Shown here piece after piece: positions 1 to 64,000 of a stretch of 64,000 bases of DNA. The stretch comes from Octopus sinensis (lineage: Eukaryota). Both the position numbers and the translations under genes were made by a program. The notes beneath the pieces are model-generated. The model saw nothing but the letters and a program-made list of their open reading frames with translations, did no database searches and had not been told where the DNA came from. Where the stretch lies: the NCBI RefSeq assembly GCF_006345805.1, contig NC_042997.1:208072001-208136000 (forward strand), in the 5' to 3' direction. Numbering within the stretch: position 1 is the stretch's first letter; every line of letters begins with the position of its first letter.

Positions 1-810
1 TTTAGAGGACAATTGGAAGATCCTGTGGGACAATCTACTGAGGGCTACACGGGGAATCTGTGGTTAATGCAGAGTCTCAGCCAGACCAAGGGTGACATGA
101 TGGTGGAACAAGGAAGTAGACAGAACTATAAAAGCAAAGAGACAAGCCTGAAAGGACTGGGAAAATGGTGGAAGAAGAGAATTACATCAGGTAGCCAAAA
201 GAGCAGCTGGGCGTCAGGTTTACGTTGCGAAAAATGTAGCAGAAGGTAAGAGATCAGCAAATGTTATAGAAGGTGAGGTGTTCAGAATTGCAAAGAGATG
301 TGGTGGGTGAGAAATGTGTGCGAATGGATAATGGTATGCTTGCAGTCAGTGACTCTGAGAAGAAAGACGCATGGAAGGGTCAGTATGAAAGGGTTAGTAA
401 ATGTGGGAAATGAATGGGTGAATAGGGGTTTACCAAATATTGAGCCAGTTGAGGGACCAACCATCACAGTTGATAGCAGCATAATGGATAAGGCAATTGA
501 GGAGAGGAAGACAGGGAAAGCCCCTGGGTGGTCCATCGGGAATCACTGTTGAGATTATTAAAATCAGGCTATTCAGGTGGGGGGGTCACCATCCCCAACG
601 ACTGGTGTAGTAGCGTTATAGGTAGCTGCTATAAGGGTTATAGGTGACGCCTTAGATAGAAACAACTACAGAGATATTAAAGTGATAGACCAAGTCATGA
701 AAGGTACTGAGAGGGTTGTATTTCATGTGATTAGAAATAGAATTAAACTAGATGAGATGCAGTTTGGTTTTGTAGCTGGGAAGAGTACCACAGAAGCCAT
801 CTTCATTCTT
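1..810 (+). mobile_element. Highly decayed RTE-clade LINE fragment
   Basis: Peptides LPNIEPVEGPTI, KTGKAPG and IKLDEMQFGFVAGKSTTEAIFILR match the better-preserved RTE copy at 2516-5998; many stops. Confidence 0.85.
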
Positions 811-2120
811 CGTGGATATCCCCTGACCACTATCCACACTGCCCTTGCCAGAGCACATTCCATGGACCATTCATGTGCTCTCTCTCTCTCTCCACACCCA
901 CCACGCTGTTACCCATCTCCCGTTTCCCCTCACCTACCTGCCTCTCCAATGCACCATTCTCCAAGCCTTCCAGCAACTCCAGTCCAACCCCTCCACTTTT
1001 CACATCTTCCCCAACCTACCCTTCCCCCTCTTCAAACAAGCCCACAACCTACATGACCTCCTGGTCCACAGTTTCTTCCCTAACCCAACCTCCTAACCTG
1101 GCTTGTTCCCCGGCTCCCACCCATGCTACCACACTTGACCCTACTTCTCTAACACCACCATCCTCACAGGCATCCATCATCATCCCTATCATATCACTGA
1201 CTCCTTTACCTGCACTTCTAGCAACGTCATTTACTGCATCTCCTGCACTTTCTGTCTTCTCTATACATCAGTCAAACAGGACACTGCTTGGCTGACTGGT
1301 TCGTGGAACACCTCCAAGACATTAGACTTGGCAATGACACCCTGGTCTCATACCATTTCTGCTCTACCGGTCATTCATTACAACACCTGTCTGTGTTCAG
1401 ATTGTCCTGCACAGGAATCTTCCAGACTCCTGCCTTTGCCGTGAACAGGAATTAATCTTCTCTCTTCGCTCTTTTGCAACACATGGGCTCAACTCTCCTC
1501 CCCTCTTCATCTGACTTTCCTCCTCTCCCCTCTCTTCACTCCCACCCACCTCTCCTCTCCTCTCTTTGCTCCTGCTCATCTTCTCCCTTCATCATTATCC
1601 TCCATCCACATCCCTACACATCCCAACCCAATCCCACCCCACACATCCCACATACCCCACACCCAACATCTCCACACTACATCGCACCACCCTACACACA
1701 CTAGTATTGACCACTTCCAAGCACCCACACCACACCACCGTGCACACACTAGCGCTGACTTCTTCCCAGACCTACACCATCATCCACATACCCACACATC
1801 AAGGTTACCAGCCCCAATCCACACGCACACACTTACATGCTCTCACATACACACACACGTGTACCTTTGTTTTGGCATCACCACTACTTAATTATCTCCC
1901 CTTCTTCCTAGCTCTCCTGTCTGACCATCTCCATCCAGGCAGCTGCTATGATCGATCGCTAGCCACTAAAGCTTTTTTTATCCTCTCTCTGTTTATTTTC
2001 TCGTGTCCCTTTCTGTTAAAGAGCGTAGGCTCAAAACATAAAAGACTTTCTCACCTCCCTCAATGTTAAACTAATACACTTGTTTCTTGTTTATACACCT
2101 GTCTTCATTTTTTCCAACTA
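811..2120 (+). mobile_element. Penelope-like element (PLE) 3' fragment: RT C-terminus, GIY-YIG endonuclease and terminal repeat
   Basis: GYPLTTIHTALARA, LPFPLTY, FKQAHNLHDLLVHS, then across frames FTCTSSNVIYCISC and REQELIF..HGLN, typical of a PLE GIY-YIG region; pyrimidine-rich tail with a degenerate hammerhead-like motif near 2008-2045. Confidence 0.75.
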
Positions 2121-2145
2121 TATATGCATATATATATATATGTAC

Positions 2146-2480
2146 ATGGCTCAGTGGTTAGAGCGTCGAGCTTACGATCGTGAGGTTGTGAGCTCGAATC
2201 CCGGACCGGGCTGCGTGTTGTGTTCTTGAGCAAGACACTTTATTTCACGTTGCTCCAGTTCACTCAGCTGTAGAAATGAGTTGCGACGTCACAGGTGCCA
2301 AGCTGTATCAACCTTTGTCTTTCCCTTGGATAACACTAGTGGCGTGGAGAGGGGAGGCCGGTATGCATGGGCGACTACTGGTCTTCCATAAAACAACCTC
2401 GCCCAGACTTGTGCCTCAGAGGGTAACTCTCTAGGTGCAAAACCCATGGTCACTCATGACCGAAGGGGGTCTTTACCCTT
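2146..2480 (+). mobile_element. tRNA-derived SINE
   Basis: A box TGGCTCAGTGG and B box-like GCTCGAATCC in a tRNA-like head, followed by a SINE body (ttgagcaagacactttatttcacgttgctccag); flanked by (TA)n. Confidence 0.8.
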
Positions 2481-2485
2481 ATATA

Positions 2486-2515
<30 letters not shown>

Positions 2516-2519
<4 letters not shown>

Positions 2520-5500
2520 CGAGGTAGTCAGAGTAAGTAATAGAGTACTTAAGATTAGATTAGTGCTTCACCATAGGTCAGCTACTATCATCTCGGCATA
2601 TGCCCCTCAACCAGGGCTACCGGAAGGACAAAAAGACCAATTCTATGACACCCTATTGCGGACTACCTCGTTGACAAATGACAGTGACCTTCTCTTCGTG
2701 GCAGGGGATTTCAATGGACATGTTGGATGGCATGTCGGGGGCTTCCATGGCGTTCATGGAGGCTACGGTTTTGGCTCTCGTAATGAGGAGGGAACCAGGC
2801 TGCTGGAGTTCTGCGATGCAAATGACCTTATGGTCTGCAATACCAACTTCAGGAAACCCACCTCTCACCTAGTCACCTACCGTTCTGGCAGACACACTAG
2901 CCAGATTGACTACATCCTTGCCAGAAAAAGGGAAAGAGGGCTGCTTATAAATGCCAAAACCTTTCCAGGCGAAGAATGTACTCCTCAACATAGATTAGTA
3001 GTTAGCGACTTCAGGATCAGAGCTAAATGGTTGCCCAGAAGAAGACCTGCTTGGAGGAGAAGGGTCTGGAAGCTTAAAGATCCTGCAAATGGACAGAGAT
3101 TTAGAGACACTACTCGAAGCCTTTGACGAAATAGAAGGGGATATAGCTTCACTTAATGTGGAAAGCAACTGGAGATTTCTACGGGACAATCTGCTGACAG
3201 CCACTGACCAGATCTGTGGATGGAGCAAAGTACCATCTCGACCCAGAGTAACATGGTGGTGGAACACTGTGGTTGACAGGGCTATTAGACAAAAGAGACA
3301 GGCTTGGAAGGACTGGAAGAACGGTGGTAGCAGGGAATTGTATCAGACAGCCAGAAGGGAAGCTAGGAGACAGGTTTATTTAGCCAGAGGGGAAGCGGAT
3401 AAGAAAAAATTTGCCAATGTTCTGAGCCGTGAGGATGAAAGACTTGAGGTATTTCGTGTTGCAAGACAGTGTATGAGAGAGAATCGTGATGTGGTAGGAG
3501 AGAAGTGTGTTCGCATGGATGATGGTTCACTTGCGCTAAATGAGGATGCAAAGAGAGAGGTTTGGAGATGCCACTATGAAAGGTTGCTGAATAAAGAAAA
3601 TGATTGGGATAAAGAGAGTCTGCCGAATGTTGACCCAACAGAGGGACCAGCTATCCGAGTGATAGTTCCGTGTAGCTAAGGCAATTAGAAGCATGAAGAC
3701 AGGGAAAGCCCGGCCCATCAGGAATTACTGCAGAGATGCTCAAAATATCTGGCAGTGTCGGCTATAACCTAGTCACCCGTATAGTCAACCAGGTGATACA
3801 TGAAGGAGTCATACCCAATGACTGGTGCAGCAGCATAATAGTCAACTGCTACAAAGGTAAAGGTGATGCCCTAGATACAAATAATCACAGAGGTATTAAG
3901 CTGTTGGATCAAGTAATGAAGGTTACGGAGAGGGTCATAGCCCAACTAATTAGAGAGAGAGTTACTTTAGATGAGATGCAGTTTGGGTTCGTGCCAGGGA
4001 AAAGTACCACTGATGCTATATTCCTGGTAAGGCAGCTGCAGGAGAAATACCTAGCCAAAGATAAGCCCTTGTACCTGGCTTTCGTAGACATGGAGAAAGC
4101 TTTTGATAGGGTCCCCCGATCCCTTATTTGGTGGTCAATGAGGAAACTAGGGATAGATGAATGGCTGATGAGGACTGTGCAAGCCATGTACAGAGATGCC
4201 GTAAGTAAGGTTAGGGTTGGCAACATGTACACAGAACAATTCAAAGTAGAGGTTGGGGTCCACCAGGGTTCAGTACTCAGCCCCCTCCTATTTATCATAG
4301 TACTCCAGGCAATTACGGAGGAATTCAAGACAGGTTGCCCCTGGGAGCTCCTCTACGCTGACGACCTTGCTCTTATTGGTGAGTCACTATCAGAACTGGA
4401 GGAGAAGTTCCAGGTGTGGAAGGAGGGTTTAGAATCGAGAGGCCTTAGAGTTAACCTAGCTAAAACCAAAGTACTAATAAGTAGGAAGGTAGACAATCCA
4501 CAAATGTCTTCAGGAAGATGGCCCTGCTCGATCTGTAGAAAAGGTGTAGGTAGAAACTCTATAAGATGTACCCAGTGTAAGCTATGGACACATAAGAGGT
4601 GCAGCAATGTCAAAGGTAGGCTAACTGGGAAGATAGTTTTTGTATGTGGCAGATGCTCGGAGCATTAACCTCCGAAAATCTGCAGAAAACAACTTCCGTC
4701 ACTTTCCAGGGGGAAAAACTAGAAGTAGTTGATAGCTTCCGTTATCTAGGTGACCAAGTCAGTAGTGAGGTGGATGCGCTGAAAGTGTAACTGCTAGAAT
4801 AAGAATAGCCTGGGCAAAGTTTTTAGGAGCTCTTACCTCTGCTGGTGACTAAAGGCCTCTCGCTCAAAGTAAAAGGCAGACTGTATGATGCGTGTGTACG
4901 AACAGCCATGCTACATGGCAGTGAAACATGGGCCGTGACTGCTGAGGACATGCGTAAGCTCACAAGAAATGAAGCCAGTATGCTCCGATGGATGTGTAAT
5001 GTCAGTGTACATACTCGACACCGAGCACCTTGAGAGAAATGTTGTACCTAAGAAGCATCAGTTGTGGTGTGCAAGAGAGACGATTGCGCTGGTATGGTCA
5101 TGTGGCGAGAATGGATGAAGATAGGTGTGTGAGAAAGTGTCAATCCCTAGCAGTTGAGGGAACCCATGGAAGAGGTAGACCCAGGAAAACCTGGGACGAG
5201 GTGGTGAAGCACGACCTTCGAACTTTAGGCCTCACTGAGAAAATGACCAGCGACCGAGACCTTTGGAAATATTCTGTACGTGAGAAGACCAGGCAGGACA
5301 AGTGAGCCCAGCCCACTTATGAATGCCTTTCCTCCCTTGGACACAAAGACCTGTTGAGGCAAGCGAAGTCGATATAGAACCTCATCCGACGACAGGCACC
5401 CATGCCAACCCTCTCTGCTTGCGAAGACATGTTGGGGAAATCGAAATCGAAATTGAAACCGAATTGAACCAGCCAGGATCCCTGGTCTGGTGGTACGTAA

Positions 5501-5998
5501 AAAGCACTATCCGACTCGTGGCCAATGCCAGCGCCGCTTATACTGGCTTCCGTGCCGGTGGCACGTAAAATACTCCAATCCGACCGTACGACAGGCACCC
5601 ATGCCAACCCCCTTTGCTTGTGAAGACATGTTGGGGAAATCGAAATCGAATTGAACCAGCCAGGATCCCTGGTCTGGTGGTACGTAAAAAGCACTATCCG
5701 ACTTGTGGCCGATGCCAGCACCGCCTCGACTGGCTTCCGTGCCGGTGGCACATAAAATACACCAATCCGACCGTGGCCGTTGCCAGCCTCACCTGGCACC
5801 TATGCAGGTGGCATGTAAAAAGCACCCACTACACTCACGGAGTGGTTGGCGTTAGGAAGGGCATCCAGCTGTAGAAACATTGCCAGATTAGACTGGAGCC
5901 TGGTGCAGCCTTCTGGCTTCCCAGATCCTCGGTCGAACCGTCCAACCCATGCTAGCATGGAGAACGGACGTTAAACGATGATGATGATGATGATGATG
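2516..5998 (+). mobile_element. RTE-clade LINE, 5'-truncated and frameshifted
   Basis: APE motifs SAYAPQ, AGDFNGHVG, SQIDYIL; RT motifs FVDMEKAFDRV, GVHQGSVLSP, LYADD; zinc finger WPCSICRKGVGRNSIRCTQCKLWTHKRC; C-terminal RRLRWYGHV and GRGRPRKTW; internally duplicated 3'UTR and (GAT)n tail. Confidence 0.95.
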
Positions 5999-6334
5999 AT
6001 ATATATATAAAACATTTAAATAATGAGGAAGAGAAATTGAATATTAATTTAATTAATATCAATTTAAAACCAGTAGCCTAGCAAGTAAAAAATCAGAAAT
6101 ATCAGAAAAAATTTCAATACATGTGTATATTTAGGGCTGAAACCACTAGGTGGATAACCATACACTAGAAGAAGCTCACGTACGATCTAACTACAAAGAA
6201 AGAATGTTCTCCAGAGAAAATTCAGCGAACACAAGGACATAAGCAGGCAAGACAGATGGAAATTATATAAAAATCAAGAATTAATTGTATACCAGTTTCG
6301 TCTGTTACTTATGTAATCCTTCGTCTGCAGAACT

Positions 6335-6762
6335 CACCCTTCTCTTCCATGTCTGCCTCGGTCTCCCTCTTCCACAGGTACCATCCACTTTCAGTGATCA
6401 GCTCTTCTTTATACAACTGCCTTCATTCATACGCATCACATATCCAAACCAACATAGTCTTCCTCTTGCATGCTGCTCCTGACTCCCTTTATGCACAACA
6501 TTTCTCTCAACACATTTGCACTTTGTCATACATGCACAATGATGTTGCACATCCAACAGGGCATACTGCTTTCGCTCCTCTCTACTCTGTGCATATTTTC
6601 TGCATTAAGAGCCTAGATCTCAATGCTCATACGCAAGCATCATACAGTCTACCTTTCACTTTGTGAGAGAGAGTCCTTTTGTGGCCAACAGAGATAAAAC
6701 TTCTCTGAATTGCCTCCATCCCATTCTTATTCTAGAAACACTATTTTCAGAACATTCTCCAC
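6335..6762 (-). mobile_element. Decayed RTE C-terminal fragment
   Basis: Reverse strand reads SVSRIRMGWRQFREVLSLLATKGLSL and GRGRPRQTW. Confidence 0.7.
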
Positions 6763-7045
6763 CATTATTTACATTTGATGGATATTTGTCCTCATCTTGT
6801 TTGTTGTTAACACAACATTTCAGCTGATATACCCTCCAGCCTTCTTCAGGTGTCTTGGGGAAATTTCGAACCTGGGTTCTCATTCCTAAGGTATTTTTCG
6901 ACGTTATTATTATTATTAGGCTGGAGGGTATATCAGCCGAAATGTTGTGTTAACAACAAACAAGATGAGGACAAATATATTCGTCAAATGTAAATAATGT
7001 AAATAATGTACATAACTCCTCATCTCTTAAATATAGAACTGTATC
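6763..7045. repeat. Inverted pair of PLE-type terminal repeats with a hammerhead-like motif
   Basis: 6763-6842 is the reverse complement of 6919-7000; minus strand 6810-6853 reads ACAC-CTGAAGA-AGGCTG..CAGCT-GAAAT-GTT-GTGT. Confidence 0.7.
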
Positions 7046-7139
7046 CTCCACCATTGTTAATTTGGTTACTTATAAATCAAATTACAATCATAACACAAGC
7101 AGTAAAGTAATACAGCTATAGTAAAAAAGAAAATGAAAG

Positions 7140-7560
7140 CTTAAAATTAACGAAATGAGAGTCTGGAAAATTGTCAAGAAATTTCAAGAGACTGGTTCCA
7201 CCACTGACTGACCTAGACGTGAGCTGAAGACCTCTCAGCTTATCTAAAGCACCATAGAAAATATATGGTGAAATCCTAGTTGATCCTTTAGAAAACTGGC
7301 TGCCGCCAGCAAAATAAGTTTGAAATCAGTGTATTTGGTGCTATAAGATGATCCACCATCATGATCTTATGTAAGTTTTAAGGAGATGTACTGGACAGAA
7401 GCCATCTTATCTTGCATCAGATTGCTAAAGGCAAGCTTCCCAGCCTGGTGTTCCCTGATGAAAAGAAACTTGACATCGACAAACAGTAAACAATCAGAAT
7501 GACTGACTTAGGAGTGTATCTGGCTCTGTCAAGGGCAGACTTATAGATCAATGTCAAAAT
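7140..7560 (+). mobile_element. Tc1/mariner-superfamily transposase remnant
   Basis: VWKIVKKFQETGST (HTH-like), RS/FRKLA and LVFPDEKKLDI (FSDEK-like) in broken frames. Confidence 0.55.
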
Positions 7561-9058
7561 CTAGTCATACACTACCTTTCACTTTGAGAGAGTCCTTTTG
7601 TTGCCACAGATTACGGACACGCAAGTGCTAGGGTGTGTCAATCGATATATCGCTGGAGCGGAGATGAATTACTGCTGTCTCTAGCAGTCGAGTGCCCATC
7701 ATCGACAAGACAGAACAAGGTGGAAATCATGTGATTCGGTGGAAATCATATGATTCGGTGGCCTCAGTGCTGAAGATTTATCTTTTTGCTACTGATATGA
7801 AGAAGAGGGCGTTCCAAAAAGCCTATGTGAGGGTCACTCTCATGGCAATTACTGCAGTAAAGTTGGTTCTAATGGAACATCCTTGTTTAAACGGGGATAA
7901 ATAATACCCCACACTAATAACAGACTGCATGGAATGAAGAACAGTTGCAAGAAGAACCAAAGAAAGAGGTCTTTAAGTGGTCACTTGATCTGCTAAAATT
8001 AAACAACCAAATCTCTCTCACATCATACCTTGCTGCCTTTAGTGTTTTGGTGAATAAATGTGGGCAGTCTTAGCCAGAGAATGTACCTGGGGTCCTCAGG
8101 TAATTTGCGTCTTTATTTTGAACTTCTTCATACACAATGGAAACAACTTGGATTGCTTAAGCTTCAGGACATCTGAAATTGAATATTTCAAAGGGGACAA
8201 GGCTTGTCAGGCCCAAGTGTAAAAGAGCTTCAACATCACCTTGATGGTAAATTCCCAGCTTTTTAAGAGAGGCTCAGAATCTTTAATGAAAAGGGTGTCG
8301 GACCAAGAGGAAATTTGTGGACATATTCCACCTGTCCTGGCTTTTGATGCTCAACAACAGAGTAGGGTTTGCTGACCAGGCTTTTTTACTGACCCGTGAC
8401 CATATCAGATGTTAGATTTTGGAGATTTCCATACTTGGATAGGGAGAAAGTTCCCCTAATTAAAACTGATGTCTTGCAAGAGTCACAGAACAAGAAACGG
8501 AGAGAAAGGGGGGAAGGTGGAGCAGAAATAATTGTGTGGCATTGTTAAGTGGATCTTGGTTGTGGCAGCTGGAAGAGGAGGAGGAGAAAAGAAGAGAAGA
8601 AAGACATACAAGCATCTTTGACCTTCAGTCTGATGAATCACACACTGACTCAGGGTCAAACAACAACAACAAGCAAAACATTGTTAGCTTTAAATGTTAC
8701 AATGGAATATTTCAGAAGAAGCAGATTTGGTGGATGGGAAATGGTATAATGAAAGGATAAGCACAACAAGATATGATGAACAGCATTAAGGTAGCATGAA
8801 GAAAGGTACCCAGGACATGCTGTGAAGTGGTTGGCACTAGGAATGGCATCCAGCAATAGAAACCATGCCAAAGCAGACACTGGGGTTCAATAAACACTTG
8901 TGGCTCATTGGAGCCAGTCAAAATTTGCACCCATTCCACAATGGAACAAGGGCTGTAAATGAGGATCAATTCTATTTCCTTTGTTTCTTGTAGAATATGT
9001 TTTTTGGTAAATCCAAGAATATCAACATAAAACAACAAATAACAAATACATCAACCAC

Positions 9059-9286
9059 CTTTACTATTTCTGTGTTGGAGGATAAACCACAAAAGTAAAC
9101 ATCTTTGATCCGGCTTGAATTTAGATCTGAGTAGTTTTTCACGGCTTCATACATAATTCCAGGTAATTTTTCAATGGGGTACCTCAATTTTCCGGCTCCT
9201 AATATAGGAAATGCAAGACTTTTTGCTCCCATTCTCTCCGCAGTTTCCAGACAAATGGTTATTATGCGAGTCAAGTTTGTCAGAAT
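9059..9286 (-). CDS. Exon of PARP14-like macrodomain gene (module A, macro C-terminal half)
   Basis: 228 bp, ttag acceptor and gtggtt donor, phase 0/0; ILTNLTRIITICLETAERMGAKSLAFPILGAGKLRYP contains the macro S(L/I)AFP.(L/I)G.G motif. Confidence 0.9.
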
Positions 9287-9856
9287 CTAAAAAAAATAAG
9301 TGTCTAGTAAATGGTAATAGACATTTTATTAAATTATTTTCTTATTACAGGAAGGAATCATTAAGTTGTAATAAATATATTCTCCCCTCACACTGTCATT
9401 CCTATCACTCTTTAGTCCTGCAAGAGACAAGGCAACCTCACTCATGTTCCTGCTACAATAAAACAGACCCAATCCACCATGTAAAATGGTTGTTGAATGA
9501 AGAGAGACAATGCAGACCCAAGAGGAGTCTTAGTGTTGGGGAGGACGACAACCTCTCTAGTGCTCGTGCCATGACAGAGAAAAACTCACCAATACAGAGA
9601 GTAAAACAGAGAAATATGTTTTATATAGTCTTATTATCAGTCACATAACTTTGTTAGGCCATGAGGCTTTTTTCCTTCTATTTATATAAAAGTGTCCTGT
9701 TCATCGATATCTTCTGCTTCCTTCCAATGATAACTTGGAAGACCAAATATTAAACAGGATGCTGTCATTTGCTTTATGATTCTCACACAACATGCATAAG
9801 GTTCTCTTCAAACATTAACTGTTTCAATAAATCAATATCATATGATTGATACTTAC

Positions 9857-10084
9857 TGAATCAGGGGGATATTTATCCCAGGGAGGTAATACCAGATGAA
9901 ATACATTCTTACAGTTGAGGTTATATCCTTTAGTGACGGCTATTTCAGACATAGAAATACCTCGAGGATATTTCTGGCAACATTCATCTTGTATCTCAGG
10001 ACCAGCAGCAAAAAAAATAAATTTGGAGATAGACCCTTTGTCAAGCTGGAGATGTTCATTGGAGCTGTTAACGATGACATCAAC
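9857..10084 (-). CDS. Exon of PARP14-like macrodomain gene (module A, macro N-terminal half)
   Basis: 228 bp, ctag acceptor and gtaagt donor; VDVIVNSSNEHLQLDKGSISKFIFFAAGPEIQDEC...TKGYNLNCKNVFHLVLPPW. Confidence 0.9.
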
Positions 10085-10365
10085 CTAGAAAAGTAATTAA
10101 TGGTAAACAGCTAAGGAACATTCCGTGGAGAGAAGAGAGATACATTATTGCAGTTGATATTGTTGTTAAGAAAGGCTCTACAGAATGGCTGTAGTAAGTT
10201 TGAGGTTGTTAAAGTTAGCAAAAGATATACTCAAGATATCAGATGTGAAGGAAATAAAATGTTTGAGTTTGATTGAGAAAATGTTTTAATTAACTGTAAT
10301 GATTCCTTATTTGGAAATGAAATAACAATTAAATATAAATAAGTTACATGAATCTATTTACTCAC

Positions 10366-10502
10366 AGATGCATTAGAAATTGAATCAATCATTAGGTTTA
10401 TTTTGATGCCAGCATTTTCTCTGGGTGTCACATTAGTTCTGGGTGTCATGGAGGATGATTCCTGCGGTAGATCAGGAAGGGATGGGTTTGATGAAGGGGT
10501 TG
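10366..10502 (-). CDS. Exon of PARP14-like macrodomain gene (module A, linker and first strands)
   Basis: 137 bp, ttttcag acceptor and gtgagt donor, phase 1/0; TPSSNPSLPDLPQESSSMTPRTNVTPRENAGIKINLMIDSISNAS joins in frame to VDVIVN. Confidence 0.85.
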
Positions 10503-10616
10503 CTGAAAATAAACAAATATCAACATACATACATACATGGATATAGATTTTAAATCATAAAGTCTGCTCTATTCTTTAGGGTGTGCTTCTCATTCTGTTA
10601 TATGTTATATTAACAA

Positions 10617-10654
<38 letters not shown>

Positions 10655-10658
<4 letters not shown>

Positions 10659-11190
10659 TTAGCTGGGCATATTAAGCATCAGATGTGGTGTACAAGAGAG
10701 ACAACTGTGACACCACATCTGAAGAAGTTCCAATGTCTACCAGTGGAGGAAGCTGTAGAAGAGGGAGGCCAGGAAGACATGGAATGAGGTGCTTAAGCAT
10801 AATCTTCAATGATGGGCCACATGGAAGCAATGACTAGTGACCAAGACTTTGGCAATATGCCAAAATTGAGAAGATATGTCAAGCCAAGTGAAATCATAGC
10901 TTGTGTGTCTTTGTCGGTGTCACCTAACTGCCAGCCATGCCAGTGGCACGTAAAAGTACCATTTGGGATGTTGTGCCTCATAGAGGCCATGTGGTTGATT
11001 CAGGTGTCATGTAACTAGCACCCATGCTGTGGTATATAAAAGCACCCATTACATTATTGTTGGGAAAGTTATCCAGCTGTAGGAACCATGCCAAATCAGA
11101 CTGGAATCTGGTGCAGCCCTCAGCTTGCCAGCCCTGGTCGAACCGTCCAACCCATGCCAGCATGGACAATGGATGCTAAATGATGATGGT
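10655..11190 (+). mobile_element. RTE 3'-end fragment
   Basis: Decayed RGRPGRHG region followed by the family tail ccgtccaacccatgccagcatgg...gatgat. Confidence 0.75.
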
Positions 11191-12374
11191 GAATATACAT
11201 ACGTATATGCATGCCATCATCAGCATTATCCCCATCTACATTTGATGCCAATGCTGGCCAAGTGGAACAAAATGATATGTAAAGACACATCCGTCATAGA
11301 CAAAAGTCATGCCCCAAAACTGTTATATATATTCCTGTCCATGCTGGCCCTACACCCCATCTGTCCCAGTGAAGCATCCCCTCACCACATCTCATCTTCC
11401 TAACACCCATCCCTCCATTACTCTTCTAACTACGGTCCTACTTTGCTGCTGTAACCATTTGACAGCAATCTTACAAATCAGTTTTGCACAGATAACATCT
11501 AACCTGTGCTCATCAGAGTGGCAGTTGGAAGTAGGGCAATGGTTTCTGACAGCAAGTGCCACATCTCTAATTGCAAAAGACAATTAGAGAGGAGGATTCC
11601 ATCATTGGTTATGCCACTTGTTCAAAATCTCTGAGTGAGGAGTAACTGCAGCAAAGTGGAATTTGGTTTTAATTAAGCATCTGGGTGGTGAGAGTTCTTA
11701 AATATAAGTTTCTCTTTTTGGCAAGGCACAGACTTCCCTTCTGCTACCATTGAAGTAAAGATTACTTTCCTTCGGCAATCATAACATGCGTAGCCATGTA
11801 TGTGGCATTTTTCTCTCATAGACCTTAAAGGAGGTCTTGGGATTGTTATATATGGTTCTGAGTGGACCTTTTAGTCACGCCCACATATTTCCACATGTTC
11901 TTCTATTTGCTGAAGTAACATTCAAAATGATACTGAACAGAAATAATACAAGTTTCACTGTATAATCTGCTCAATATTAATACAAAGACAGTTCATAATT
12001 ACTGGGAAAATATTTAAACAGAAAAAAAAATGAAAATGTTTTCTCTCACAAAACTGACTGATACAGTTTTGAGAAGCACTTTAGGTTGTTCTAAGCAGAA
12101 AAGAAAAGTGAGAACATCTGTGTATAGTATCAGAGGTCATTCTGTTTAAAATGCAGTTTTATAATGCCCAACATGGTTTCCTGAAAACCATTTGACCAGA
12201 CTATTTGGTGGGAAGATTCCATTGCCCTTGGTTATACATCAGCTGATCTGACTGGCCAAGCCATGTTCACAGAGGTGTTAGTGACTTTCATAGAGGCACA
12301 ATTTATTTTCCCTAATTGGTTTTCTTTTCGTAGCAATATGCTTGGCTGTGGTCCTAGCTGTGGCAGCATGTGGT

Positions 12375-13400
12375 AAGTGAGAAAAATATTGGTTTCAAAG
12401 CTAAATGCTAGAAACATAACTCTGGCAATGAACTTGGCAATATGCTGGAATTCTGAAGTGGACAGAGTAGGAGTTGGAGAGGAAGACAAGAAAGCTCATA
12501 ACGATGATGCATGGAAGCCATCATCCATGTGCAGACACAGATCACCTAGACACGAAGAGAGCAAAAAGAGGAAAAGGGACGAGATACCTAGCCGAAAGTA
12601 AGGAAACCTTGCTAGTGGCAGCTAGGAATGAGGGAGTATTGAGAGCAGAGAGAAAAAAGGGAAAACAATGAAAGAAGTACAAAAGGGACGTGAAGAAGGG
12701 AGTACATAATTAGTTCCATGTAACCACAACAGAAGTTGCAGGAAAACCTAAATGGGATTGACTGAAGAAAGGAACACTGAAAAAAAGAGGCCGAGAGCAG
12801 CAACATACTGGCAGTGCAAGGCCAAACTTTGGCCATGAATTAAAGGGTGAACCTTAGGAATGAGCAAGTGTCTTTGCTGTGCCGCATCTGTAACAGAGTG
12901 GTTACAACCATTACCCACATTATGAATGAATGCCTTAGACTTGCCCAAATTGTGCCACTACAAATTGTGGCAACATGATAATTAGTGAAAGTGCTACATT
13001 GGAAACTGTATGAAAAGTGGGGGTTAGAGAGAGGCAAGACATGGGATGAGTATAAGCTTCAGAGAGTGGGGGAGTTGGAGACTTGTAAAATCCTCTGGGA
13101 CCTCTCAATCCAAACCGATCAGGTGCTAAAGCATAAAAAAAGACTGGGCCCAGTGGTTGTGGAGAAGATGCACCACATGTGCTACATAGTTAATGTTGCA
13201 TGTCCCTTTGACCCATGGATAGTCAAGGACGAAGGTAAAAGAAAAGTACATATATACAATCATCAAAGTACGGCTATAGGAATGATGGAAGTGAAAGTAG
13301 TACCAATTGTTATTGGGTCCTTGGGGACATTTCTGGAAGGCATCAAGGGAAGTATAAAGGAAATTAGAATAGAGTGCCCAGTAGAAATGTTAAAGTAGTG
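12375..13400 (+). mobile_element. R4/Dong-like restriction-like-endonuclease LINE, 3' fragment
   Basis: VLHWKLYEKWGL, KILWDLSIQTDQVL, IVNVACPFD and VVPIVIGSLG resemble the RLE domain of R4/Dong-type elements. Confidence 0.75.
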
Positions 13401-13490
13401 TGCAGCAAGCCCACTATGCATGCAAGACTGTGATAAAAAGAATAATAATAAAATTTGTTAAAGCAAAATGTTTCTTTCATATATGAAGCA

Positions 13491-14630
13491 CTAGCTGTTG
13501 TACCCGGTAATTCCTTGGGGTAAAGATGTTCTATTGAAATGCCTTATTACTCTGATATAAGAAAGCAATTTCGTTATAACTGCAACAAAAGGTGTACTTT
13601 CCTCCTGGAGGAGGGAGAGGTTTCCGGAGGTTGGCAAGAAAGAATGTCGGAGGTTGGTGAAAGAGGTTGTCGGATGTTGGCAAGGGACAAAGACATTATT
13701 CTGCTTAGCGAAGGCATCTGAGAAATGTATAACTGCTGTCATTCACAGTAAAAAACTATTGTTTTACCGTGAGAAAAGAGTTGTTGAAGTGTTAAGTGAA
13801 ATTTGGCAATTGAGGATCGAATCCATGCTATGTCAGCATGAAGCCACTACAAATATTGTGTGGAAAAAAATTTATGTACTGTCATGGAAAAAGTGTATCT
13901 GTAAAAATGCGGAATTATCGGAGTAATGGGCATTCAAAAAAGTAAGTATGTATGTATAGAAATGTATGAATGAAGTTTTTAAGGTTTAAGATTCAAATAA
14001 AGGAAGTGCAATAATAATGTTTAGTAGTTCAAAACTGTGAGTAGTGAAATGCAGAATTAGGTCAGCTGATCATGAGAATCAAATATTGATCACTTTGCTA
14101 AAATTTGCAGGTGGTATGGGTTATTTCCCTTGGATTGTTTAAATAAAATATTAGTAATATATAGTAGATTGAAAGATCCATTGGAAGGGCCCTATTATTG
14201 ATTTTTTTCAACAATCTAAGTATGTCACGAGGTTTCCAGACATGAATTCTACTCACGTGTCAAATAAAGTATAAAAGTAATATTGTCTGCAAAAATTAGA
14301 AATAGGACACACAAAAAATCAATATTCAAAGTATTCGAACATAAACACTGAAATGGGTTATTTCCCTTGAGTGTTTAAAAAAATACTGTATAGGTGCTAT
14401 GGGCTATTTCCCTTGGATGTTTAAAAAAGTAGTCATATGAGGTAGATATAAAGGTCCCTTCCAGGGGCTGCATTATCAATTTTTTTCAACAATCTAAGTA
14501 TGTCTCGGAGTTTCCAGGCATGAGTTCTACTCACACATCAAGTTTCATCGAAATTGATAAAACGATATAGGAGGAGTTAGCTAACAACGTCACAAACAAA
14601 CAAACACCGATTTTCCACATATGTAGTAGA
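13491..14630 (-). mobile_element. Non-autonomous Helitron
   Basis: Minus strand starts TC at 14630 and ends cccaaggaattaccggg hairpin followed by CTAG at 13491; inserted between A and T with no TSD; internal direct repeats. Confidence 0.75.
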
Positions 14631-14899
14631 TAATTGCTGTTAGACATGTTACCACAACACAAGCATAAAACAGATAACGTAAAAAGGTGGAACTACAATA
14701 TCCCTACACAAATTGTGAGTACAAATATAAACCTCAACTGATCACAAATGCATTCTCATCTCCACACATGTACCGACGACTGTGTATACAAGTCACACAT
14801 GGACAAAACATCGACTACACAGTATTTAAATTGCTTAGATAAATAAATAATAATAATAATGGTGGTAATAATGATGATGATACTAGTAGTAATATCCTC

Positions 14900-16283
14900 T
14901 TTGCCACTTATGTGGAAATTATCGACTGGAATACTCGCAGAGTCAATGTAAGAACGTCTGGAAAAAAATGGAGTCCTCACACATGAGCAGAAGGGTTGCA
15001 AGTATAAGTGCAGAAGTATCAAGGATCAACTCCTGATAGATAAAAATGTACTCAGAGACTGCAAGAAGAGGAAAAGTAACTTAGCTATGTCATGGATCGA
15101 CTATCGTAAGGCATATGTTATGATTCCACGTTCTTGGATTACCTATTTGGTAATGCATCAAGTGTTGAGCGATTGCTTGGTAAAAGTATGGCGAATTGGA
15201 GGACGGACCTGACAGTATACAGAAGAAGTTTAGGGACAGGAGAAATTAGGAGGGGCATCTTCCAAGGGGACTGTCTGTCCCCACTGATCTTTGTAAGGTG
15301 CTTGATACCACTAACACTGATTCTGAGGAAAGCAAAGGCTGGGTGTGTATTCAAAAGCTGCCAGCAAAAAGTCAACCATTTGTTATTCATGGATGAACTC
15401 AAACTTTTTGGTAAAGATGAAGCCCAAGTCAGTTCCATCTTTTCATATGGTGTATACATTCAGTGCTGATATCAGAATGGAGTTCGGACTGAGAAAGTGT
15501 GGTGTGTTAGAATTGAAGAGAGGCAAAATCAAATGTATGGACGGACTAACAATACCGTTGGGGGGGTTTGTGAAGCAGATAGAAGAGACAGGCTATAAAG
15601 TACTTGGAGATTTTGGAAATGGATAAACTGATGGAGAAAGAAATGACAGAAACATCTAAGGTGGAGTACTTGCACAGACTGAGACTGCTCCTAAAGTTGA
15701 AATTAAGTGGACGGAATAAGATCGAAGCTATCAAGACCTGGGTGGTTTCACTCCTTAGATATGGAGCAGGGATAATCGCATGGACAGTAGACGAACTAAA
15801 CAGCTGAGATAGAAAGACAAGGAAGTTGCTAACTAGATATGAGACACTCCACCCAAAAAGTGACACAGACAGACTGTATGTACCAAGAAAAAGAGGGGGA
15901 AGAGGACTTATTGGATGTGAACACAGCATTAGAGCAGAAGAAAACAACATAGCATAGTATGTAAAAAAATGCCACACAATCGCTATTATAAAAAGTAAAA
16001 AGGTCAGGCTTGTGTAGAATGAAAGATTGCAAAGATAAAGCACTATACAAGCAATTGAAAATAGGTGGGTAAAGAAAAGAATGCATGGACAATTTGATAG
16101 AGATGTTGAAGATAAGACAGACAGAGAAAAAAGATGGGTGTGGATGACTAAAAGTGATTCAAAACCGGAAACAGAGGTTCTAGTCTGTGCTGCCCAAGAG
16201 GAAGCACTAAGAACAAACTACATAAAATACAGAATAGACAATACAGCAGAAAGTGATAAGTGCAAAATTTGTGGACAAAATGG
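14900..16283 (+). mobile_element. R4/Dong-like RLE LINE, RT region, decayed
   Basis: [40 protein letters not shown] and MHGQF...CAAQEEALRTNYIK; abuts (AAT)n. Confidence 0.85.
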
Positions 16284-16284
16284 C

Positions 16285-16337
<53 letters not shown>

Positions 16338-16374
16338 CAATAATGATAATAATAATAATAATAACAATAATAAT
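16285..16374. repeat. (AAT)n microsatellite, also the tail of the adjacent Tx1 element
   Basis: About 30 AAT units read directly. Confidence 0.95.
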
Positions 16375-16375
16375 A

Positions 16376-19300
16376 CTTTCTTTATTGGCTACCAAGGCTA
16401 AATACAAAACATAAAGGATGATTCTACAAGGGTTAGTGGGGTTAAACGTCTAAATAGCAAAACAAAACAACAATTAACAAAGAGATTAAACGAACAATGT
16501 TCTTCTCCAATAGGGAGGAGTTCCACCGAAGAGTGAGCAAAAGAACATCACACCCTTTGGACCCCCTAATACCAAAGGTACCTCATGTAGGCACCCCTCT
16601 CCTCCTCATTCCATCCGGCCTACAGACCCACACTTAGAGTAGGCCCATTCACGTGGGCCATTCTTGACATATTCACCCACCTTTCAACAAACTTACTGAG
16701 TGACAGTTCTTACCCCTCCAGTCTCAATTTCCTTTGCAGGAGGAACTTGAAAGGTCAATTGAGGCCTTGGCCAAAGAGGAAGGTACCTGTCTTCAACTCT
16801 TTCAATTGTGTCCACCACACAACCACTTTCAATAGCCACCACACAGAGAAAAACTGTCCTTCCCAGCCAAAGGAAAGAGGTGGGATGATCTTCATGATGG
16901 ACTTGGATGATAGCTAAATCTGTCTTACATGTGACAATAACTGTTTGACAAAAGTTTATAAGTCAGCAATGCGTGGACACTGTAGGAGAGCATACAGAAC
17001 GGATTCATTGCTCCACTGGCATCTCATACATGCTCATCTGACTGCACACCTGTGCCTGTAGAGCTTATTGTGAACTGGCAGACCCCCCTGGTAGCACTGC
17101 CAGGTCATGGATTTCTGGAAGTTGTCCATAAGCCCTGGCCCAAAAATCTTCTGAAAGAGACCAGCCAGTGGATCCCTCTCAACACCCAAAACCTCTGTGA
17201 CAACGTCGCACCTCTTGCCATCTACTAATCCCCTATAGAACTCCAAAGTGGAACTTCCACTGACTGCATCACCCCACTAGCCAAGGGTTGTTAGCACATG
17301 GAGACACTCTAGGTGCTAAGCATCCTTCTTCGGTCTACGCCTGATCCAGGACTGTTGCCCCATCAAAGAGACAATCTGTGGAAAAGTGCATCCAACAAAT
17401 GGTGACCACACCTACTCACTGTTCAGGTATTTCTGGAGATGTTGCAGCCTCAGCACATGTCTGTGCATCATGAGCCATAGCATACCCAGTCCACCATGCA
17501 ATGAGTTCTGACAGCAAATGGATCATCTGACAAGTGGTACATGCCCCTTCCACAGGAAGCAGAAGAGGAAGCCCACCAGCCTGTTCAGCTATGAAGCAGC
17601 GCATGGGTCGTCGACAGTCAGGTAGTAGTATATGATGGATGGGATGTACGTATTTGTCACCTCCTCCCGACCTTTCAGGGATAGCTTCCTCTCCGCTCAT
17701 TTGTGGTTGAGACTGGTTACCCTGTCTGTCATTTCACCCTAGTTTGTGTCCACTTGGAGGTCCACATCAAGCCAGACCAACTTAATCAGTCCTTCCATCA
17801 AACACCCCGCAATGCTGTCACTCGGCAAGGGCCTGCCTCTCCAGGAGCCGAGCTGCAGGCTCACTGACTTCTAGCTAATCACTGCTCCTGTCATCGCTTC
17901 ATATTCCATTAGGATAGTGTCAACCATTTTGATTTCCAAGACATCCAACACTATCATGGTAACATCGGCCGCATATGAACTTTCCGTATCTTAGTTCACA
18001 AGGGAAGCCCCTTGAAACATCCAACACCTGCAGTAATGGCTTGAGTACCAGTATGTAGAGAAGGGGTGAGAGTGGATATCCTTGACAGACTAAGCATGCG
18101 ATGCTAAATGATTCCGACATGTGGCCATTTACTTTGACCTCCGAACAGATGTCGCTGTACATTGTAGCAGTCCAGCCTCTGAAAACAGGACCAAAACCAG
18201 CTGCTTCAAGGACAGCTTCCAAGTACTGATGGTAAACCCATTTGAAAGCTTTCAATTGATCCAAATTGATCAGGGCCCCTCCCATGCCAGGTTCTTTACC
18301 AACCTTCTCTATGATGTATTGCATGAGGTAGAGGTTGTCATGGATAGATCTGTTGGGAATAGTGCAAGGCTGCACATTACCCACCAATCTGTCAATGACA
18401 AGTGTCAACTTCTTTGCTAAAACCTTAGTCAAAATTTTGAAAAATGCAGAGTTACAGTCCTAAAGTTATCAACAATGTCACCCTTGTTTGGATCCTTTCT
18501 CAGTAGTACCACTACACCTCAGCTCACAGACCTGTGTATTCTTACATTCTGCTGCCAGTTGCGGTAGACACCCTACAAAAGCTCACCAAACTAGTCTGGA
18601 ATATAAAGCTTGAAGGGCAAACCATCCTATCCCAGAGACTTTTCCCTCATGCAACTAGCCAATGCATCACATATATTCTTCAGCTGTAATTGGCATTTTG
18701 CAGAACTCAACCTTCCTGGATGAAAGCCATGACAGAGCATCAAGTGGGGAAGTGAAGTTCACCTCCACCTCCAGACTACCACATGTCCCATACAGTTCAG
18801 CAAAGTGCCACTGAAATTCTGCACAAATCTGCTTGCACTCGTGTAGCATCTACCTGTCCCACCTCTCAAAGACTGAACTGAAGTTTCATTACCACATAGC
18901 ACCTCAGCCACCCAGTGCCATCGAACAGCTTTCATTCCTTCCTGTTTTAGAGCATGTGCCCTAGCTCTCACAATGCAACCTTTATGCTTGGTGTTGAAGA
19001 ATTGGTTCAGAACCAATCTCGCTACCAGCACATCGGTCACTATGCTTCTACTGAGTGCCTCTTCCAATATCTTAACTAGATCTCCCTCTACTCTAGTCTT
19101 CTTTATCACTAGTTGTCTGCTAAATTTTACAACTTCTACTGTAACCCCCCATTTTAGGGCCACCCACCATCGGTTGTTGACAACTGCACCTGTCAACTTT
19201 CGATGGACCAACCTGCTAAGTCAGTATCTGAAAGCTTAATGTGCTGGGAAGGACGTATTCTGCTTCCAGTATCCGGGACCCTGCCTATGAAGCAGGTCAA

Positions 19301-22210
19301 CCAGACAGATCTGTATGGTCAACCATACAGATCTGTATGGTTGACCCTAGGTCAACCATACAGATCACAAATTTGTGATCTGTGTAGCTGATGAGTTCAA
19401 ATTGTGGACAGCCTTTGCTATCCCTATCTGCTGGCCTACAAAATATCCAACACTGTTTACCTATGTCCACACTGGAGCAATCAGGAAATCCAGTCTGGAC
19501 CTGTCAGCCAGGTGGAAACAACTGAGTAGGTTTGCAAAGCTTGTGCACCCATTTTCCTATCCATTAGCCATGCCTAGTACACACATGCATCCAAGATGGT
19601 GTTCCAGTCGCACACTAACACTAATGAGTGAGACAACCCTAGAAAAACATCAAAAGATTTGAAGAAATTCGGCTGTTCGATCCAGAAATTCAGCTGTCCC
19701 GATATACAGTGACCAGTCTGAAAGCACTGTCTCAATTATCATTCATGCCCAGGACCACCGACTTGCCTTCCAGGTCCAGGAAGACCAACTGTATCTCAAG
19801 ATCCAGGCCTTTCCTGAACAACACCCACCCACTATTCCTGGTTGACTAAGAGATGCAAACATCTCAAAATAGTCAAAAATGGGTACTAAGGTGTGTGCCT
19901 CCATGATGCTGGTCTCACTGATGGCTATTACATTTAAATTCAGCCACCTGAGGTCATTGAGCAAGTGACCTTGCTTCCAGGATGACCTCACCACATACAT
20001 TAATGCGACCCACTCTTAGCACTGCCATATTGGCCTAAAAGAAAGGAAAGAAAGATGAGGAGTGTTACTTAACCTCCTGGTGCTGTTGGAGATCACGTGG
20101 TCCCACCTCTATTTCTTTGTTGGTCTGCGTTGGGAACCCTTATAGAATCGTTGTATTGGCATTTACTTGAGAGATTCCTACATCGTCTAGAAGGGCATCC
20201 CTAATTGTTTGGAAAGTGTCCAAATCCATCCTCCCCATCATTAAGTCTTTTGGCACATGGCATGTGTTAGTCCAGAAGATTCTTCCCCCCCCCCTACCTT
20301 TTCCAATGATTCTCCTTTGTGATAAGATGGCCATCAGTTCTTTGCTGGCCCTCCTTACTAACACAGAGTGAGCTGCCTGTGTCACTGTTTTTTGCTGTTC
20401 TTGTTGCGTTGGTGGTGTAAGTTTGCTTTTGGGATTTTTTTCCTGTCTGCAGTGGAGTTCTTGGTGCTTGTGGCGCTTTAGTTGATGATTGTGATGCTGC
20501 AGGAGTTGTCTGGGTGTGTGTGTGTGTGTGTGTGTAGTTCCTTTGCTATCTTGTTTTGGTGCAGGGTAAGATGTCTTGCCTTTGTGACTTCTTTTCGGTT
20601 GTTTTTCTAGTTTACTCTGATCCCTGTCCTCATCACCTTTCATTGTGGTAGAACCAGTGTCTGTTTTAACCTCCTCCGCTCTCCTGTGCAAGTGAATTCG
20701 TGTTTGTATGTGTATCTTTTTTCTGCATGCTTGTCTGTCAGTGGTGGGGTTGTTGAGGCTGGTTACAAGGTGTTGGTTTTCATGGTTGACCTCTCCGACG
20801 GTTTTCCTGCTGGTGCTGTTGTTACACCTGCCGCCACCATTGTTGCTGTTTTTGCCGCCTTTCCTGTTGTTCATGGTGATGTCTTTTGTTTTCCCAGCCT
20901 TAATCAACGGAAGGTCCCCACATCCCTGTAACGTTTTGATGAGGGCAGCATGCTTGTAGGTGTGTTGCATCACCACAAGCAAAGCAATGAGTCATACAGC
21001 GCTCAGTGATCAAATGTAATTTCGTCCCCTCTTTGAGGCAGACATGGTCTGGGATGTTCTCCAAGGCTTATGGTTTTATTTGGATTAGCAATTCCAAATC
21101 CATCCCAATCTTGTCTTCTCTTTGCATCCGTTGAACTTTAAGGAGGAAGGTGTTGCTGCTCTCCACAATCACACATCTCAACCACCTCCAGATATTGATA
21201 CCTTGTGTTACTCTGGGGATTCAAACTTTTATTGTTTGTGGTGCCCATGTAGGGCAGGCACATTATAAGCTGGTCAGTTTTACCGGGTCCCAATGAATAC
21301 TTCATGGCCAGCTCTTCTGTTTTAAAAAGGGCCGAGATGGTGCCAAAACTCAGGGCCCTTCTTGATTGACCTCAGTACCATCTCCACTTGAAGAAGGTGT
21401 GAGTGTTGTTCTGCACTCCGAGTCTGTACTGAGACACACTTATACTTCACTGTTCTCTTCTCAGTTTCTACCTCTACTTTGGCTGGGATTGCAAGGTTAG
21501 CCCAGGTTCTTTCTCTTTTGATGAGTTTGTGCGCCAGGGTTAACATCTGTTTCTTTGTTGGCGGTGTCTATCTCATAGTACTTTTGTTGGCATTTCGCAG
21601 CTGTTGCAAAGGTCCTTGTTCTGCTCTCACAGTTGATGGTGGTGATGGAATCGTTCATGCTGTTACTGCTATTGTTACTCCTAAATACAAACATCTCTCT
21701 GTTGCTCGTGTTGGCGTTGGTATTGGTTGTGTTCTCATTGATGTTTTTGTTGTTGTTTTTCTGTTATGCTTCTCTGCTCTGTGTTGTTGGAGTTGTTAAT
21801 TTCTGTGTTGATATCAGCTATCATTTCATTTCCCACATTATTCCTGTTTGGGGAGTTGGCAGTTACATTTTCATTATCTATTCGACTATCGAGTGAATGT
21901 GTGTTCTCCATTGTGTCGCTTTCCTCTGTTGTGATACTTCTTTATTCTTGCGAATACTTTTATCGCTATCCATAGAGTCTGTGGTGCTTTTGAATTTGTT
22001 ATCAATTTTGTTCCTGAAATTGTTTCTTGTGTCAGTGAAAATTGCATTTTCATGATGTTTCCTGCTGGCACAAACTGGTTTGTTTTGCGTTAGAAAGATA
22101 CACACCTCCACACCATTTTTCATTTGCAAATGTATAAACATTTCATAAATTCTAATATTTGGCCACAAAGCCCCAATATTATTCAATTCTTTTAGGGGGG
22201 GGGTCAAAGA
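16376..22210 (-). mobile_element. Tx1/L1-clade LINE, near full length, decayed
   Basis: LLNDLRWLNLNVIAISET (APE), GAVVNNRWW, RSIHDNL, GGALINLDQLKAF and QGYPLSPLLY are homologous to the element at 49020-54556; ORF1 remnants at 20140-22000; AATAAA then (TAT)n at the 3' end. Confidence 0.88.
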
Positions 22211-22412
22211 CTATTGGCTTATGCTCCCATTTAAACAATAATATAAAAGGAGTCAGTAGTTTTGATAACAAAAATACCTGTCAAGCTTCCAGCCTTCCAA
22301 CTGCTAGTAGTAGTAGTAGTAGTAGTAGTAGTATAATAATAATAAATTTGTCAATCTACTTCATTTGGTTAATATATAAAGGACTTTGATAGCATGCACT
22401 GCTCTCTCACTC

Positions 22413-22449
<37 letters not shown>

Positions 22450-22454
<5 letters not shown>

Positions 22455-22970
22455 GAGCTCAATGCTAAAAACAAACTTTAGCCATCCCAGTTATAAGTTA
22501 CAGCTACAATATCCTTAACTGGACACTAAATGAACTGACCACAAAAGGAAAAAAAAACAAGAAAAATGATGACAGGATCTAGGATGCACCACCCAAAATC
22601 TGACATAGAAAGGCTATATATACAATGTATAGAAGGTGTTAGAGGCCTTATACAGCTGGAAAACTACTATAAAATAACCACCATAGGACTGCAAAAATAC
22701 CTACTTCAGAAGCAAAGAAAACTAATACAAATAGCCACAAAATACGAGCAAAACAAAAAAACAGTTTTCAGTCCTTAAGGAAGCTGACAAATACAAACAA
22801 GAAGTCATAGTACCTGACAACTATGAAGAAGAAGAAGAAACAACAAAAGCTATAAAACAAATGAAAACCAAACTAAAACTAGAACAGCAACGGACCATGA
22901 AAAAACGATGGCAAGAAAAGCCCGTTCATGGCAAGTACTGGGTTAAACTAAATGCAAAAGAAATAGACAC
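22450..22970 (+). mobile_element. R4/Dong-like LINE fragment between (AAT)n tracts
   Basis: MHHPKSDIERLY..GVRGLIQLE and WQEKPVHGKY; (AAT)n on both sides. Confidence 0.75.
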
Positions 22971-23019
22971 AAAGCTGTGCTCAGTAGTGAAGTGAAAGCA
23001 CGCTATAAAAATAAAACTA

Positions 23020-23085
<66 letters not shown>

Positions 23086-23097
23086 AATAATAATATT

Positions 23098-24135
23098 AAG
23101 AACACTCAGAAAGCGTGAACCTCCACCAAGACAACACCAAGGTCCTCTTAACGATTAGCCAGAGATGATTTCTAAAATGAGAATATCTCAAATAAACTCA
23201 ACTGCTCTCACAAACAAGAATATAAAAAATGAAACCAACCACTCTCTAAAATTAAGTAAAAAAAACTGGAAAAATAGTCCAGAATCCTTGTCTGGTACCG
23301 GATTGATTCCAGTGGTAGTCATGGAATGTGAAGGTAGGTGTGCAGGCTGTGTTTGTAATGCTGTATGTGTGTGTGCCTTCAGAAGTGGGAACAGGGACAG
23401 CTTTCTCTATGAAGGCATTTTTTTTAGTTTATCCACTGATATAGTGTCTCTTATGACCATTAAGATCTATAGTAAAAGATTTATCCATATGAGAAAGAAA
23501 ATGGAAAGGAATTCCATACAGTGCTGTTAACGGAGGTTTAATATCATTGGGCACAAAAATGTGAGTCCAAGGAGTAAAGTTTCCTTCAAGGCAGACCTAG
23601 AAATGCAATTGTCAAGAAGGTAAGAGGTTGTAAACAGGAGTGATATTTTCAAAATTGATAAAACTAAAAATTGTCGAGAATCAATTAAATTTATTATTGT
23701 TACTGAATACGTTAGTGTTATTTAATTTCTGAATGGTTTTGCTGTCGTTTGTTTATGTAGTTTGATTGCTTTATCCATCAGTTTCATGTAAAATTAATAA
23801 TAGAGACACAAAGATAAACCTCTGGAAACAGCAATGCTGCCAAAACATACGTGGAACCCATGAGCATACTTTCAAGGGAGATAATAAGAGAAAGACTTGA
23901 AAGTCAATATAAGATCGTAATACTTCATGTAAAGTAAATATAACAAACAATCCACAATCCTTATCTGGTACTGGATCAATCTCAAAATCTAATCAATCCA
24001 TGCCAGTCACAAGACCAAACATCCCTGAAAGTTTCATCTCAATCCATTCAGTGGTTCTTGAGATATCTTGTCCATGGTCAAACAAACAAACATGACTGAA
24101 AATAATACCTCTGCCTTCGCTAAGGTGAAGGTAAT
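23098..24135 (+). mobile_element. Helentron/HINE-like non-autonomous element, interrupted
   Basis: Body repeat atccttgtctggtaccggat / atccttatctggtactggat, aagtttcat motif, (CAAA)n and terminal stem-loop acctctgccttcgctaaggtgaaggt. Confidence 0.45.
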
Positions 24136-24218
24136 AATAACAATAACAATAATAATAATCAGTGATGTTTAATAGAGAAGACACCATAATATTCAATATC
24201 AACAAACAAATTGTTTAC

Positions 24219-24273
24219 CTTTTGAATGAGCTCCTTCATTTACTGGTTTATTTAGGAGATATTCCTCAAATTT
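24219..24273 (-). CDS. 55-bp linker exon of the macrodomain gene
   Basis: tttttacag acceptor and gtaaac donor, phase 0/1; KFEEYLLNKPVNEGAHSK+G bridges exon 43222 (phase-0 end) to exon 10502 (phase-1 start) and plausibly supplies the last macro helix. Confidence 0.8.
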
Positions 24274-25299
24274 CTGTAAAAATCAAAACCATGATTATCA
24301 TTTTTGTTTAAGTTTTTAATTTTTTTTAAAGAGAAGAGATTTAATTTAACAAAAGACAAACAAAATATTTAAAATATTTAATGATTTATTTCTAATCAGT
24401 AATAAGTAAATGAGGAAAATTACTTTTATCACTCAGATCAAAGATATTCCATCCATGGCCTTCCAGTCTACTGGGAGACATGGTATTATAGTGGATGTGG
24501 CAGAGAGACCTCTCACATGGCCACTGATGTGGTGTTAGTGAAGTTAAACATGTGGCCATGGTGTCTTCATGTAGCTGAAGTTGTATTGTTTCTTCTCTCC
24601 ACTCACCATTCTGATTAAAACTGCTGAGTCTTGTGTTTGCTGTTGAAATGTCTATCAAGAATGTTGAAGTTGAGGTCTTTGGTGCATCTTGTGTCCCCAA
24701 GAATATTTACAGCACAAAAGCAGAGTACAAGGTTATTATTTTCATATTGTAAGCAAGAAGGAGAAGGAGGAGGTGGAGGAGGTCCAACAATTAGGGTCAT
24801 GGTCATTCATAAGAGAGATGACAAAGGAAAAGAGAAAAGATTCAAAAAGAAAGAACTTCACAAACAGTTCTACAGTGGACAGGAATTTCCCCTATTTCTT
24901 CATTACAGCATATGGACATAAAGAAAACATTTTGGTATTAACACTGCTTCTGTTGCTATTAATTATATTTAATAAGCCTTCAGGCTATTTGTGACATCAG
25001 TGTCTATATATTTTTGACACAGAGATTTGGCTGTCATGTTGCTACAGGGCGTCTGTCACTGATGAACCTGAGCAGAGCGAAAATACGTGATCTGGCAGTT
25101 TTGGTGCCTGTAGCAGATGACTGACATCTACCAACAATATAAATATGAGTGCTTTTATGGACCGTGTGTCCATATGAGAGGGCCTCTCAAGGTAAATAAG
25201 GCAGTATTTGGTGTTCTAACACAACATCCACATTTAGTTGGACATAAAGATTGCTTCTTGTTACTAATGCTGCTTCTGTTGCTATTATTTTTAATTTCC

Positions 25300-25520
25300 T
25301 TGGTTTAGGTTCAGTCTCAATGTATGGCACCTTGAGCAAGTGTCTTTAACTACAGCTATAGACCAAACAAAGCCCTGGTAGGTAGAAAATGAGAGAAGCC
25401 TGTCATACATATTTGTTTGTGTCTCCTTGCCTTGACATTATGTGTTTCCTGTAAATGAGTGTCCCTGTTATGCAAGCGGTGTCCTTTGTTTCTAATATTT
25501 TGTGATGTTCTGTAAAATGC
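25300..25520 (+). mobile_element. SINE fragment
   Basis: ggttcagtc B-box-like motif and ggcaccttgagcaagtgtctt body, similar to the SINEs at 48586 and 60975. Confidence 0.6.
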
Positions 25521-25569
25521 GGAAATGTAGTTCTGGGTTAGGCACAGCATTCCCCAGATCCAACTGCCA

Positions 25570-25760
25570 CTGTATTCCCCAGATCTTTTCTCTCTTTCCA
25601 AACGCTTGAACTGAAAAAGATTCCAGGACATCGAAGAAGAGAATGCAATGAGGCAGCTGCGGATTATCCCAGAAAACGAGTTCCAGGAATGCTTCCATCA
25701 ATGGAAACAGCACAGGATTAAGTGTGTGGCTTCTGAAGGGGATTACTCTGAAGGAGATTA
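25570..25760 (+). mobile_element. mariner transposase C-terminal remnant
   Basis: YSPDL motif followed by EFQECFHQWK..KCVASEGDYSEGD and a stop. Confidence 0.8.
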
Positions 25761-26051
25761 AATGTTAAATTTACAAAGGACTGGCATCATGTCCAGGTGG
25801 GGAACATATACGCCAATGAAACTGGGAAACCGACCCTTATGAGCAAGGCATGGCTTTAGAAAGAACAACAACAACAACAAATGCAAAATTGGTACGTGTT
25901 CTAGTTTTGTTTTTACAACACCAGTCTTGATATTTATTCATTAGACCTTGCATATATATATATATAAATATATATATTGATAAAAATAGTAAGACAACAA
26001 AAGAAAGAAAGAGACCTCGATATTATGTAAATAGAGGAATTTATCTGTAAA

Positions 26052-26269
26052 TGCAATATGTGGCAATTATTCGGTAGCCAAGATAAAACTCTCAGTTTCA
26101 GATGCCGAGGTGAAAATCCACGCCACCCTCTCTTCAGTTATGCTATGAAAATTTTCATAGCATTTTTTCTGATGGCCAGGTAACTGAAGAGATGGTAGAG
26201 TGGATTTCCACCCCGGCATCCGAAACTCAGAGTTTTATCATGGCTACCAAATAATTGTCACATATTACA
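26052..26269. repeat. Palindromic element with ~89-bp arms and a hammerhead-like motif
   Basis: 26052-26140 is the imperfect reverse complement of 26181-26269; inner palindrome atgctatgaaaattttcatagcat. Confidence 0.85.
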
Positions 26270-26624
26270 GTTATATATATATGTATGTATGTATATGTAC
26301 AGCCAGTGGTTTGCCCTGTACCAAGGAAGGGAAATTACCCAAAAACCATTGGTCTGCAGGTACCACCAAGGCTGGAAGGGGACCATTAATTCCCTTGCAC
26401 ATAGTATACAGACACAGACTATGTACTGGTAGTCAGCTGGAAATTATGTTTTCCTGGGGCTAAACAGTAGTAATATCATCCTAAGCAGGACTGCCACTTT
26501 ATGTTGGTAAATAGACTTTACTTTAAAGAACTGTAACTAGATATCTCTCGTTCATCGATTTAAAATCAATTGTATTTCTCTTTACATATATATATATATA
26601 TGTATATGTATACATATATATATA

Positions 26625-26681
<57 letters not shown>

Positions 26682-27179
26682 CACATCGTCGCTTATTTCT
26701 CTAATTTTGTCACAGATTGGCTGACCAAAAATTGTTACCAAAAATCACAAAAGAATATTTTTCTCCCTCGTGTTTGCCCCCTCTCTCTAAGCCTCACTCT
26801 GTCTCTCCCTCTCTCTGTTTCATTTATCACTTGCTTCACCAATACTTCCCCCTCATCCTCCACCACCACCCTATATAATCTAGCGCATGCACTCAGATTC
26901 CCCTACTCGATTTTTAATAACTCCCCTGAAAGAATACAAATACAAATCCAGAAGATGCACTCGCAGTACGCCCCGCCCTCCCACCCCCTCCACCTGTACC
27001 GGAAGTTCCTATTCTCTGTCGTCCTTTGTTTGTCTCCCGCAAACGCTTCTAAAGGCTTAACGCCATCCCCACCCCTACCTGGGGGTGCCTAAAAAGGATG
27101 CTGTAGTGTACGCAGGTTGAAGGCTATTGTTTGTTTATGAATTCTACCATAGGTGAGCTTTCCTTTCACGTACATGACA

Positions 27180-30100
27180 CTGCTGTCCCTCATCCCAGGG
27201 TCTCAAGGGCTCACACCTCCCACACCTTCAGGGTTGGCACACTGAAAGGTAGGTCTAGGGAGATGTGTCAATACGTGCTGCCTCCAAGAAGTAAAGTGGA
27301 GAGGAGGTTCCACTAGGTTCCTCACAGGCAAAGAACACGGGTACAAGATTTTCTGGGCAGGGAACACTGACAGGGTCAGGGGTGTGAGTATACTTCTTTT
27401 GGAGAAATGGGTTGATAAGGTAATCGAGGTAGTCAGAGTATGCGACAGAATACTTAAGATTAGATTAGCACTTCATCTTGGCTTAGTAACCATTATCTCA
27501 GCCTATGCCCCTCAGTTGGGACTACGTGATGGACAGAAAGACCGATTCTATGACACCCTCTTGCAGACTACCTCATTGACAAATGACAGGGACCTTCTCT
27601 TTGTGGCTGGTAACTCCAATGGACATGTTGGACAACATGCTGGGGGCTTCCATGGCATACATGGAGGCTACGGATTTGGCTCTCGCAATGAGGAGGAAAC
27701 CAGGCTGCTGGAGTTCTGCAATACTAACTTCAGGAAAGTCACCTAGTCACCTACGATTCAGGCAGGTACACTACCCAAATTGACTACATCCTCACCAGAA
27801 AAAGAGTAAGATGGCTGCTTATTAATGCCAAAACCTTCCCTGGTGAAGAATGTACCCCACAACATAGACTAGTAGTTAGCAACTTCAGGATCAGGGCTAA
27901 ATGGATACCCAAAAGATGACCAGCATGGACAAGAAGGGTCTGGAAGCTTAAAGATCCTGTGAATGGACAGAGATTTAGAGACATATTATTCGAAGCCTTT
28001 GATGAAATAGAAGGGGATACAGCATCACATGATTTTGAAGACAACTGGAGGTTTCTACAGGACAATCTGCTGAGGGCCACTGAGCAGATCTGTGGATGGT
28101 GCAAAGTCCCCTCTCGACCCAAAATAACGTGGTGCTGGAACAATGTTGTTGACAGGACCATCAAGGAAAAGAAACAGGCATGGAAGGACTGGAAGAACAG
28201 TGGTAGCAGGGAAGTGTATCAGACTGCCAGAATGGAAGCTAGGAGACAGGTTTATTTAGCCAGAGGGGAAGCAGATAAAAAAAAATTTGCCAATGTTCTG
28301 TGCCGTGAGGACCAAAGACTTGAGGTATTTCGTGTTGCAAGACAGTGTGTGAGAGAGAATCATGATGTGGCAGGAGAGAAATGTGTCCGTATGGATGATG
28401 GTTCACTTGCACAAGATGAGGCTACAAAGAGAGAGGTTTGGAGACGCCACTATGAAAGGTTGCCAATGTCGACCCCACTCAGGGACCAGCTATCCATTTT
28501 GACAGTACCTTGGTAGATAAAGCAATTAAGAGTATGAAGACAGGGAAAGCCCCCGGCCCATCTGGAATCACTGCAGAGATGCTTAAAATATCTGGCAGTG
28601 TTGGCTATAGCCTAGTCACCCGTATAGTTAACCAGGTGATACACGAAGCAGTCATACCCAATGACGGGTGTAGCAGCATAATAGTCAACTGCTACAAAGG
28701 TAAAGGTGACGCTTTAGATACAAATAATTACAGAGGTATCAAGTTGTTGGATCAGGTAACGAACGTCACGGAGAGGATCATAGCTCAACTAATTAGGGAG
28801 AGTGTCAGTCTGGATAAGATGCAGTTTGGCTTCGTGCCAGGCAGAAGCACCACTGATGCTATATTTCTGGTAAGACAGCTGCAGGAGAAATACCTAGCCA
28901 AAGATAAGCCCCTGTAGCTGGCTTTTGTTGATATAGAGAAAGCCTTTGACAGGGTCCCCCCGGTCCCTTATCTGGTGGTCAATGAGGAAACTAGGGATAG
29001 ATGAATGGTTAGTGAGAGCTGTTCAAGCCATGTACAGGGATGCTGTCAGTAAGGTGAGGGTTGGCAACGAGTACACTGAAGAATACAGGGTAGAGGTAGG
29101 GGTCCACCAAGGTTCAGTCCTCAGACCCCTCCTATTTATCATAGTCCGCTGGGCAGTAACAGAGGAATTCAAGACTGGATGCCCTTGGGAGCTTCTCTAT
29201 GCTGATGACCTTGCTCTAATTGCTGAGTCACTATCAGAACTAGAGGAGAAGTTTCAGGTGTGGAAGCAAGGATTAGAATTGGAGGGCCTTAGAGTCAACT
29301 TGTCTAAAACCAAAGTCCTGATAAGTAGGAATGTAGAAAACCACAAACGCCTTCAGGTAGATGGCCCTGCTCGATCTGCACCAAGTGTAAGCAATGGACA
29401 CATAAGAGGTGCAGCAATGTCAAAGTAAAGCTAACTGGGAAGATAGTTTTTGTATGTGGCAGATGCTCAGGAGCAATAAACTCTGAAAATGTGCAGAGAA
29501 CAACTTCTGCCACATTCCAGGGAGAAAAACTAGAAGTAGTTGATAGCTTCCATTACCTAGGTGACCAAGTCAGTAGCGAAGGAAGGTGAGCTGAAAGTGT
29601 AGCTGCTAGAAAAAGAATAGCTTGGGCAAAGTTCAGAGAGTTCTTACCGTTGCTGGTGACAAAAGGCCTTTCACTCAGAGTAAAAGGTAGACTGTATGAC
29701 GCATGTGTATGAACAGCCATGATACATGGCAGTGAAACATGGGCTGTGACTGCTGAGGACATGTGTAAGCTCGCAAGGAATGAAGCCAGTATGATCCGAT
29801 AGATATGTAATGTCAGTGTGCATACTCGACAGAGTGTTAATACCTTGAGAGAAATGTTGGACCTAAGAAGCATCAGTTGTGGTGTGCAAGAGAGACGACT
29901 GTGCTGGTATGGCCATGTGGTGAGAATGGATGTGGATAGCTGAGTGAAAAAGTGCCACACCCATGCGGTTGAGAGAACCTGTGGAAGAGGTAGACCCAGG
30001 AAGACCTGGGATGAAGTAGTGAAGCATGACCTTTGAGATTAGGCCTCACCGACGCAATGACTAGTAACTGGGACTTTTGGAAATATGGTGTGCTCGAGAA

Positions 30101-30920
30101 GACCCGGCAAGCCAAATGAGACCATAACCCGTGGCCTATGCCAGGAGTGTAACCAGCCCACTTATGCATACCTTTCCTTCATTAGACACTATACTCTGCT
30201 TCCAAAGCTCTATTGAGGCAAGGGAAATCGAAATCAAAATCAAATTCGATACCAGCACAGCATGACTGGCATCCTTGCCAGTGGGGTAGTAAGAGCACCA
30301 TCTGAGCATGATCGTTGTCAGGGCCACTGACTGGCTCCCATGCTGGTGGCATGTAAAATGCACCATTCAAGCGTGACTGTTATGAATGTCATTCTATTGG
30401 CACCTATGCTGGTGGCACATGAAAAACAAGATTTGAGCAAGGTCGTTGGCAATCCCACTAGACTTGCTCCTGTGCAGGTGGCACATAAAAACACCATTTG
30501 AGCGTGACCGTTGCCAGTACCACCTGACTGGCCCTCATGCCGGTCGTATGTAAAAGTACCCACTACACTCTCAGAGTGGTTGGCATTAGGAAGGGCATCC
30601 AGCTGTAGAAACTCTGCCAGATCAGACTGGAACCTAGTGCAGCCATTTGGCTTGCCAGTCGTCAGATTTTACGACACCTGCTTGCAGAATACCTCGTTGG
30701 CGAATGACAGGGACCTTCTTTTTTTGGCTGGTGACTTCAATGGACATGTTGGACAATATGCAGGGGGCTTCCATGGCATACATGGAGGCTATGGTTTTGG
30801 TTCCCACAATGAGGAGGGAACCAGGCTGCTGGAGTTCTGCGATGCAAATGATCTTATGGTTTGCAATACAATACTAAACCATGCCAGCATGGTAAGTGGA
30901 TTTTAAACAATGATGATTAT
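27180..30920 (+). mobile_element. RTE-clade LINE, near full length, inactivated
   Basis: APE starting RVGTLKGRS, then RT LYADD, C-terminus, 3'UTR and tail; several stops and frameshifts; extra APE fragment at about 30660-30870. Confidence 0.93.
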
Positions 30921-30959
30921 ATATTTATATGTGTGTGTGTGTGTGTACTATGTTTAGAT

Positions 30960-31562
30960 ATGATAAACATAGTAAATCTACAACACTCGCCAACCACATA
31001 TATCATCTCAAAAATGCAAATATACCCTATACTCTATCATGGTCCATACTGTACTCAGGACTTCCCTACCAAGGTCAACACCCAACCTGCAAACCTTGCC
31101 CGAAGGAGGCACCTCACATCTTAAAACACAACTCTCAAGCACTGCTAAATAAACATAATGAGGCACTAAGCACATGCAACCACTGCTTTTTTCACACATT
31201 CAAATTCTACCACAAATCCAAATGCCTAAATGACCATACAGTACATTTCCACAATACCCCTTAGGTAATCCCAATAACCTTATAAATCTACATTCTAACT
31301 CCTAACCCCTATCTTATTCCTCACTCATACTTGAATATCACAACCATCTAATTATATTCCTGTGTATGTGCATCCATCCATATGTGCGTGTATATGTATG
31401 TGTGTGTGTGTATGTGTGAATGAATGTATGTATGCAAGGTATATATACCTGCGTATACAGGGGCGATAATACATGCAGATGTACATATATATGGGTGCGC
31501 ATGTGAGCATATACATACAAGTAAGAGTTGTGTGTGTAGATATTGATATCTATAAACATATG

Positions 31563-31599
<37 letters not shown>

Positions 31600-32440
31600 A
31601 CACGTCTGATATATACATGTGTATACATCTTCACATATATATTTTCTTATATTGCTAATCACTGAAGTGCTAAACCATGTAAATTCCTTAATTCTTCATA
31701 CTACTAACCCCATCTTACACTGAGACTCCACCACTACACATTTGTCACTCCTTTACCTCTTAGCCCCACACCCCCAATTCCTTCTAACTTTTTACACTCT
31801 AATACCTTTCTCTTTCCATCACCCTTTATCTCCCCACTCCTATTTTCAAATTATTTCCACTGACCCCTAACTGGTACACTTTCCTTTATCTATATCTTTG
31901 TTTTTCTTTTCTCTTATTTTTTTCTTTCCTTTATTCCTCACTTCCTGTTTTTTTATTTTATTATTTCATTATTTTCTTCTTACTTTCTTCTTTTTTCTCT
32001 TCTTCTTCTTTCCTTATTCTTCTCTTCCTGTTTTCAATTTGACCCTATGAATATGATCCCTATTTTTAGGTCACTTTAAAGAAAACCCTTGATTCAATAA
32101 CACTGTGTATAAACTCTATACTTGGAATGACCAATTTTAAATACTATTGGATTTTACTCATAAGGTATTGGAATCTTATATATATATATATATACCATTC
32201 AGCCTAAAAAATGGATCTACACATACAATTTCCCTATGCATCTCACATCTAATTTTTTTCCTCCACCTCTGTTTTGTATCACATCTAAACTAACTATGAC
32301 TTAACCATCCTCTCACACCGTCTCCGATGAAGGGATATAATCAATAAATATCCTGGAAACAGCTGTAAGACCTTCTATCTACAAATGTTCTAAAATCTAC
32401 ACAGCCTTGGTTTCTTATCTCATTACAAAAAAAAATTTTT
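30960..32440 (+). mobile_element. Penelope-like element 3' end (GIY-YIG C-terminus and terminal repeat)
   Basis: STTLANHIYHLKNANIPYTLSWSIL..C..C..E...LLNKHNEALSTCNH matches the Penelope endonuclease C-terminus; hammerhead motif at 32320-32371. Confidence 0.8.
32320..32371 (+). ncRNA. Minimal type I hammerhead ribozyme candidate (core variant)
   Basis: GTCT-CCGATGA-AGGGATAT..ATATCCTG-GAAAC-AGCT-GTA-AGAC: stems I, II and palindromic III, GUA cleavage triplet; CUGA changed to CCGA. Confidence 0.65.
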
Positions 32441-32959
32441 ATATATATATATAAATGTGTATATATATACATAAATTTGTGTGTGTATATATATATGTAT
32501 GTATGTATAAAAGAGAGAGAGAGAGAGAGAGAAAGAAAGAATAAAGATTTGTATTTCTTCATCCAATACTGTAAGAAGTTACTTCTTTTAAAGAATCTCA
32601 CTCACTTTCTCTCTCTCTCTCTCCCTCTCCCTCTCTGTCTGTCTGTCTGTCTGTCACTGTTTTTTCCTCTAGCTCGTCCCTATACACAATCAACCTAGAC
32701 AACTCACAGGCACTGTCCACCTTGGTTTCCTTCATTCAATCGTTTCAGAAAACTAGTTGAATGATTATTTCTCTCTCAGTCATTTTTTCCATATTCTTCA
32801 CCAGTTTCATGAATTAAAGTCCCTCTTTAAAGACATCCCAAGATGGCAATGTGCTTCTGTGAAAGTAGACTCTATTCAAAAACTAATATGCATTTTCATG
32901 TCTCAAATGTTTCTTCTATTTCAATATTGGTTTACATTCATCATTATCACCACCACCAC

Positions 32960-35058
32960 CACCACCACCACCATCATCATCATCGTTTAACATTTGTTGT
33001 CTATGCTTGTATGGGTTGAAGAGTTTGACTGGGGCTGGCAAGCTGTAAGGCTGCCCTTCCTAATGCTCACCACTCCAAGAGTGGTGACCATTAGGTATCT
33101 GCCATGGCTGTGATTTTTCATGGATTGCTGGGTAATTTTTGCTTCCATGAGGCCCAATGCTTGAAAGGCACTCTCTACATGCCAGTTATGTGACACCAGC
33201 ATCAGCTATGTCTATGATTTGACTTGGTTTGACAAGTCTTCTCAAGCACAGCATTTCGCCAAAGGTCTCAGGGACCAGTGCTTGGCTATCACAGCCCATG
33301 TTTCACTGCCCTCTAACATGGCTGTATGCACAAAGGCATCAAACAATCTGCCTTTCACTCTGAGAGAGAGGCCTTCATTGCCAGCAGAGGTAGGATCTCT
33401 CTGAACTTTGCCCAGCATAATCTTATTCTTACAGCGATGCTCTCAAAGCATCCACCTCCACTACTAACTTGGTCACCTAGATAATGGAAGCTATCTACTA
33501 CCTCTAGCTCCCAGGGCAGTTGATGGAGTCTATTTCCTACACATTTTTAGCGTGTATTGTACCTGTGCATCTCCCACATACAAAAGCTAGTTTCCCTGTT
33601 AACCTTCCTCTGATATTGCTACATCTCTTATGTGTCCATTGCTTGCTCTGGGTACATCTTATGGAGTTTCTACCTATGCCTTTTCTACAGATCGAGCAGG
33701 GCCATCTATCTGAAGGGATTTGTGATTTGTCTGCCTTCCTACTTATTAAGACTTTGGTTTCTGCGAGGTAAACTCAAAGGCCCTTCAATTCTAAGCTTTG
33801 TTTCCATACCTGGAATTTCTCTAGTTCACATAGTGATTCAGCTATAAGAGCAAAGTCATCAACAAAGAGGAGCTCCCAGGGGCAGCCGCTCTCAAATTCC
33901 TCTGTTATTGATTGGAGGACTATGATGAACAAGAGATGGCTGAGGACCGAACCCTGGTGAACCCCTACTTATACCCTGAATTCTTCACTGTACTCATAGC
34001 CAACTGGTAGCATCCCTGTACAAGGCTTGTAAAGCTCTCACTAACCACTCATCTATCCCTAGTTTCTGCACTGACCACCAGATAAGAGGACTCTGTCAAA
34101 AGATTTCTCCAAGTCAACAAAAGCCAAGTACAGAGGTTTATCTTTGGCTAAGTATTTCTCCTGCAGCTGTCTTACTAGAAATAAAGAACAAAGCCAAACT
34201 AGATTTCATCTAGACTAACTCTCTCTCTGATTAGTTGGGCTACAACCCTCTCTGTAACTTTCATCACCTGATCCAACAATTTGATACCTCTGTAATTATT
34301 TCTATTTAGGCATCACCTTTACCTTGGTAGCAGTTGACTATTAAGCTGCTACACCAGTCATTGGCTATGACTTCCTTCATGAACCACTTGATTCACAACA
34401 TGGGTGACTTGACCATAACCCACATATTAAGCATTTCAATGGTGATTCCTGAAGGGCCGAGAGATTTTCCTCTCTTCATATCCTTAATTGCTTTATCTAC
34501 CAGGGTATTGTCCATTCAGGGAGCTGGTCCTTCAGTTTTGTCAACCTTTGACAGACTCTCCTCCTTGCATTCATTCTCTATGTTCAGCAGTCTTTCATAA
34601 TGGCTTCTCCAAGCCTCTTCCTTTGCAGAATCACTAAAACAAGTGCACCATCATCCAAATGGACACATTTCTTTCCAGTGACATCACGATTTCCCCTCAC
34701 ACACTGTCTTGCAATCTGAAATACTTCAGGTCCTTGTTCCTCGTGTTGCTGAACTTTGGCAAACTTCTTCATTTCTGCTCGTCCCTTGGCTATATATCTG
34801 ACTCCTAACCTCCCTTCTGGCTGTCAGGTACAGTTCCCTGCTACCTCCAGTCTTCCAGGCCTGTTTCTTTGCTCTAATGGTCCTGTCTACAGTATCGTTC
34901 CACCACCACATTACCTTAGGTTTTGAAGGGACTTGTACCAGCCACAGATTTAGCCTGTGGTGGTCTACAAACTGTCCCTCAGGGATTCTCAGTAGCCTTT
35001 TATATCACAAGTCCTCCCTTTCGTTAAATTTCTCAATTAGGATGTCCCTAAAGCACTG
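32960..35058 (-). mobile_element. RTE LINE, decayed
   Basis: Reverse strand MWWWNDTVDRTIRAKKQAWK, EVFQIARQCVR, RT and zinc-finger remnants; tail near 32960. Confidence 0.9.
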
Positions 35059-35059
35059 A

Positions 35060-36890
35060 CCATATGAAAGAACAGGGTATGGATATAAAATTGGCAAGAG
35101 GAAAACAAGTCATCTGTTTTATGTGGATGACTTAAAACTTTATGGCAAAGGTGATAATGAGCTTGAAGGACTACTACGTACTGTGAAAGCATTTAGTGAT
35201 GACCTTGGGATGGAATCTGGTTTTGATAAATGTGTCAGGGTCACTTTCCAGAAAGGGAAATTGAAGACGTCACATTCAGTGGAGTTGGATGTTGACACAG
35301 TCATAAAAGAACTCAAGCAAGAAGAAACTTACAAATACCTCGGAATAAATGAGGCTCGCCTCGTTCCTGTGTGCACATGGAAAGTTAGTCCAGTTATTCA
35401 ATGAAATAATAAGAGATCCTGCGAAAACACCCGACTGGTTAGCAAGAGGTATTACTTACCTACACCTGAAGAATAATGGAACCAACTTTCCCCAAGACTA
35501 TCCACCCATGACATATCTATCTGCCACGTATAAAATTTTAGCATCCATCCTCATGGAGAAAAACATACAAATTTATGGAACAGAATGATATTTTCCCCAC
35601 TGAACAAAAAGGGTGCCGACAAGGCTCATATGGATGCAAAGACCAACTCTTAATGAATAGCATGGCCCTTGAGGAACTGTCATAACAAATGCAGAAATCT
35701 CAGTTCTGCATGGATTGATTATCAAAAAAGGCCTTTGACAGCATGCTGCATTCATGGATCTTGAAATCGCTGGATATCTTCCAAATTTCTCTTGTGATTT
35801 CACATTTCCTGAGGCACAACATGTCAATGTGGAATACAAATCTCCAATTATACCACTCTGATGGAGTTCTGACCACAAAAAATATTAATATCAACTGTGG
35901 CATTTTCCACTTTCATCCTTAATTTTATTCATAGCCCTAATGAACTTAACAGAACAGGGTATGGATATAAAATTGGCAAGAGGAAAACAAGTCATCTATT
36001 TTATGTGGATGACTTAAAACTTTAAGGCAAAGACGATAATGAGCTTGAAGGACTACTACGTACTGTGAAAGCATTTAGTGATGACCTTGGGATGGAATTT
36101 GGTTTTGATAAATGTGCCAGGGTCACTTTCCAGAAAGGGAAACTGAAGACCTCACATTCAGTGGAGTTGGATGTTGACACAGTCATAAAAGAACTCAAGC
36201 AAGAAGAAACTTACAAATACCTTGGAATAAATGAGGGTTCTGGCATTCAGCATGCAAGAATGAAAGAGAAGGAATGGTAAAGGTGAGTTCAAGCAGTCCT
36301 AAAATCCGAGTTAAATGCACGTAACAAGGTGTTAGCAATAAATTCCTTAACAGTTCTGGTTGTTATTTACAGTTTCAATGTATTCAACTGGAATATGAGT
36401 GAAAAAAGGAAGATTGACAGGAAAATCCTTGAGTTGCCGAGTTGCAAAAAGAGGCACCAACCAAAGGCAGATGCAGATCGTCTTTACCTACCCAGAGCTC
36501 AAGGAGGTCGAGGCTTGGTTTGATTTGAAACCTCCTACAAAACCATCACAACTGGACTGGCCAAATATCTTGAAACATCTAATGAATGGATGCTAAATCT
36601 CATTGAAATTGGAAGTGCAACAACTGTAGCTGCAAAGAAGGTGAAACCAATAGCAAAGCAAAATGCGCTTGGACAATTGGATGATGGGTGGGAACAAAAT
36701 CCTCTGCATGGCAAATATGTGGCCCGTAGCAAACAAGCTGATGTAGACCAGAAGCACAGCCATCAGTGTCTAGGGAGCTCAGAGCTTAAAGGTAGAGAGA
36801 GAGAAGGCTTTATCTTGGCTACCCAAGATCAGAATCTACTGACATGGAGCTATCAAGTCAATGTGATGAAAAATGGGGCAGACCCATGAT
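35060..36890 (+). mobile_element. R4/Dong-like RLE LINE fragment with internal duplication
   Basis: YVDDLKLYG, GMEFGFDKC, YKYLGI, HQPKADADRLYLPRAQGGRGL and PLHGKY; 35070-35355 duplicates 35950-36235. Confidence 0.85.
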
Positions 36891-37733
36891 GTAATTGGAT
36901 AGCATGGACCTACCTGCCTTTCCAGGTGCTGAGCTGCAGGCCCACCGACTTTTCTTGGTTACTTTTTGTTCATGTCACCAACTCTTATTCCCTTAGAGCA
37001 ATGTCAACCTGCTCTATTGTTTGACACTAACATGGTGACAACTGGATATGCTCTCCTACATCCTATTTCATGTGGGATGCCTTTCAATGATTTCAGTCTC
37101 TGTAGTAATGGCTCAAGAGCCAGTACATACAGAAGAGGCAAGAGAGGACACCCTTACCAGACAGAATGCATGATAGTGAATGGTTCCAATGGGAAACCAT
37201 TCGCCGGAACTACTAAGCAAATGTCACAATACATTGCAGTGATCCAGCCATGGAAAAATGGGACAGAAATGATGATAGCCACCAATTTTTGGTGGTTGAC
37301 CCTATTAAAAACTTTAAATTTACTCAAATTGATCAGGGCCCCACCCACGCTATGTTTCTTACCCACCCTATCTATGATGTATCGCATGAGTTGGAGGTCG
37401 TCATGGATGGATCCGCTTGGGATTGTACATATTTGTGCATCACCAATCAGTTCTTCAATGACAAGTGCCAACTTCTTTGCTAACACCTTGACCAAAGTTT
37501 TGAATTCTGCATTCTAGAGCATGATGGTCTTAAAGTTTTCTACTGCTTGGGTCCTTTTTTTGTAAAAGTTCCACTAATGCTACCAGTTGCAGTAGATATT
37601 TGCAAAAAGGTTGCCAAACAAGTTTGGCATATAAAAGTAAGACTCTTCAGGCAGGCCATCCTAACTAGACAATCTACCCTATGTCCATCCCATCATCACA
37701 TCCACTATTTCCACAGCTGTTATCCTCTTTTAA

Positions 37734-40348
37734 CCCTTTCGTTACTATATTTGTGACCAAAAAACACCCCTCATGAGTTTCAATTAAATTCTAAAATAAT
37801 CATGAATTTAGACTAGTTTCATTAAACAACTATAACTTTTTTACTTATCAACATATTACTGTGATATTTGGAACATAATTGAAGAAAGGGTTCTTAATCA
37901 ATTCCATTGCATAATTATTGTCTCAAAGTGACTCTAATTACAGGTAAATCCAGGTAAACTGAGCAAAAGGTAAAAATATTAAAATTTTGCTTAAACATTA
38001 CCATAGAAAATCAGTCCTCAGCTAATATTTAATTGAGGTATGCAACAAAATTTTGATATAGAAGAATTGTGCACATCACTAGATTATCAGTTGAATTTAA
38101 TGCACAGAAAAACAGGTGTACCATAAAGGTAAAATAAACTGAAATATTAGAATTTGTTTTTGAAGAAAACTAGAAAATTAAATACAACTGAATGAAATAT
38201 GCTCACACACATACATGAATACACAGGAACATATATAATAAAGATTAACAATAGAAATTAAATCAAAACTTGTCACTCACCTTACAGGCAAATTAAAATT
38301 ACAGGTAAATTAAAATAAAAAGTTAAAACTAAGTAAATTTGAAAAATATTTATACAATTTAATTATACATATATACAAACAATATTTACACTATATTTCT
38401 ATCATGGAAAGTTGTAAAACATCTCACTCTACATACTGCAACCTGGCAGAATGCACATTGGAAGGATGTTTCAACTGGCCGTCCACTGGGAGTTTTTCTT
38501 TTTTGATATAGACATTCACGGCACTGCCTTTTGCGACCCCCGATTTTTTCTAATTTATGTAGATCGGCTGAACTCAGAGGAATATCTCTCTGGCAGGCTT
38601 TGCTTTTCCTTCCTGCATTTATTTTTTTTGAGGAATATCCTGCCTTCAACTTAATTGCTACATCTGCCCGGAACTGCAGATAGTCGCACCGCTTGCGAAT
38701 CCCTCCTGATTTGGTATATAATATAAATGCATTTACAATGCTCATGTTTACTATATACCAAACCAGGTATCGCCACCATTTATTACCCGGTCTACCAACC
38801 GGATAATAACTCATCATCTGGTTCAGCTGATCCACACCGCCCATGTACTTGTTATAATCAAGGTTCACAAACGGAGTGCCATTTTCATCTACACATGGGT
38901 GTGCACTGGTAGATAGAAAATTTATCTGCCTCTTATCTCTGTATGCGGTCGCTAGCAGATTTCCTTTCTGCCGTTGGATTATTTCACCTCTTTTTTTTAA
39001 TTTTGCTTTTTTCATATCCAACGGCAGCCCTTTTCTACTAGCAATTACTGTAGAACACGTATACATTGCCACAACTTCTAAATCCTCCGCAAGTTTGACC
39101 GAACTGAAAAATCGGTCAAAAAATAATATATGGTCCTGGTTATGGTATGGAAGTGATAAATTCCAGACCACATCATACCCTAGGCCATGCTGACTTACAT
39201 AATTGTCTCTTTTCTCTGTATAGAAGTTAAATCCACAGCAGTACCCAGTATTTGATTCACATATCTTCCAAACTTTGATCCCCCATTTTGTGGGCTTTCC
39301 TGGCATATACTGCCGAAAACGTACTTGGCCTTTATAGCCCACCATACCCTCATCGACGGATAAATACCTTCCAGGGTTGTAAAATTTTTTGTAGGCATTT
39401 TGAACACCGTCAATGAGGGGTCTTATTTTAAATAAGGGATCAAAGTTTGGTTCTCCACGTACGGGGGTACTGCTAGTGTCTCTCACATGTAAATACTGGC
39501 TCAGTTTTACAAATCGTATTCGGGTCATAATACTGGAAACACAATGATCCCCAAAAAGTTCCTGGTTGCTCCAGTAATTCGTTATTCTGGGCAATTGCCT
39601 TATGCCCATAATAATATTTATGGCAAAAAATGCCCGCATTTCTTCTACAGTTGTTGGGTACCACAAGCTATCTTTTTTTCGGGCTTGCTTACTTTCTGCA
39701 TAACGGTTTGTCTCCGCAGTTATAGCTTCAAACAAGCATACAGGAAAAAATAAATAAAAAAAAGTCTATTGGTCTCGCTTCCTGAGAAAGACTATGGGTA
39801 GACCCTGTCTCCTCAGAAAAATCGTTAATCGACCCTTTTTTTAAATTGTTACTCCATTCTGGTGTAAATTTATCCTTGTTTGTGTTGCTGCTTTCACTTT
39901 CTGATGAATCGCTTTCATTCTCTGATAAATCGCTTTCGGATATTGAAACATCCGATTCAAATTCATCCACCACGTGCTTTTCTGCTTCATACGTTCTTCT
40001 CCTCGAAATCTCCATATCTTCTCTTGAAAAACCTTCAAATTCGGAGTCACTGCTTGATAGCATAAAACTGCTCTCCATTTTGAAAGTTGAAAAAAATTTC
40101 CATTGATAAAAATTTGGAAAAAAATCTCCAAAAATTCGCAGAGTTCAAATATCAAGCCAAACAATGTCAGATACAATAACTCAACTGTTAGCAAAGTGAA
40201 ATCACGTGTTTTAACGAGTGTACCAACGAGATTTGGGTTCAAATTTACATTTAAATAACAATAGCTTCTCACAGCCGGGTATGGCCGGCTTAGTAACATA
40301 AACCAAAAAATTTTGCAGCCAGGTATGGCCGGGTTAGTAACGAAAGGG
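37734..40348 (-). mobile_element. Full-length piggyBac DNA transposon
   Basis: TTAA at 37730-37733 and 40349-40352; perfect 14-bp TIRs CCCTTTCGTTACTA; subterminal direct repeat cagccrggtatggccggsttagtaac. Confidence 0.96.
38386..40078 (-). CDS. piggyBac transposase (PGBD4-like), one frameshift in a homopolymer
   Basis: Acidic N-terminus; SVDEGMV, YMPGKPTKWGIK, FFDRFFSS and YNKYMGGVD give the DDD triad; C-terminal Cys-rich domain; the 116-aa and 449-aa ORFs join if one T is removed near 39756-39763. Confidence 0.92.
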
Positions 40349-42379
40349 TTAAGTGACACACTGATCCACTTTCTGATAGCTGTCACATGCAGTTAAGGTA
40401 AGCACTGAAGTCCATTTACCTTCCAGGCTGCCAAATATTTATCCCAAACAGCTGGGCAAAATGCTGCTGAAATGCTGTAGACATCTGCTCTGGAATGAGT
40501 AGCATGCACCTATATTAGTCCACCAAAGATCGAATTATGGCTTTGTTTTCCATGTTGCACCACTGCCCTTTGGGCCCATTGAGTGGCTTTCATTCCCTCT
40601 TCTCTTAGAGCATGCACCTTAGCTCTTGCAATGCAAACTTCATGTTTAACATTGAAGAACTGATCCAGGCCAAGTCAGTTTCAACAACTTTCCTAAGTGC
40701 CTCTTCTAAGTTTCTCTCTAAATTTTCTTCTAATTCCTTTCTAACACTAATTCCTTACTAAACCTAGCTGATTCTACTCTAATTGCCCTTTTCAGGGCAA
40801 ACCACCATTTGTTGCTCATGAATGTCCCATCAACACCTGTTTAACTAATTCTTTAATCTTGGCACACTGGGAGAGATGCATTCAGCATCCAGTAACTGGG
40901 TCCCTACGATGTAAGCCTATCAAGGCTGACCATACAAATCACAAATGTGTAGCCAACTTTTACTATCTTTATCTACTGGCCTACAGAATACCCTGTCTAA
41001 AGATGAGCTGGATGACTTGATGCAATTCATCCATGTCCAAACTGGCACATCAGGGAAATCTAGTCAGTACCTGTCAGATATTTCGAAATGTCTGAGCAGG
41101 TTTGCAAGCCTTTTACCCCACCCCCACCCCTTTTTTTCTCTTGTAGCCCACACAGTCCAAACATGGATCTATGATGGTACTTCATTCGCCCACTAACACT
41201 AAAGGGCAGGGTGCTCATAGGAAAGCCTCCGGACGTCTGAAGCAGACTGGATGTCCTGTTCCTGTCAGAGCATAAACAGTCACCAGTCTGAAGGGACCCC
41301 CATCACTATTGTCCAGCATCACCAACTTCCCTCCTGGGGCGTATCTGGATCAACACCACTGTTCCACCACCCATCTCTCATTGGAATTGAGATAAATATA
41401 CCTTGCATCCATCGAAAATGGACATGAAAGCTTTAGTTGGTCAGAGAATCTGGTTTTACTGATGGCCACTACATTGACACTTAGTGACATGAGGTCATTG
41501 CATAGATGGCCCTTGTTGCCAAGGCAACCCCAGGTCACTCCCATTTATACTGCTGACTCTGAGTAGGGTTAGATCAAAGCATAGAAACGAGGAATTGACT
41601 TAGTTGGTGAGGAGGGGATGGATGTTCCATCTCTATGGATATATGTGGATGTTTCCACAAGCAGTTCTTTACATATTCGTCTCAATTTATGACTCTCTGG
41701 AAAGCCCCCCAACCCGACCCACCTCAGGATATTTTGTTTTGATGGTATTATATGTAGGTCGTGATGTCTGTATGACTTCAATATGTGTCTCTGGCTTGTT
41801 TCTCGGTGACATCAGGTTGGTGTGTGTGTGTGTGAGCTTTCTATGGTTATATATGTGTGATGCATTAGCTTTTTTGTTTTACTTTGTTGTTGTTTGTTGC
41901 TTTGTGGGGTAGTTCACATCTCTTGTTTGTTATTAACAGAAAGCTTTGAGATGGTTTGTATCCTTGCACTGCTGACATCTTGGTTTTCTACCCTCAATAG
42001 CCACATAAAGCTTTGTGCCATCCTGTAGACTAAAACACTTTGCTCGTCTGCCTGTATTAGTAGCACCATCCCCTGTTCTGTTTATGTCTGGTAGGATGTT
42101 GAAAGTTCTTCGACCAAGATAGATGGGAATAATGATTAGTTTCTCAGTTTTTAGGGTAGCTGCCGAGTGATTTTTTGCTTTCCTCCTTTGAGATGAACCT
42201 CACTTTGACAGTCCCATATTTCTTTCCCTTGGCTACATAAGTTTTGCTTTTCCAAACTGGTTTTAAGCATTTCTCTATTTGCTGCTATGTTGCCTGCTCT
42301 ATTTTCCTACTTTTGGCTCCAGTTGCTTCATATAAAACTGTCTGCAAGTTAATTTCCTGCTGGATAGTTCTAGGAATGT

Positions 42380-42920
42380 TTACTGCCACATTTCTGACAG
42401 AAATGCCAAAAAAGTAAAAAAGATTTTCAGCAAAAAACTTGCACACAGTCGCAATAGTTCAGTATGGCTCTGGAATCCTGAAGTGAACAAAGGAGAAGCT
42501 AAAGGAGATGGACAGGAAGACAAGAAAGCTCTTAACGATGTATGGAGCCCATCATCCACAAACAGACACTGATTGCCTATACAGGAAGAGAGGGAAATGG
42601 AGAAAGAGGACTGATAAGTGTGGAAGACTGTATACGTACCAAACTCCAGAGCTAAATGAGATACGTAACCCAAAGTAAGGAAACCTTGCTAGTCACAGTT
42701 TGGAACGAGGGAGTATTGGGAGCAGGGAAAAAAGGGAAAACAAAGGAAGAAGTACAAAAAGGACATGAAGAAGAATTACCCAAGAAGGGACTACATAATT
42801 AATTCCATGCAGCTAAAACAGAAGTTGCTGAAAAAAATTGGTGGGATTGGCTGATGAAAGGAACCCTAAAAAAAGAGACCAAGAACACTATACTGGTGAT
42901 GCAAGACCAAGTATTAGCCA
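42380..42920 (+). mobile_element. R4/Dong-like LINE fragment
   Basis: Similar to 12400-12830 (gacaagaaagct, aaagtaaggaaaccttgctagt). Confidence 0.7.
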
Positions 42921-43221
42921 CAAATTTTAGGGTCAATTTTGCACGTTCGAATTGTGCTTCTCTCTATTGTACAGAACTTTCTAGAGATAAGAGTTGAAGA
43001 AAACCAAGCTAACCTACGTGTATGCCAGAAAAAATCACAAAACACATTAAAGATTCCAATATTACTGAACAATTCTAAGACATCAATAAAGGATCCCATA
43101 TTTTATTTTATTTTTCAAATTTTATTCCATATTTTATTTCATCATAGAATCATTGGGGGTGGAGAGGGTAAATTCCAAAAATATCAACATCAAACAACAA
43201 ACAACAAATACATCAACCAAC

Positions 43222-43449
43222 CTTTGCTATTTCTGTGTCTTGAGGATAAACCACAAAGTTTACAACTTTGATCTGGCTTGTATTTTGATTTGAGTAGTTT
43301 TTCACGGCTTCATACATAATTCCAGGTAATTTTTCAATGGGGTACTTCAATGTTCCAGCTCCTAATATAGGAAATGCAAGGCTTTTTGCTCCCATTCTCT
43401 CAGCCTTTTCCAGACAAGTGGTTATTATATGAGTCAAGTTTGCCAGAAT
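43222..43449 (-). CDS. Exon of PARP14-like macrodomain gene (module B, macro C-terminal half)
   Basis: 228 bp, atag acceptor and gttggt donor; ILANLTHIITTCLEKAERMGAKSLAFPILGAGTLKYP...VNFVVYPQDTEIAK. Confidence 0.92.
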
Positions 43450-44028
43450 CTATAATAAATAAGTGTCTAGTAAATGGTAATAGACATTTTATTAAATTAT
43501 TTTCTTATTACAGGAAGAAATCATTAAGTTGTAATAAATATATTCTCCCTTCACAACTGTCATTCCTATCACTCTTTAGTCCTGCAAGGGACAAGGCAAC
43601 CTCACTCATGTTGCTGCTACAATAAATCAGACCCAATCCACCGTGTAAAATGGTTGTTGAATGAAGAGAGAGAATGCAGACCCAAGAGGAGTCTTTAGTG
43701 TTGTTGAGGACATGACAACCTCTCTAGTGCTCGTGCCATGACAGAGAAAATCTCACCAATACAGACAGTAAAACAGAGAAATATGTTTTAATATAGTCTT
43801 ATTTATCAGTCACATAACTGTTGTTAGGCCATGAGGCTTTTTCCCTTCTATTTATATATAAAAGTGTCCTGTTCATCGATATCTTCTGCTTCCTTCCAAT
43901 GATAACTTGGAAGACCAAATATTAAACAGGATGCTGTCATTTGCTTTATGATTCTCACACAACATGCATAAGGTTCTCTTCAAACATTAACTGTTTCAAT
44001 AAATCAATATCATATGATTGATACTTAC

Positions 44029-44256
44029 TGAATCAGGGGAATTTTCATCCCAGGGAGGTAATGCCAGATGAAATACATTCTTACATTTGAGGTTATATCC
44101 TTTAGTGACGGCTATTTCAGATGCAGAAATACCTCGAAGATATTTCTGGTTACATTCATCTTGCATCTCAGGACCAGCAGCATTGAGAATACTTTTTGAG
44201 ATAAACCCTTTGTCAAGCTGGAGTTCTTCATTGGAGCTGTTAACGATGACATCAAC
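44029..44256 (-). CDS. Exon of PARP14-like macrodomain gene (module B, macro N-terminal half)
   Basis: 228 bp, gtag acceptor and gtaagt donor; VDVIVNSSNEELQLDKGFISKSILNAAGPEMQDEC...TKGYNLKCKNVFHLALPPW. Confidence 0.92.
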
Positions 44257-44537
44257 CTACAAAAGTAATTAATGGTAAACAACTAAGGAACATTCCATGG
44301 AGAGAAGAGAGATACATTGTTGCAGTTGATATTGTTGTTAAGAAAGGCTCTACAGAATGGCTGTAGTAAGTTTGAGGTTGTTAAAGTTAGCAAAAGATAT
44401 ACTCAAGATATCAGATGTAAAGGCAATAAAATGTTTGAGTTTGATTGAGAAAATGTTTTAATTAACTTTAATGATTCCTCATTTGGAAATGAAATAACAA
44501 TTAAATATAAATAAGTAACGTGAATCTATTTACTCAC

Positions 44538-44674
44538 AGATGCATTAGAAATTGAATCAATCGTTAGGTTTATTTTGATGCCAGCATTTTCTCTGGATGT
44601 CACATTAGTTTTGGGTGTCATAGAGGATGATTCCTGTTGTGGACCAGGAAAGGATGGGTTTGGTGATGGGATAT
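44538..44674 (-). CDS. Exon of PARP14-like macrodomain gene (module B, linker and first strands)
   Basis: 137 bp, ttttcag acceptor and gtgagt donor, phase 1/0; IPSPNPSFPGPQQESSSMTPKTNVTSRENAGIKINLTIDSISNAS. Confidence 0.85.
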
Positions 44675-45099
44675 CTGAAAATAAACAATTAAACATTCTT
44701 CTCTCTCTTAAAAGAACTTCTTTATTCCATATAAATAGTAATGATATTCCTTTCTGAAAATATGATTTAGCAAGAGAATACGTACTAACTTGTAGTCATC
44801 CCCCCCCCCACCTTTTATATAGCGACAAGGCTATATAAGATTATTTCCATCTATTTCTTCTACCACATGGACTATAAATACATTGAAGAACATACTTGAA
44901 ACTTTCAAAGTCTGAAAACAGTGAAAATGGTTAGTAAAATGTGATCTTCCTCCTCCTTTTTTTCTTAAAACATTTATTAAAACAGGCTTCAGATGGTGTA
45001 GATTCCAGTAAGTTCGGAATTTGTTGTGAAAAAAATGTTTTTGAGGAAGTGGAGAAAGGAGTTTCAAAAATTCACACCAGTCAAATTTGGTTCCTTTGG

Positions 45100-45338
45100 G
45101 CACGTAAAAAGCACCAACCGATCATGGCCGTTACCAGCCTCCTCTGGCCCCTGTGCCAGTGGTACGTAAAAGGCACCCACTACACTCACGGAATGGTTTG
45201 CATTAGGAAGGGCATCCAGCTGTAGAATCACTATCAGATCAGACTGGAGCCTGGTACAGCCTCCTGGCTTCCCAGACCCCAGTTGAACCGTCCAACCCAT
45301 GCCAGCATGGAAAGCGGACGTTAAAAGATGATGATGAT
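45100..45338 (+). mobile_element. Solo RTE 3'-tail copy
   Basis: Matches 5750-5998, ending in (GAT)n. Confidence 0.85.
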
Positions 45339-46361
45339 AACTTTTGGGAAAATGGTTATTTTTAAATGAAAATTTTCACAAATACCTTTAAGAGTCTGTA
45401 AATTACGATAATATTGGAATTTGATATGAATATAAAAATTACAGACATAAATACTGATACATGTCAGATATTTGTTTTGAAAGATTTTTTATTTTTTACA
45501 ACAAATTCCAATAGAATTGGAATTTATACCATCTGAAGCATATTTATAGAAAATCTCATTAAAATTATGTTTTTCTTAAAATTTTGAGGAAAAGAAATCT
45601 TTGCGAAACAGATTTATAGGCATGGTGCAGGTAATGCTCTGGATAGTTGCTGAATATCATTCCACATGTGTGACCAAAAGTCCATAATAAACATGTAGTC
45701 TTTAAAATCTTAATCATATATATATATATACATATATATAGATGTGTTGAGCGTTGAAGTATAAAGACGTGCTTTTACTCATCTCCGCCGGTCAGCAGTA
45801 AGCTTCACAGCTACAAACGAAATTCACCATCTATATATATAAAACTGAGAATGTGTGAATACCTAAAACTTGAGAACTACACAACCAGTTTCATTTAAAT
45901 TTTACACATGCCATGACACTACATGGACCTGAAGGTTCATGTAGTGTCATGGCCAAAACAATTTTTAACTTCTTGCCTAGGGCAAGCCCACAGCAATATC
46001 ATATCTTCTCCACTATTTCAGTATTACGTGTCAAAAGTGAAAGAAAAAGATCTCTCTATTGTAATGTCAGATACTTTCACTTTAATACTGAAACTATTAA
46101 AATGAAACTATTATATAACAGGGATGAACTGTTACTGGACATCCATTCTGCTAGAAGAAGATCCACTGTGGTCTTATATGCTACACCACTGGTTTTAAAT
46201 TGATACTAATCAAATTAATATTCAATTTTTCACCCTTATTATTTTAAATTTAAAGTTACATGTATATATATATAGATGTAAGTATATATATATATATATA
46301 AACTTAGATAAAACTTAGATATGTTTCGACCAAAGATAGGATTATCTAAATCCTGTTTAAG

Positions 46362-48290
46362 TCAAGTTTTGTTTATGGTCCATTCAAGTAGTGAGTTTTT
46401 GTTGGGTGAGTTGTATCCAATTATGGGTGGCTTATCTGGTATTCTTTGAAGAAATCTATCCAGAAGCCATTTAAAGTTGATGGGATCCTTTTCCTCTTTG
46501 ATCTCTTTCGGGACAATGTTAAATAGGGCAGGGCCTGTTGAGGAAAAGAAATTATGTTGCAGTGTACATATATGCTGTGATCTTGAATTGGGCAGGGGAT
46601 GTATGGCCTGTGGTCCCAATCTTGGATGAATCTTGAAGCTAATGTTCAGGTCGTTTGGCCAAAGTTGGCGGTATATTCTCCACATCGTACAAATGATGTA
46701 CCGCTCACGGCGACGCTGGAGAGAGTAGAGTTTCAAGGCTTTAAGGCAGTCCCAATAATTGAGAGCAACCATGCCTTCAATTCGTTTAGTGAGTGCCCTC
46801 TGGGGTGACTCAATCCTCGAGATGTTTTGTCTTCTATGGGGAGACCACAGTGGGCAGCAGTATTCGAGGTGTGGCTGTACAAAGGAGGAGAAAAGTGGTA
46901 TGATGACACCTTGTTCTCTGGACCGGAAAGTTCTGATGATCCAGGAACTCATCTTACGAGCTATATCGACCTTATTGTTGATGTGTGCACTCCAACTGAG
47001 ATAGTCATCAACAATTACACCCAGGTCTCTGATGTTGTTAGAGGCTGTGAGCGGTTCCCCTGAAGGAAGAGAGTATGGCTGTTTTAGTGAGGAATTTCTT
47101 CCAAAATGCATCAGCTCAAATTTTCCCTCGTTCAGTTGCATTTTGTTTCTGTCTGCCCATTGACTCACAGCATATAGATCAGACTGGAGTTGAGTTCCGT
47201 CTGCTTCTTCATTGATGATTTGCTGGAGCTTAGTATCATCAGCAAATATTTTCACTTTGCAGTAATGTACAACACTGGAAAGGTCGTTTATGTAAATTAT
47301 AAAGAGTAGTGGGCCCAAGACAGTCCCCTGGGAGACACCGCTGGTGACTTTTGCTGGGCTTGAGTGGACTCCATCAACTACAACATGTTGTGTTCTATTC
47401 GCCAGGAAATACTTGATCCAGTGTAGAACTTTTCCACGGATTCCAACATTTGCCAATTTTGAGAGTAGGATATTATGGTCTACCCTGTCGAACGCTTTAC
47501 TGAAGTCAAGATATATGACATCAGAGTTCGAACCTGTTCCCAAGGCTTTAAGTATATCTTCAATGTGGTGTAAGAGCTGTGTTAGACAGTCCCTGCCACA
47601 GCGAAAGCCATGCTGATTTGCATTTAGGAGTTTGTGGGTCTCCAGGAAGTCAGCCATCCTTGATCTTAAGACTCTTTCAAACACTTTGATGATGTGGGAG
47701 GTGAGTGAGATTGGGCGATAGTTGAGTGCGAGGGATCTGTTTCCCTGTTTGAAAACCGGGATGACAGAAGCTGCTTCGGTATATAACCTGAGTCTAACGA
47801 ATTTCTCCAGAGGTTGGTCAGAGGGACTGGAAGTTGGTGTCTACATTCCTTCAGGAGAATAGCGGGGAATCTATCAGGGCCTACAGCAGAATAGTATTTG
47901 ACCTCATTTATTGCTGCTATGATGTCTGAGGCAGTGAAGGCTATGTCTGAGATTTTATGTTGGGAGTCAACTTCGTTCGCTTCTCTTACGTCAATATCAG
48001 TGGGAACACTAAAGACAGAGCAGTATTATTTCTGCAGTATTTCTGCCATTTCTTTAGCATCGTGTTGGGGAATGCCGTTATTTTCAATCAATGGCCCAAT
48101 GGGTGAGACAGTGGTTCTATGCTTATTTGCATAAGAATAGAACACTTTTGGGTTCTGTTTGATGTTTTTGATAACCCACTGTTCCTCCACAGCTCTTTGA
48201 TTTTCATTGGAGGTTTTCATGTCGGTCTGCAGATGAAGTTTTTCCAACTCTAGCCTTTTCATTGTTGTTGAATGAGGATGTTGTATGTGG
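46362..48290 (-). mobile_element. CR1-group LINE, 5'-truncated, with a 440-aa open RT frame
   Basis: QHGFR, YLDFSKAFDRVDH, SGVSQGTVLGPLLF, FADDTK, LEYCCPLWSP, SLQRRRERY; upstream NPKVFYSYA. Confidence 0.92.
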
Positions 48291-48312
48291 GAATATTTTA
48301 ATAGGTTGATTT

Positions 48313-48344
<32 letters not shown>

Positions 48345-48585
48345 ATATATGTATGTATATATATATATATACACGTATATATATAGATGTATATGTATAG
48401 ATGTATATGTACACATGTATATGCATAGATGTATTTCTATAGATATAGCTGTATATGTATAGATGTATGTGTAGATGTATATATACATACATGTACATGT
48501 AATATGTACACATATATATACACATATATACATGCATACATATATACACCCATACACACACACACTCACACACACATACATAGGT

Positions 48586-48890
48586 GCAGGTGTGGGTGTG
48601 TGGTAACAAACTTCGTTCCAAAACACATGGTCCTGGGTTCAGTCCCACTGTGTGGTAACTTGGCACGTGTCTTCTGTTAAAGCCTCAGACCAACCAAAGC
48701 CTTGTCAGTGGATTTTGTAGACAGAAACTGAAAGAAATCAATTGCATGTATATGTAAGTATATATTTAAGTCTATGTGTGTGTCTTTGTGTTTCTCCCTC
48801 ATCACTGCTTCACAACTGCTGTTCGTTTATTTACATCCCCATCACTTACTGGTTTCACAAGAAGAAACTGATAGAATAAGTACCAGGCTT
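48586..48890 (+). mobile_element. tRNA-derived SINE
   Basis: gcaggtgtgg..gtggtaa head, gggttcagtccc B box, body ending gatagaataagtaccaggctta. Confidence 0.75.
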
Positions 48891-49213
48891 ATCAAAATCT
48901 AAAAAAGTACGAGGCAGTGTCTCATATTTTTGTTTGCCCACTCAGTTGTATCTATCAATTTATCTTCGTATGTCTGTGTGTGTGTGTACGTATCTATATC
49001 TATCTATCTATCTACGGATGTGTTGTCAACCTCTGCTCCGAAGGTAATCGTTTATTTTGACTATTTATAGCCCATATTTTTTTGTACATTTTTGTAAATA
49101 AGGTGTGTAAGGCACCCAACTTTCGTTTGAGTGCTTTTCCAAGGGAGGAATTCGCCCCTAGGGGCAGTTTCAACCCTATTTAATTTGTGTATTTTTCTTC
49201 TCGACATTAAAAA

Positions 49214-51097
49214 ATGTTGAGAAATTTTATTGTAGAACGCTGGTCGCATTCCTTTATGGACCAGCATTTTCCTAGATTGGAAACGCTAGGAGAAAAAAAG
49301 AACTTATGCACGCAAAGTGCAAACCTGAATGACGTGGTAGTGAACGCTGCAACCACTTGCGGTAACAGCTCTGTCACCACCACCATCACTAACAACAACA
49401 ACGAGACTACTACTGCTACCACCACCACCTCCACCACCACCACCACCACCACCATGACCAACATAAATGATAAAAATGAAACTCTCGCGAATACTATTAA
49501 CAAAAACAACAAGAACAACAATGAAAATGAAATAAATATCTTACTATCTCATAGTGAAAACGTTAATATAAAAGCATCAACGACACCAGTAAATTTCGCT
49601 GACACTCTGCGTCAGAATAAAGAAATAGTAACATTTACGAATGAAGAGTTAATAGAAACGAGAGCACTCTTTACAACCCAAGGGCAGGATTTAGTGCTGC
49701 ATACACATCAACACATAAAGGAACAAATAGAAAATAAGACAATTATATATAAAATTATAAGAAAAAACAAAAAAACAAAATGAACAGATTACAAAAACGG
49801 ACATAGAAAAGTGTTTAAAAAGCATAATGAAAAAAAAAAGAATATATAAACTGGGGTCCCCAGTTTAATATAGTGGTGGTCTGCTTCCCTAACCAGGAAA
49901 TGGCAAAAGCTCACTCTACAGAGTCTTTGCAAAATGAGGAAATCATCATGGTACCTTATTACAAAGGCCAGAGAGTGAGTAGAATTACTATTAAAAATGT
50001 ACCCCCCAAGATTCCTAACAAATGGATAACAGAGACAATCTGTTACCATTTGAAAAATATAAATATTTTAGAGACTGCCGTATACAGAAATGACAATTGG
50101 GGTGGAAAAACAATAGTAGTGACCATCCAGATTGAGGGGTCCTCTATCGAGAACCTACCTGATAGGATCCACTTAGAAAATGGGCAAAACCTATATGTTG
50201 TAGCAGAAGGCAAAAAGCCTAGATGCTACAACTGTGGCAGCCCAGAACATTTAATTGCCAAGTGCACTCTGGCACAGAAAAAACAAGAAAGAACAAATCA
50301 GAAAACAAATAAAAAAACCCTTGTTGCCAACACCAACACCAACACACTCAATTATGGAACAATGCCAAGAAAAACAACAAACCAGCAAACAAACCCCAAC
50401 AACATCACCAAGAAAAGAAACAGTACCAACAAAATCACCGTTGACGACGCAACCAATTTATCATGCTGAACCAAAAGATAGACCCACACCAACACCCAGG
50501 ACGACAATTAAAAAGACAGAAAACAGTGACGAGAAGACAAATTTTACCCCTAACACCACAACAACACAAACACCGCACAAAACATCAACAATTTCTACAA
50601 GCATACATATTAACGCAAATGCTTTGCCTTTACCCCCTTCTGATTCGTCGGACGACGAAAGTTCGACGGAATGGCAAATAGCCACAGGGGGTAAAAGGAA
50701 AAGATCAAAAAAGCCCACCAAACAAGGAAGTAAAGCAGGGAGATATTTAACTCCGGACAGCATCCCCCTAGACAATCAAAAAATCAATGAACCCGCAAAA
50801 CCACACACACAACTAACTGCAATAGACACAGACAATAAAAAATTAATGGATTACATTGCATCCAACACGGACATCTGTGAAGATGACTTTAAGACAAACA
50901 ATCATCTGCGCACTACACCACCGAAACACATAAGAATTGTACACAGAACACAAACACAACACCATACACTGAAAACAATATTTCCAAATGCGGTAGGCGG
51001 GTTTCAACGATACCTCTCCAAAAAACTATACAAACACCTCATCAAAGACACTACAAAAGAAGATGAAAAAAATGAAACTTTCGAAATGAGTAAGTGA
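49214..51097 (+). pseudogene. Tx1 ORF1 (gag-like, zinc knuckle), disrupted
   Basis: CYNCGSPEHLIAKC CCHC motif in ORF 49873-50469; Thr/Asn-rich flanks; split over three ORFs. Confidence 0.8.
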
Positions 51098-51163
51098 CCT
51101 TCCCTCTTGCCTCTTGTCTCTTCCAATGTAGTGTGTGAAACACAATTTTCGTAAACATCAATT

Positions 51164-54100
51164 ATGCTTAAATTAGGTTGTGTGAATGCGCATGGCTTGG
51201 CGTCGGCTTGGAAGCAAGGTTACCTTCTAAACGACATCAAGTCACTGAACGTGGATATAGTAGCTATCAGTAAAACTAGACTCGGCAAGCTGCGGGCCCT
51301 CACGTCCATGTTTGGTGATCAATTTGACATTTATTTTTTTCCTTGTCTGCCGAACATGGGTGGTGGAGGTACCGCGGTGCTTTTTCGAAAGAGTCTAAAT
51401 GTAAAAGTAAGAACAATATTCCTAGACCCGGAGGGTAGGCTGGTTGTCTTGGACGTGGATGGCAGAAATGGGTGTGCATTCCGTCTGATGGCAGTTTATG
51501 CACCGTCCTTAACGGGTCGGGCGGATTTCTTCAGACGTCTAGAGGTTTTCCTGGGTACGTCTAGGCCTTTACTGTTAGTAGGGGATTGGAACACTACCTT
51601 GGACACGTATCTAGATTATGTGGGAATGGATAGGAATAGAAGGGGGTGTAAGTGCCTCAAAGACCTACTCAGACGTTTCCATTTGTCTGACAGGTTCCGA
51701 CTCGACCATCCGAACGTGCCAACGTGGACTTGGACAAACCGCGTCGGATCGTTGAGATCTTATCTAGATAGAATTCTATGCAGGACAGCGGATAGGGATA
51801 GTGTAGGATGTCCACAATTTAAAATAGTCAGCTACACAGATCACAAATTTGTGACGTGTACGCTCGACTTAGATAAGACACATAGACAGGGTCCCAGTTA
51901 CTGGAAACTGAACACGTCGCTCTTAGCACGACAGGTTTACAAAAACCGGATTAGCGAGTTAATTAAGAGGGCGCTGACAGGAGCCGTCGTTAACAACCGC
52001 TGGTGGTACGCCCTGAAAATGGCAATAAAATCGGAATCAATTAGGTTTAGCAAGGAATTAGCGATAGATCGAAATAGAGTAGAGGGAGACCTGGTTAAGA
52101 AACTAGAAGAGGCACTTACCACTGGCAGAGCAACCAACGTGCTGGCTGCGAGGATGGCCCTCGACCAACACCTCAATGCCAAGCACGAAGGTTGCGTCGT
52201 CAGAGCTAAAATGCGTGCCTTAAGGAATGAATGGATCGAAGCTGCACGAGAGGCCCGGGTAGCGGAGGCGCAGCGTGGCAACAGAGCCACCATTCAGTCT
52301 CTAATAGATCAACAGGGATGCAGTTTACTCGAACCCGAAAGGATGTGTGAGGCCTTTCAACAGCACTTTGCTCGACTGTTTGGTGCGAGTGGTGGGTCGG
52401 AACGCGGGATGGATTTCAGTGCCTACGTGACCGACCTGCTACGGCTCTCGGCAAGAGAAGCAGAGTGTTGTGAAAGTCCCATCCCAGCCGCTGACGTGCG
52501 GGATGCGATGGTGGGCTGTGCGAGGGATAAGTCGCCTGGATTGGACAGTCTACCCTACAAGCTGTATTGTCAAATGCCAGACTTGTTTGGCGACCTCTTG
52601 GCATCAGTCAACTGCAACTGACAACAAAACGGGAGAATCCCCGGTTTCGTGAGCCGAGGTGCAGTGACGTTGCTAAAGAAAGACCCAAACAAGGGGAATT
52701 TTATAGATAATTTCAGGCCCATCACTCTGCTCAACGCAGATTTGAAAATTTTGGCCAAAGTAATAGCCAAGAGGTTGGCGCTTGTCATTGGTAAACAGGT
52801 CGACAGGGTGCAAACATGCGCCGTGCCGGGCAGAACCATACATGACAACCTCCATCTGATGTGCTACATTGTGGACAGGGTAGTTAAAGATCCTGGCATG
52901 GGTGGGGCGCTGATCAATTTGGATCAGTCTAAAGCCTTCGATAGGGTCGACCATCGGTACTTGGCGGCTGGCTTCGGTCCCGTCTTCCATGGTTGGATCA
53001 CTGCCTTGTATAGCGGCATCCGATCGGTGATTCAGGTGAACGGTCACCTGTCGAAACCGTTTGACATCCCCTGTCGGCGCTTCTGTATGTATTGACTCTC
53101 GAGCCGCTACTGCGGAAGCTGGCAACACTGAGGGGCATCCCACGGGAACTGGGTTGCGGGACGAGCGTGTCGGCATATGCGGACAATGTCACCGTCATAG
53201 TGTCAGCGACAAACACATCCAGATGATAGATGAGACACTAAGAAAATACGAAACGGTGACGGGAGCGAAGGTTAACCCGGAAAAGTCAGTGGGTTTGCTA
53301 CTCGGCACCTGGAGAAGCAAGCCCATGCCGTCTGACTGCGGCTCAGTAGTGGGACGCTGGATGGACGGACTGGTTAAATTGCTCGGAGTCTGGTTCAGTC
53401 CGGACCTCCAAATGGATAAGAACTGGGACGAGATCACGAATAGAGTGGTCGCTCTCAGCCAAACATGGGCCGAGAGAAAGCTGTCTCTAAAAGGCCGGGC
53501 GGAGGTGGCGAACGCGTACATCGCATCCGTCATCGATTACCACCTGACCGTCGTACCTTGTCCCGACGCTACCATCACCAAACTGGAACGCATACTCTTC
53601 CGCTTCCTGTGGAAGAGTGGCGTTCAGATAGTGAGGAAGTCCATTTGCTGTCAACATCCATTGAATGGAGGACTGGGCATGCCGTGGTTGATGATGCGCA
53701 GGCATGTGCTGAGACTGCGACATCTCTGGAACTTCATCGACGACGGTGAACAGGTGTGGGCGCCGTTTGTGAAGCGCGCCTTCCCGCAGCTCGTCTCACT
53801 GACCGAACTGCAAACGTGGATCAAAAAGAGACCGAAACTGGGCGATTGGCACCGAGAGTGTGGCCAAGCTCTACAGTAGCTCTGCCAACCAGGGTCAAAC
53901 TCGTGCAACTTACAAACGACTAAAGCGTTCTATAGCGGACTAGTGGAAGGGAGGTTCGACGACACACTCGGGGAAAATCTGGGCGTCGACGAGAAATTCC
54001 TAACCCGCCTGTTCAGGACGACGTTCGGGCCGGGGCCTATGGATAACTTCCAGAAATCCCTGGCTTGGCGGTGCTATCGAGACGCACTACCTGTTCAAGA

Positions 54101-54556
54101 GTAGAGCTACAGACACGGTTCGAAAACCATCACCGGACTGACCTGCCCGAGATGCGGTCAGAGCGACGAAACCGTTCTGCACGCACTCGTGCAGTGTCCA
54201 GATATTTCAGAGCTGTGGACCTTCGTCGAACAACTGTTGTCACGTGTAGGTCGGGCCCCCTATCGGCCGAGTCTATCTTGTGTAATGTTCCACCACCTTC
54301 CTTTAAACGGGAAGGGAAAATGGTTTTCGTTACGCTGATGGCTATGGCGAAAGAATGTGTGTGGTGGACGCGTTTGAAAGGACTGCAAACAAACACCTTC
54401 CTCTCTGGTCAGTCTCTCGTCAACTTTTTCAAGTACCATTTGAAAAGGAGGATGAGAATAGAGAAGAAGGCTTTGTCGAATGAAAGTTTTAATAAAAAGT
54501 GGGTAAAAGTGGCAAAAATGGCCAGTATGAAAGACGACGCCTTACTTAGGGTCTAT
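51164..54556 (+). pseudogene. Tx1 ORF2 (APE endonuclease and reverse transcriptase), disrupted
   Basis: VNAHGL, AVYAP, VGDWN, SYLDRI, TDHKFV, YWKLN, KSPGLD, NFRPITLLNADLKILAK, LDQSKAFDRVDH, SAYADN, GGLGMP. Confidence 0.92.
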
Positions 54557-54849
54557 TGCAAGCCCACAGCAATATCATATCTTCTCCACTATTTCAGTAA
54601 TACGTGTCAAAAGTGAAACAAAGACATCTCTCTACTGTAATGTCAGATACTTTCACTTTAATACTTTCACTTTAATACTAAAAACTATTAAAGCTGGACA
54701 TCAATTATGCTAGAAGATCCGCTATGGTCTTATATGCTACACCACTGGTTTTCAATTCATATTAATCAAATTAATATTGAATTTTTCATCCTTATTATTT
54801 TAAATTTAAATTTAGATGTATATGTGTGTGTGTGTGTGTGTGTGTGGAA

Positions 54850-56035
54850 AAAAGTCAAGATAGAAAGTGCTAAAATAATTTTATAAAAATTTCAGTACCA
54901 GTTTCACTCATTGAGACTTTTTCAATTGTAACAATTAAACAATTAAACAATTAAATTTAAAAGAAAAGTTTTTTTTAAAGAATATTTGTATAATATTCAA
55001 ATAGAAGTGGCATTTTCCTTGTTTCTGCCTCTCTTTGTCTCTCTTTTTTTACTCTTGTGGGTTCAAGGTCATTGTGTGTTCTTGGTAGGAAAGAAGAAGA
55101 AAAAGAAGAAGGAGGAGCAGGAGAAGTGGAAGAAGAAGAATAAGAATTTGAGAGCACCATGATAGTAGTATTTTGAATGATCAGTTGATGGTAGCAGTCC
55201 CGGTTCAATTCATGAAAATATTTCTTTAGAATGTTTTGTTTATAGAATTTGCTTAGGTGTTGTTCTAAAAAGCATTAGTGATAAAGTTAGGAAGGAGGAG
55301 GAGGAGGAGGAGAAGAAGAAGAAGAAGGGAGATTAAGAATGAATGTAGGTAGTGTGAAAGTAGTGAGGTGTTAAATGACTTAAAATTGGGACTGTTTTTT
55401 AATAAATTCTTGGGAATCTCTTGAGTGTATCATCTCTAATATTTGCATGTGTATTTGTGCTATTCTAAGGCCAAGGTGGATATGTCGTTTGTCGAAGACG
55501 CGTTCAGAAGAGGACTGTATTTTGTAATAAAGAGAGTTTCTTTACTAATTCGTTGGCTCTAGGTTGTATCGTCCCTGAATTGGTAGGGGGGGAAAATTCT
55601 GAAGTTTGGATTTTTGTTGTTGGTGCAAATGTCTATATGTTGGCTGAATGCTATTTTTTTGTTTTGGGGGATTTTTATCTGGGATCTGTGCAGGGCAATT
55701 CTTTTACGTAGACTATTTTTTGTTTGGCCTATGTATTGCTCTTGACACCCAGAGCAGGTTAGTGTGTATATCAGGTTTTTCGAAACACATGTAAAGTTGC
55801 TTTTCACTGTGAAACGTTGTCCCTGTTTGAAGGAGAACTCTGATCCCTCAATTACATAATTGCAAATCCCACAATTGGGTCTTCCACATATTTTAACGGA
55901 CAGCTTCTGTGTTGATGAGCATATTCAGGCTTGTGTTAGGAGACTCTTCGTAGATTTGGGCTGTCCCTTACCTTTTATGATGGTGTGTGTTTGGAGGATA
56001 AAGTTCATTCTGTGGTCTGTTTTAGCAGGGGTATG
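54850..56035 (-). mobile_element. Penelope-like element 3' fragment (GIY-YIG)
   Basis: NFTCVSKNLIYTLTCSGCQEQYIGQTKNSLRKRIALHRSQI contains the GIY-YIG signature. Confidence 0.85.
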
Positions 56036-56039
56036 TTTT

Positions 56040-56078
<39 letters not shown>

Positions 56079-56099
56079 CGAGAGAGAGAGAGAGAGGGA

Positions 56100-57975
56100 G
56101 AGAGAAAAGAGACAGGCTTGGAAGGACTGGAAAAATGGTGGTAGCAGGGAATTGTACCAGACTGCCAAAAGGGAAGCTAGGAGACAGGTCTATTTAGCCA
56201 GAGGGGAAGCAGATAAGAAAAAATTTGCCAATGTTCTGCGCTGTGAGGACCAAAGACTTGAGGTATTTCATGTTACAAGACAGTGTGTGAGAGAGAATCT
56301 TGATGTGGTAGGAGAGAAATGTGTTCGCATGGATGATGGCTCACTAGCACCAAATGAGGATGAAAAGAGACAGGCTTGGAAACACCACTATGAAAGGTTG
56401 CTGAATAAAGAAAATGAATGGGATAAAGAGAGTCTGGGGAATGTTGACCCAACAGAGGGACCAGCTATCTCAGTTGACAGTTCCTTGGTAGGTAAGGCAG
56501 TTAGAAGCATGAAGACAGGGAAAGCCCCAGGCCCATCAGGAATTACTGCAGAGATGCTCAAAATATCTGGCAGTATCGGCTATAGCCTAGTCACCCGTAT
56601 AGTTAACCAGGTGATAGACGAAGGAGTCATACCCAATGACTGGTGTAGCAACATAATAGTCAACTGCTACAAAGGTAAAGGTGACGCCCCAGATACAAAT
56701 AATTACTGAGGTATCAAGCTGTTGGATGAGGTAATGAAGGTTACGGAGAGGGTCATAGCCCAACTGATTAGGGAGGGAGTCAACTTGGACAAGATGCAGT
56801 TTGGTTTCGTGCCAGGGAAGAGTACCACTGATGCTATATTCCTGGTAAGAAATACCTAGCCAAAGATAAGCCCCTGTACCTGGCTTTCGTTGACATGGAG
56901 AAAGCCTTAAACAGGGTCCCCGATCCCTTATTTGGTGGTCAATGAGGAAACTAGGGATAGATGAATGGTTAGTGAGAGCTGTGCGAGCCATGTACAGGGA
57001 TGCTGCTAGTAAGGTGAGGGTTGGCAATGAGTACAGTGAAGAATTCAAGGTAGAGGTAGGGGTCCACCAAGGTTCAGTCCTCAGCCCCCTCCTATTTATC
57101 ATAGTCCTCCAGGCAATAATCGAGGAATTCAAGACAGGATGCCCCTGGGAGCTCCTCTATGCTGAGGACCTTGCTCTAATTGCTGAGTCCTTATCAGAAC
57201 TGAAGGAGAAGTTTCAGGTGTGGAAGCAAGGACTAGAATCGAAGGGTCTTAGAGTCAACCGAGCTAAAACCAAAGTCGTAATCAGTAGGAAGGTAGACAA
57301 ATCACAAATCCCTTCAGGTAAATGGCCCTGCTCGATCTGTAGAAAAGGCGTAAGTAGAAACTCTATAAGATGTACCCAGTGTAAGCTATGGACACATAAG
57401 AGATGCAGCAATGTCAAAGGAAGGCTAACTAGGAAGATAGTTTTTGTATGTGGCAGATGCTCAGGAGCAATAAACTCTGAAAATGTGAAGAGAACAACTT
57501 CCGCCACATTCCAGGGAGAAAAACTAGAAATAGTTGATAGCTTCCGTTACCTAGGTGACCTAGTCAGTAGCAGGGGAGTGTGTGCTGAAAATGTAACTGC
57601 TAGAGTAAGAATAAACTGGGCAAAGTTCAGAGAGCTCTTACCTCTGCTGGTGACTAATGGCCTCTCACTCAGAGTAAAAGGCAGACTGTATGACACATGT
57701 GTACGAACAGCCATGCTACATGGCAGTGAAACATGGGCCGTGACTGCTGAGGATATGCGTAAGCTCGCAAGAAATGAAGCCAGTATGCTCTGATGGATGG
57801 CACGTAAAAGCACCCACTACACTCATGGAGTGGTTGGCGTTAGGAAGGGCATCCAGCCATAGAAACATTGCCAGATCAGACTGGGCCTGTTGCAGCCTTC
57901 TAGCTTCCCAGACCCCAGTTGAACCGTCCAACCCATGCTAGCATGGAAAGCGGACGCCAAACGATGATGATGATG
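56100..57975 (+). mobile_element. RTE LINE fragment
   Basis: RT and zinc finger, internal deletion of the C-terminus, family tail and (GAT)n; YADD changed to YAED. Confidence 0.93.
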
Positions 57976-57982
57976 ATATAGA

Positions 57983-60243
57983 TATCATCATCATCATCAT
58001 TTAATGTCCGTTCTCCATGCTAGCATGGGCTGGACGGTTCGATCAGGGATCTGGGAAGCCAGAAGGCTGCACCAGGCTCCAGTCTGATCTGGCAGTGTTT
58101 CTACAGCTGGATGCCCTTCCTAACGCCAACCACTCCGTGAGTGTAGTGGATGCCTTTTTACGTGCCAGGCGAGGCTGGCAATGGCCACGAACTGTTGGTG
58201 CTTGTTACGTGCCACCGGCATGGAAGCCAGTCAAGGCGGCGCTGGCATAAGTCACGTTCGGATGGTACTTTTTATGTGGCACTGGCACAGGGATCACAAC
58301 TACAATTTCCATTGATTTTTGATGTTCGTGTACTTGACTCAATAGGTCTCCTCAATCACAGGGTCAAAACGGTGTTCCTTTACTTGCCACCTTCACAGGA
58401 GTCAGTCCAACTGTCCTGGCAACTGCCGGGTGCCAGTCATAGGATTGGTTCAATTTCGAATTCGATTTCGACTTCGCTTGCCTCAACAGGACTTTGTGTG
58501 TCCAAGGAAGGAAAGGTATGCATAAGTGGACTGGCTACATCCCTGGCAAGGGCCACGGGATGGACTCACTTGTCCTGCCGAGTCTTGTCATGCACAGCAT
58601 ATTTCCAAAGATCTCCGTCACTAGTCATTGCCTCAGTGAGGCCTAAAGTTCAAAGGTCATGCTTCACCACCTCGTCCCAGGTTTTCCTGGGTCTACCTCT
58701 TCCACGGGTTCCCTCAACTGCTAGGGATTGGCACTTTTTCATACACCTATCTTAATACATTCTCGCCACATGACCATACCAGCGCAATCGTCTCTCTTGC
58801 ACACCACAGCTGATGCTTCCAACTTTTCTCTCAAGGTACTTACACTCTGTCGAGTATGAACACTGACATTACACATCCATCAGAGCATACTGGCTTCATT
58901 TCTTGCGAGCTTACGCATGTCCTCAGCAGTCACGGCCCATGTTTCACTGCCATGTAGCATGGCTGTTCGTACACATGCATCATACAGTCTGCCTTTTACT
59001 CTGAGCGAGAGGCCTTTAGTCACCAGCAAAGGTAAGAGCTCTCTGAACTTTGCCCAAGCTATTCTTACACTAGCAGTTACACTTTCAGCACACCCACCCC
59101 AACTACTGACTTGGTCACCTAGGTAATGGAAGCTATCAACTACTTCTAGTTTTTCTTCCTGGAATGTGGTAGAAGTTGTTCTCTGCACATTTTCAGAGTT
59201 TATTGTTCCTGAGCATCTGCCACATACAAAAACTATCTTCCCAGTTAGCTTTACTTTGACATTGCTGCACCTCTTATGTGTCCATAGCTTACACTGGGTA
59301 CATCTTATGGAGTTTCTACTTAAGCCTTTTCTACAGATCAAGCAGGGCCATCTACCTGAAGGCGTTTGTGGTTTGTCTACCTTTCTCCTTATTAGGACAT
59401 TGGTTTTAGCTCAGTTGACTCTAAGGCCCTTCGATCCTAATTCCTCCTTCCACACCTGAAACTTCTCCTCAAGTTCTGATAGTGACTCAGCAATTAGAGG
59501 AAGGTCCTCAGCATTGAGGAGCTCCCAGGGGCATCCTGTCTTGAATTCCTCGATTATTGCCTGGAGGACTATGATAAATAGGAGGGGGCTGAGGACTGAA
59601 CCCTGGTGGACCCCAACCTCTACCTTGAAATCTTCAGTGTACACGTTGCCGACCCTTACCTTACTGACATCGTCCCTGTAGATGGCTTGCACAGCTCTCA
59701 CTAGCCATTCATCTATCCCTAGTTTCCTCATTGACCACCAGATAAGGGATCGGGGGACCCTGTTGAAGGCTTTCTCCATGTCAATGAAAGCCCCATACAG
59801 GGGCTTATCTTTGGCCAGGTATATCTCTTGCAGCTGTCTCACCAGAAATATGGCATCAGTAGTGCTTTTCCCTGGCACGAAACCAAACTGCATCTTGTCC
59901 AAGTTGACTCTCTCCCTAATCAATTGGGCTATGACCCTCTCCATAACCTTCATTACCTGATCCAACAGCTTGATACCTCAGTAATTATTTGTATCTAGGG
60001 CGTCACCTTTACCTTTGTAGCAGTTGACTATTATGTTGCTACACCAGTCATTGAGTATGACTCCTTCGTCTATCACCTGGTTAACTATACGGGTGACTAG
60101 GCTATAGCCGATACTGCCAGATATTTTGAGCATCTCTGCAGTGATTCCTGATGGGCCTGGGGCTTTCCCTGTCTTCATGCTTCTAATTGCCTTAACTACC
60201 AAAGAAGTGTCAACTCGGATAGCTGGTCCCTCTGTTGGGTCGA
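57983..60243 (-). mobile_element. RTE LINE fragment, tail-to-tail with the previous copy
   Basis: Minus-strand ORFs 59978-60301, 59411-59965 and 58880-59341; (CAT)n on the plus strand at 57983-58000. Confidence 0.93.
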
Positions 60244-60387
60244 CATATATGGATGTATATATATATATAATATATATATATATATACACACACACATACA
60301 TGTATATCTATACATGCTTTTGTATACATGTATATGTATAGATGTATTTCCATAGATATAGATGTATATGTATACATGTATGTGTAG

Positions 60388-60465
<78 letters not shown>

Positions 60466-60847
60466 TTAAAAAAAGGAGATGTGGAACACGAGTTGTGATA
60501 TATATAAAAAGTTTTTTCCTCTTATCTGATAAGAGGAAAAAACTTTTGATAAGCATAACAAATGCGCAACCGGTAAAAAGAACTTTCACCTAATTAAATT
60601 ACTTAAATTATTTTGTCAGCATTTTCTTCATTTCCTTTTTTATATATATATATATTGGAAGGTTTGGAGATGATGTACAGGTATTATATATTAGAAGACA
60701 TGAGGTACCCATAAAATCGGATGGTTTATATTTACAGATATTTATGTGTATATTACATATTTTATATATCATATTACTTAGATCATGTATTAGCGCTTTC
60801 TCCCATTCTAGTGGGGTTTTCAAATCAAACTAAGTTCCTGTGTGTTC

Positions 60848-60889
<42 letters not shown>

Positions 60890-60974
60890 GGTAATATGTA
60901 TACATATATATACACATATATACATGCATGCATATATACACCCACCCACCCACACACACACACATACATATATA

Positions 60975-61410
60975 GGTGCAGGTGTGGCTGTGTCGTAACA
61001 AACTTGGTCCCAAAACACATGATCCTGAGTTCAGTTCCACTGTGTGGTAACTTGGCACGTGTCTTCTGCTATATCTGTCTGTCTGTCTACCAGTCTGTGT
61101 GAATCCCTAAAAACCTGAGAACTACACAACCAATTTCATTCACGTTTTACACATGCCTTACTTAGGGTCCATGCTAGGAGAAGATATATTGTGGACTTAT
61201 ATGCTACACCACTGGTTCTAAATTCATATTAATCAAATTAATATTCAATTTTTCACCTTTATTTTTAAATTGTAAGTGTATGTGTGTGCCTTTGTCTCTG
61301 TGTTTCGCCCCCATCACTGCTTTACAACTGCTGTTCATTTATTTACATCCCCATTACTTACTGGTTTCACAAGAACAAACTAATAGAATAAGTACCAGGC
61401 TTATCAACAT
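60975..61410 (+). mobile_element. tRNA-derived SINE with an internal insertion
   Basis: Very similar to 48586-48890; interrupted at about 61075-61275 by sequence matching 45860-46250. Confidence 0.7.
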
Positions 61411-61491
61411 AAAAAAAGCACTAGGCTGTGTCTCATATTTTTGTTTGCCCACTCAGTTGTATCTATCAATTTATCTTTGTATGCGTGTGTC

Positions 61492-61546
<55 letters not shown>

Positions 61547-62141
61547 ATAACGGGAAGCTTTATGAAAATAAACAAAAGACGAAGGCAGGTGGAAAACAAA
61601 TGTATATATATATATATATATATATATCTCTTATTATAAAAGGCAGATTTTATCTGCCTCCCTTTGGGAGTTATAGAAATCTACAATATAGGATTTCTTC
61701 AATTACAATTTACCTAGCATTTTTAAGAGTACGATGCATCGCGTCATGCCAGGTCCAGTTTTTAAAATTTAAACTCCAATTAAGCAAAATTTACAGAAAA
61801 CTCACATTCTGGTGTGTGTGTCAAATGCTTTTCTTAGTCTGGTTTACACCACACGCAAACGCACACACACAGTGGGCAACAAATAAAATGAAACTAATTC
61901 ACTTACTGTAGTGAGTGATTCTTTCACTCTGCCTCCCACTTCCTCTTTCCACACATACACACGCAAATATATAAATAAAATTGTAAGCTAACGTGCGTGT
62001 GTGTGAGTGTGTGTGTGTGTGTGTGTGCGCGTGTGTGTGTGTGTGTGTGTGAGGGTGCGGGTGTGTGTGTGCGTGTGCGTGAGTGTGTGACAGGAAAGTT
62101 TTTTACGACGAATATAAAACCTATATCCAAGTAGCAGAAAG

Positions 62142-62410
62142 ATAAGACAGTAAGGTGTGATTTGAGGGAGATTTGGCTGCTATTTCTACCATGTCTAGCT
62201 GCCATGTAGGGGTCTCCCTCATAGGCTCATACATACATATATACATAGATAAGACAGTAAGGTGTGATTTGGGGGAAATTTGGCTGCTATTTCTACCAGG
62301 TCTAGCTACCATGTAGAGGTCCCCCTCATTGGCTCATATATATATACATACATAAGACAGTAAGGTGTGATTTGAGGGAGATTTGGCTGCTGCGTTTCTA
62401 CCAGGTCTGT
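62142..62410 (+). repeat. Tandem repeat, about 105-bp unit, 2.5 copies
   Basis: Units start ataagacagtaaggtgtgatttg at about 62142, 62249 and 62352. Confidence 0.9.
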
Positions 62411-62776
62411 TAGGCCTTCTCATGTAAACTCAAGCTTTCTCATGCCTTGAACATAAGACCAAAGCAGAGAATGTATTCTTTTATTCTTCTGCTTTTTCCA
62501 GCCATTGGTCTGTGGCCATGCTGGGGCAATGCCTTGAAGAATTGTAGTTTAATGAATCAACTCCAGTTTTATTTTTGTAAGCATTGTACTTATTCTATCT
62601 GTTTCCTTTGTCAAACCACTAGGTGACAGGGATGTAAACAAACCAACATTCGTGTCAAGCAGTGGTGGAGGACAATCACAAGCACAGACACGCACACACA
62701 CACACATACATGCATACACATATACACACATACAACATACCACATACATACATATATATATGTGTGTATATATATA

Positions 62777-63033
62777 TTGCAGCGTGGAAGGTGTTTGTAA
62801 GCCATTTAAGAAACACACAAAAACCGTTACATTCACTTCAACATTTAAATTTAATTTGCCAAAAATTTTCGTCGCTTTGAGACCGCGACCTGTTCACTGA
62901 CAAAAATATCGTGCTAACAGGTCGCGGTCTCAAAGCGACGAAAATATTTTGACAAATTAATTTAAATGTTGAAGTGAATCTAACGGTTTTTGTGTGTTTC
63001 TTAAATGGCTTATAAACACCTTCAACGCTGCAA
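62777..63033. repeat. Palindromic element with ~118-bp arms
   Basis: 62777-62894 is the near-perfect reverse complement of 62916-63033; set in (TA)n. Confidence 0.92.
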
Positions 63034-63196
63034 CTGTTTTCGTTCCAGCACACGATCTCAGATCAAGTCACTTGCTATGCAAGTACATCTCTGTAACTAT
63101 ATATATATTATATATATATATATATGTATATTGGTACAAAAACAGTAAGATAACAAAAGAAAGAAAGAGACCTCAATATTATGTAAATAGAGGAAA

Positions 63197-63591
63197 TCTT
63201 TATATATAAAAGTGAGGTTGTGTGTCTGTCTCCTACGATTTACATTCCTAACTACTCCCACATTTTGCGGTGCAGTTTAACCAAAAACGGGTATCTTATA
63301 GTGGTGATTCATATCGAGACCGTCTGGGTATTAGCGCGCGTCTACGATGAGTCTACGATTTTAAAAAAAATTTACCATCAATTTTTCCCATTTTTAATCC
63401 ATTTTTGACATATATAAGGGAAGTAACTCTCTAAAATTTATTATTAAATCTCAGAACGTAAAAAGCTACAGTAAACACCCCTCCCCCTTTGTGGTTAGCC
63501 ATATTGAGATGGCTATTATACTTTACATCTCTAAAAATGCTTATATAATTATTTCCCTTACAAACCCGAGCAACGCCGGGCGATACTGCTA

Positions 63592-63592
<1 letters not shown>
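63197..63592 (+). mobile_element. Non-autonomous Helitron
   Basis: 5' TC, 3' hairpin cccgagcaacgccggg and CTAG, inserted between A and T. Confidence 0.85.
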
Positions 63593-63656
<64 letters not shown>

Positions 63657-63714
63657 TAGATAAATGAATTATCTTAATTCAAAGATATATATTATATATT
63701 ATATATAGACACAG

Positions 63715-63761
<47 letters not shown>

Positions 63762-64000
63762 AAGTAGATAAATGAATTATCTTAATTTGAAAGATATATA
63801 TATAAATAGATGAGTGTATTTTACCTTGTTAACAATTAACACGGATAAATGAATGAATAGTTACCAGGGCAGCAAAATCTCACAAGTAAAGATGTTGTAA
63901 CTCCTTGTTTATAAAGGTTGAAACTTCGTGTTTACGTTGAATATTTGAATAATAGGAATAAAAAATGGAGTCAACGCAGGTTTAAACAAGTATTTTTTTC

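Follow-up and report, generated by a model that had tools for sequence, protein, structure and literature searches.

Two macrodomain cassettes, here called A and B, are found in the analysed window, a whole stretch of 64,000 nucleotides of Octopus sinensis DNA. They are two of about fifty such cassettes, which probably swap short tracts with each other while diversifying selection would keep about one quarter of the macrodomain codons variable, notably in a loop at the side of the predicted ADP-ribose pocket. The initial annotation had reported A and B as duplicated macro modules. They are copies, but not an isolated pair: they are two of dozens of cassettes that share one pool of variants, and the feature is real and larger than the pair first reported.

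The cassette pair and its gene

Exon 2 of cassette B shows 100% identity to protein P0009 (named PARP14-like, Octopus sinensis), and tblastn mapping places A and B as the third and second macrodomain of the gene encoding it. Because both cassettes map into P0009 and a linker exon joins them, the copies are tandem domains of one gene, and the macro modules claimed for an invertebrate are macrodomains 2 and 3 of a PARP14-like gene. Each cassette lies on the minus strand, with exons of 137, 228 and 228 bp, and introns of 281 bp and 570 bp (A) or 579 bp (B) with GT-AG ends. The features are the following.

44538..44674, minus strand: cassette B (second macrodomain) exon 1, linker and first strands, 137 bp (splice sites; tblastn to P0009)
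44257..44537, minus strand: cassette B intron 1, 281 bp (alignment); diversity across the family 0.036
44029..44256, minus strand: cassette B exon 2, N-half of macro2-type domain, 228 bp (Pfam Macro E=3.8e-11; 100% to P0009)
44182..44226, minus strand: exon-2 codons 11-25, loop 1 and helix 1 by predicted secondary structure, with six sites of inferred omega>1 (11, 13, 15, 16, 22, 25) around invariant Gly17
43450..44028, minus strand: cassette B intron 2, 579 bp; the family has several core types unrelated to each other, of which this is one
43222..43449, minus strand: cassette B exon 3, C-half of macrodomain, 228 bp (splice sites, Pfam, tblastn to P0009)
24219..24273, minus strand: 55-bp linker exon, B to A in one reading frame (tblastn; P0009 sequence)
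10366..10502, minus strand: cassette A (third macrodomain) exon 1, 137 bp (splice sites; tblastn to P0009)
10085..10365, minus strand: cassette A intron 1, 281 bp (alignment; exon 1-exon 2 junction read at 10084 in run X13)
9857..10084, minus strand: cassette A exon 2, 228 bp (Pfam Macro E=2.7e-11)
9287..9856, minus strand: cassette A intron 2, 570 bp, seven small deletions (probable assembly errors)
9059..9286, minus strand: cassette A exon 3, 228 bp; the frame is shifted and restored again at about 9076-9094, probably through an assembly error

Segments 9006-10526 and 43167-44696 were 93.5% identical over 1533 alignment columns. Substitutions were present at 56 of 592 exon sites (9.5%) and at 24 of 851 intron sites (2.8%; Fisher p=1.2e-7), which agrees with the description of two copies whose introns are only a few percent apart. 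The codon changes given for the pair were also reproduced. The recount gave 14 non-synonymous to 1 synonymous in exon 2 (the N-half exon, the same as claimed), 9 to 2 in exon 1 (about 9-10 versus 2 claimed) and 12 to 4 in exon 3 (the C-half, about 13 to 4 claimed), eight codons of a shifted stretch being excluded. All five multi-nucleotide codon pairs (CAT/GAA, TTT/AGT, TTT/AAT, TGC/AAC, ATG/GCA) and the contrast of GSISKFIFFAAG with GFISKSILNAAG between the copies were found in the alignment.

These counts are near the expectation from site numbers, because non-synonymous sites make up about three quarters of the coding sequence, and the dN/dS of the pair is only 1.13-1.48 overall (p=0.15-0.41, not significant). 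It was 2.2-2.9 for exon 2 alone (p=0.09-0.23). Pairwise dN/dS was therefore rejected as proof of selection. Synonymous divergence of the pair (7-8%) is itself higher than intron divergence (p=0.004-0.015), and because synonymous sites also exceed introns, the higher divergence of exons, which had been taken as a sign of selection, is no proof of it; a model free of selection reproduces the same contrast (see below). In the pair, dN is above the intron distance (p about 1e-7) but not significantly above dS, and the latter is the outcome which the initial annotation itself had set against its reading.

Intron 2 of copy A had seven gap events relative to B, all of them deletions in A, and its exon 3 had the compensated frameshift. 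The missing intron-2 bases are restored in contigs of other runs, which may stem from paralogues; at position 9091 the extra base of A is absent from all covering depth in four of four runs, and the shifted exon-3 frame is read by none of the other loci (67 loci). Since contigs from four runs contradict copy A and no other locus uses that frame, both the intron-2 deletions and the frameshift are probably assembly errors. The substitutions look real, with the base of A found in other cassettes at 14 of 14 exon-1 and 22 of 22 exon-2 differences. In run X13, which we guess to be RNA, a loose end at 10084 reads, in our interpretation, as the exon 1-exon 2 junction of copy A. The X13 contigs are deep over exons and barely present over introns, contig depth being no measure of expression or copy number.

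Several other copies carry one-base indels which are absent from their identical twins, and no contig spans the stretch or bridges copy A. Together with the contradicted indels of A, this would suit an origin of the differences and the mosaic in long-read error and mis-assembly of the repeat cluster. We consider this hardly credible for the substitutions and the mosaic, because errors would not cluster in exons or reuse variants (the state of A occurs in other cassettes at 36 of 36 exon-1 and exon-2 differences), and the same variable residues are seen in proteins named O. vulgaris and O. bimaculoides.

A family with uniform introns and variable exons

A protein search of one assembly with exon 2 gave 68 matches at 67 loci, 48 of them on contig C1, and these counts are lower bounds. 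On C1, 39 cassettes lie within 205.4-208.1 Mb (2.75 Mb, both strands), 4 near 211 Mb and 5 near 41 Mb. The DNA search with the cassette had at least 45 matches among the best 40 scored candidates. There were at least 30 terminal ART exons, 22 of them on C1, and at least 18 matches to macro1 exon b; the Pfam PARP search of the genome missed the split ART exons of the cluster. Annotated proteins carry one to five cassettes each, and C1 has at least 48 three-exon cassettes in at least 22 genes. For diversity the 67 loci were reduced to 57: nine duplicates, identical or almost so, were dropped together with an incomplete copy. Of the 57, 11 are on unplaced contigs and may be alleles. There were 53 distinct exon-2 peptides in 55 copies and 43 distinct loop-1/helix-1 strings. 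Mean identity inside the octopus pool is 77%. Cassette-like matches were found in proteins named O. vulgaris and O. bimaculoides, with 80-82% identity for the best match, and in proteins named Argonauta hians, with 72%; variable residues of the cassettes are also seen in the proteins of the first two species.

Among the 57 non-identical copies, diversity was 0.036 in intron 1, and it was 0.030 in intron 2 (31 colinear copies). Exons 1, 2 and 3 had piS of 0.15, 0.09 and 0.18 and piN of 0.21, 0.12 and 0.13, respectively (kappa 2; 57 copies). Four-fold sites in codons with a conserved amino acid reached about 0.12-0.13 (0.120, interval 0.076-0.173), an excess that comes mainly from exons 1 and 3, exon 2 having only 0.045. 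With about one quarter of the diversity of four-fold sites, the introns are no neutral clock here, and we rejected them as neutral reference. Introns were most diverse next to exons, with 0.073 in the first 40 bp as against 0.023-0.028 past 80 bp (rho -0.15, p=3e-5). In further exons of these genes pN was also above pS, at 0.103 and 0.070 (macro1), 0.093 and 0.079 (KH-region) and 0.129 and 0.075 (ART), all as point estimates. The excess in exons was not explained by CpG hypermutation or write-back of edited RNA, with few CpGs present and all twelve change types raised about 2.5-6 fold. As a side observation, A>G changes in exons were 0.47 per site and T>C changes 0.32.

The cores of intron 2 fall into several unrelated classes. 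Within a class they are about 90-99% identical, large insertions are tolerated, and the 3' end of the intron is 20-27% divergent between core classes. Between loci L047 and L060, intron 2 differs at 14 of 698 positions (684 shared), and the adjoining exon 3 is 25% apart. These three observations favour homogenisation over constraint, and the intron homogenisation by conversion that had been suggested is likely.

Two other explanations of the uniform introns were weighed. Introns might be conserved for a functional element, such as an RNA gene or a splicing or regulatory signal; the constant 281 bp of intron 1 in most copies and the very low diversity in the middle of intron 2 are consistent with this. 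It is very improbable, with several unrelated intron-2 cores that tolerate large insertions, no Rfam family near threshold, and the best 40 scored intron-2 core matches all inside cassettes. A hidden RNA gene was rejected, as the best Rfam match (E=0.39) is below threshold. Equally improbable, and largely refuted, is that the cassettes are recent duplicates whose introns give the true age (about 3%), with exons driven ahead by positive selection without conversion. The intron trees are short and dN of the pair exceeds the intron distance (p about 1e-7), as this would predict, but four-fold sites in conserved codons have about four times the intron diversity, pS is 0.07-0.08 in other exons of the same genes, the intron-2 3' ends are 20-27% apart between classes, and segment genealogies are discordant.

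This discordance belongs to a general patchwork of ancestry. In 30 colinear copies, mean r2 was 0.25 for sites 1-2 bp apart and had dropped to 0.07 for sites 31-60 bp apart, close sites were less incompatible than permuted ones in a PHI-like test (p=0.0005), and Rm was 103 among 208 sites, with 29-33 in each exon alone. Four-gamete counts can be inflated by recurrent mutation, but recurrent mutation would not account for the dependence of r2 and incompatibility on distance. The trees of five segments have 1-3 of 27 splits in common, few of them well supported, and the nearest neighbour of copy A differs from segment to segment. At 33 of the 36 exon-1 and exon-2 differences between A and B, both bases are present in other cassettes, and none of the 36 is private to A. 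A check for conversion tracts, which had been proposed, gives a mosaic, with r2 decaying within 30-60 bp and segment trees that disagree. The patchwork is most likely the product of short-tract gene conversion.

Proposed selection on the macrodomain codons

Heavy recombination makes tree-based codon models unsafe, so we used our own site-independent Dirichlet-multinomial codon likelihood, which tolerates recombination and is an approximation after the genomegaMap method. Parametric site models gave p=1e-4 to 1e-7 for the macrodomain. In simulation this version was anti-conservative, with null LRTs up to 14.1 and 17.3 and 1 of 15 gamma-null replicates above the observed 14.0; therefore its chi-square p-values were rejected and only the simulation-calibrated test counts. 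The calibrated test used a grid in which mutation depth could vary freely. It was applied to 55 exon-2 and 44 exon-3 sequences with an intact frame, and its nulls came from coalescent simulations with free, block-wise or no recombination.

The calibrated LRT of the macrodomain was 14.2, exceeded in 0 of 180 nulls. Masking the codons next to indels lowered it to 10.5, and exon 2 by itself gave 10.8 (1 of 180 nulls in each case); exon 3 alone was weak (p=0.02-0.035, uncalibrated). Site models across the modules thus give a class of omega>1 with 25-31% of macrodomain codons, while mean omega is about 1.0. The result was unchanged by a term for multinucleotide mutations, whose fitted value was zero, and a minimum-variant count gave N/S ratios of 0.66-0.83 in exons 2 and 3. 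Diversifying selection on the macrodomain codons is supported for the whole family; for the pair alone, where it had been proposed, dN/dS is not significant.

The flagged codons of exon 2 are 11, 13, 15 and 16 (loop 1), 22 and 25 (helix 1), 33 and 68. About 7 of 16 flagged sites fall in segments regarded as pocket-lining, and there is no clear enrichment. Loops are variable in general. Loop 1, beside the predicted ADP-ribose pocket, appears to be under selection to vary.

We also ran toy models of 50 cassettes, with parameters that were chosen, not fitted. Conversion without selection gave flat diversity of 0.03, and homology-dependent conversion alone was rejected because it produced no exon-intron contrast. 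With conversion and a rare-variant advantage at 20% of codons, deep introns had 0.03-0.04, synonymous sites 0.08-0.15 and non-synonymous sites 0.15-0.18 (five settings). A model with 75-85% intron-centred tracts and no diversifying selection had 0.027-0.032 in deep introns, 0.06-0.07 near exons, 0.12-0.14 at synonymous sites and 0.06-0.07 at non-synonymous sites. Both of these match the intron and synonymous values, so the excess of exons over introns needs uneven conversion of some kind, and the pointers to selection are only two: the omega>1 class, and a piN that reaches or exceeds piS although half the codons are constrained.

It could be, then, that conversion starts mainly inside introns, that exons keep older variation, and that protein diversity is relaxed constraint in a redundant family. 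The selection-free model matches both the intron gradient and the synonymous level, mean omega is about 1, and the pair test of dN/dS is not significant. We regard this as unlikely, though the strongest of the rival explanations, because the modelled non-synonymous diversity is about half of the synonymous value, yet in exons 1 and 2 the observed piN equals or exceeds piS. Furthermore, the omega>1 class goes beyond nulls with free variation in mutation depth between sites, the exons are heavily recombined themselves, and residues of the pocket do not vary although 5-7 amino acids occur at the positions next to them.

Gene structure, copy number (as a lower bound), diversity profile, mosaic ancestry and fold are shown by the data, and the mechanism that we prefer to explain them, conversion together with diversifying selection, would work as follows. 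Frequent non-allelic conversion of tens to low hundreds of bases, with unequal exchange, would homogenise sequence that is free to be homogenised and bring intron centres to about 97% identity. Conversions that erase rare amino-acid variants would be selected against, so that exons stay diverse, and synonymous and near-exon intron sites would hitchhike. The cassettes are predicted to be non-catalytic readers of mono-ADP-ribose like human PARP14 macro 2, placed between the hydrolase-type macro 1 and a mono-ART. The driver, which is the weakest step, might be conflict with pathogens over which ADP-ribosylated targets are read, or escape from antagonists.

Predicted function and comparison with known systems

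P0009 has an RRM, three Macro stretches and a PARP domain (PF00644) above the Pfam cut-off, and its N-terminus matches the PARP14-type RRM PF23085 (E=3.5e-10). No KH domain was found by Pfam in P0009. WWE had no Pfam match at E<=0.01 in P0009, P0001, P0002 and P0021, so these four scanned proteins are PARP14-like and do not have the full vertebrate PARP14 architecture. The ART domain of P0009 and of most paralogues has HGT and GVYFA motifs, candidates for the mono-ART catalytic motifs (His, Tyr, non-Glu third residue) of a putative mono-ART activity. The last exon of the P0009 gene has a one-base deletion, probably an error.

In phmmer the cassette protein P0030 matched 3q71 (E=5e-27) better than 4abk (macro 3, 1e-11) and 3q6z (macro 1, 3e-10). 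Its predicted model (pLDDT 88) had as best Foldseek match the same 3q71, human PARP14 macro 2 with ADP-ribose (E=4e-19, rmsd 1.6). All 55 exon-2 sequences share Asn6, Asn9, Gly17, His63 and Trp69, and from the phmmer alignment we infer that Gly17 corresponds to the human pocket glycine G1044, in the G832/G1044 numbering given in the available part of PMC10499325. Hydrolase activity of macrodomains goes, according to the available text of PMC10221186, with a hydrophobic then an aromatic residue in loop 2, and with Asn/Ser and Gly flanking loop 1. Macro 1 of the same gene has NAAN and GIF and so keeps the loop-2 aromatic residue; this residue was found in 0 of 47 parsed cassette strings (G-x-L-K/R/N or a one-residue deletion). 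Human PARP14 macro 2, which is devoid of hydrolase activity, is described as a reader in the available part of PMC10499325. With a macro2-type fold and the hydrolase residue missing, the cassettes are likely readers and not ADP-ribosylhydrolases. A one-residue deletion in loop 2 removes a glycine in 10 of 51 exon-3 sequences, and such cassettes may be non-binders. The gene would then encode an eraser, several readers and a writer of mono-ADP-ribose, by analogy with human PARP14, for which eraser, reader and writer in one protein are established.

The family has a clustered expansion, recombination and omega>1 sites, which are genomic criteria of diversified immune families. An immune role of the octopus cassettes is suggested by this evolutionary pattern and by analogy with mammalian macro-PARPs, and possibly they are an undescribed invertebrate immune repertoire. 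The octopus is not known to have interferon-type adaptive partners. We also speculate, with doubt, about a germline-diversified, MHC-like repertoire of intracellular ADP-ribose readers, shuffled by micro-conversion, whose variable loop would set host or pathogen targets and whose loop-2-deleted subclass would serve as decoys.

Arms races of mammalian macro-PARPs involve three genes, and at least 22 genes with about fifty shuffled cassettes would extend the ADP-ribosylation conflict to molluscs at much larger scale. The cassettes could also serve as a natural panel for asking whether a reader macrodomain distinguishes between the proteins that carry the ADP-ribose, and which of its residues do so. 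They are a clear case of introns misleading as neutral clock.

Mollusc PARP14 homologues are known, and three tandem macrodomains are taken as ancestral, in the accessible part of PMC10221186; the skin mucus of O. vulgaris has yielded a PARP14-like protein, as the text available to us reports (PMC11431876). Neither an expansion of macro-PARPs in octopus nor macrodomain cassettes shuffled by conversion turned up in our literature searches, although subscription papers and genome-paper supplements, which lie outside the search, may list the expansion. A 2026 review of PARP14 has no mention of mollusc, octopus, cephalopod or invertebrate.

The octopus genes share with vertebrate PARP14, PARP9 and PARP15 an RRM, a hydrolase-type macro 1, further reader-type macrodomains and an ART, going by the available passages of PMC4038475, PMC10221186 and PMC10499325. 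Macrodomain positive selection and gene birth and loss are common to both as well (PMC4038475 and PMC10221186, in part). Human has three macro-PARP genes with seven macrodomains in three ancient clades (PMC10221186, available text), whereas octopus has at least 22 genes and at least 48 cassettes of one macro2-type lineage, one to five per gene. Unlike the vertebrate arrangement, the third macrodomain of the octopus gene is a macro2 copy. In primate macro-PARPs, positive selection is found in macrodomains and elsewhere in the gene, on surfaces distinct from the ADP-ribose site (PMC4038475, in the portion available); octopus may differ, with four flagged sites in loop 1. The term 'gene conversion' is absent from the accessible text of that paper (PMC4038475), whereas conversion is likely in the octopus family.

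Sea-urchin SpTransformer (Sp185/333) genes are similar in having about fifty clustered mosaic members, with duplication and conversion invoked and some dN/dS above 1 (available parts of PMC5491942 and PMC8634487). SpTrf proteins are challenge-induced anti-pathogen effectors (PMC8634487, in part), whereas the octopus cassettes are folded, intracellular, enzyme-linked domains whose immune role is putative. Snake three-finger toxins, with exon segment switching, likewise have similar introns, variable exon segments, a conserved fold and a variable surface, as far as the accessible text of PMC2474615 describes; they are secreted products of single-domain genes, and in octopus a domain cassette is repeated within and between large genes.

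MHC-type systems are also like the octopus family in short-tract shuffling of variants and in diversity that peaks at selected codons and decays into introns. The alleles of MHC class I are patchworks in which the introns are homogenised, and under gene conversion selected sites stand out as peaks of divergence. Mosaic divergence under gene conversion is described in the available portion of a recent preprint (bioRxiv 10.1101/2025.10.29.685298). MHC-type systems involve alleles or two to three paralogues, whereas the paralogous cassettes of octopus number dozens, lie on either strand and occupy three sites of a single contig.

Protein change along the gene and within cassettes

In the PARP14-like family, pN also exceeds pS in the exons for macro1, the KH region and the ART domain (loci L079-L138; point estimates), which argues, at the level of such estimates, that rapid protein change in this family spans the whole gene and not the cassettes alone. 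The terminal ART exon of the gene (L135, G000:C1 about 207,984,700) carries a one-base deletion, probably an assembly error, and this explains the odd C-terminus of its protein P0009.

Exon 3 is more than 20% diverged in five cassettes (L047, L050, L051, L053 and L062), a subclass made up of the 41-Mb cluster and unplaced twins, and their introns are 95-98% identical to those of other classes. A one-residue deletion in loop 2, with loss of a glycine of the predicted pyrophosphate loop, was present in 10 of 51 exon-3 sequences (L013, L014, L017, L021, L024, L031, L032, L034, L036 and L049). These ten cassettes are possibly non-binding or altered.

Mobile elements in the window

An intron of the PARP14-like gene holds a DDE_Tnp_1_7 frame, which encodes a piggyBac-type transposase; its protein has a C-terminal zinc finger, and the insertion is apparently young. 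Retroelement fragments are many, and several are 75-92% alike. Five palindromic stretches of 240-370 bp each and one direct repeat are likely small mobile elements.

Repeats and mobile elements (window positions)
38386-39765 (-), DDE_Tnp_1_7 frame, 459 codons, open, E=6e-82
2392-5310, retroelement fragments (reverse-transcriptase and endonuclease-like)
16656-19671, retroelement fragments (as above)
27246-30274, retroelement fragments (as above)
33289-34978, retroelement fragments (as above)
46362-47840, retroelement fragments (as above)
51155-53879, retroelement fragments (as above)
56026-60307, retroelement fragments (as above)
6763-6999, palindromic stretch
26039-26282, palindromic stretch
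45339-45584, palindromic stretch
57798-58167, palindromic stretch
62777-63033, palindromic stretch
35069-35354/35951-36236, direct repeat, 286 bp, 97%

Modules in Argonauta hians

The two macro2-type modules of Argonauta hians protein P0106 are almost identical when compared by eye, and this suggests homogenisation separate from that in octopus, or a recent duplication, in the Argonauta hians lineage.

Follow-up and report, generated by a model that had tools for sequence, protein, structure and literature searches.

Reader macrodomain exons of an Octopus sinensis macroPARP and their probable exchange among paralogues

Seven minus-strand exons in a 64,000-nucleotide stretch of Octopus sinensis DNA (the window) code for macrodomains two and three of a single macroPARP, and these reader modules have probably been multiplied in the octopus lineage and exchanged by gene conversion under diversifying selection. 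The two modules differ far more in their exons than in the short introns between them, and their residue states recur in a patchwork across paralogous modules.

The seven exons and their gene

Module B starts with exon L_B (44674-44538, 137 nt, phase 1 to 0), which encodes a Ser/Pro/Thr-rich linker and the first strand of reader macrodomain B (residues 777-822). It is followed by M1_B (44256-44029, 228 nt, phase 0 to 0; N-terminal half with loop 1, residues 823-898), M2_B (43449-43222, 228 nt, phase 0 to 0; C-terminal half with loop 2, residues 899-974) and exon S (24273-24219, 55 nt, phase 0 to 1), which encodes the last helix of macrodomain B and the start of the next linker (residues 975-992). 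Module A consists of L_A (10502-10366, 137 nt; linker and first strand of reader macrodomain A, residues 993-1038), M1_A (10084-9857, 228 nt; N-terminal half, residues 1039-1114) and M2_A (9286-9059, 228 nt; C-terminal half, residues 1115-1190). All lie on the minus strand, as do the 18.9-kb intron before S (24274-43221), which is full of retroelements and holds a piggyBac-type element, and the repeat-rich 13.7-kb intron after it (10503-24218). Each exon has a GT donor and an AG acceptor preceded by a pyrimidine tract, and splicing yields one frame of 413 amino acids with 0 stops, the remaining two frames containing 31 and 40, in agreement with the initial annotation. The four 228-nt exons all match Pfam Macro above the curated cut-off (E = 3.8e-11 for M1_B and 2.7e-11 for M1_A), and stop-to-stop open reading frames of at least 90 residues in the window represent one of the seven exons.

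The four-exon unit measures 648 nt (216 residues) and is phase-1 symmetric because its exons run 1 to 0, 0 to 0, 0 to 0 and 0 to 1, which bears out the earlier claim that it can be duplicated in frame. The repeated 137/228/228/55-bp cassette described at the same time holds in the window for the first three exons; the 55-bp exon is present once, and blastn and motif searches of the window found no second. Among 144 AG-55-GT intervals between the modules, 50 of them stop-free, only exon S starts like the post-macro exon of the family, and 16 of its 18 residues are identical to the same exon in the octopus paralogues P0106 and P0020. The exon downstream of module A lies beyond the window and is of a different type. 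Searches of the window by tblastn and exact 7-mers found none of the gene's other exons (RRM, first macrodomain, ART), and an Rfam search gave no match.

The 413 residues match, letter for letter, residues 778-1190 of the O. sinensis RefSeq protein XP_029643253.2 (P0009), so the gene thought to be hidden was already annotated. The seven exons are real, and their splicing into the middle of one gene is as given by the RefSeq model, whose exon joins are identical. The database name of the protein is automatic only. XP_029643253.2 has 1426 residues arranged as RRM-macro-macro-macro-ART, with three Pfam Macro stretches, two of them in the window. The N-terminal RRM matches PF23085 (E = 3.5e-10), no Pfam KH match occurs in the protein, and the region before the macrodomains matches bivalve PARP14 N-termini (E = 8e-24 to 5e-13). 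The ART, located outside the window on the RefSeq model, matches PF00644 at residues 1267-1387 (E = 3e-15), and its best matches include PARP15. Its triad, read from the sequence, is H1322-Y1353-I1413, which we take to mark a mono-ART. Only 59 residues separate the last macrodomain from the ART; the KH8/WWE segment, which 9 of the 19 octopus models with an ART possess, is absent here. The first macrodomain, also outside the window, carries the NAAN..GGV and GIF motifs that characterize hydrolases in PMC10221186 (section 3.1) and groups with PARP14 macrodomain 1 (MD1; support 100/99). With at least two macrodomains and a PARP-type ART in the same protein, XP_029643253.2 is a macroPARP. The provisional PARP14-like assignment stands to that extent: of the RRM, WWE and PARP domains to be sought in the flanks, the RRM and ART are present in the RefSeq model and the WWE is not.

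Reader type, origin and integrity of the modules

Judged by sequence, the two macrodomains in the window are of the reader type and closest to PARP14 macrodomain 2 (MD2). The best single-domain match of M1_B is PARP14 MD2 (3q71), which is also the closest solved relative by fold (rmsd 1.6), and the predicted structure consists of two macro folds joined by a disordered linker (model residues 178-215). The loop-2 aromatic is absent from all 55 octopus readers and none has the hydrolase signature; PARP14 MD2 and MD3 are described in excerpts of PMC10499325 as readers without hydrolase activity. Module A is 81% identical to module B (62 of 76 residues between M1_A and M1_B). The octopus readers form one clade containing 53 of 53 rows (support 99/98), and 11 of 11 in another tree (100/100). 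A tree joining module A to MD3 is rejected by the AU test (p = 2e-5), whereas one with every octopus reader inside the MD3 group is retained (p = 0.073), and therefore an MD2 origin of the octopus readers is favored by the sequence comparisons but not settled.

In exon M2_A two 1-nt indels compensate each other, so that some six codons in the last strand and loop are read in a shifted frame. The resulting heptad is unique among 55 modules and is in frame only in XP_029643253.2; P0018 shares the shift in the form of a terminal frameshift, 10 further proteins lack the heptad, and querying short proteins with exon M2_A gave no independent support for it. XP_029643253.2 also lacks the C-terminal ART tail of the family, a loss seen in 1 of 12 O. 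sinensis models, and its last ART strand is seemingly out of frame. The missing tail and the unique heptad point to possible decay or mis-assembly of the locus, and the two indel oddities may be assembly errors. If so, the RefSeq model would join pieces from a fragment-rich cluster, and module A or the whole gene would be only a conversion donor or encode a catalytically dead protein. No one-to-one O. vulgaris orthologue was found among 16 proteins, none of which matches the gene throughout, each part having a different best match (72-93%). Other models of the cluster have out-of-frame ends or low-quality flags, and some paralogue models begin within the 137-nt exon. This account is nevertheless improbable. 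The frame is open and the splice sites canonical in all seven exons, and the 55-nt exon belongs to the internal-linker class. The interval between B and A contains no ART exon, and comparison of the 13.7-kb intron with the octopus paralogues revealed neither macro nor ART exons in it. Both modules are predicted to fold confidently, the frameshifted strand of A still being modeled as a strand.

Intron/exon contrast and mosaic variation

Block B (43167-44696, minus strand) comprises three exons and two short introns and is 93.5% identical to block A (9006-10526, minus strand). The homology is limited to these 1.5 kb and ends abruptly on both sides, roughly 25 bp upstream of the 137-nt exon and roughly 53 bp beyond the second 228-nt exon. 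Beyond those 53 bp the long introns after B and A have no unique homology and only interspersed repeats in common. Within the blocks, 24 of 851 intron nucleotides differ (2.8%) compared to 53 of 570 exon nucleotides (9.3%; p = 2.5e-7). Differences at non-synonymous sites are 3.4 times as frequent as in introns (p = 7e-7), and synonymous sites are also elevated over introns (p = 0.004-0.019), with 6 of 68 fourfold sites differing (p = 0.019). The dN/dS of 1.16 is not different from 1 (p = 0.73) and is therefore no direct demonstration of positive selection. Synonymous differences show no clustering around replacements (p = 0.45).

The 97% identity of the introns and the excess of non-synonymous change could also arise if the entire four-exon cassette had recently been duplicated in tandem and had then diverged fast by point mutation under positive selection, with no need for conversion. 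Positive selection on mammalian macroPARP macrodomains, reported in passages of PMC4038475, would fit such a history. However, a simple recent cassette duplication does not account for the likeness of A and B: the homology stops at the block edges, the long introns have only repeats in common, and the elevation extends to synonymous sites. The hydrolase-reader-reader-ART layout is already present in both octopus species (P0011 and P0012). Both states of 21 of the 28 amino acid differences between A and B are found in at least two of 53 other modules. The two modules are not mutual nearest neighbors, A ranking 11th of 51 among the neighbors of B. We consider a recent duplication unlikely.

One 213-Mb O. 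sinensis chromosome carries about 15 models with one to five reader copies each at a spacing of 207-225 residues, with modules shorter than 125 residues and extra isoforms left out of these counts and of the module comparisons. In the octopus lineage the reader has more than 50 variants with about 78% identity. The lineage-specific, expandable array proposed from the window alone is thus found at the level of the family, and this gene has just the ordinary three macrodomains. A PHI-like recombination test is significant within exon M2 (p = 0.003) and for both exons together (p = 0.0002) and not within exon M1 (p = 0.2). The correlation between M1 and M2 distances is -0.08, compared to 0.30 for 200 random splits (minimum 0.13). 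By these protein comparisons the two exons of the macrodomain have unrelated histories, a discordance that chimeric gene models could inflate because the recombination and distance tests were run on predicted proteins. Pocket loops, with assumed boundaries, are more variable than the remainder (0.84 versus 0.58 bits, p = 0.025). The intron/exon contrast and the mosaicism are consistent with gene conversion plus diversifying selection, as in opsins and the MHC.

Exon skipping could offer another route to mixed modules. In-frame skips of 648 nt, from M1_B to M2_A or from L_B to M1_A, are possible because both 228-nt exons are in phase 0-0, and would give chimeric or shorter reader sets and a per-gene repertoire of ADP-ribose readers. 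Of the possible forward skips among the seven exons, ten preserve the frame and two of these are in register. RefSeq isoforms of XP_029633854 omit 216 or 225 residues at the S/L, L/M1 and M1/M2 registers, and isoforms of XP_029633907 omit 210 residues at M1/M2. Short reads mis-mapped between near-identical repeats yield exactly such register-keeping skips, however, and XP_029643253.2 is the single protein in its sequence cluster. A combinatorial splicing device is very unlikely. A broader version, in which germ-line conversion among dozens of cassettes and in-register skipping together turn one PARP14 reader into a diversifying repertoire of chimeric macrodomains, with pocket-rim variants for different ADP-ribosylated pathogen or host targets, is quite unlikely; if true, it would amount to an MHC- or Dscam-like logic built upon ADP-ribose reading.

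Proposed mechanism and relation to known systems

With conversion and selection as the preferred explanation, the protein most likely acts like PARP14: the ART would write mono-ADP-ribose, MD1 would erase it, and readers B and A, with some 38 residues of flexible linker between them, would bind ADP-ribosylated targets without cleavage. Paired readers would add avidity and amplify an innate-immune signal. In the octopus lineage, an MD2-like reader would have spread in the form of a phase-1 four-exon cassette, gaining copies both inside single genes and across clustered ones, and would have replaced macrodomain 3, the B and A cassettes being old as positions. The compact 1.5-kb exon-intron block would be swapped by ectopic gene conversion, which would render the short introns near-identical, and selection would retain or import differing exon variants from the paralogue pool, chiefly near the ADP-ribose pocket loops.

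The octopus gene has in common with human PARP14 and the PARP14-like macroPARPs of molluscs and cnidarians the RRM region, a hydrolase-type MD1, further non-catalytic macrodomains and a C-terminal ART, and its module B corresponds to the non-catalytic MD2 of PARP14. It differs in having another MD2-like copy as its third macrodomain instead of MD3, in the absence of the KH8/WWE segment from the model, and in the varying reader number, intron/exon contrast and mosaicism across paralogues. PARP15 has non-hydrolytic macrodomains joined directly to the ART with no WWE, and the octopus gene likewise has no WWE between macrodomains and ART. The octopus gene retains RRMs and MD1, and so its short C-terminus is convergent with that of PARP15, which consists of MD2 and MD3 only and is mammal-specific (PMC10221186, section 3.1). 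PARP9 of jawed vertebrates also places an MD2-type domain after MD1, but has two macrodomains and an inactive ART according to parts of PMC13224862, whereas the octopus protein has three macrodomains and an H-Y-I triad with His and Tyr present. Excerpts of PMC10221186 and PMC13224862 describe molluscan PARP14 homologues and clustered duplicates.

The octopus introns are more alike than the exons, and the modules are a patchwork of common variants. Gene conversion with diversifying selection is known in primate opsins, the MHC and plant R genes. In opsin duplicates under conversion, introns are more alike than exons, as stated in a portion of PMC3924837. Unlike in these systems, the octopus converting unit would be a domain cassette acting inside and between genes.

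The annotated gene itself, PARP14 duplications and positive selection were already known; the 1.5-kb A/B block with its intron/exon contrast, the toggling residue states and the discordant M1 and M2 histories are new. The surprise is limited by this earlier knowledge and by four-macrodomain proteins from other lineages, 11 of the 150 matches listed being such non-octopus-like proteins. Searches of the literature outside subscription journals and most genome-paper supplements gave no description of an octopus macroPARP cluster. The family member XP_036356136.1 is in the supplement of PMC10221186, whose main text does not mention octopus, and an O. vulgaris protein termed only PARP14-like was detected in skin mucus (passage in PMC11431876).

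The field regards the MD1-MD2-MD3-ART arrangement as the ancestral, stable layout of macroPARPs and commonly assumes that reader macrodomains see mainly ADP-ribose. A lineage without MD3 in which more than 50 reader variants are kept distinct against homogenization would be a natural panel for target discrimination by readers, and the reader family is a candidate cephalopod system of diversified innate immunity.

An annotated macroPARP gene and its exon cassette

Seven minus-strand exons between 9059 and 44674, all with GT-AG ends (7/7), lie at the positions of the initial annotation and splice into a single stop-free frame of 413 aa; the alternative frames contain 31 and 40 stops. Pfam Macro is matched by all four 228-nt exons. 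The cassette, consisting of a 137-nt linker exon, two 228-nt macro exons (M1 and M2) and a 55-nt exon, spans 648 nt and is phase-1 symmetric as described (1>0, 0>0, 0>0, 0>1). Its proposed repetition holds for three exons (137/228/228), but the 55-nt exon occurs once in the window. Of the 144 AG-55-GT intervals that separate the upstream module (B) from the downstream module (A), it alone looks like a family exon.

A protein search with M1 of module B gave a 100% match to P0009 (XP_029643253.2), an Octopus sinensis RefSeq protein encoded on the 213-Mb chromosome. The spliced peptide is residues 778-1190 of P0009, and no further part of the protein was found within the window. Pfam identified an RRM, three macrodomains and a PARP domain in P0009 with no WWE match. 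Given this peptide match and domain order, the locus is a real macroPARP gene that is already annotated rather than hidden, and the window carries its macrodomains 2 (B) and 3 (A). The exon joins agree with the RefSeq model, itself a prediction.

Forward skipping within the seven-exon set can preserve the reading frame in ten ways, one of which, from M1 of B to M2 of A, would yield a chimeric macrodomain. RefSeq isoforms of two paralogues carry in-register deletions of the kind expected if the array were alternatively spliced into chimeric domains, but mis-mapped short reads would give identical deletions, and this reading is therefore held at low probability.

In M2 of A, one base is gained and another lost ~16 nt apart, which changes the last strand and loop; of 55 modules, no other shows the heptad produced in this way. 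All but one of 12 O. sinensis models have the tail of the ADP-ribosyltransferase (ART) domain; the exception is P0009, whose C-terminus (1417-1426, outside the window) diverges from the family tail immediately after the catalytic strand. Further cluster models contain frameshifts or carry a low-quality flag. Either assembly errors or real decay may account for the M2 indels and the missing tail. None of 16 O. vulgaris proteins matched along the whole gene.

Repeats in the window

A piggyBac-type DNA transposon (37730-40352), bounded by perfect 18-nt terminal inverted repeats that take in the TTAA site, lies inside a long intron and splits an older LINE fragment (36915-37542 and 40442-41303). 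Its minus-strand ORF (38386-39765) matches DDE_Tnp_1_7 and a zinc finger in Pfam, and the acidic N-terminal part (39728-40144) is in a different frame. A nearly full-length plus-strand LINE (49831-54616), presumably Tx1/L1-like, has a zinc-knuckle ORF1 and an endonuclease by Pfam and is broken by stops; a decayed copy (64% identity) lies at 16656-19671. A LINE family that encodes an RT and a PHD-like finger has copies 73-92% identical at 2516-5310, 27421-30124, 33289-34978 and 56101-60246, the last comprising an inverted pair that flanks a 370-bp palindrome (57798-58167). A separate LINE family has an uninterrupted 492-aa reverse-transcriptase frame (46362-47840, minus) and is possibly a young insertion. 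The weak GIY-YIG match at 55559-55924 (minus), slightly below the Pfam cut-off, suggests a Penelope-like fragment. Four palindromic MITE-like elements of ~240-260 bp (6763-6999, 26039-26282, 45339-45584, 62777-63033), a 286-bp direct repeat with 97% identity (35069-35354 and 35951-36236) and a 107-bp tandem array (62140-62408) are also present.

Domain types and the molluscan family

Section 3.1 of PMC10221186 defines hydrolase macrodomains by Asn/Ser and Gly on either side of loop 1 together with a hydrophobic-aromatic pair in loop 2, and the first macrodomain of P0009 has this signature. The loop-2 aromatic is missing from all 55 octopus reader-type (B/A) modules, and in our own alignment their second loop-1 glycine is replaced by Ser, Ala or Phe. 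In module B, Phe840 (exon 44029-44256) immediately follows the invariant loop-1 glycine, a position taken by Ser or Ala in all 50 other octopus modules compared; Phe840 might narrow the ADP-ribose pocket. The predicted structure of B plus A consists of two equal macro folds joined by a disordered linker of ~38 residues (mean pLDDT 78.9), and the closest solved single domain by both sequence and fold is PARP14 macrodomain 2 (MD2; 3q71, rmsd 1.6). The ART triad residues are His1322, Tyr1353 and Ile1413, which we take to be the mono-ART type. A short Trp-containing repeat in two copies (1210-1245, outside the window) precedes the ART domain. PARP14 MD2 binds an ADP-ribosylated peptide (PMC6008491) and has no hydrolase activity (PMC10499325). 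In the working model, one polypeptide would combine a writer, an eraser and two readers, with these activities predicted. The gene most likely works like PARP14 but lacks two hallmarks of the canonical protein, MD3 and KH8/WWE.

Protein searches and look-ups gave 22 O. sinensis models (named isoforms collapsed) and 16 O. vulgaris proteins. Fifteen O. sinensis models are on the 213-Mb chromosome and seven on small scaffolds, which may be haplotigs. Proteins have 1 to 5 reader modules, spaced mostly 207-225 aa apart; XP_036364784.1 has five in steps of 216 aa. The ~200-aa KH8/WWE-homologous segment is kept in 9 of 19 ART-bearing octopus models and absent in 10, including P0009. All octopus readers form one clade, placed among MD2-type domains with moderate support in a wider tree. 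Grouping all of them with MD3 did not reach rejection (topology p = 0.073); grouping module A alone with MD3 was rejected (p = 2e-5).

Extra macrodomains are not octopus-only, as Babylonia has four macrodomains and Gigantopelta three MD2-like ones. Four matching stretches occur in at least 12 of the 150 proteins listed, one from octopus, one from Babylonia and 10 others at 26-37% identity. MD2-like domains replace or add to MD3 in P0107 (Saccostrea), P0108 (Gigantopelta) and P0109 (Babylonia), suggesting that readers expanded repeatedly and independently within molluscs. Molluscan PARP14 homologues and a three-macrodomain ancestral layout are described in PMC10221186; its supplement lists one member of the octopus family studied here (XP_036356136.1), and octopus is absent from its main text. 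Related accounts cover PARP14 duplicates that lie in clusters in lancelet and in sponges (PMC13224862), positive selection and gene turnover in mammals (PMC4038475), a PARP14-like protein in O. vulgaris skin mucus (PMC11431876) and 17 Aplysia PARP genes, counted with no macrodomain analysis (PMC9334734). PMC9712504 gave false word matches only, and no description of an octopus macroPARP cluster was found in the openly accessible literature searched.

Divergence and probable reshuffling of the reader modules

Alignment of A with B is confined to 9006-10526 and 43167-44696 (93.5% identity), and interspersed repeats are the only sequence that the long introns have in common. The two short introns inside this block differ at 24 of 851 sites (2.8%), whereas the exons, leaving out frameshifted codons, differ at 53 of 570 (9.3%; p = 2.5e-7). 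The excess over introns extends to synonymous sites (8.3%; p = 0.004); 6 of 68 fourfold sites differ (p = 0.019), as do 9.6% of non-synonymous sites, and the dN/dS of 1.16 is indistinguishable from 1.

A and B were compared within a set of 55 reader modules that came from 30 proteins, each represented by a single isoform (median identity 78.5%). At 21 of the 28 residues that differ between A and B, each state is present in at least two other modules; among 51 neighbours of B, A ranks 11th, and B ranks 4th for A. A PHI-like permutation test gave p = 0.003 within M2, 0.2 within M1 and 0.0002 over both, and the M1 versus M2 distance correlation was -0.08, where random splits gave 0.30. Of the five positions with the highest variability, four fall in putative ADP-ribose pocket segments (overall p = 0.025).

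The intron/exon contrast resembles that of opsin duplicates under conversion and selection, in which introns are near-identical and adjoining exons divergent; the same account describes MHC and R gene haplotype diversity built by conversion (PMC3924837). Gene conversion with selection is taken as the best reading of the A/B pattern, relying on predicted gene models; counting against conversion, synonymous changes do not cluster near replacements between A and B (p = 0.45). What is new here is that a single reader domain has been multiplied, and probably reshuffled, specifically in octopus.
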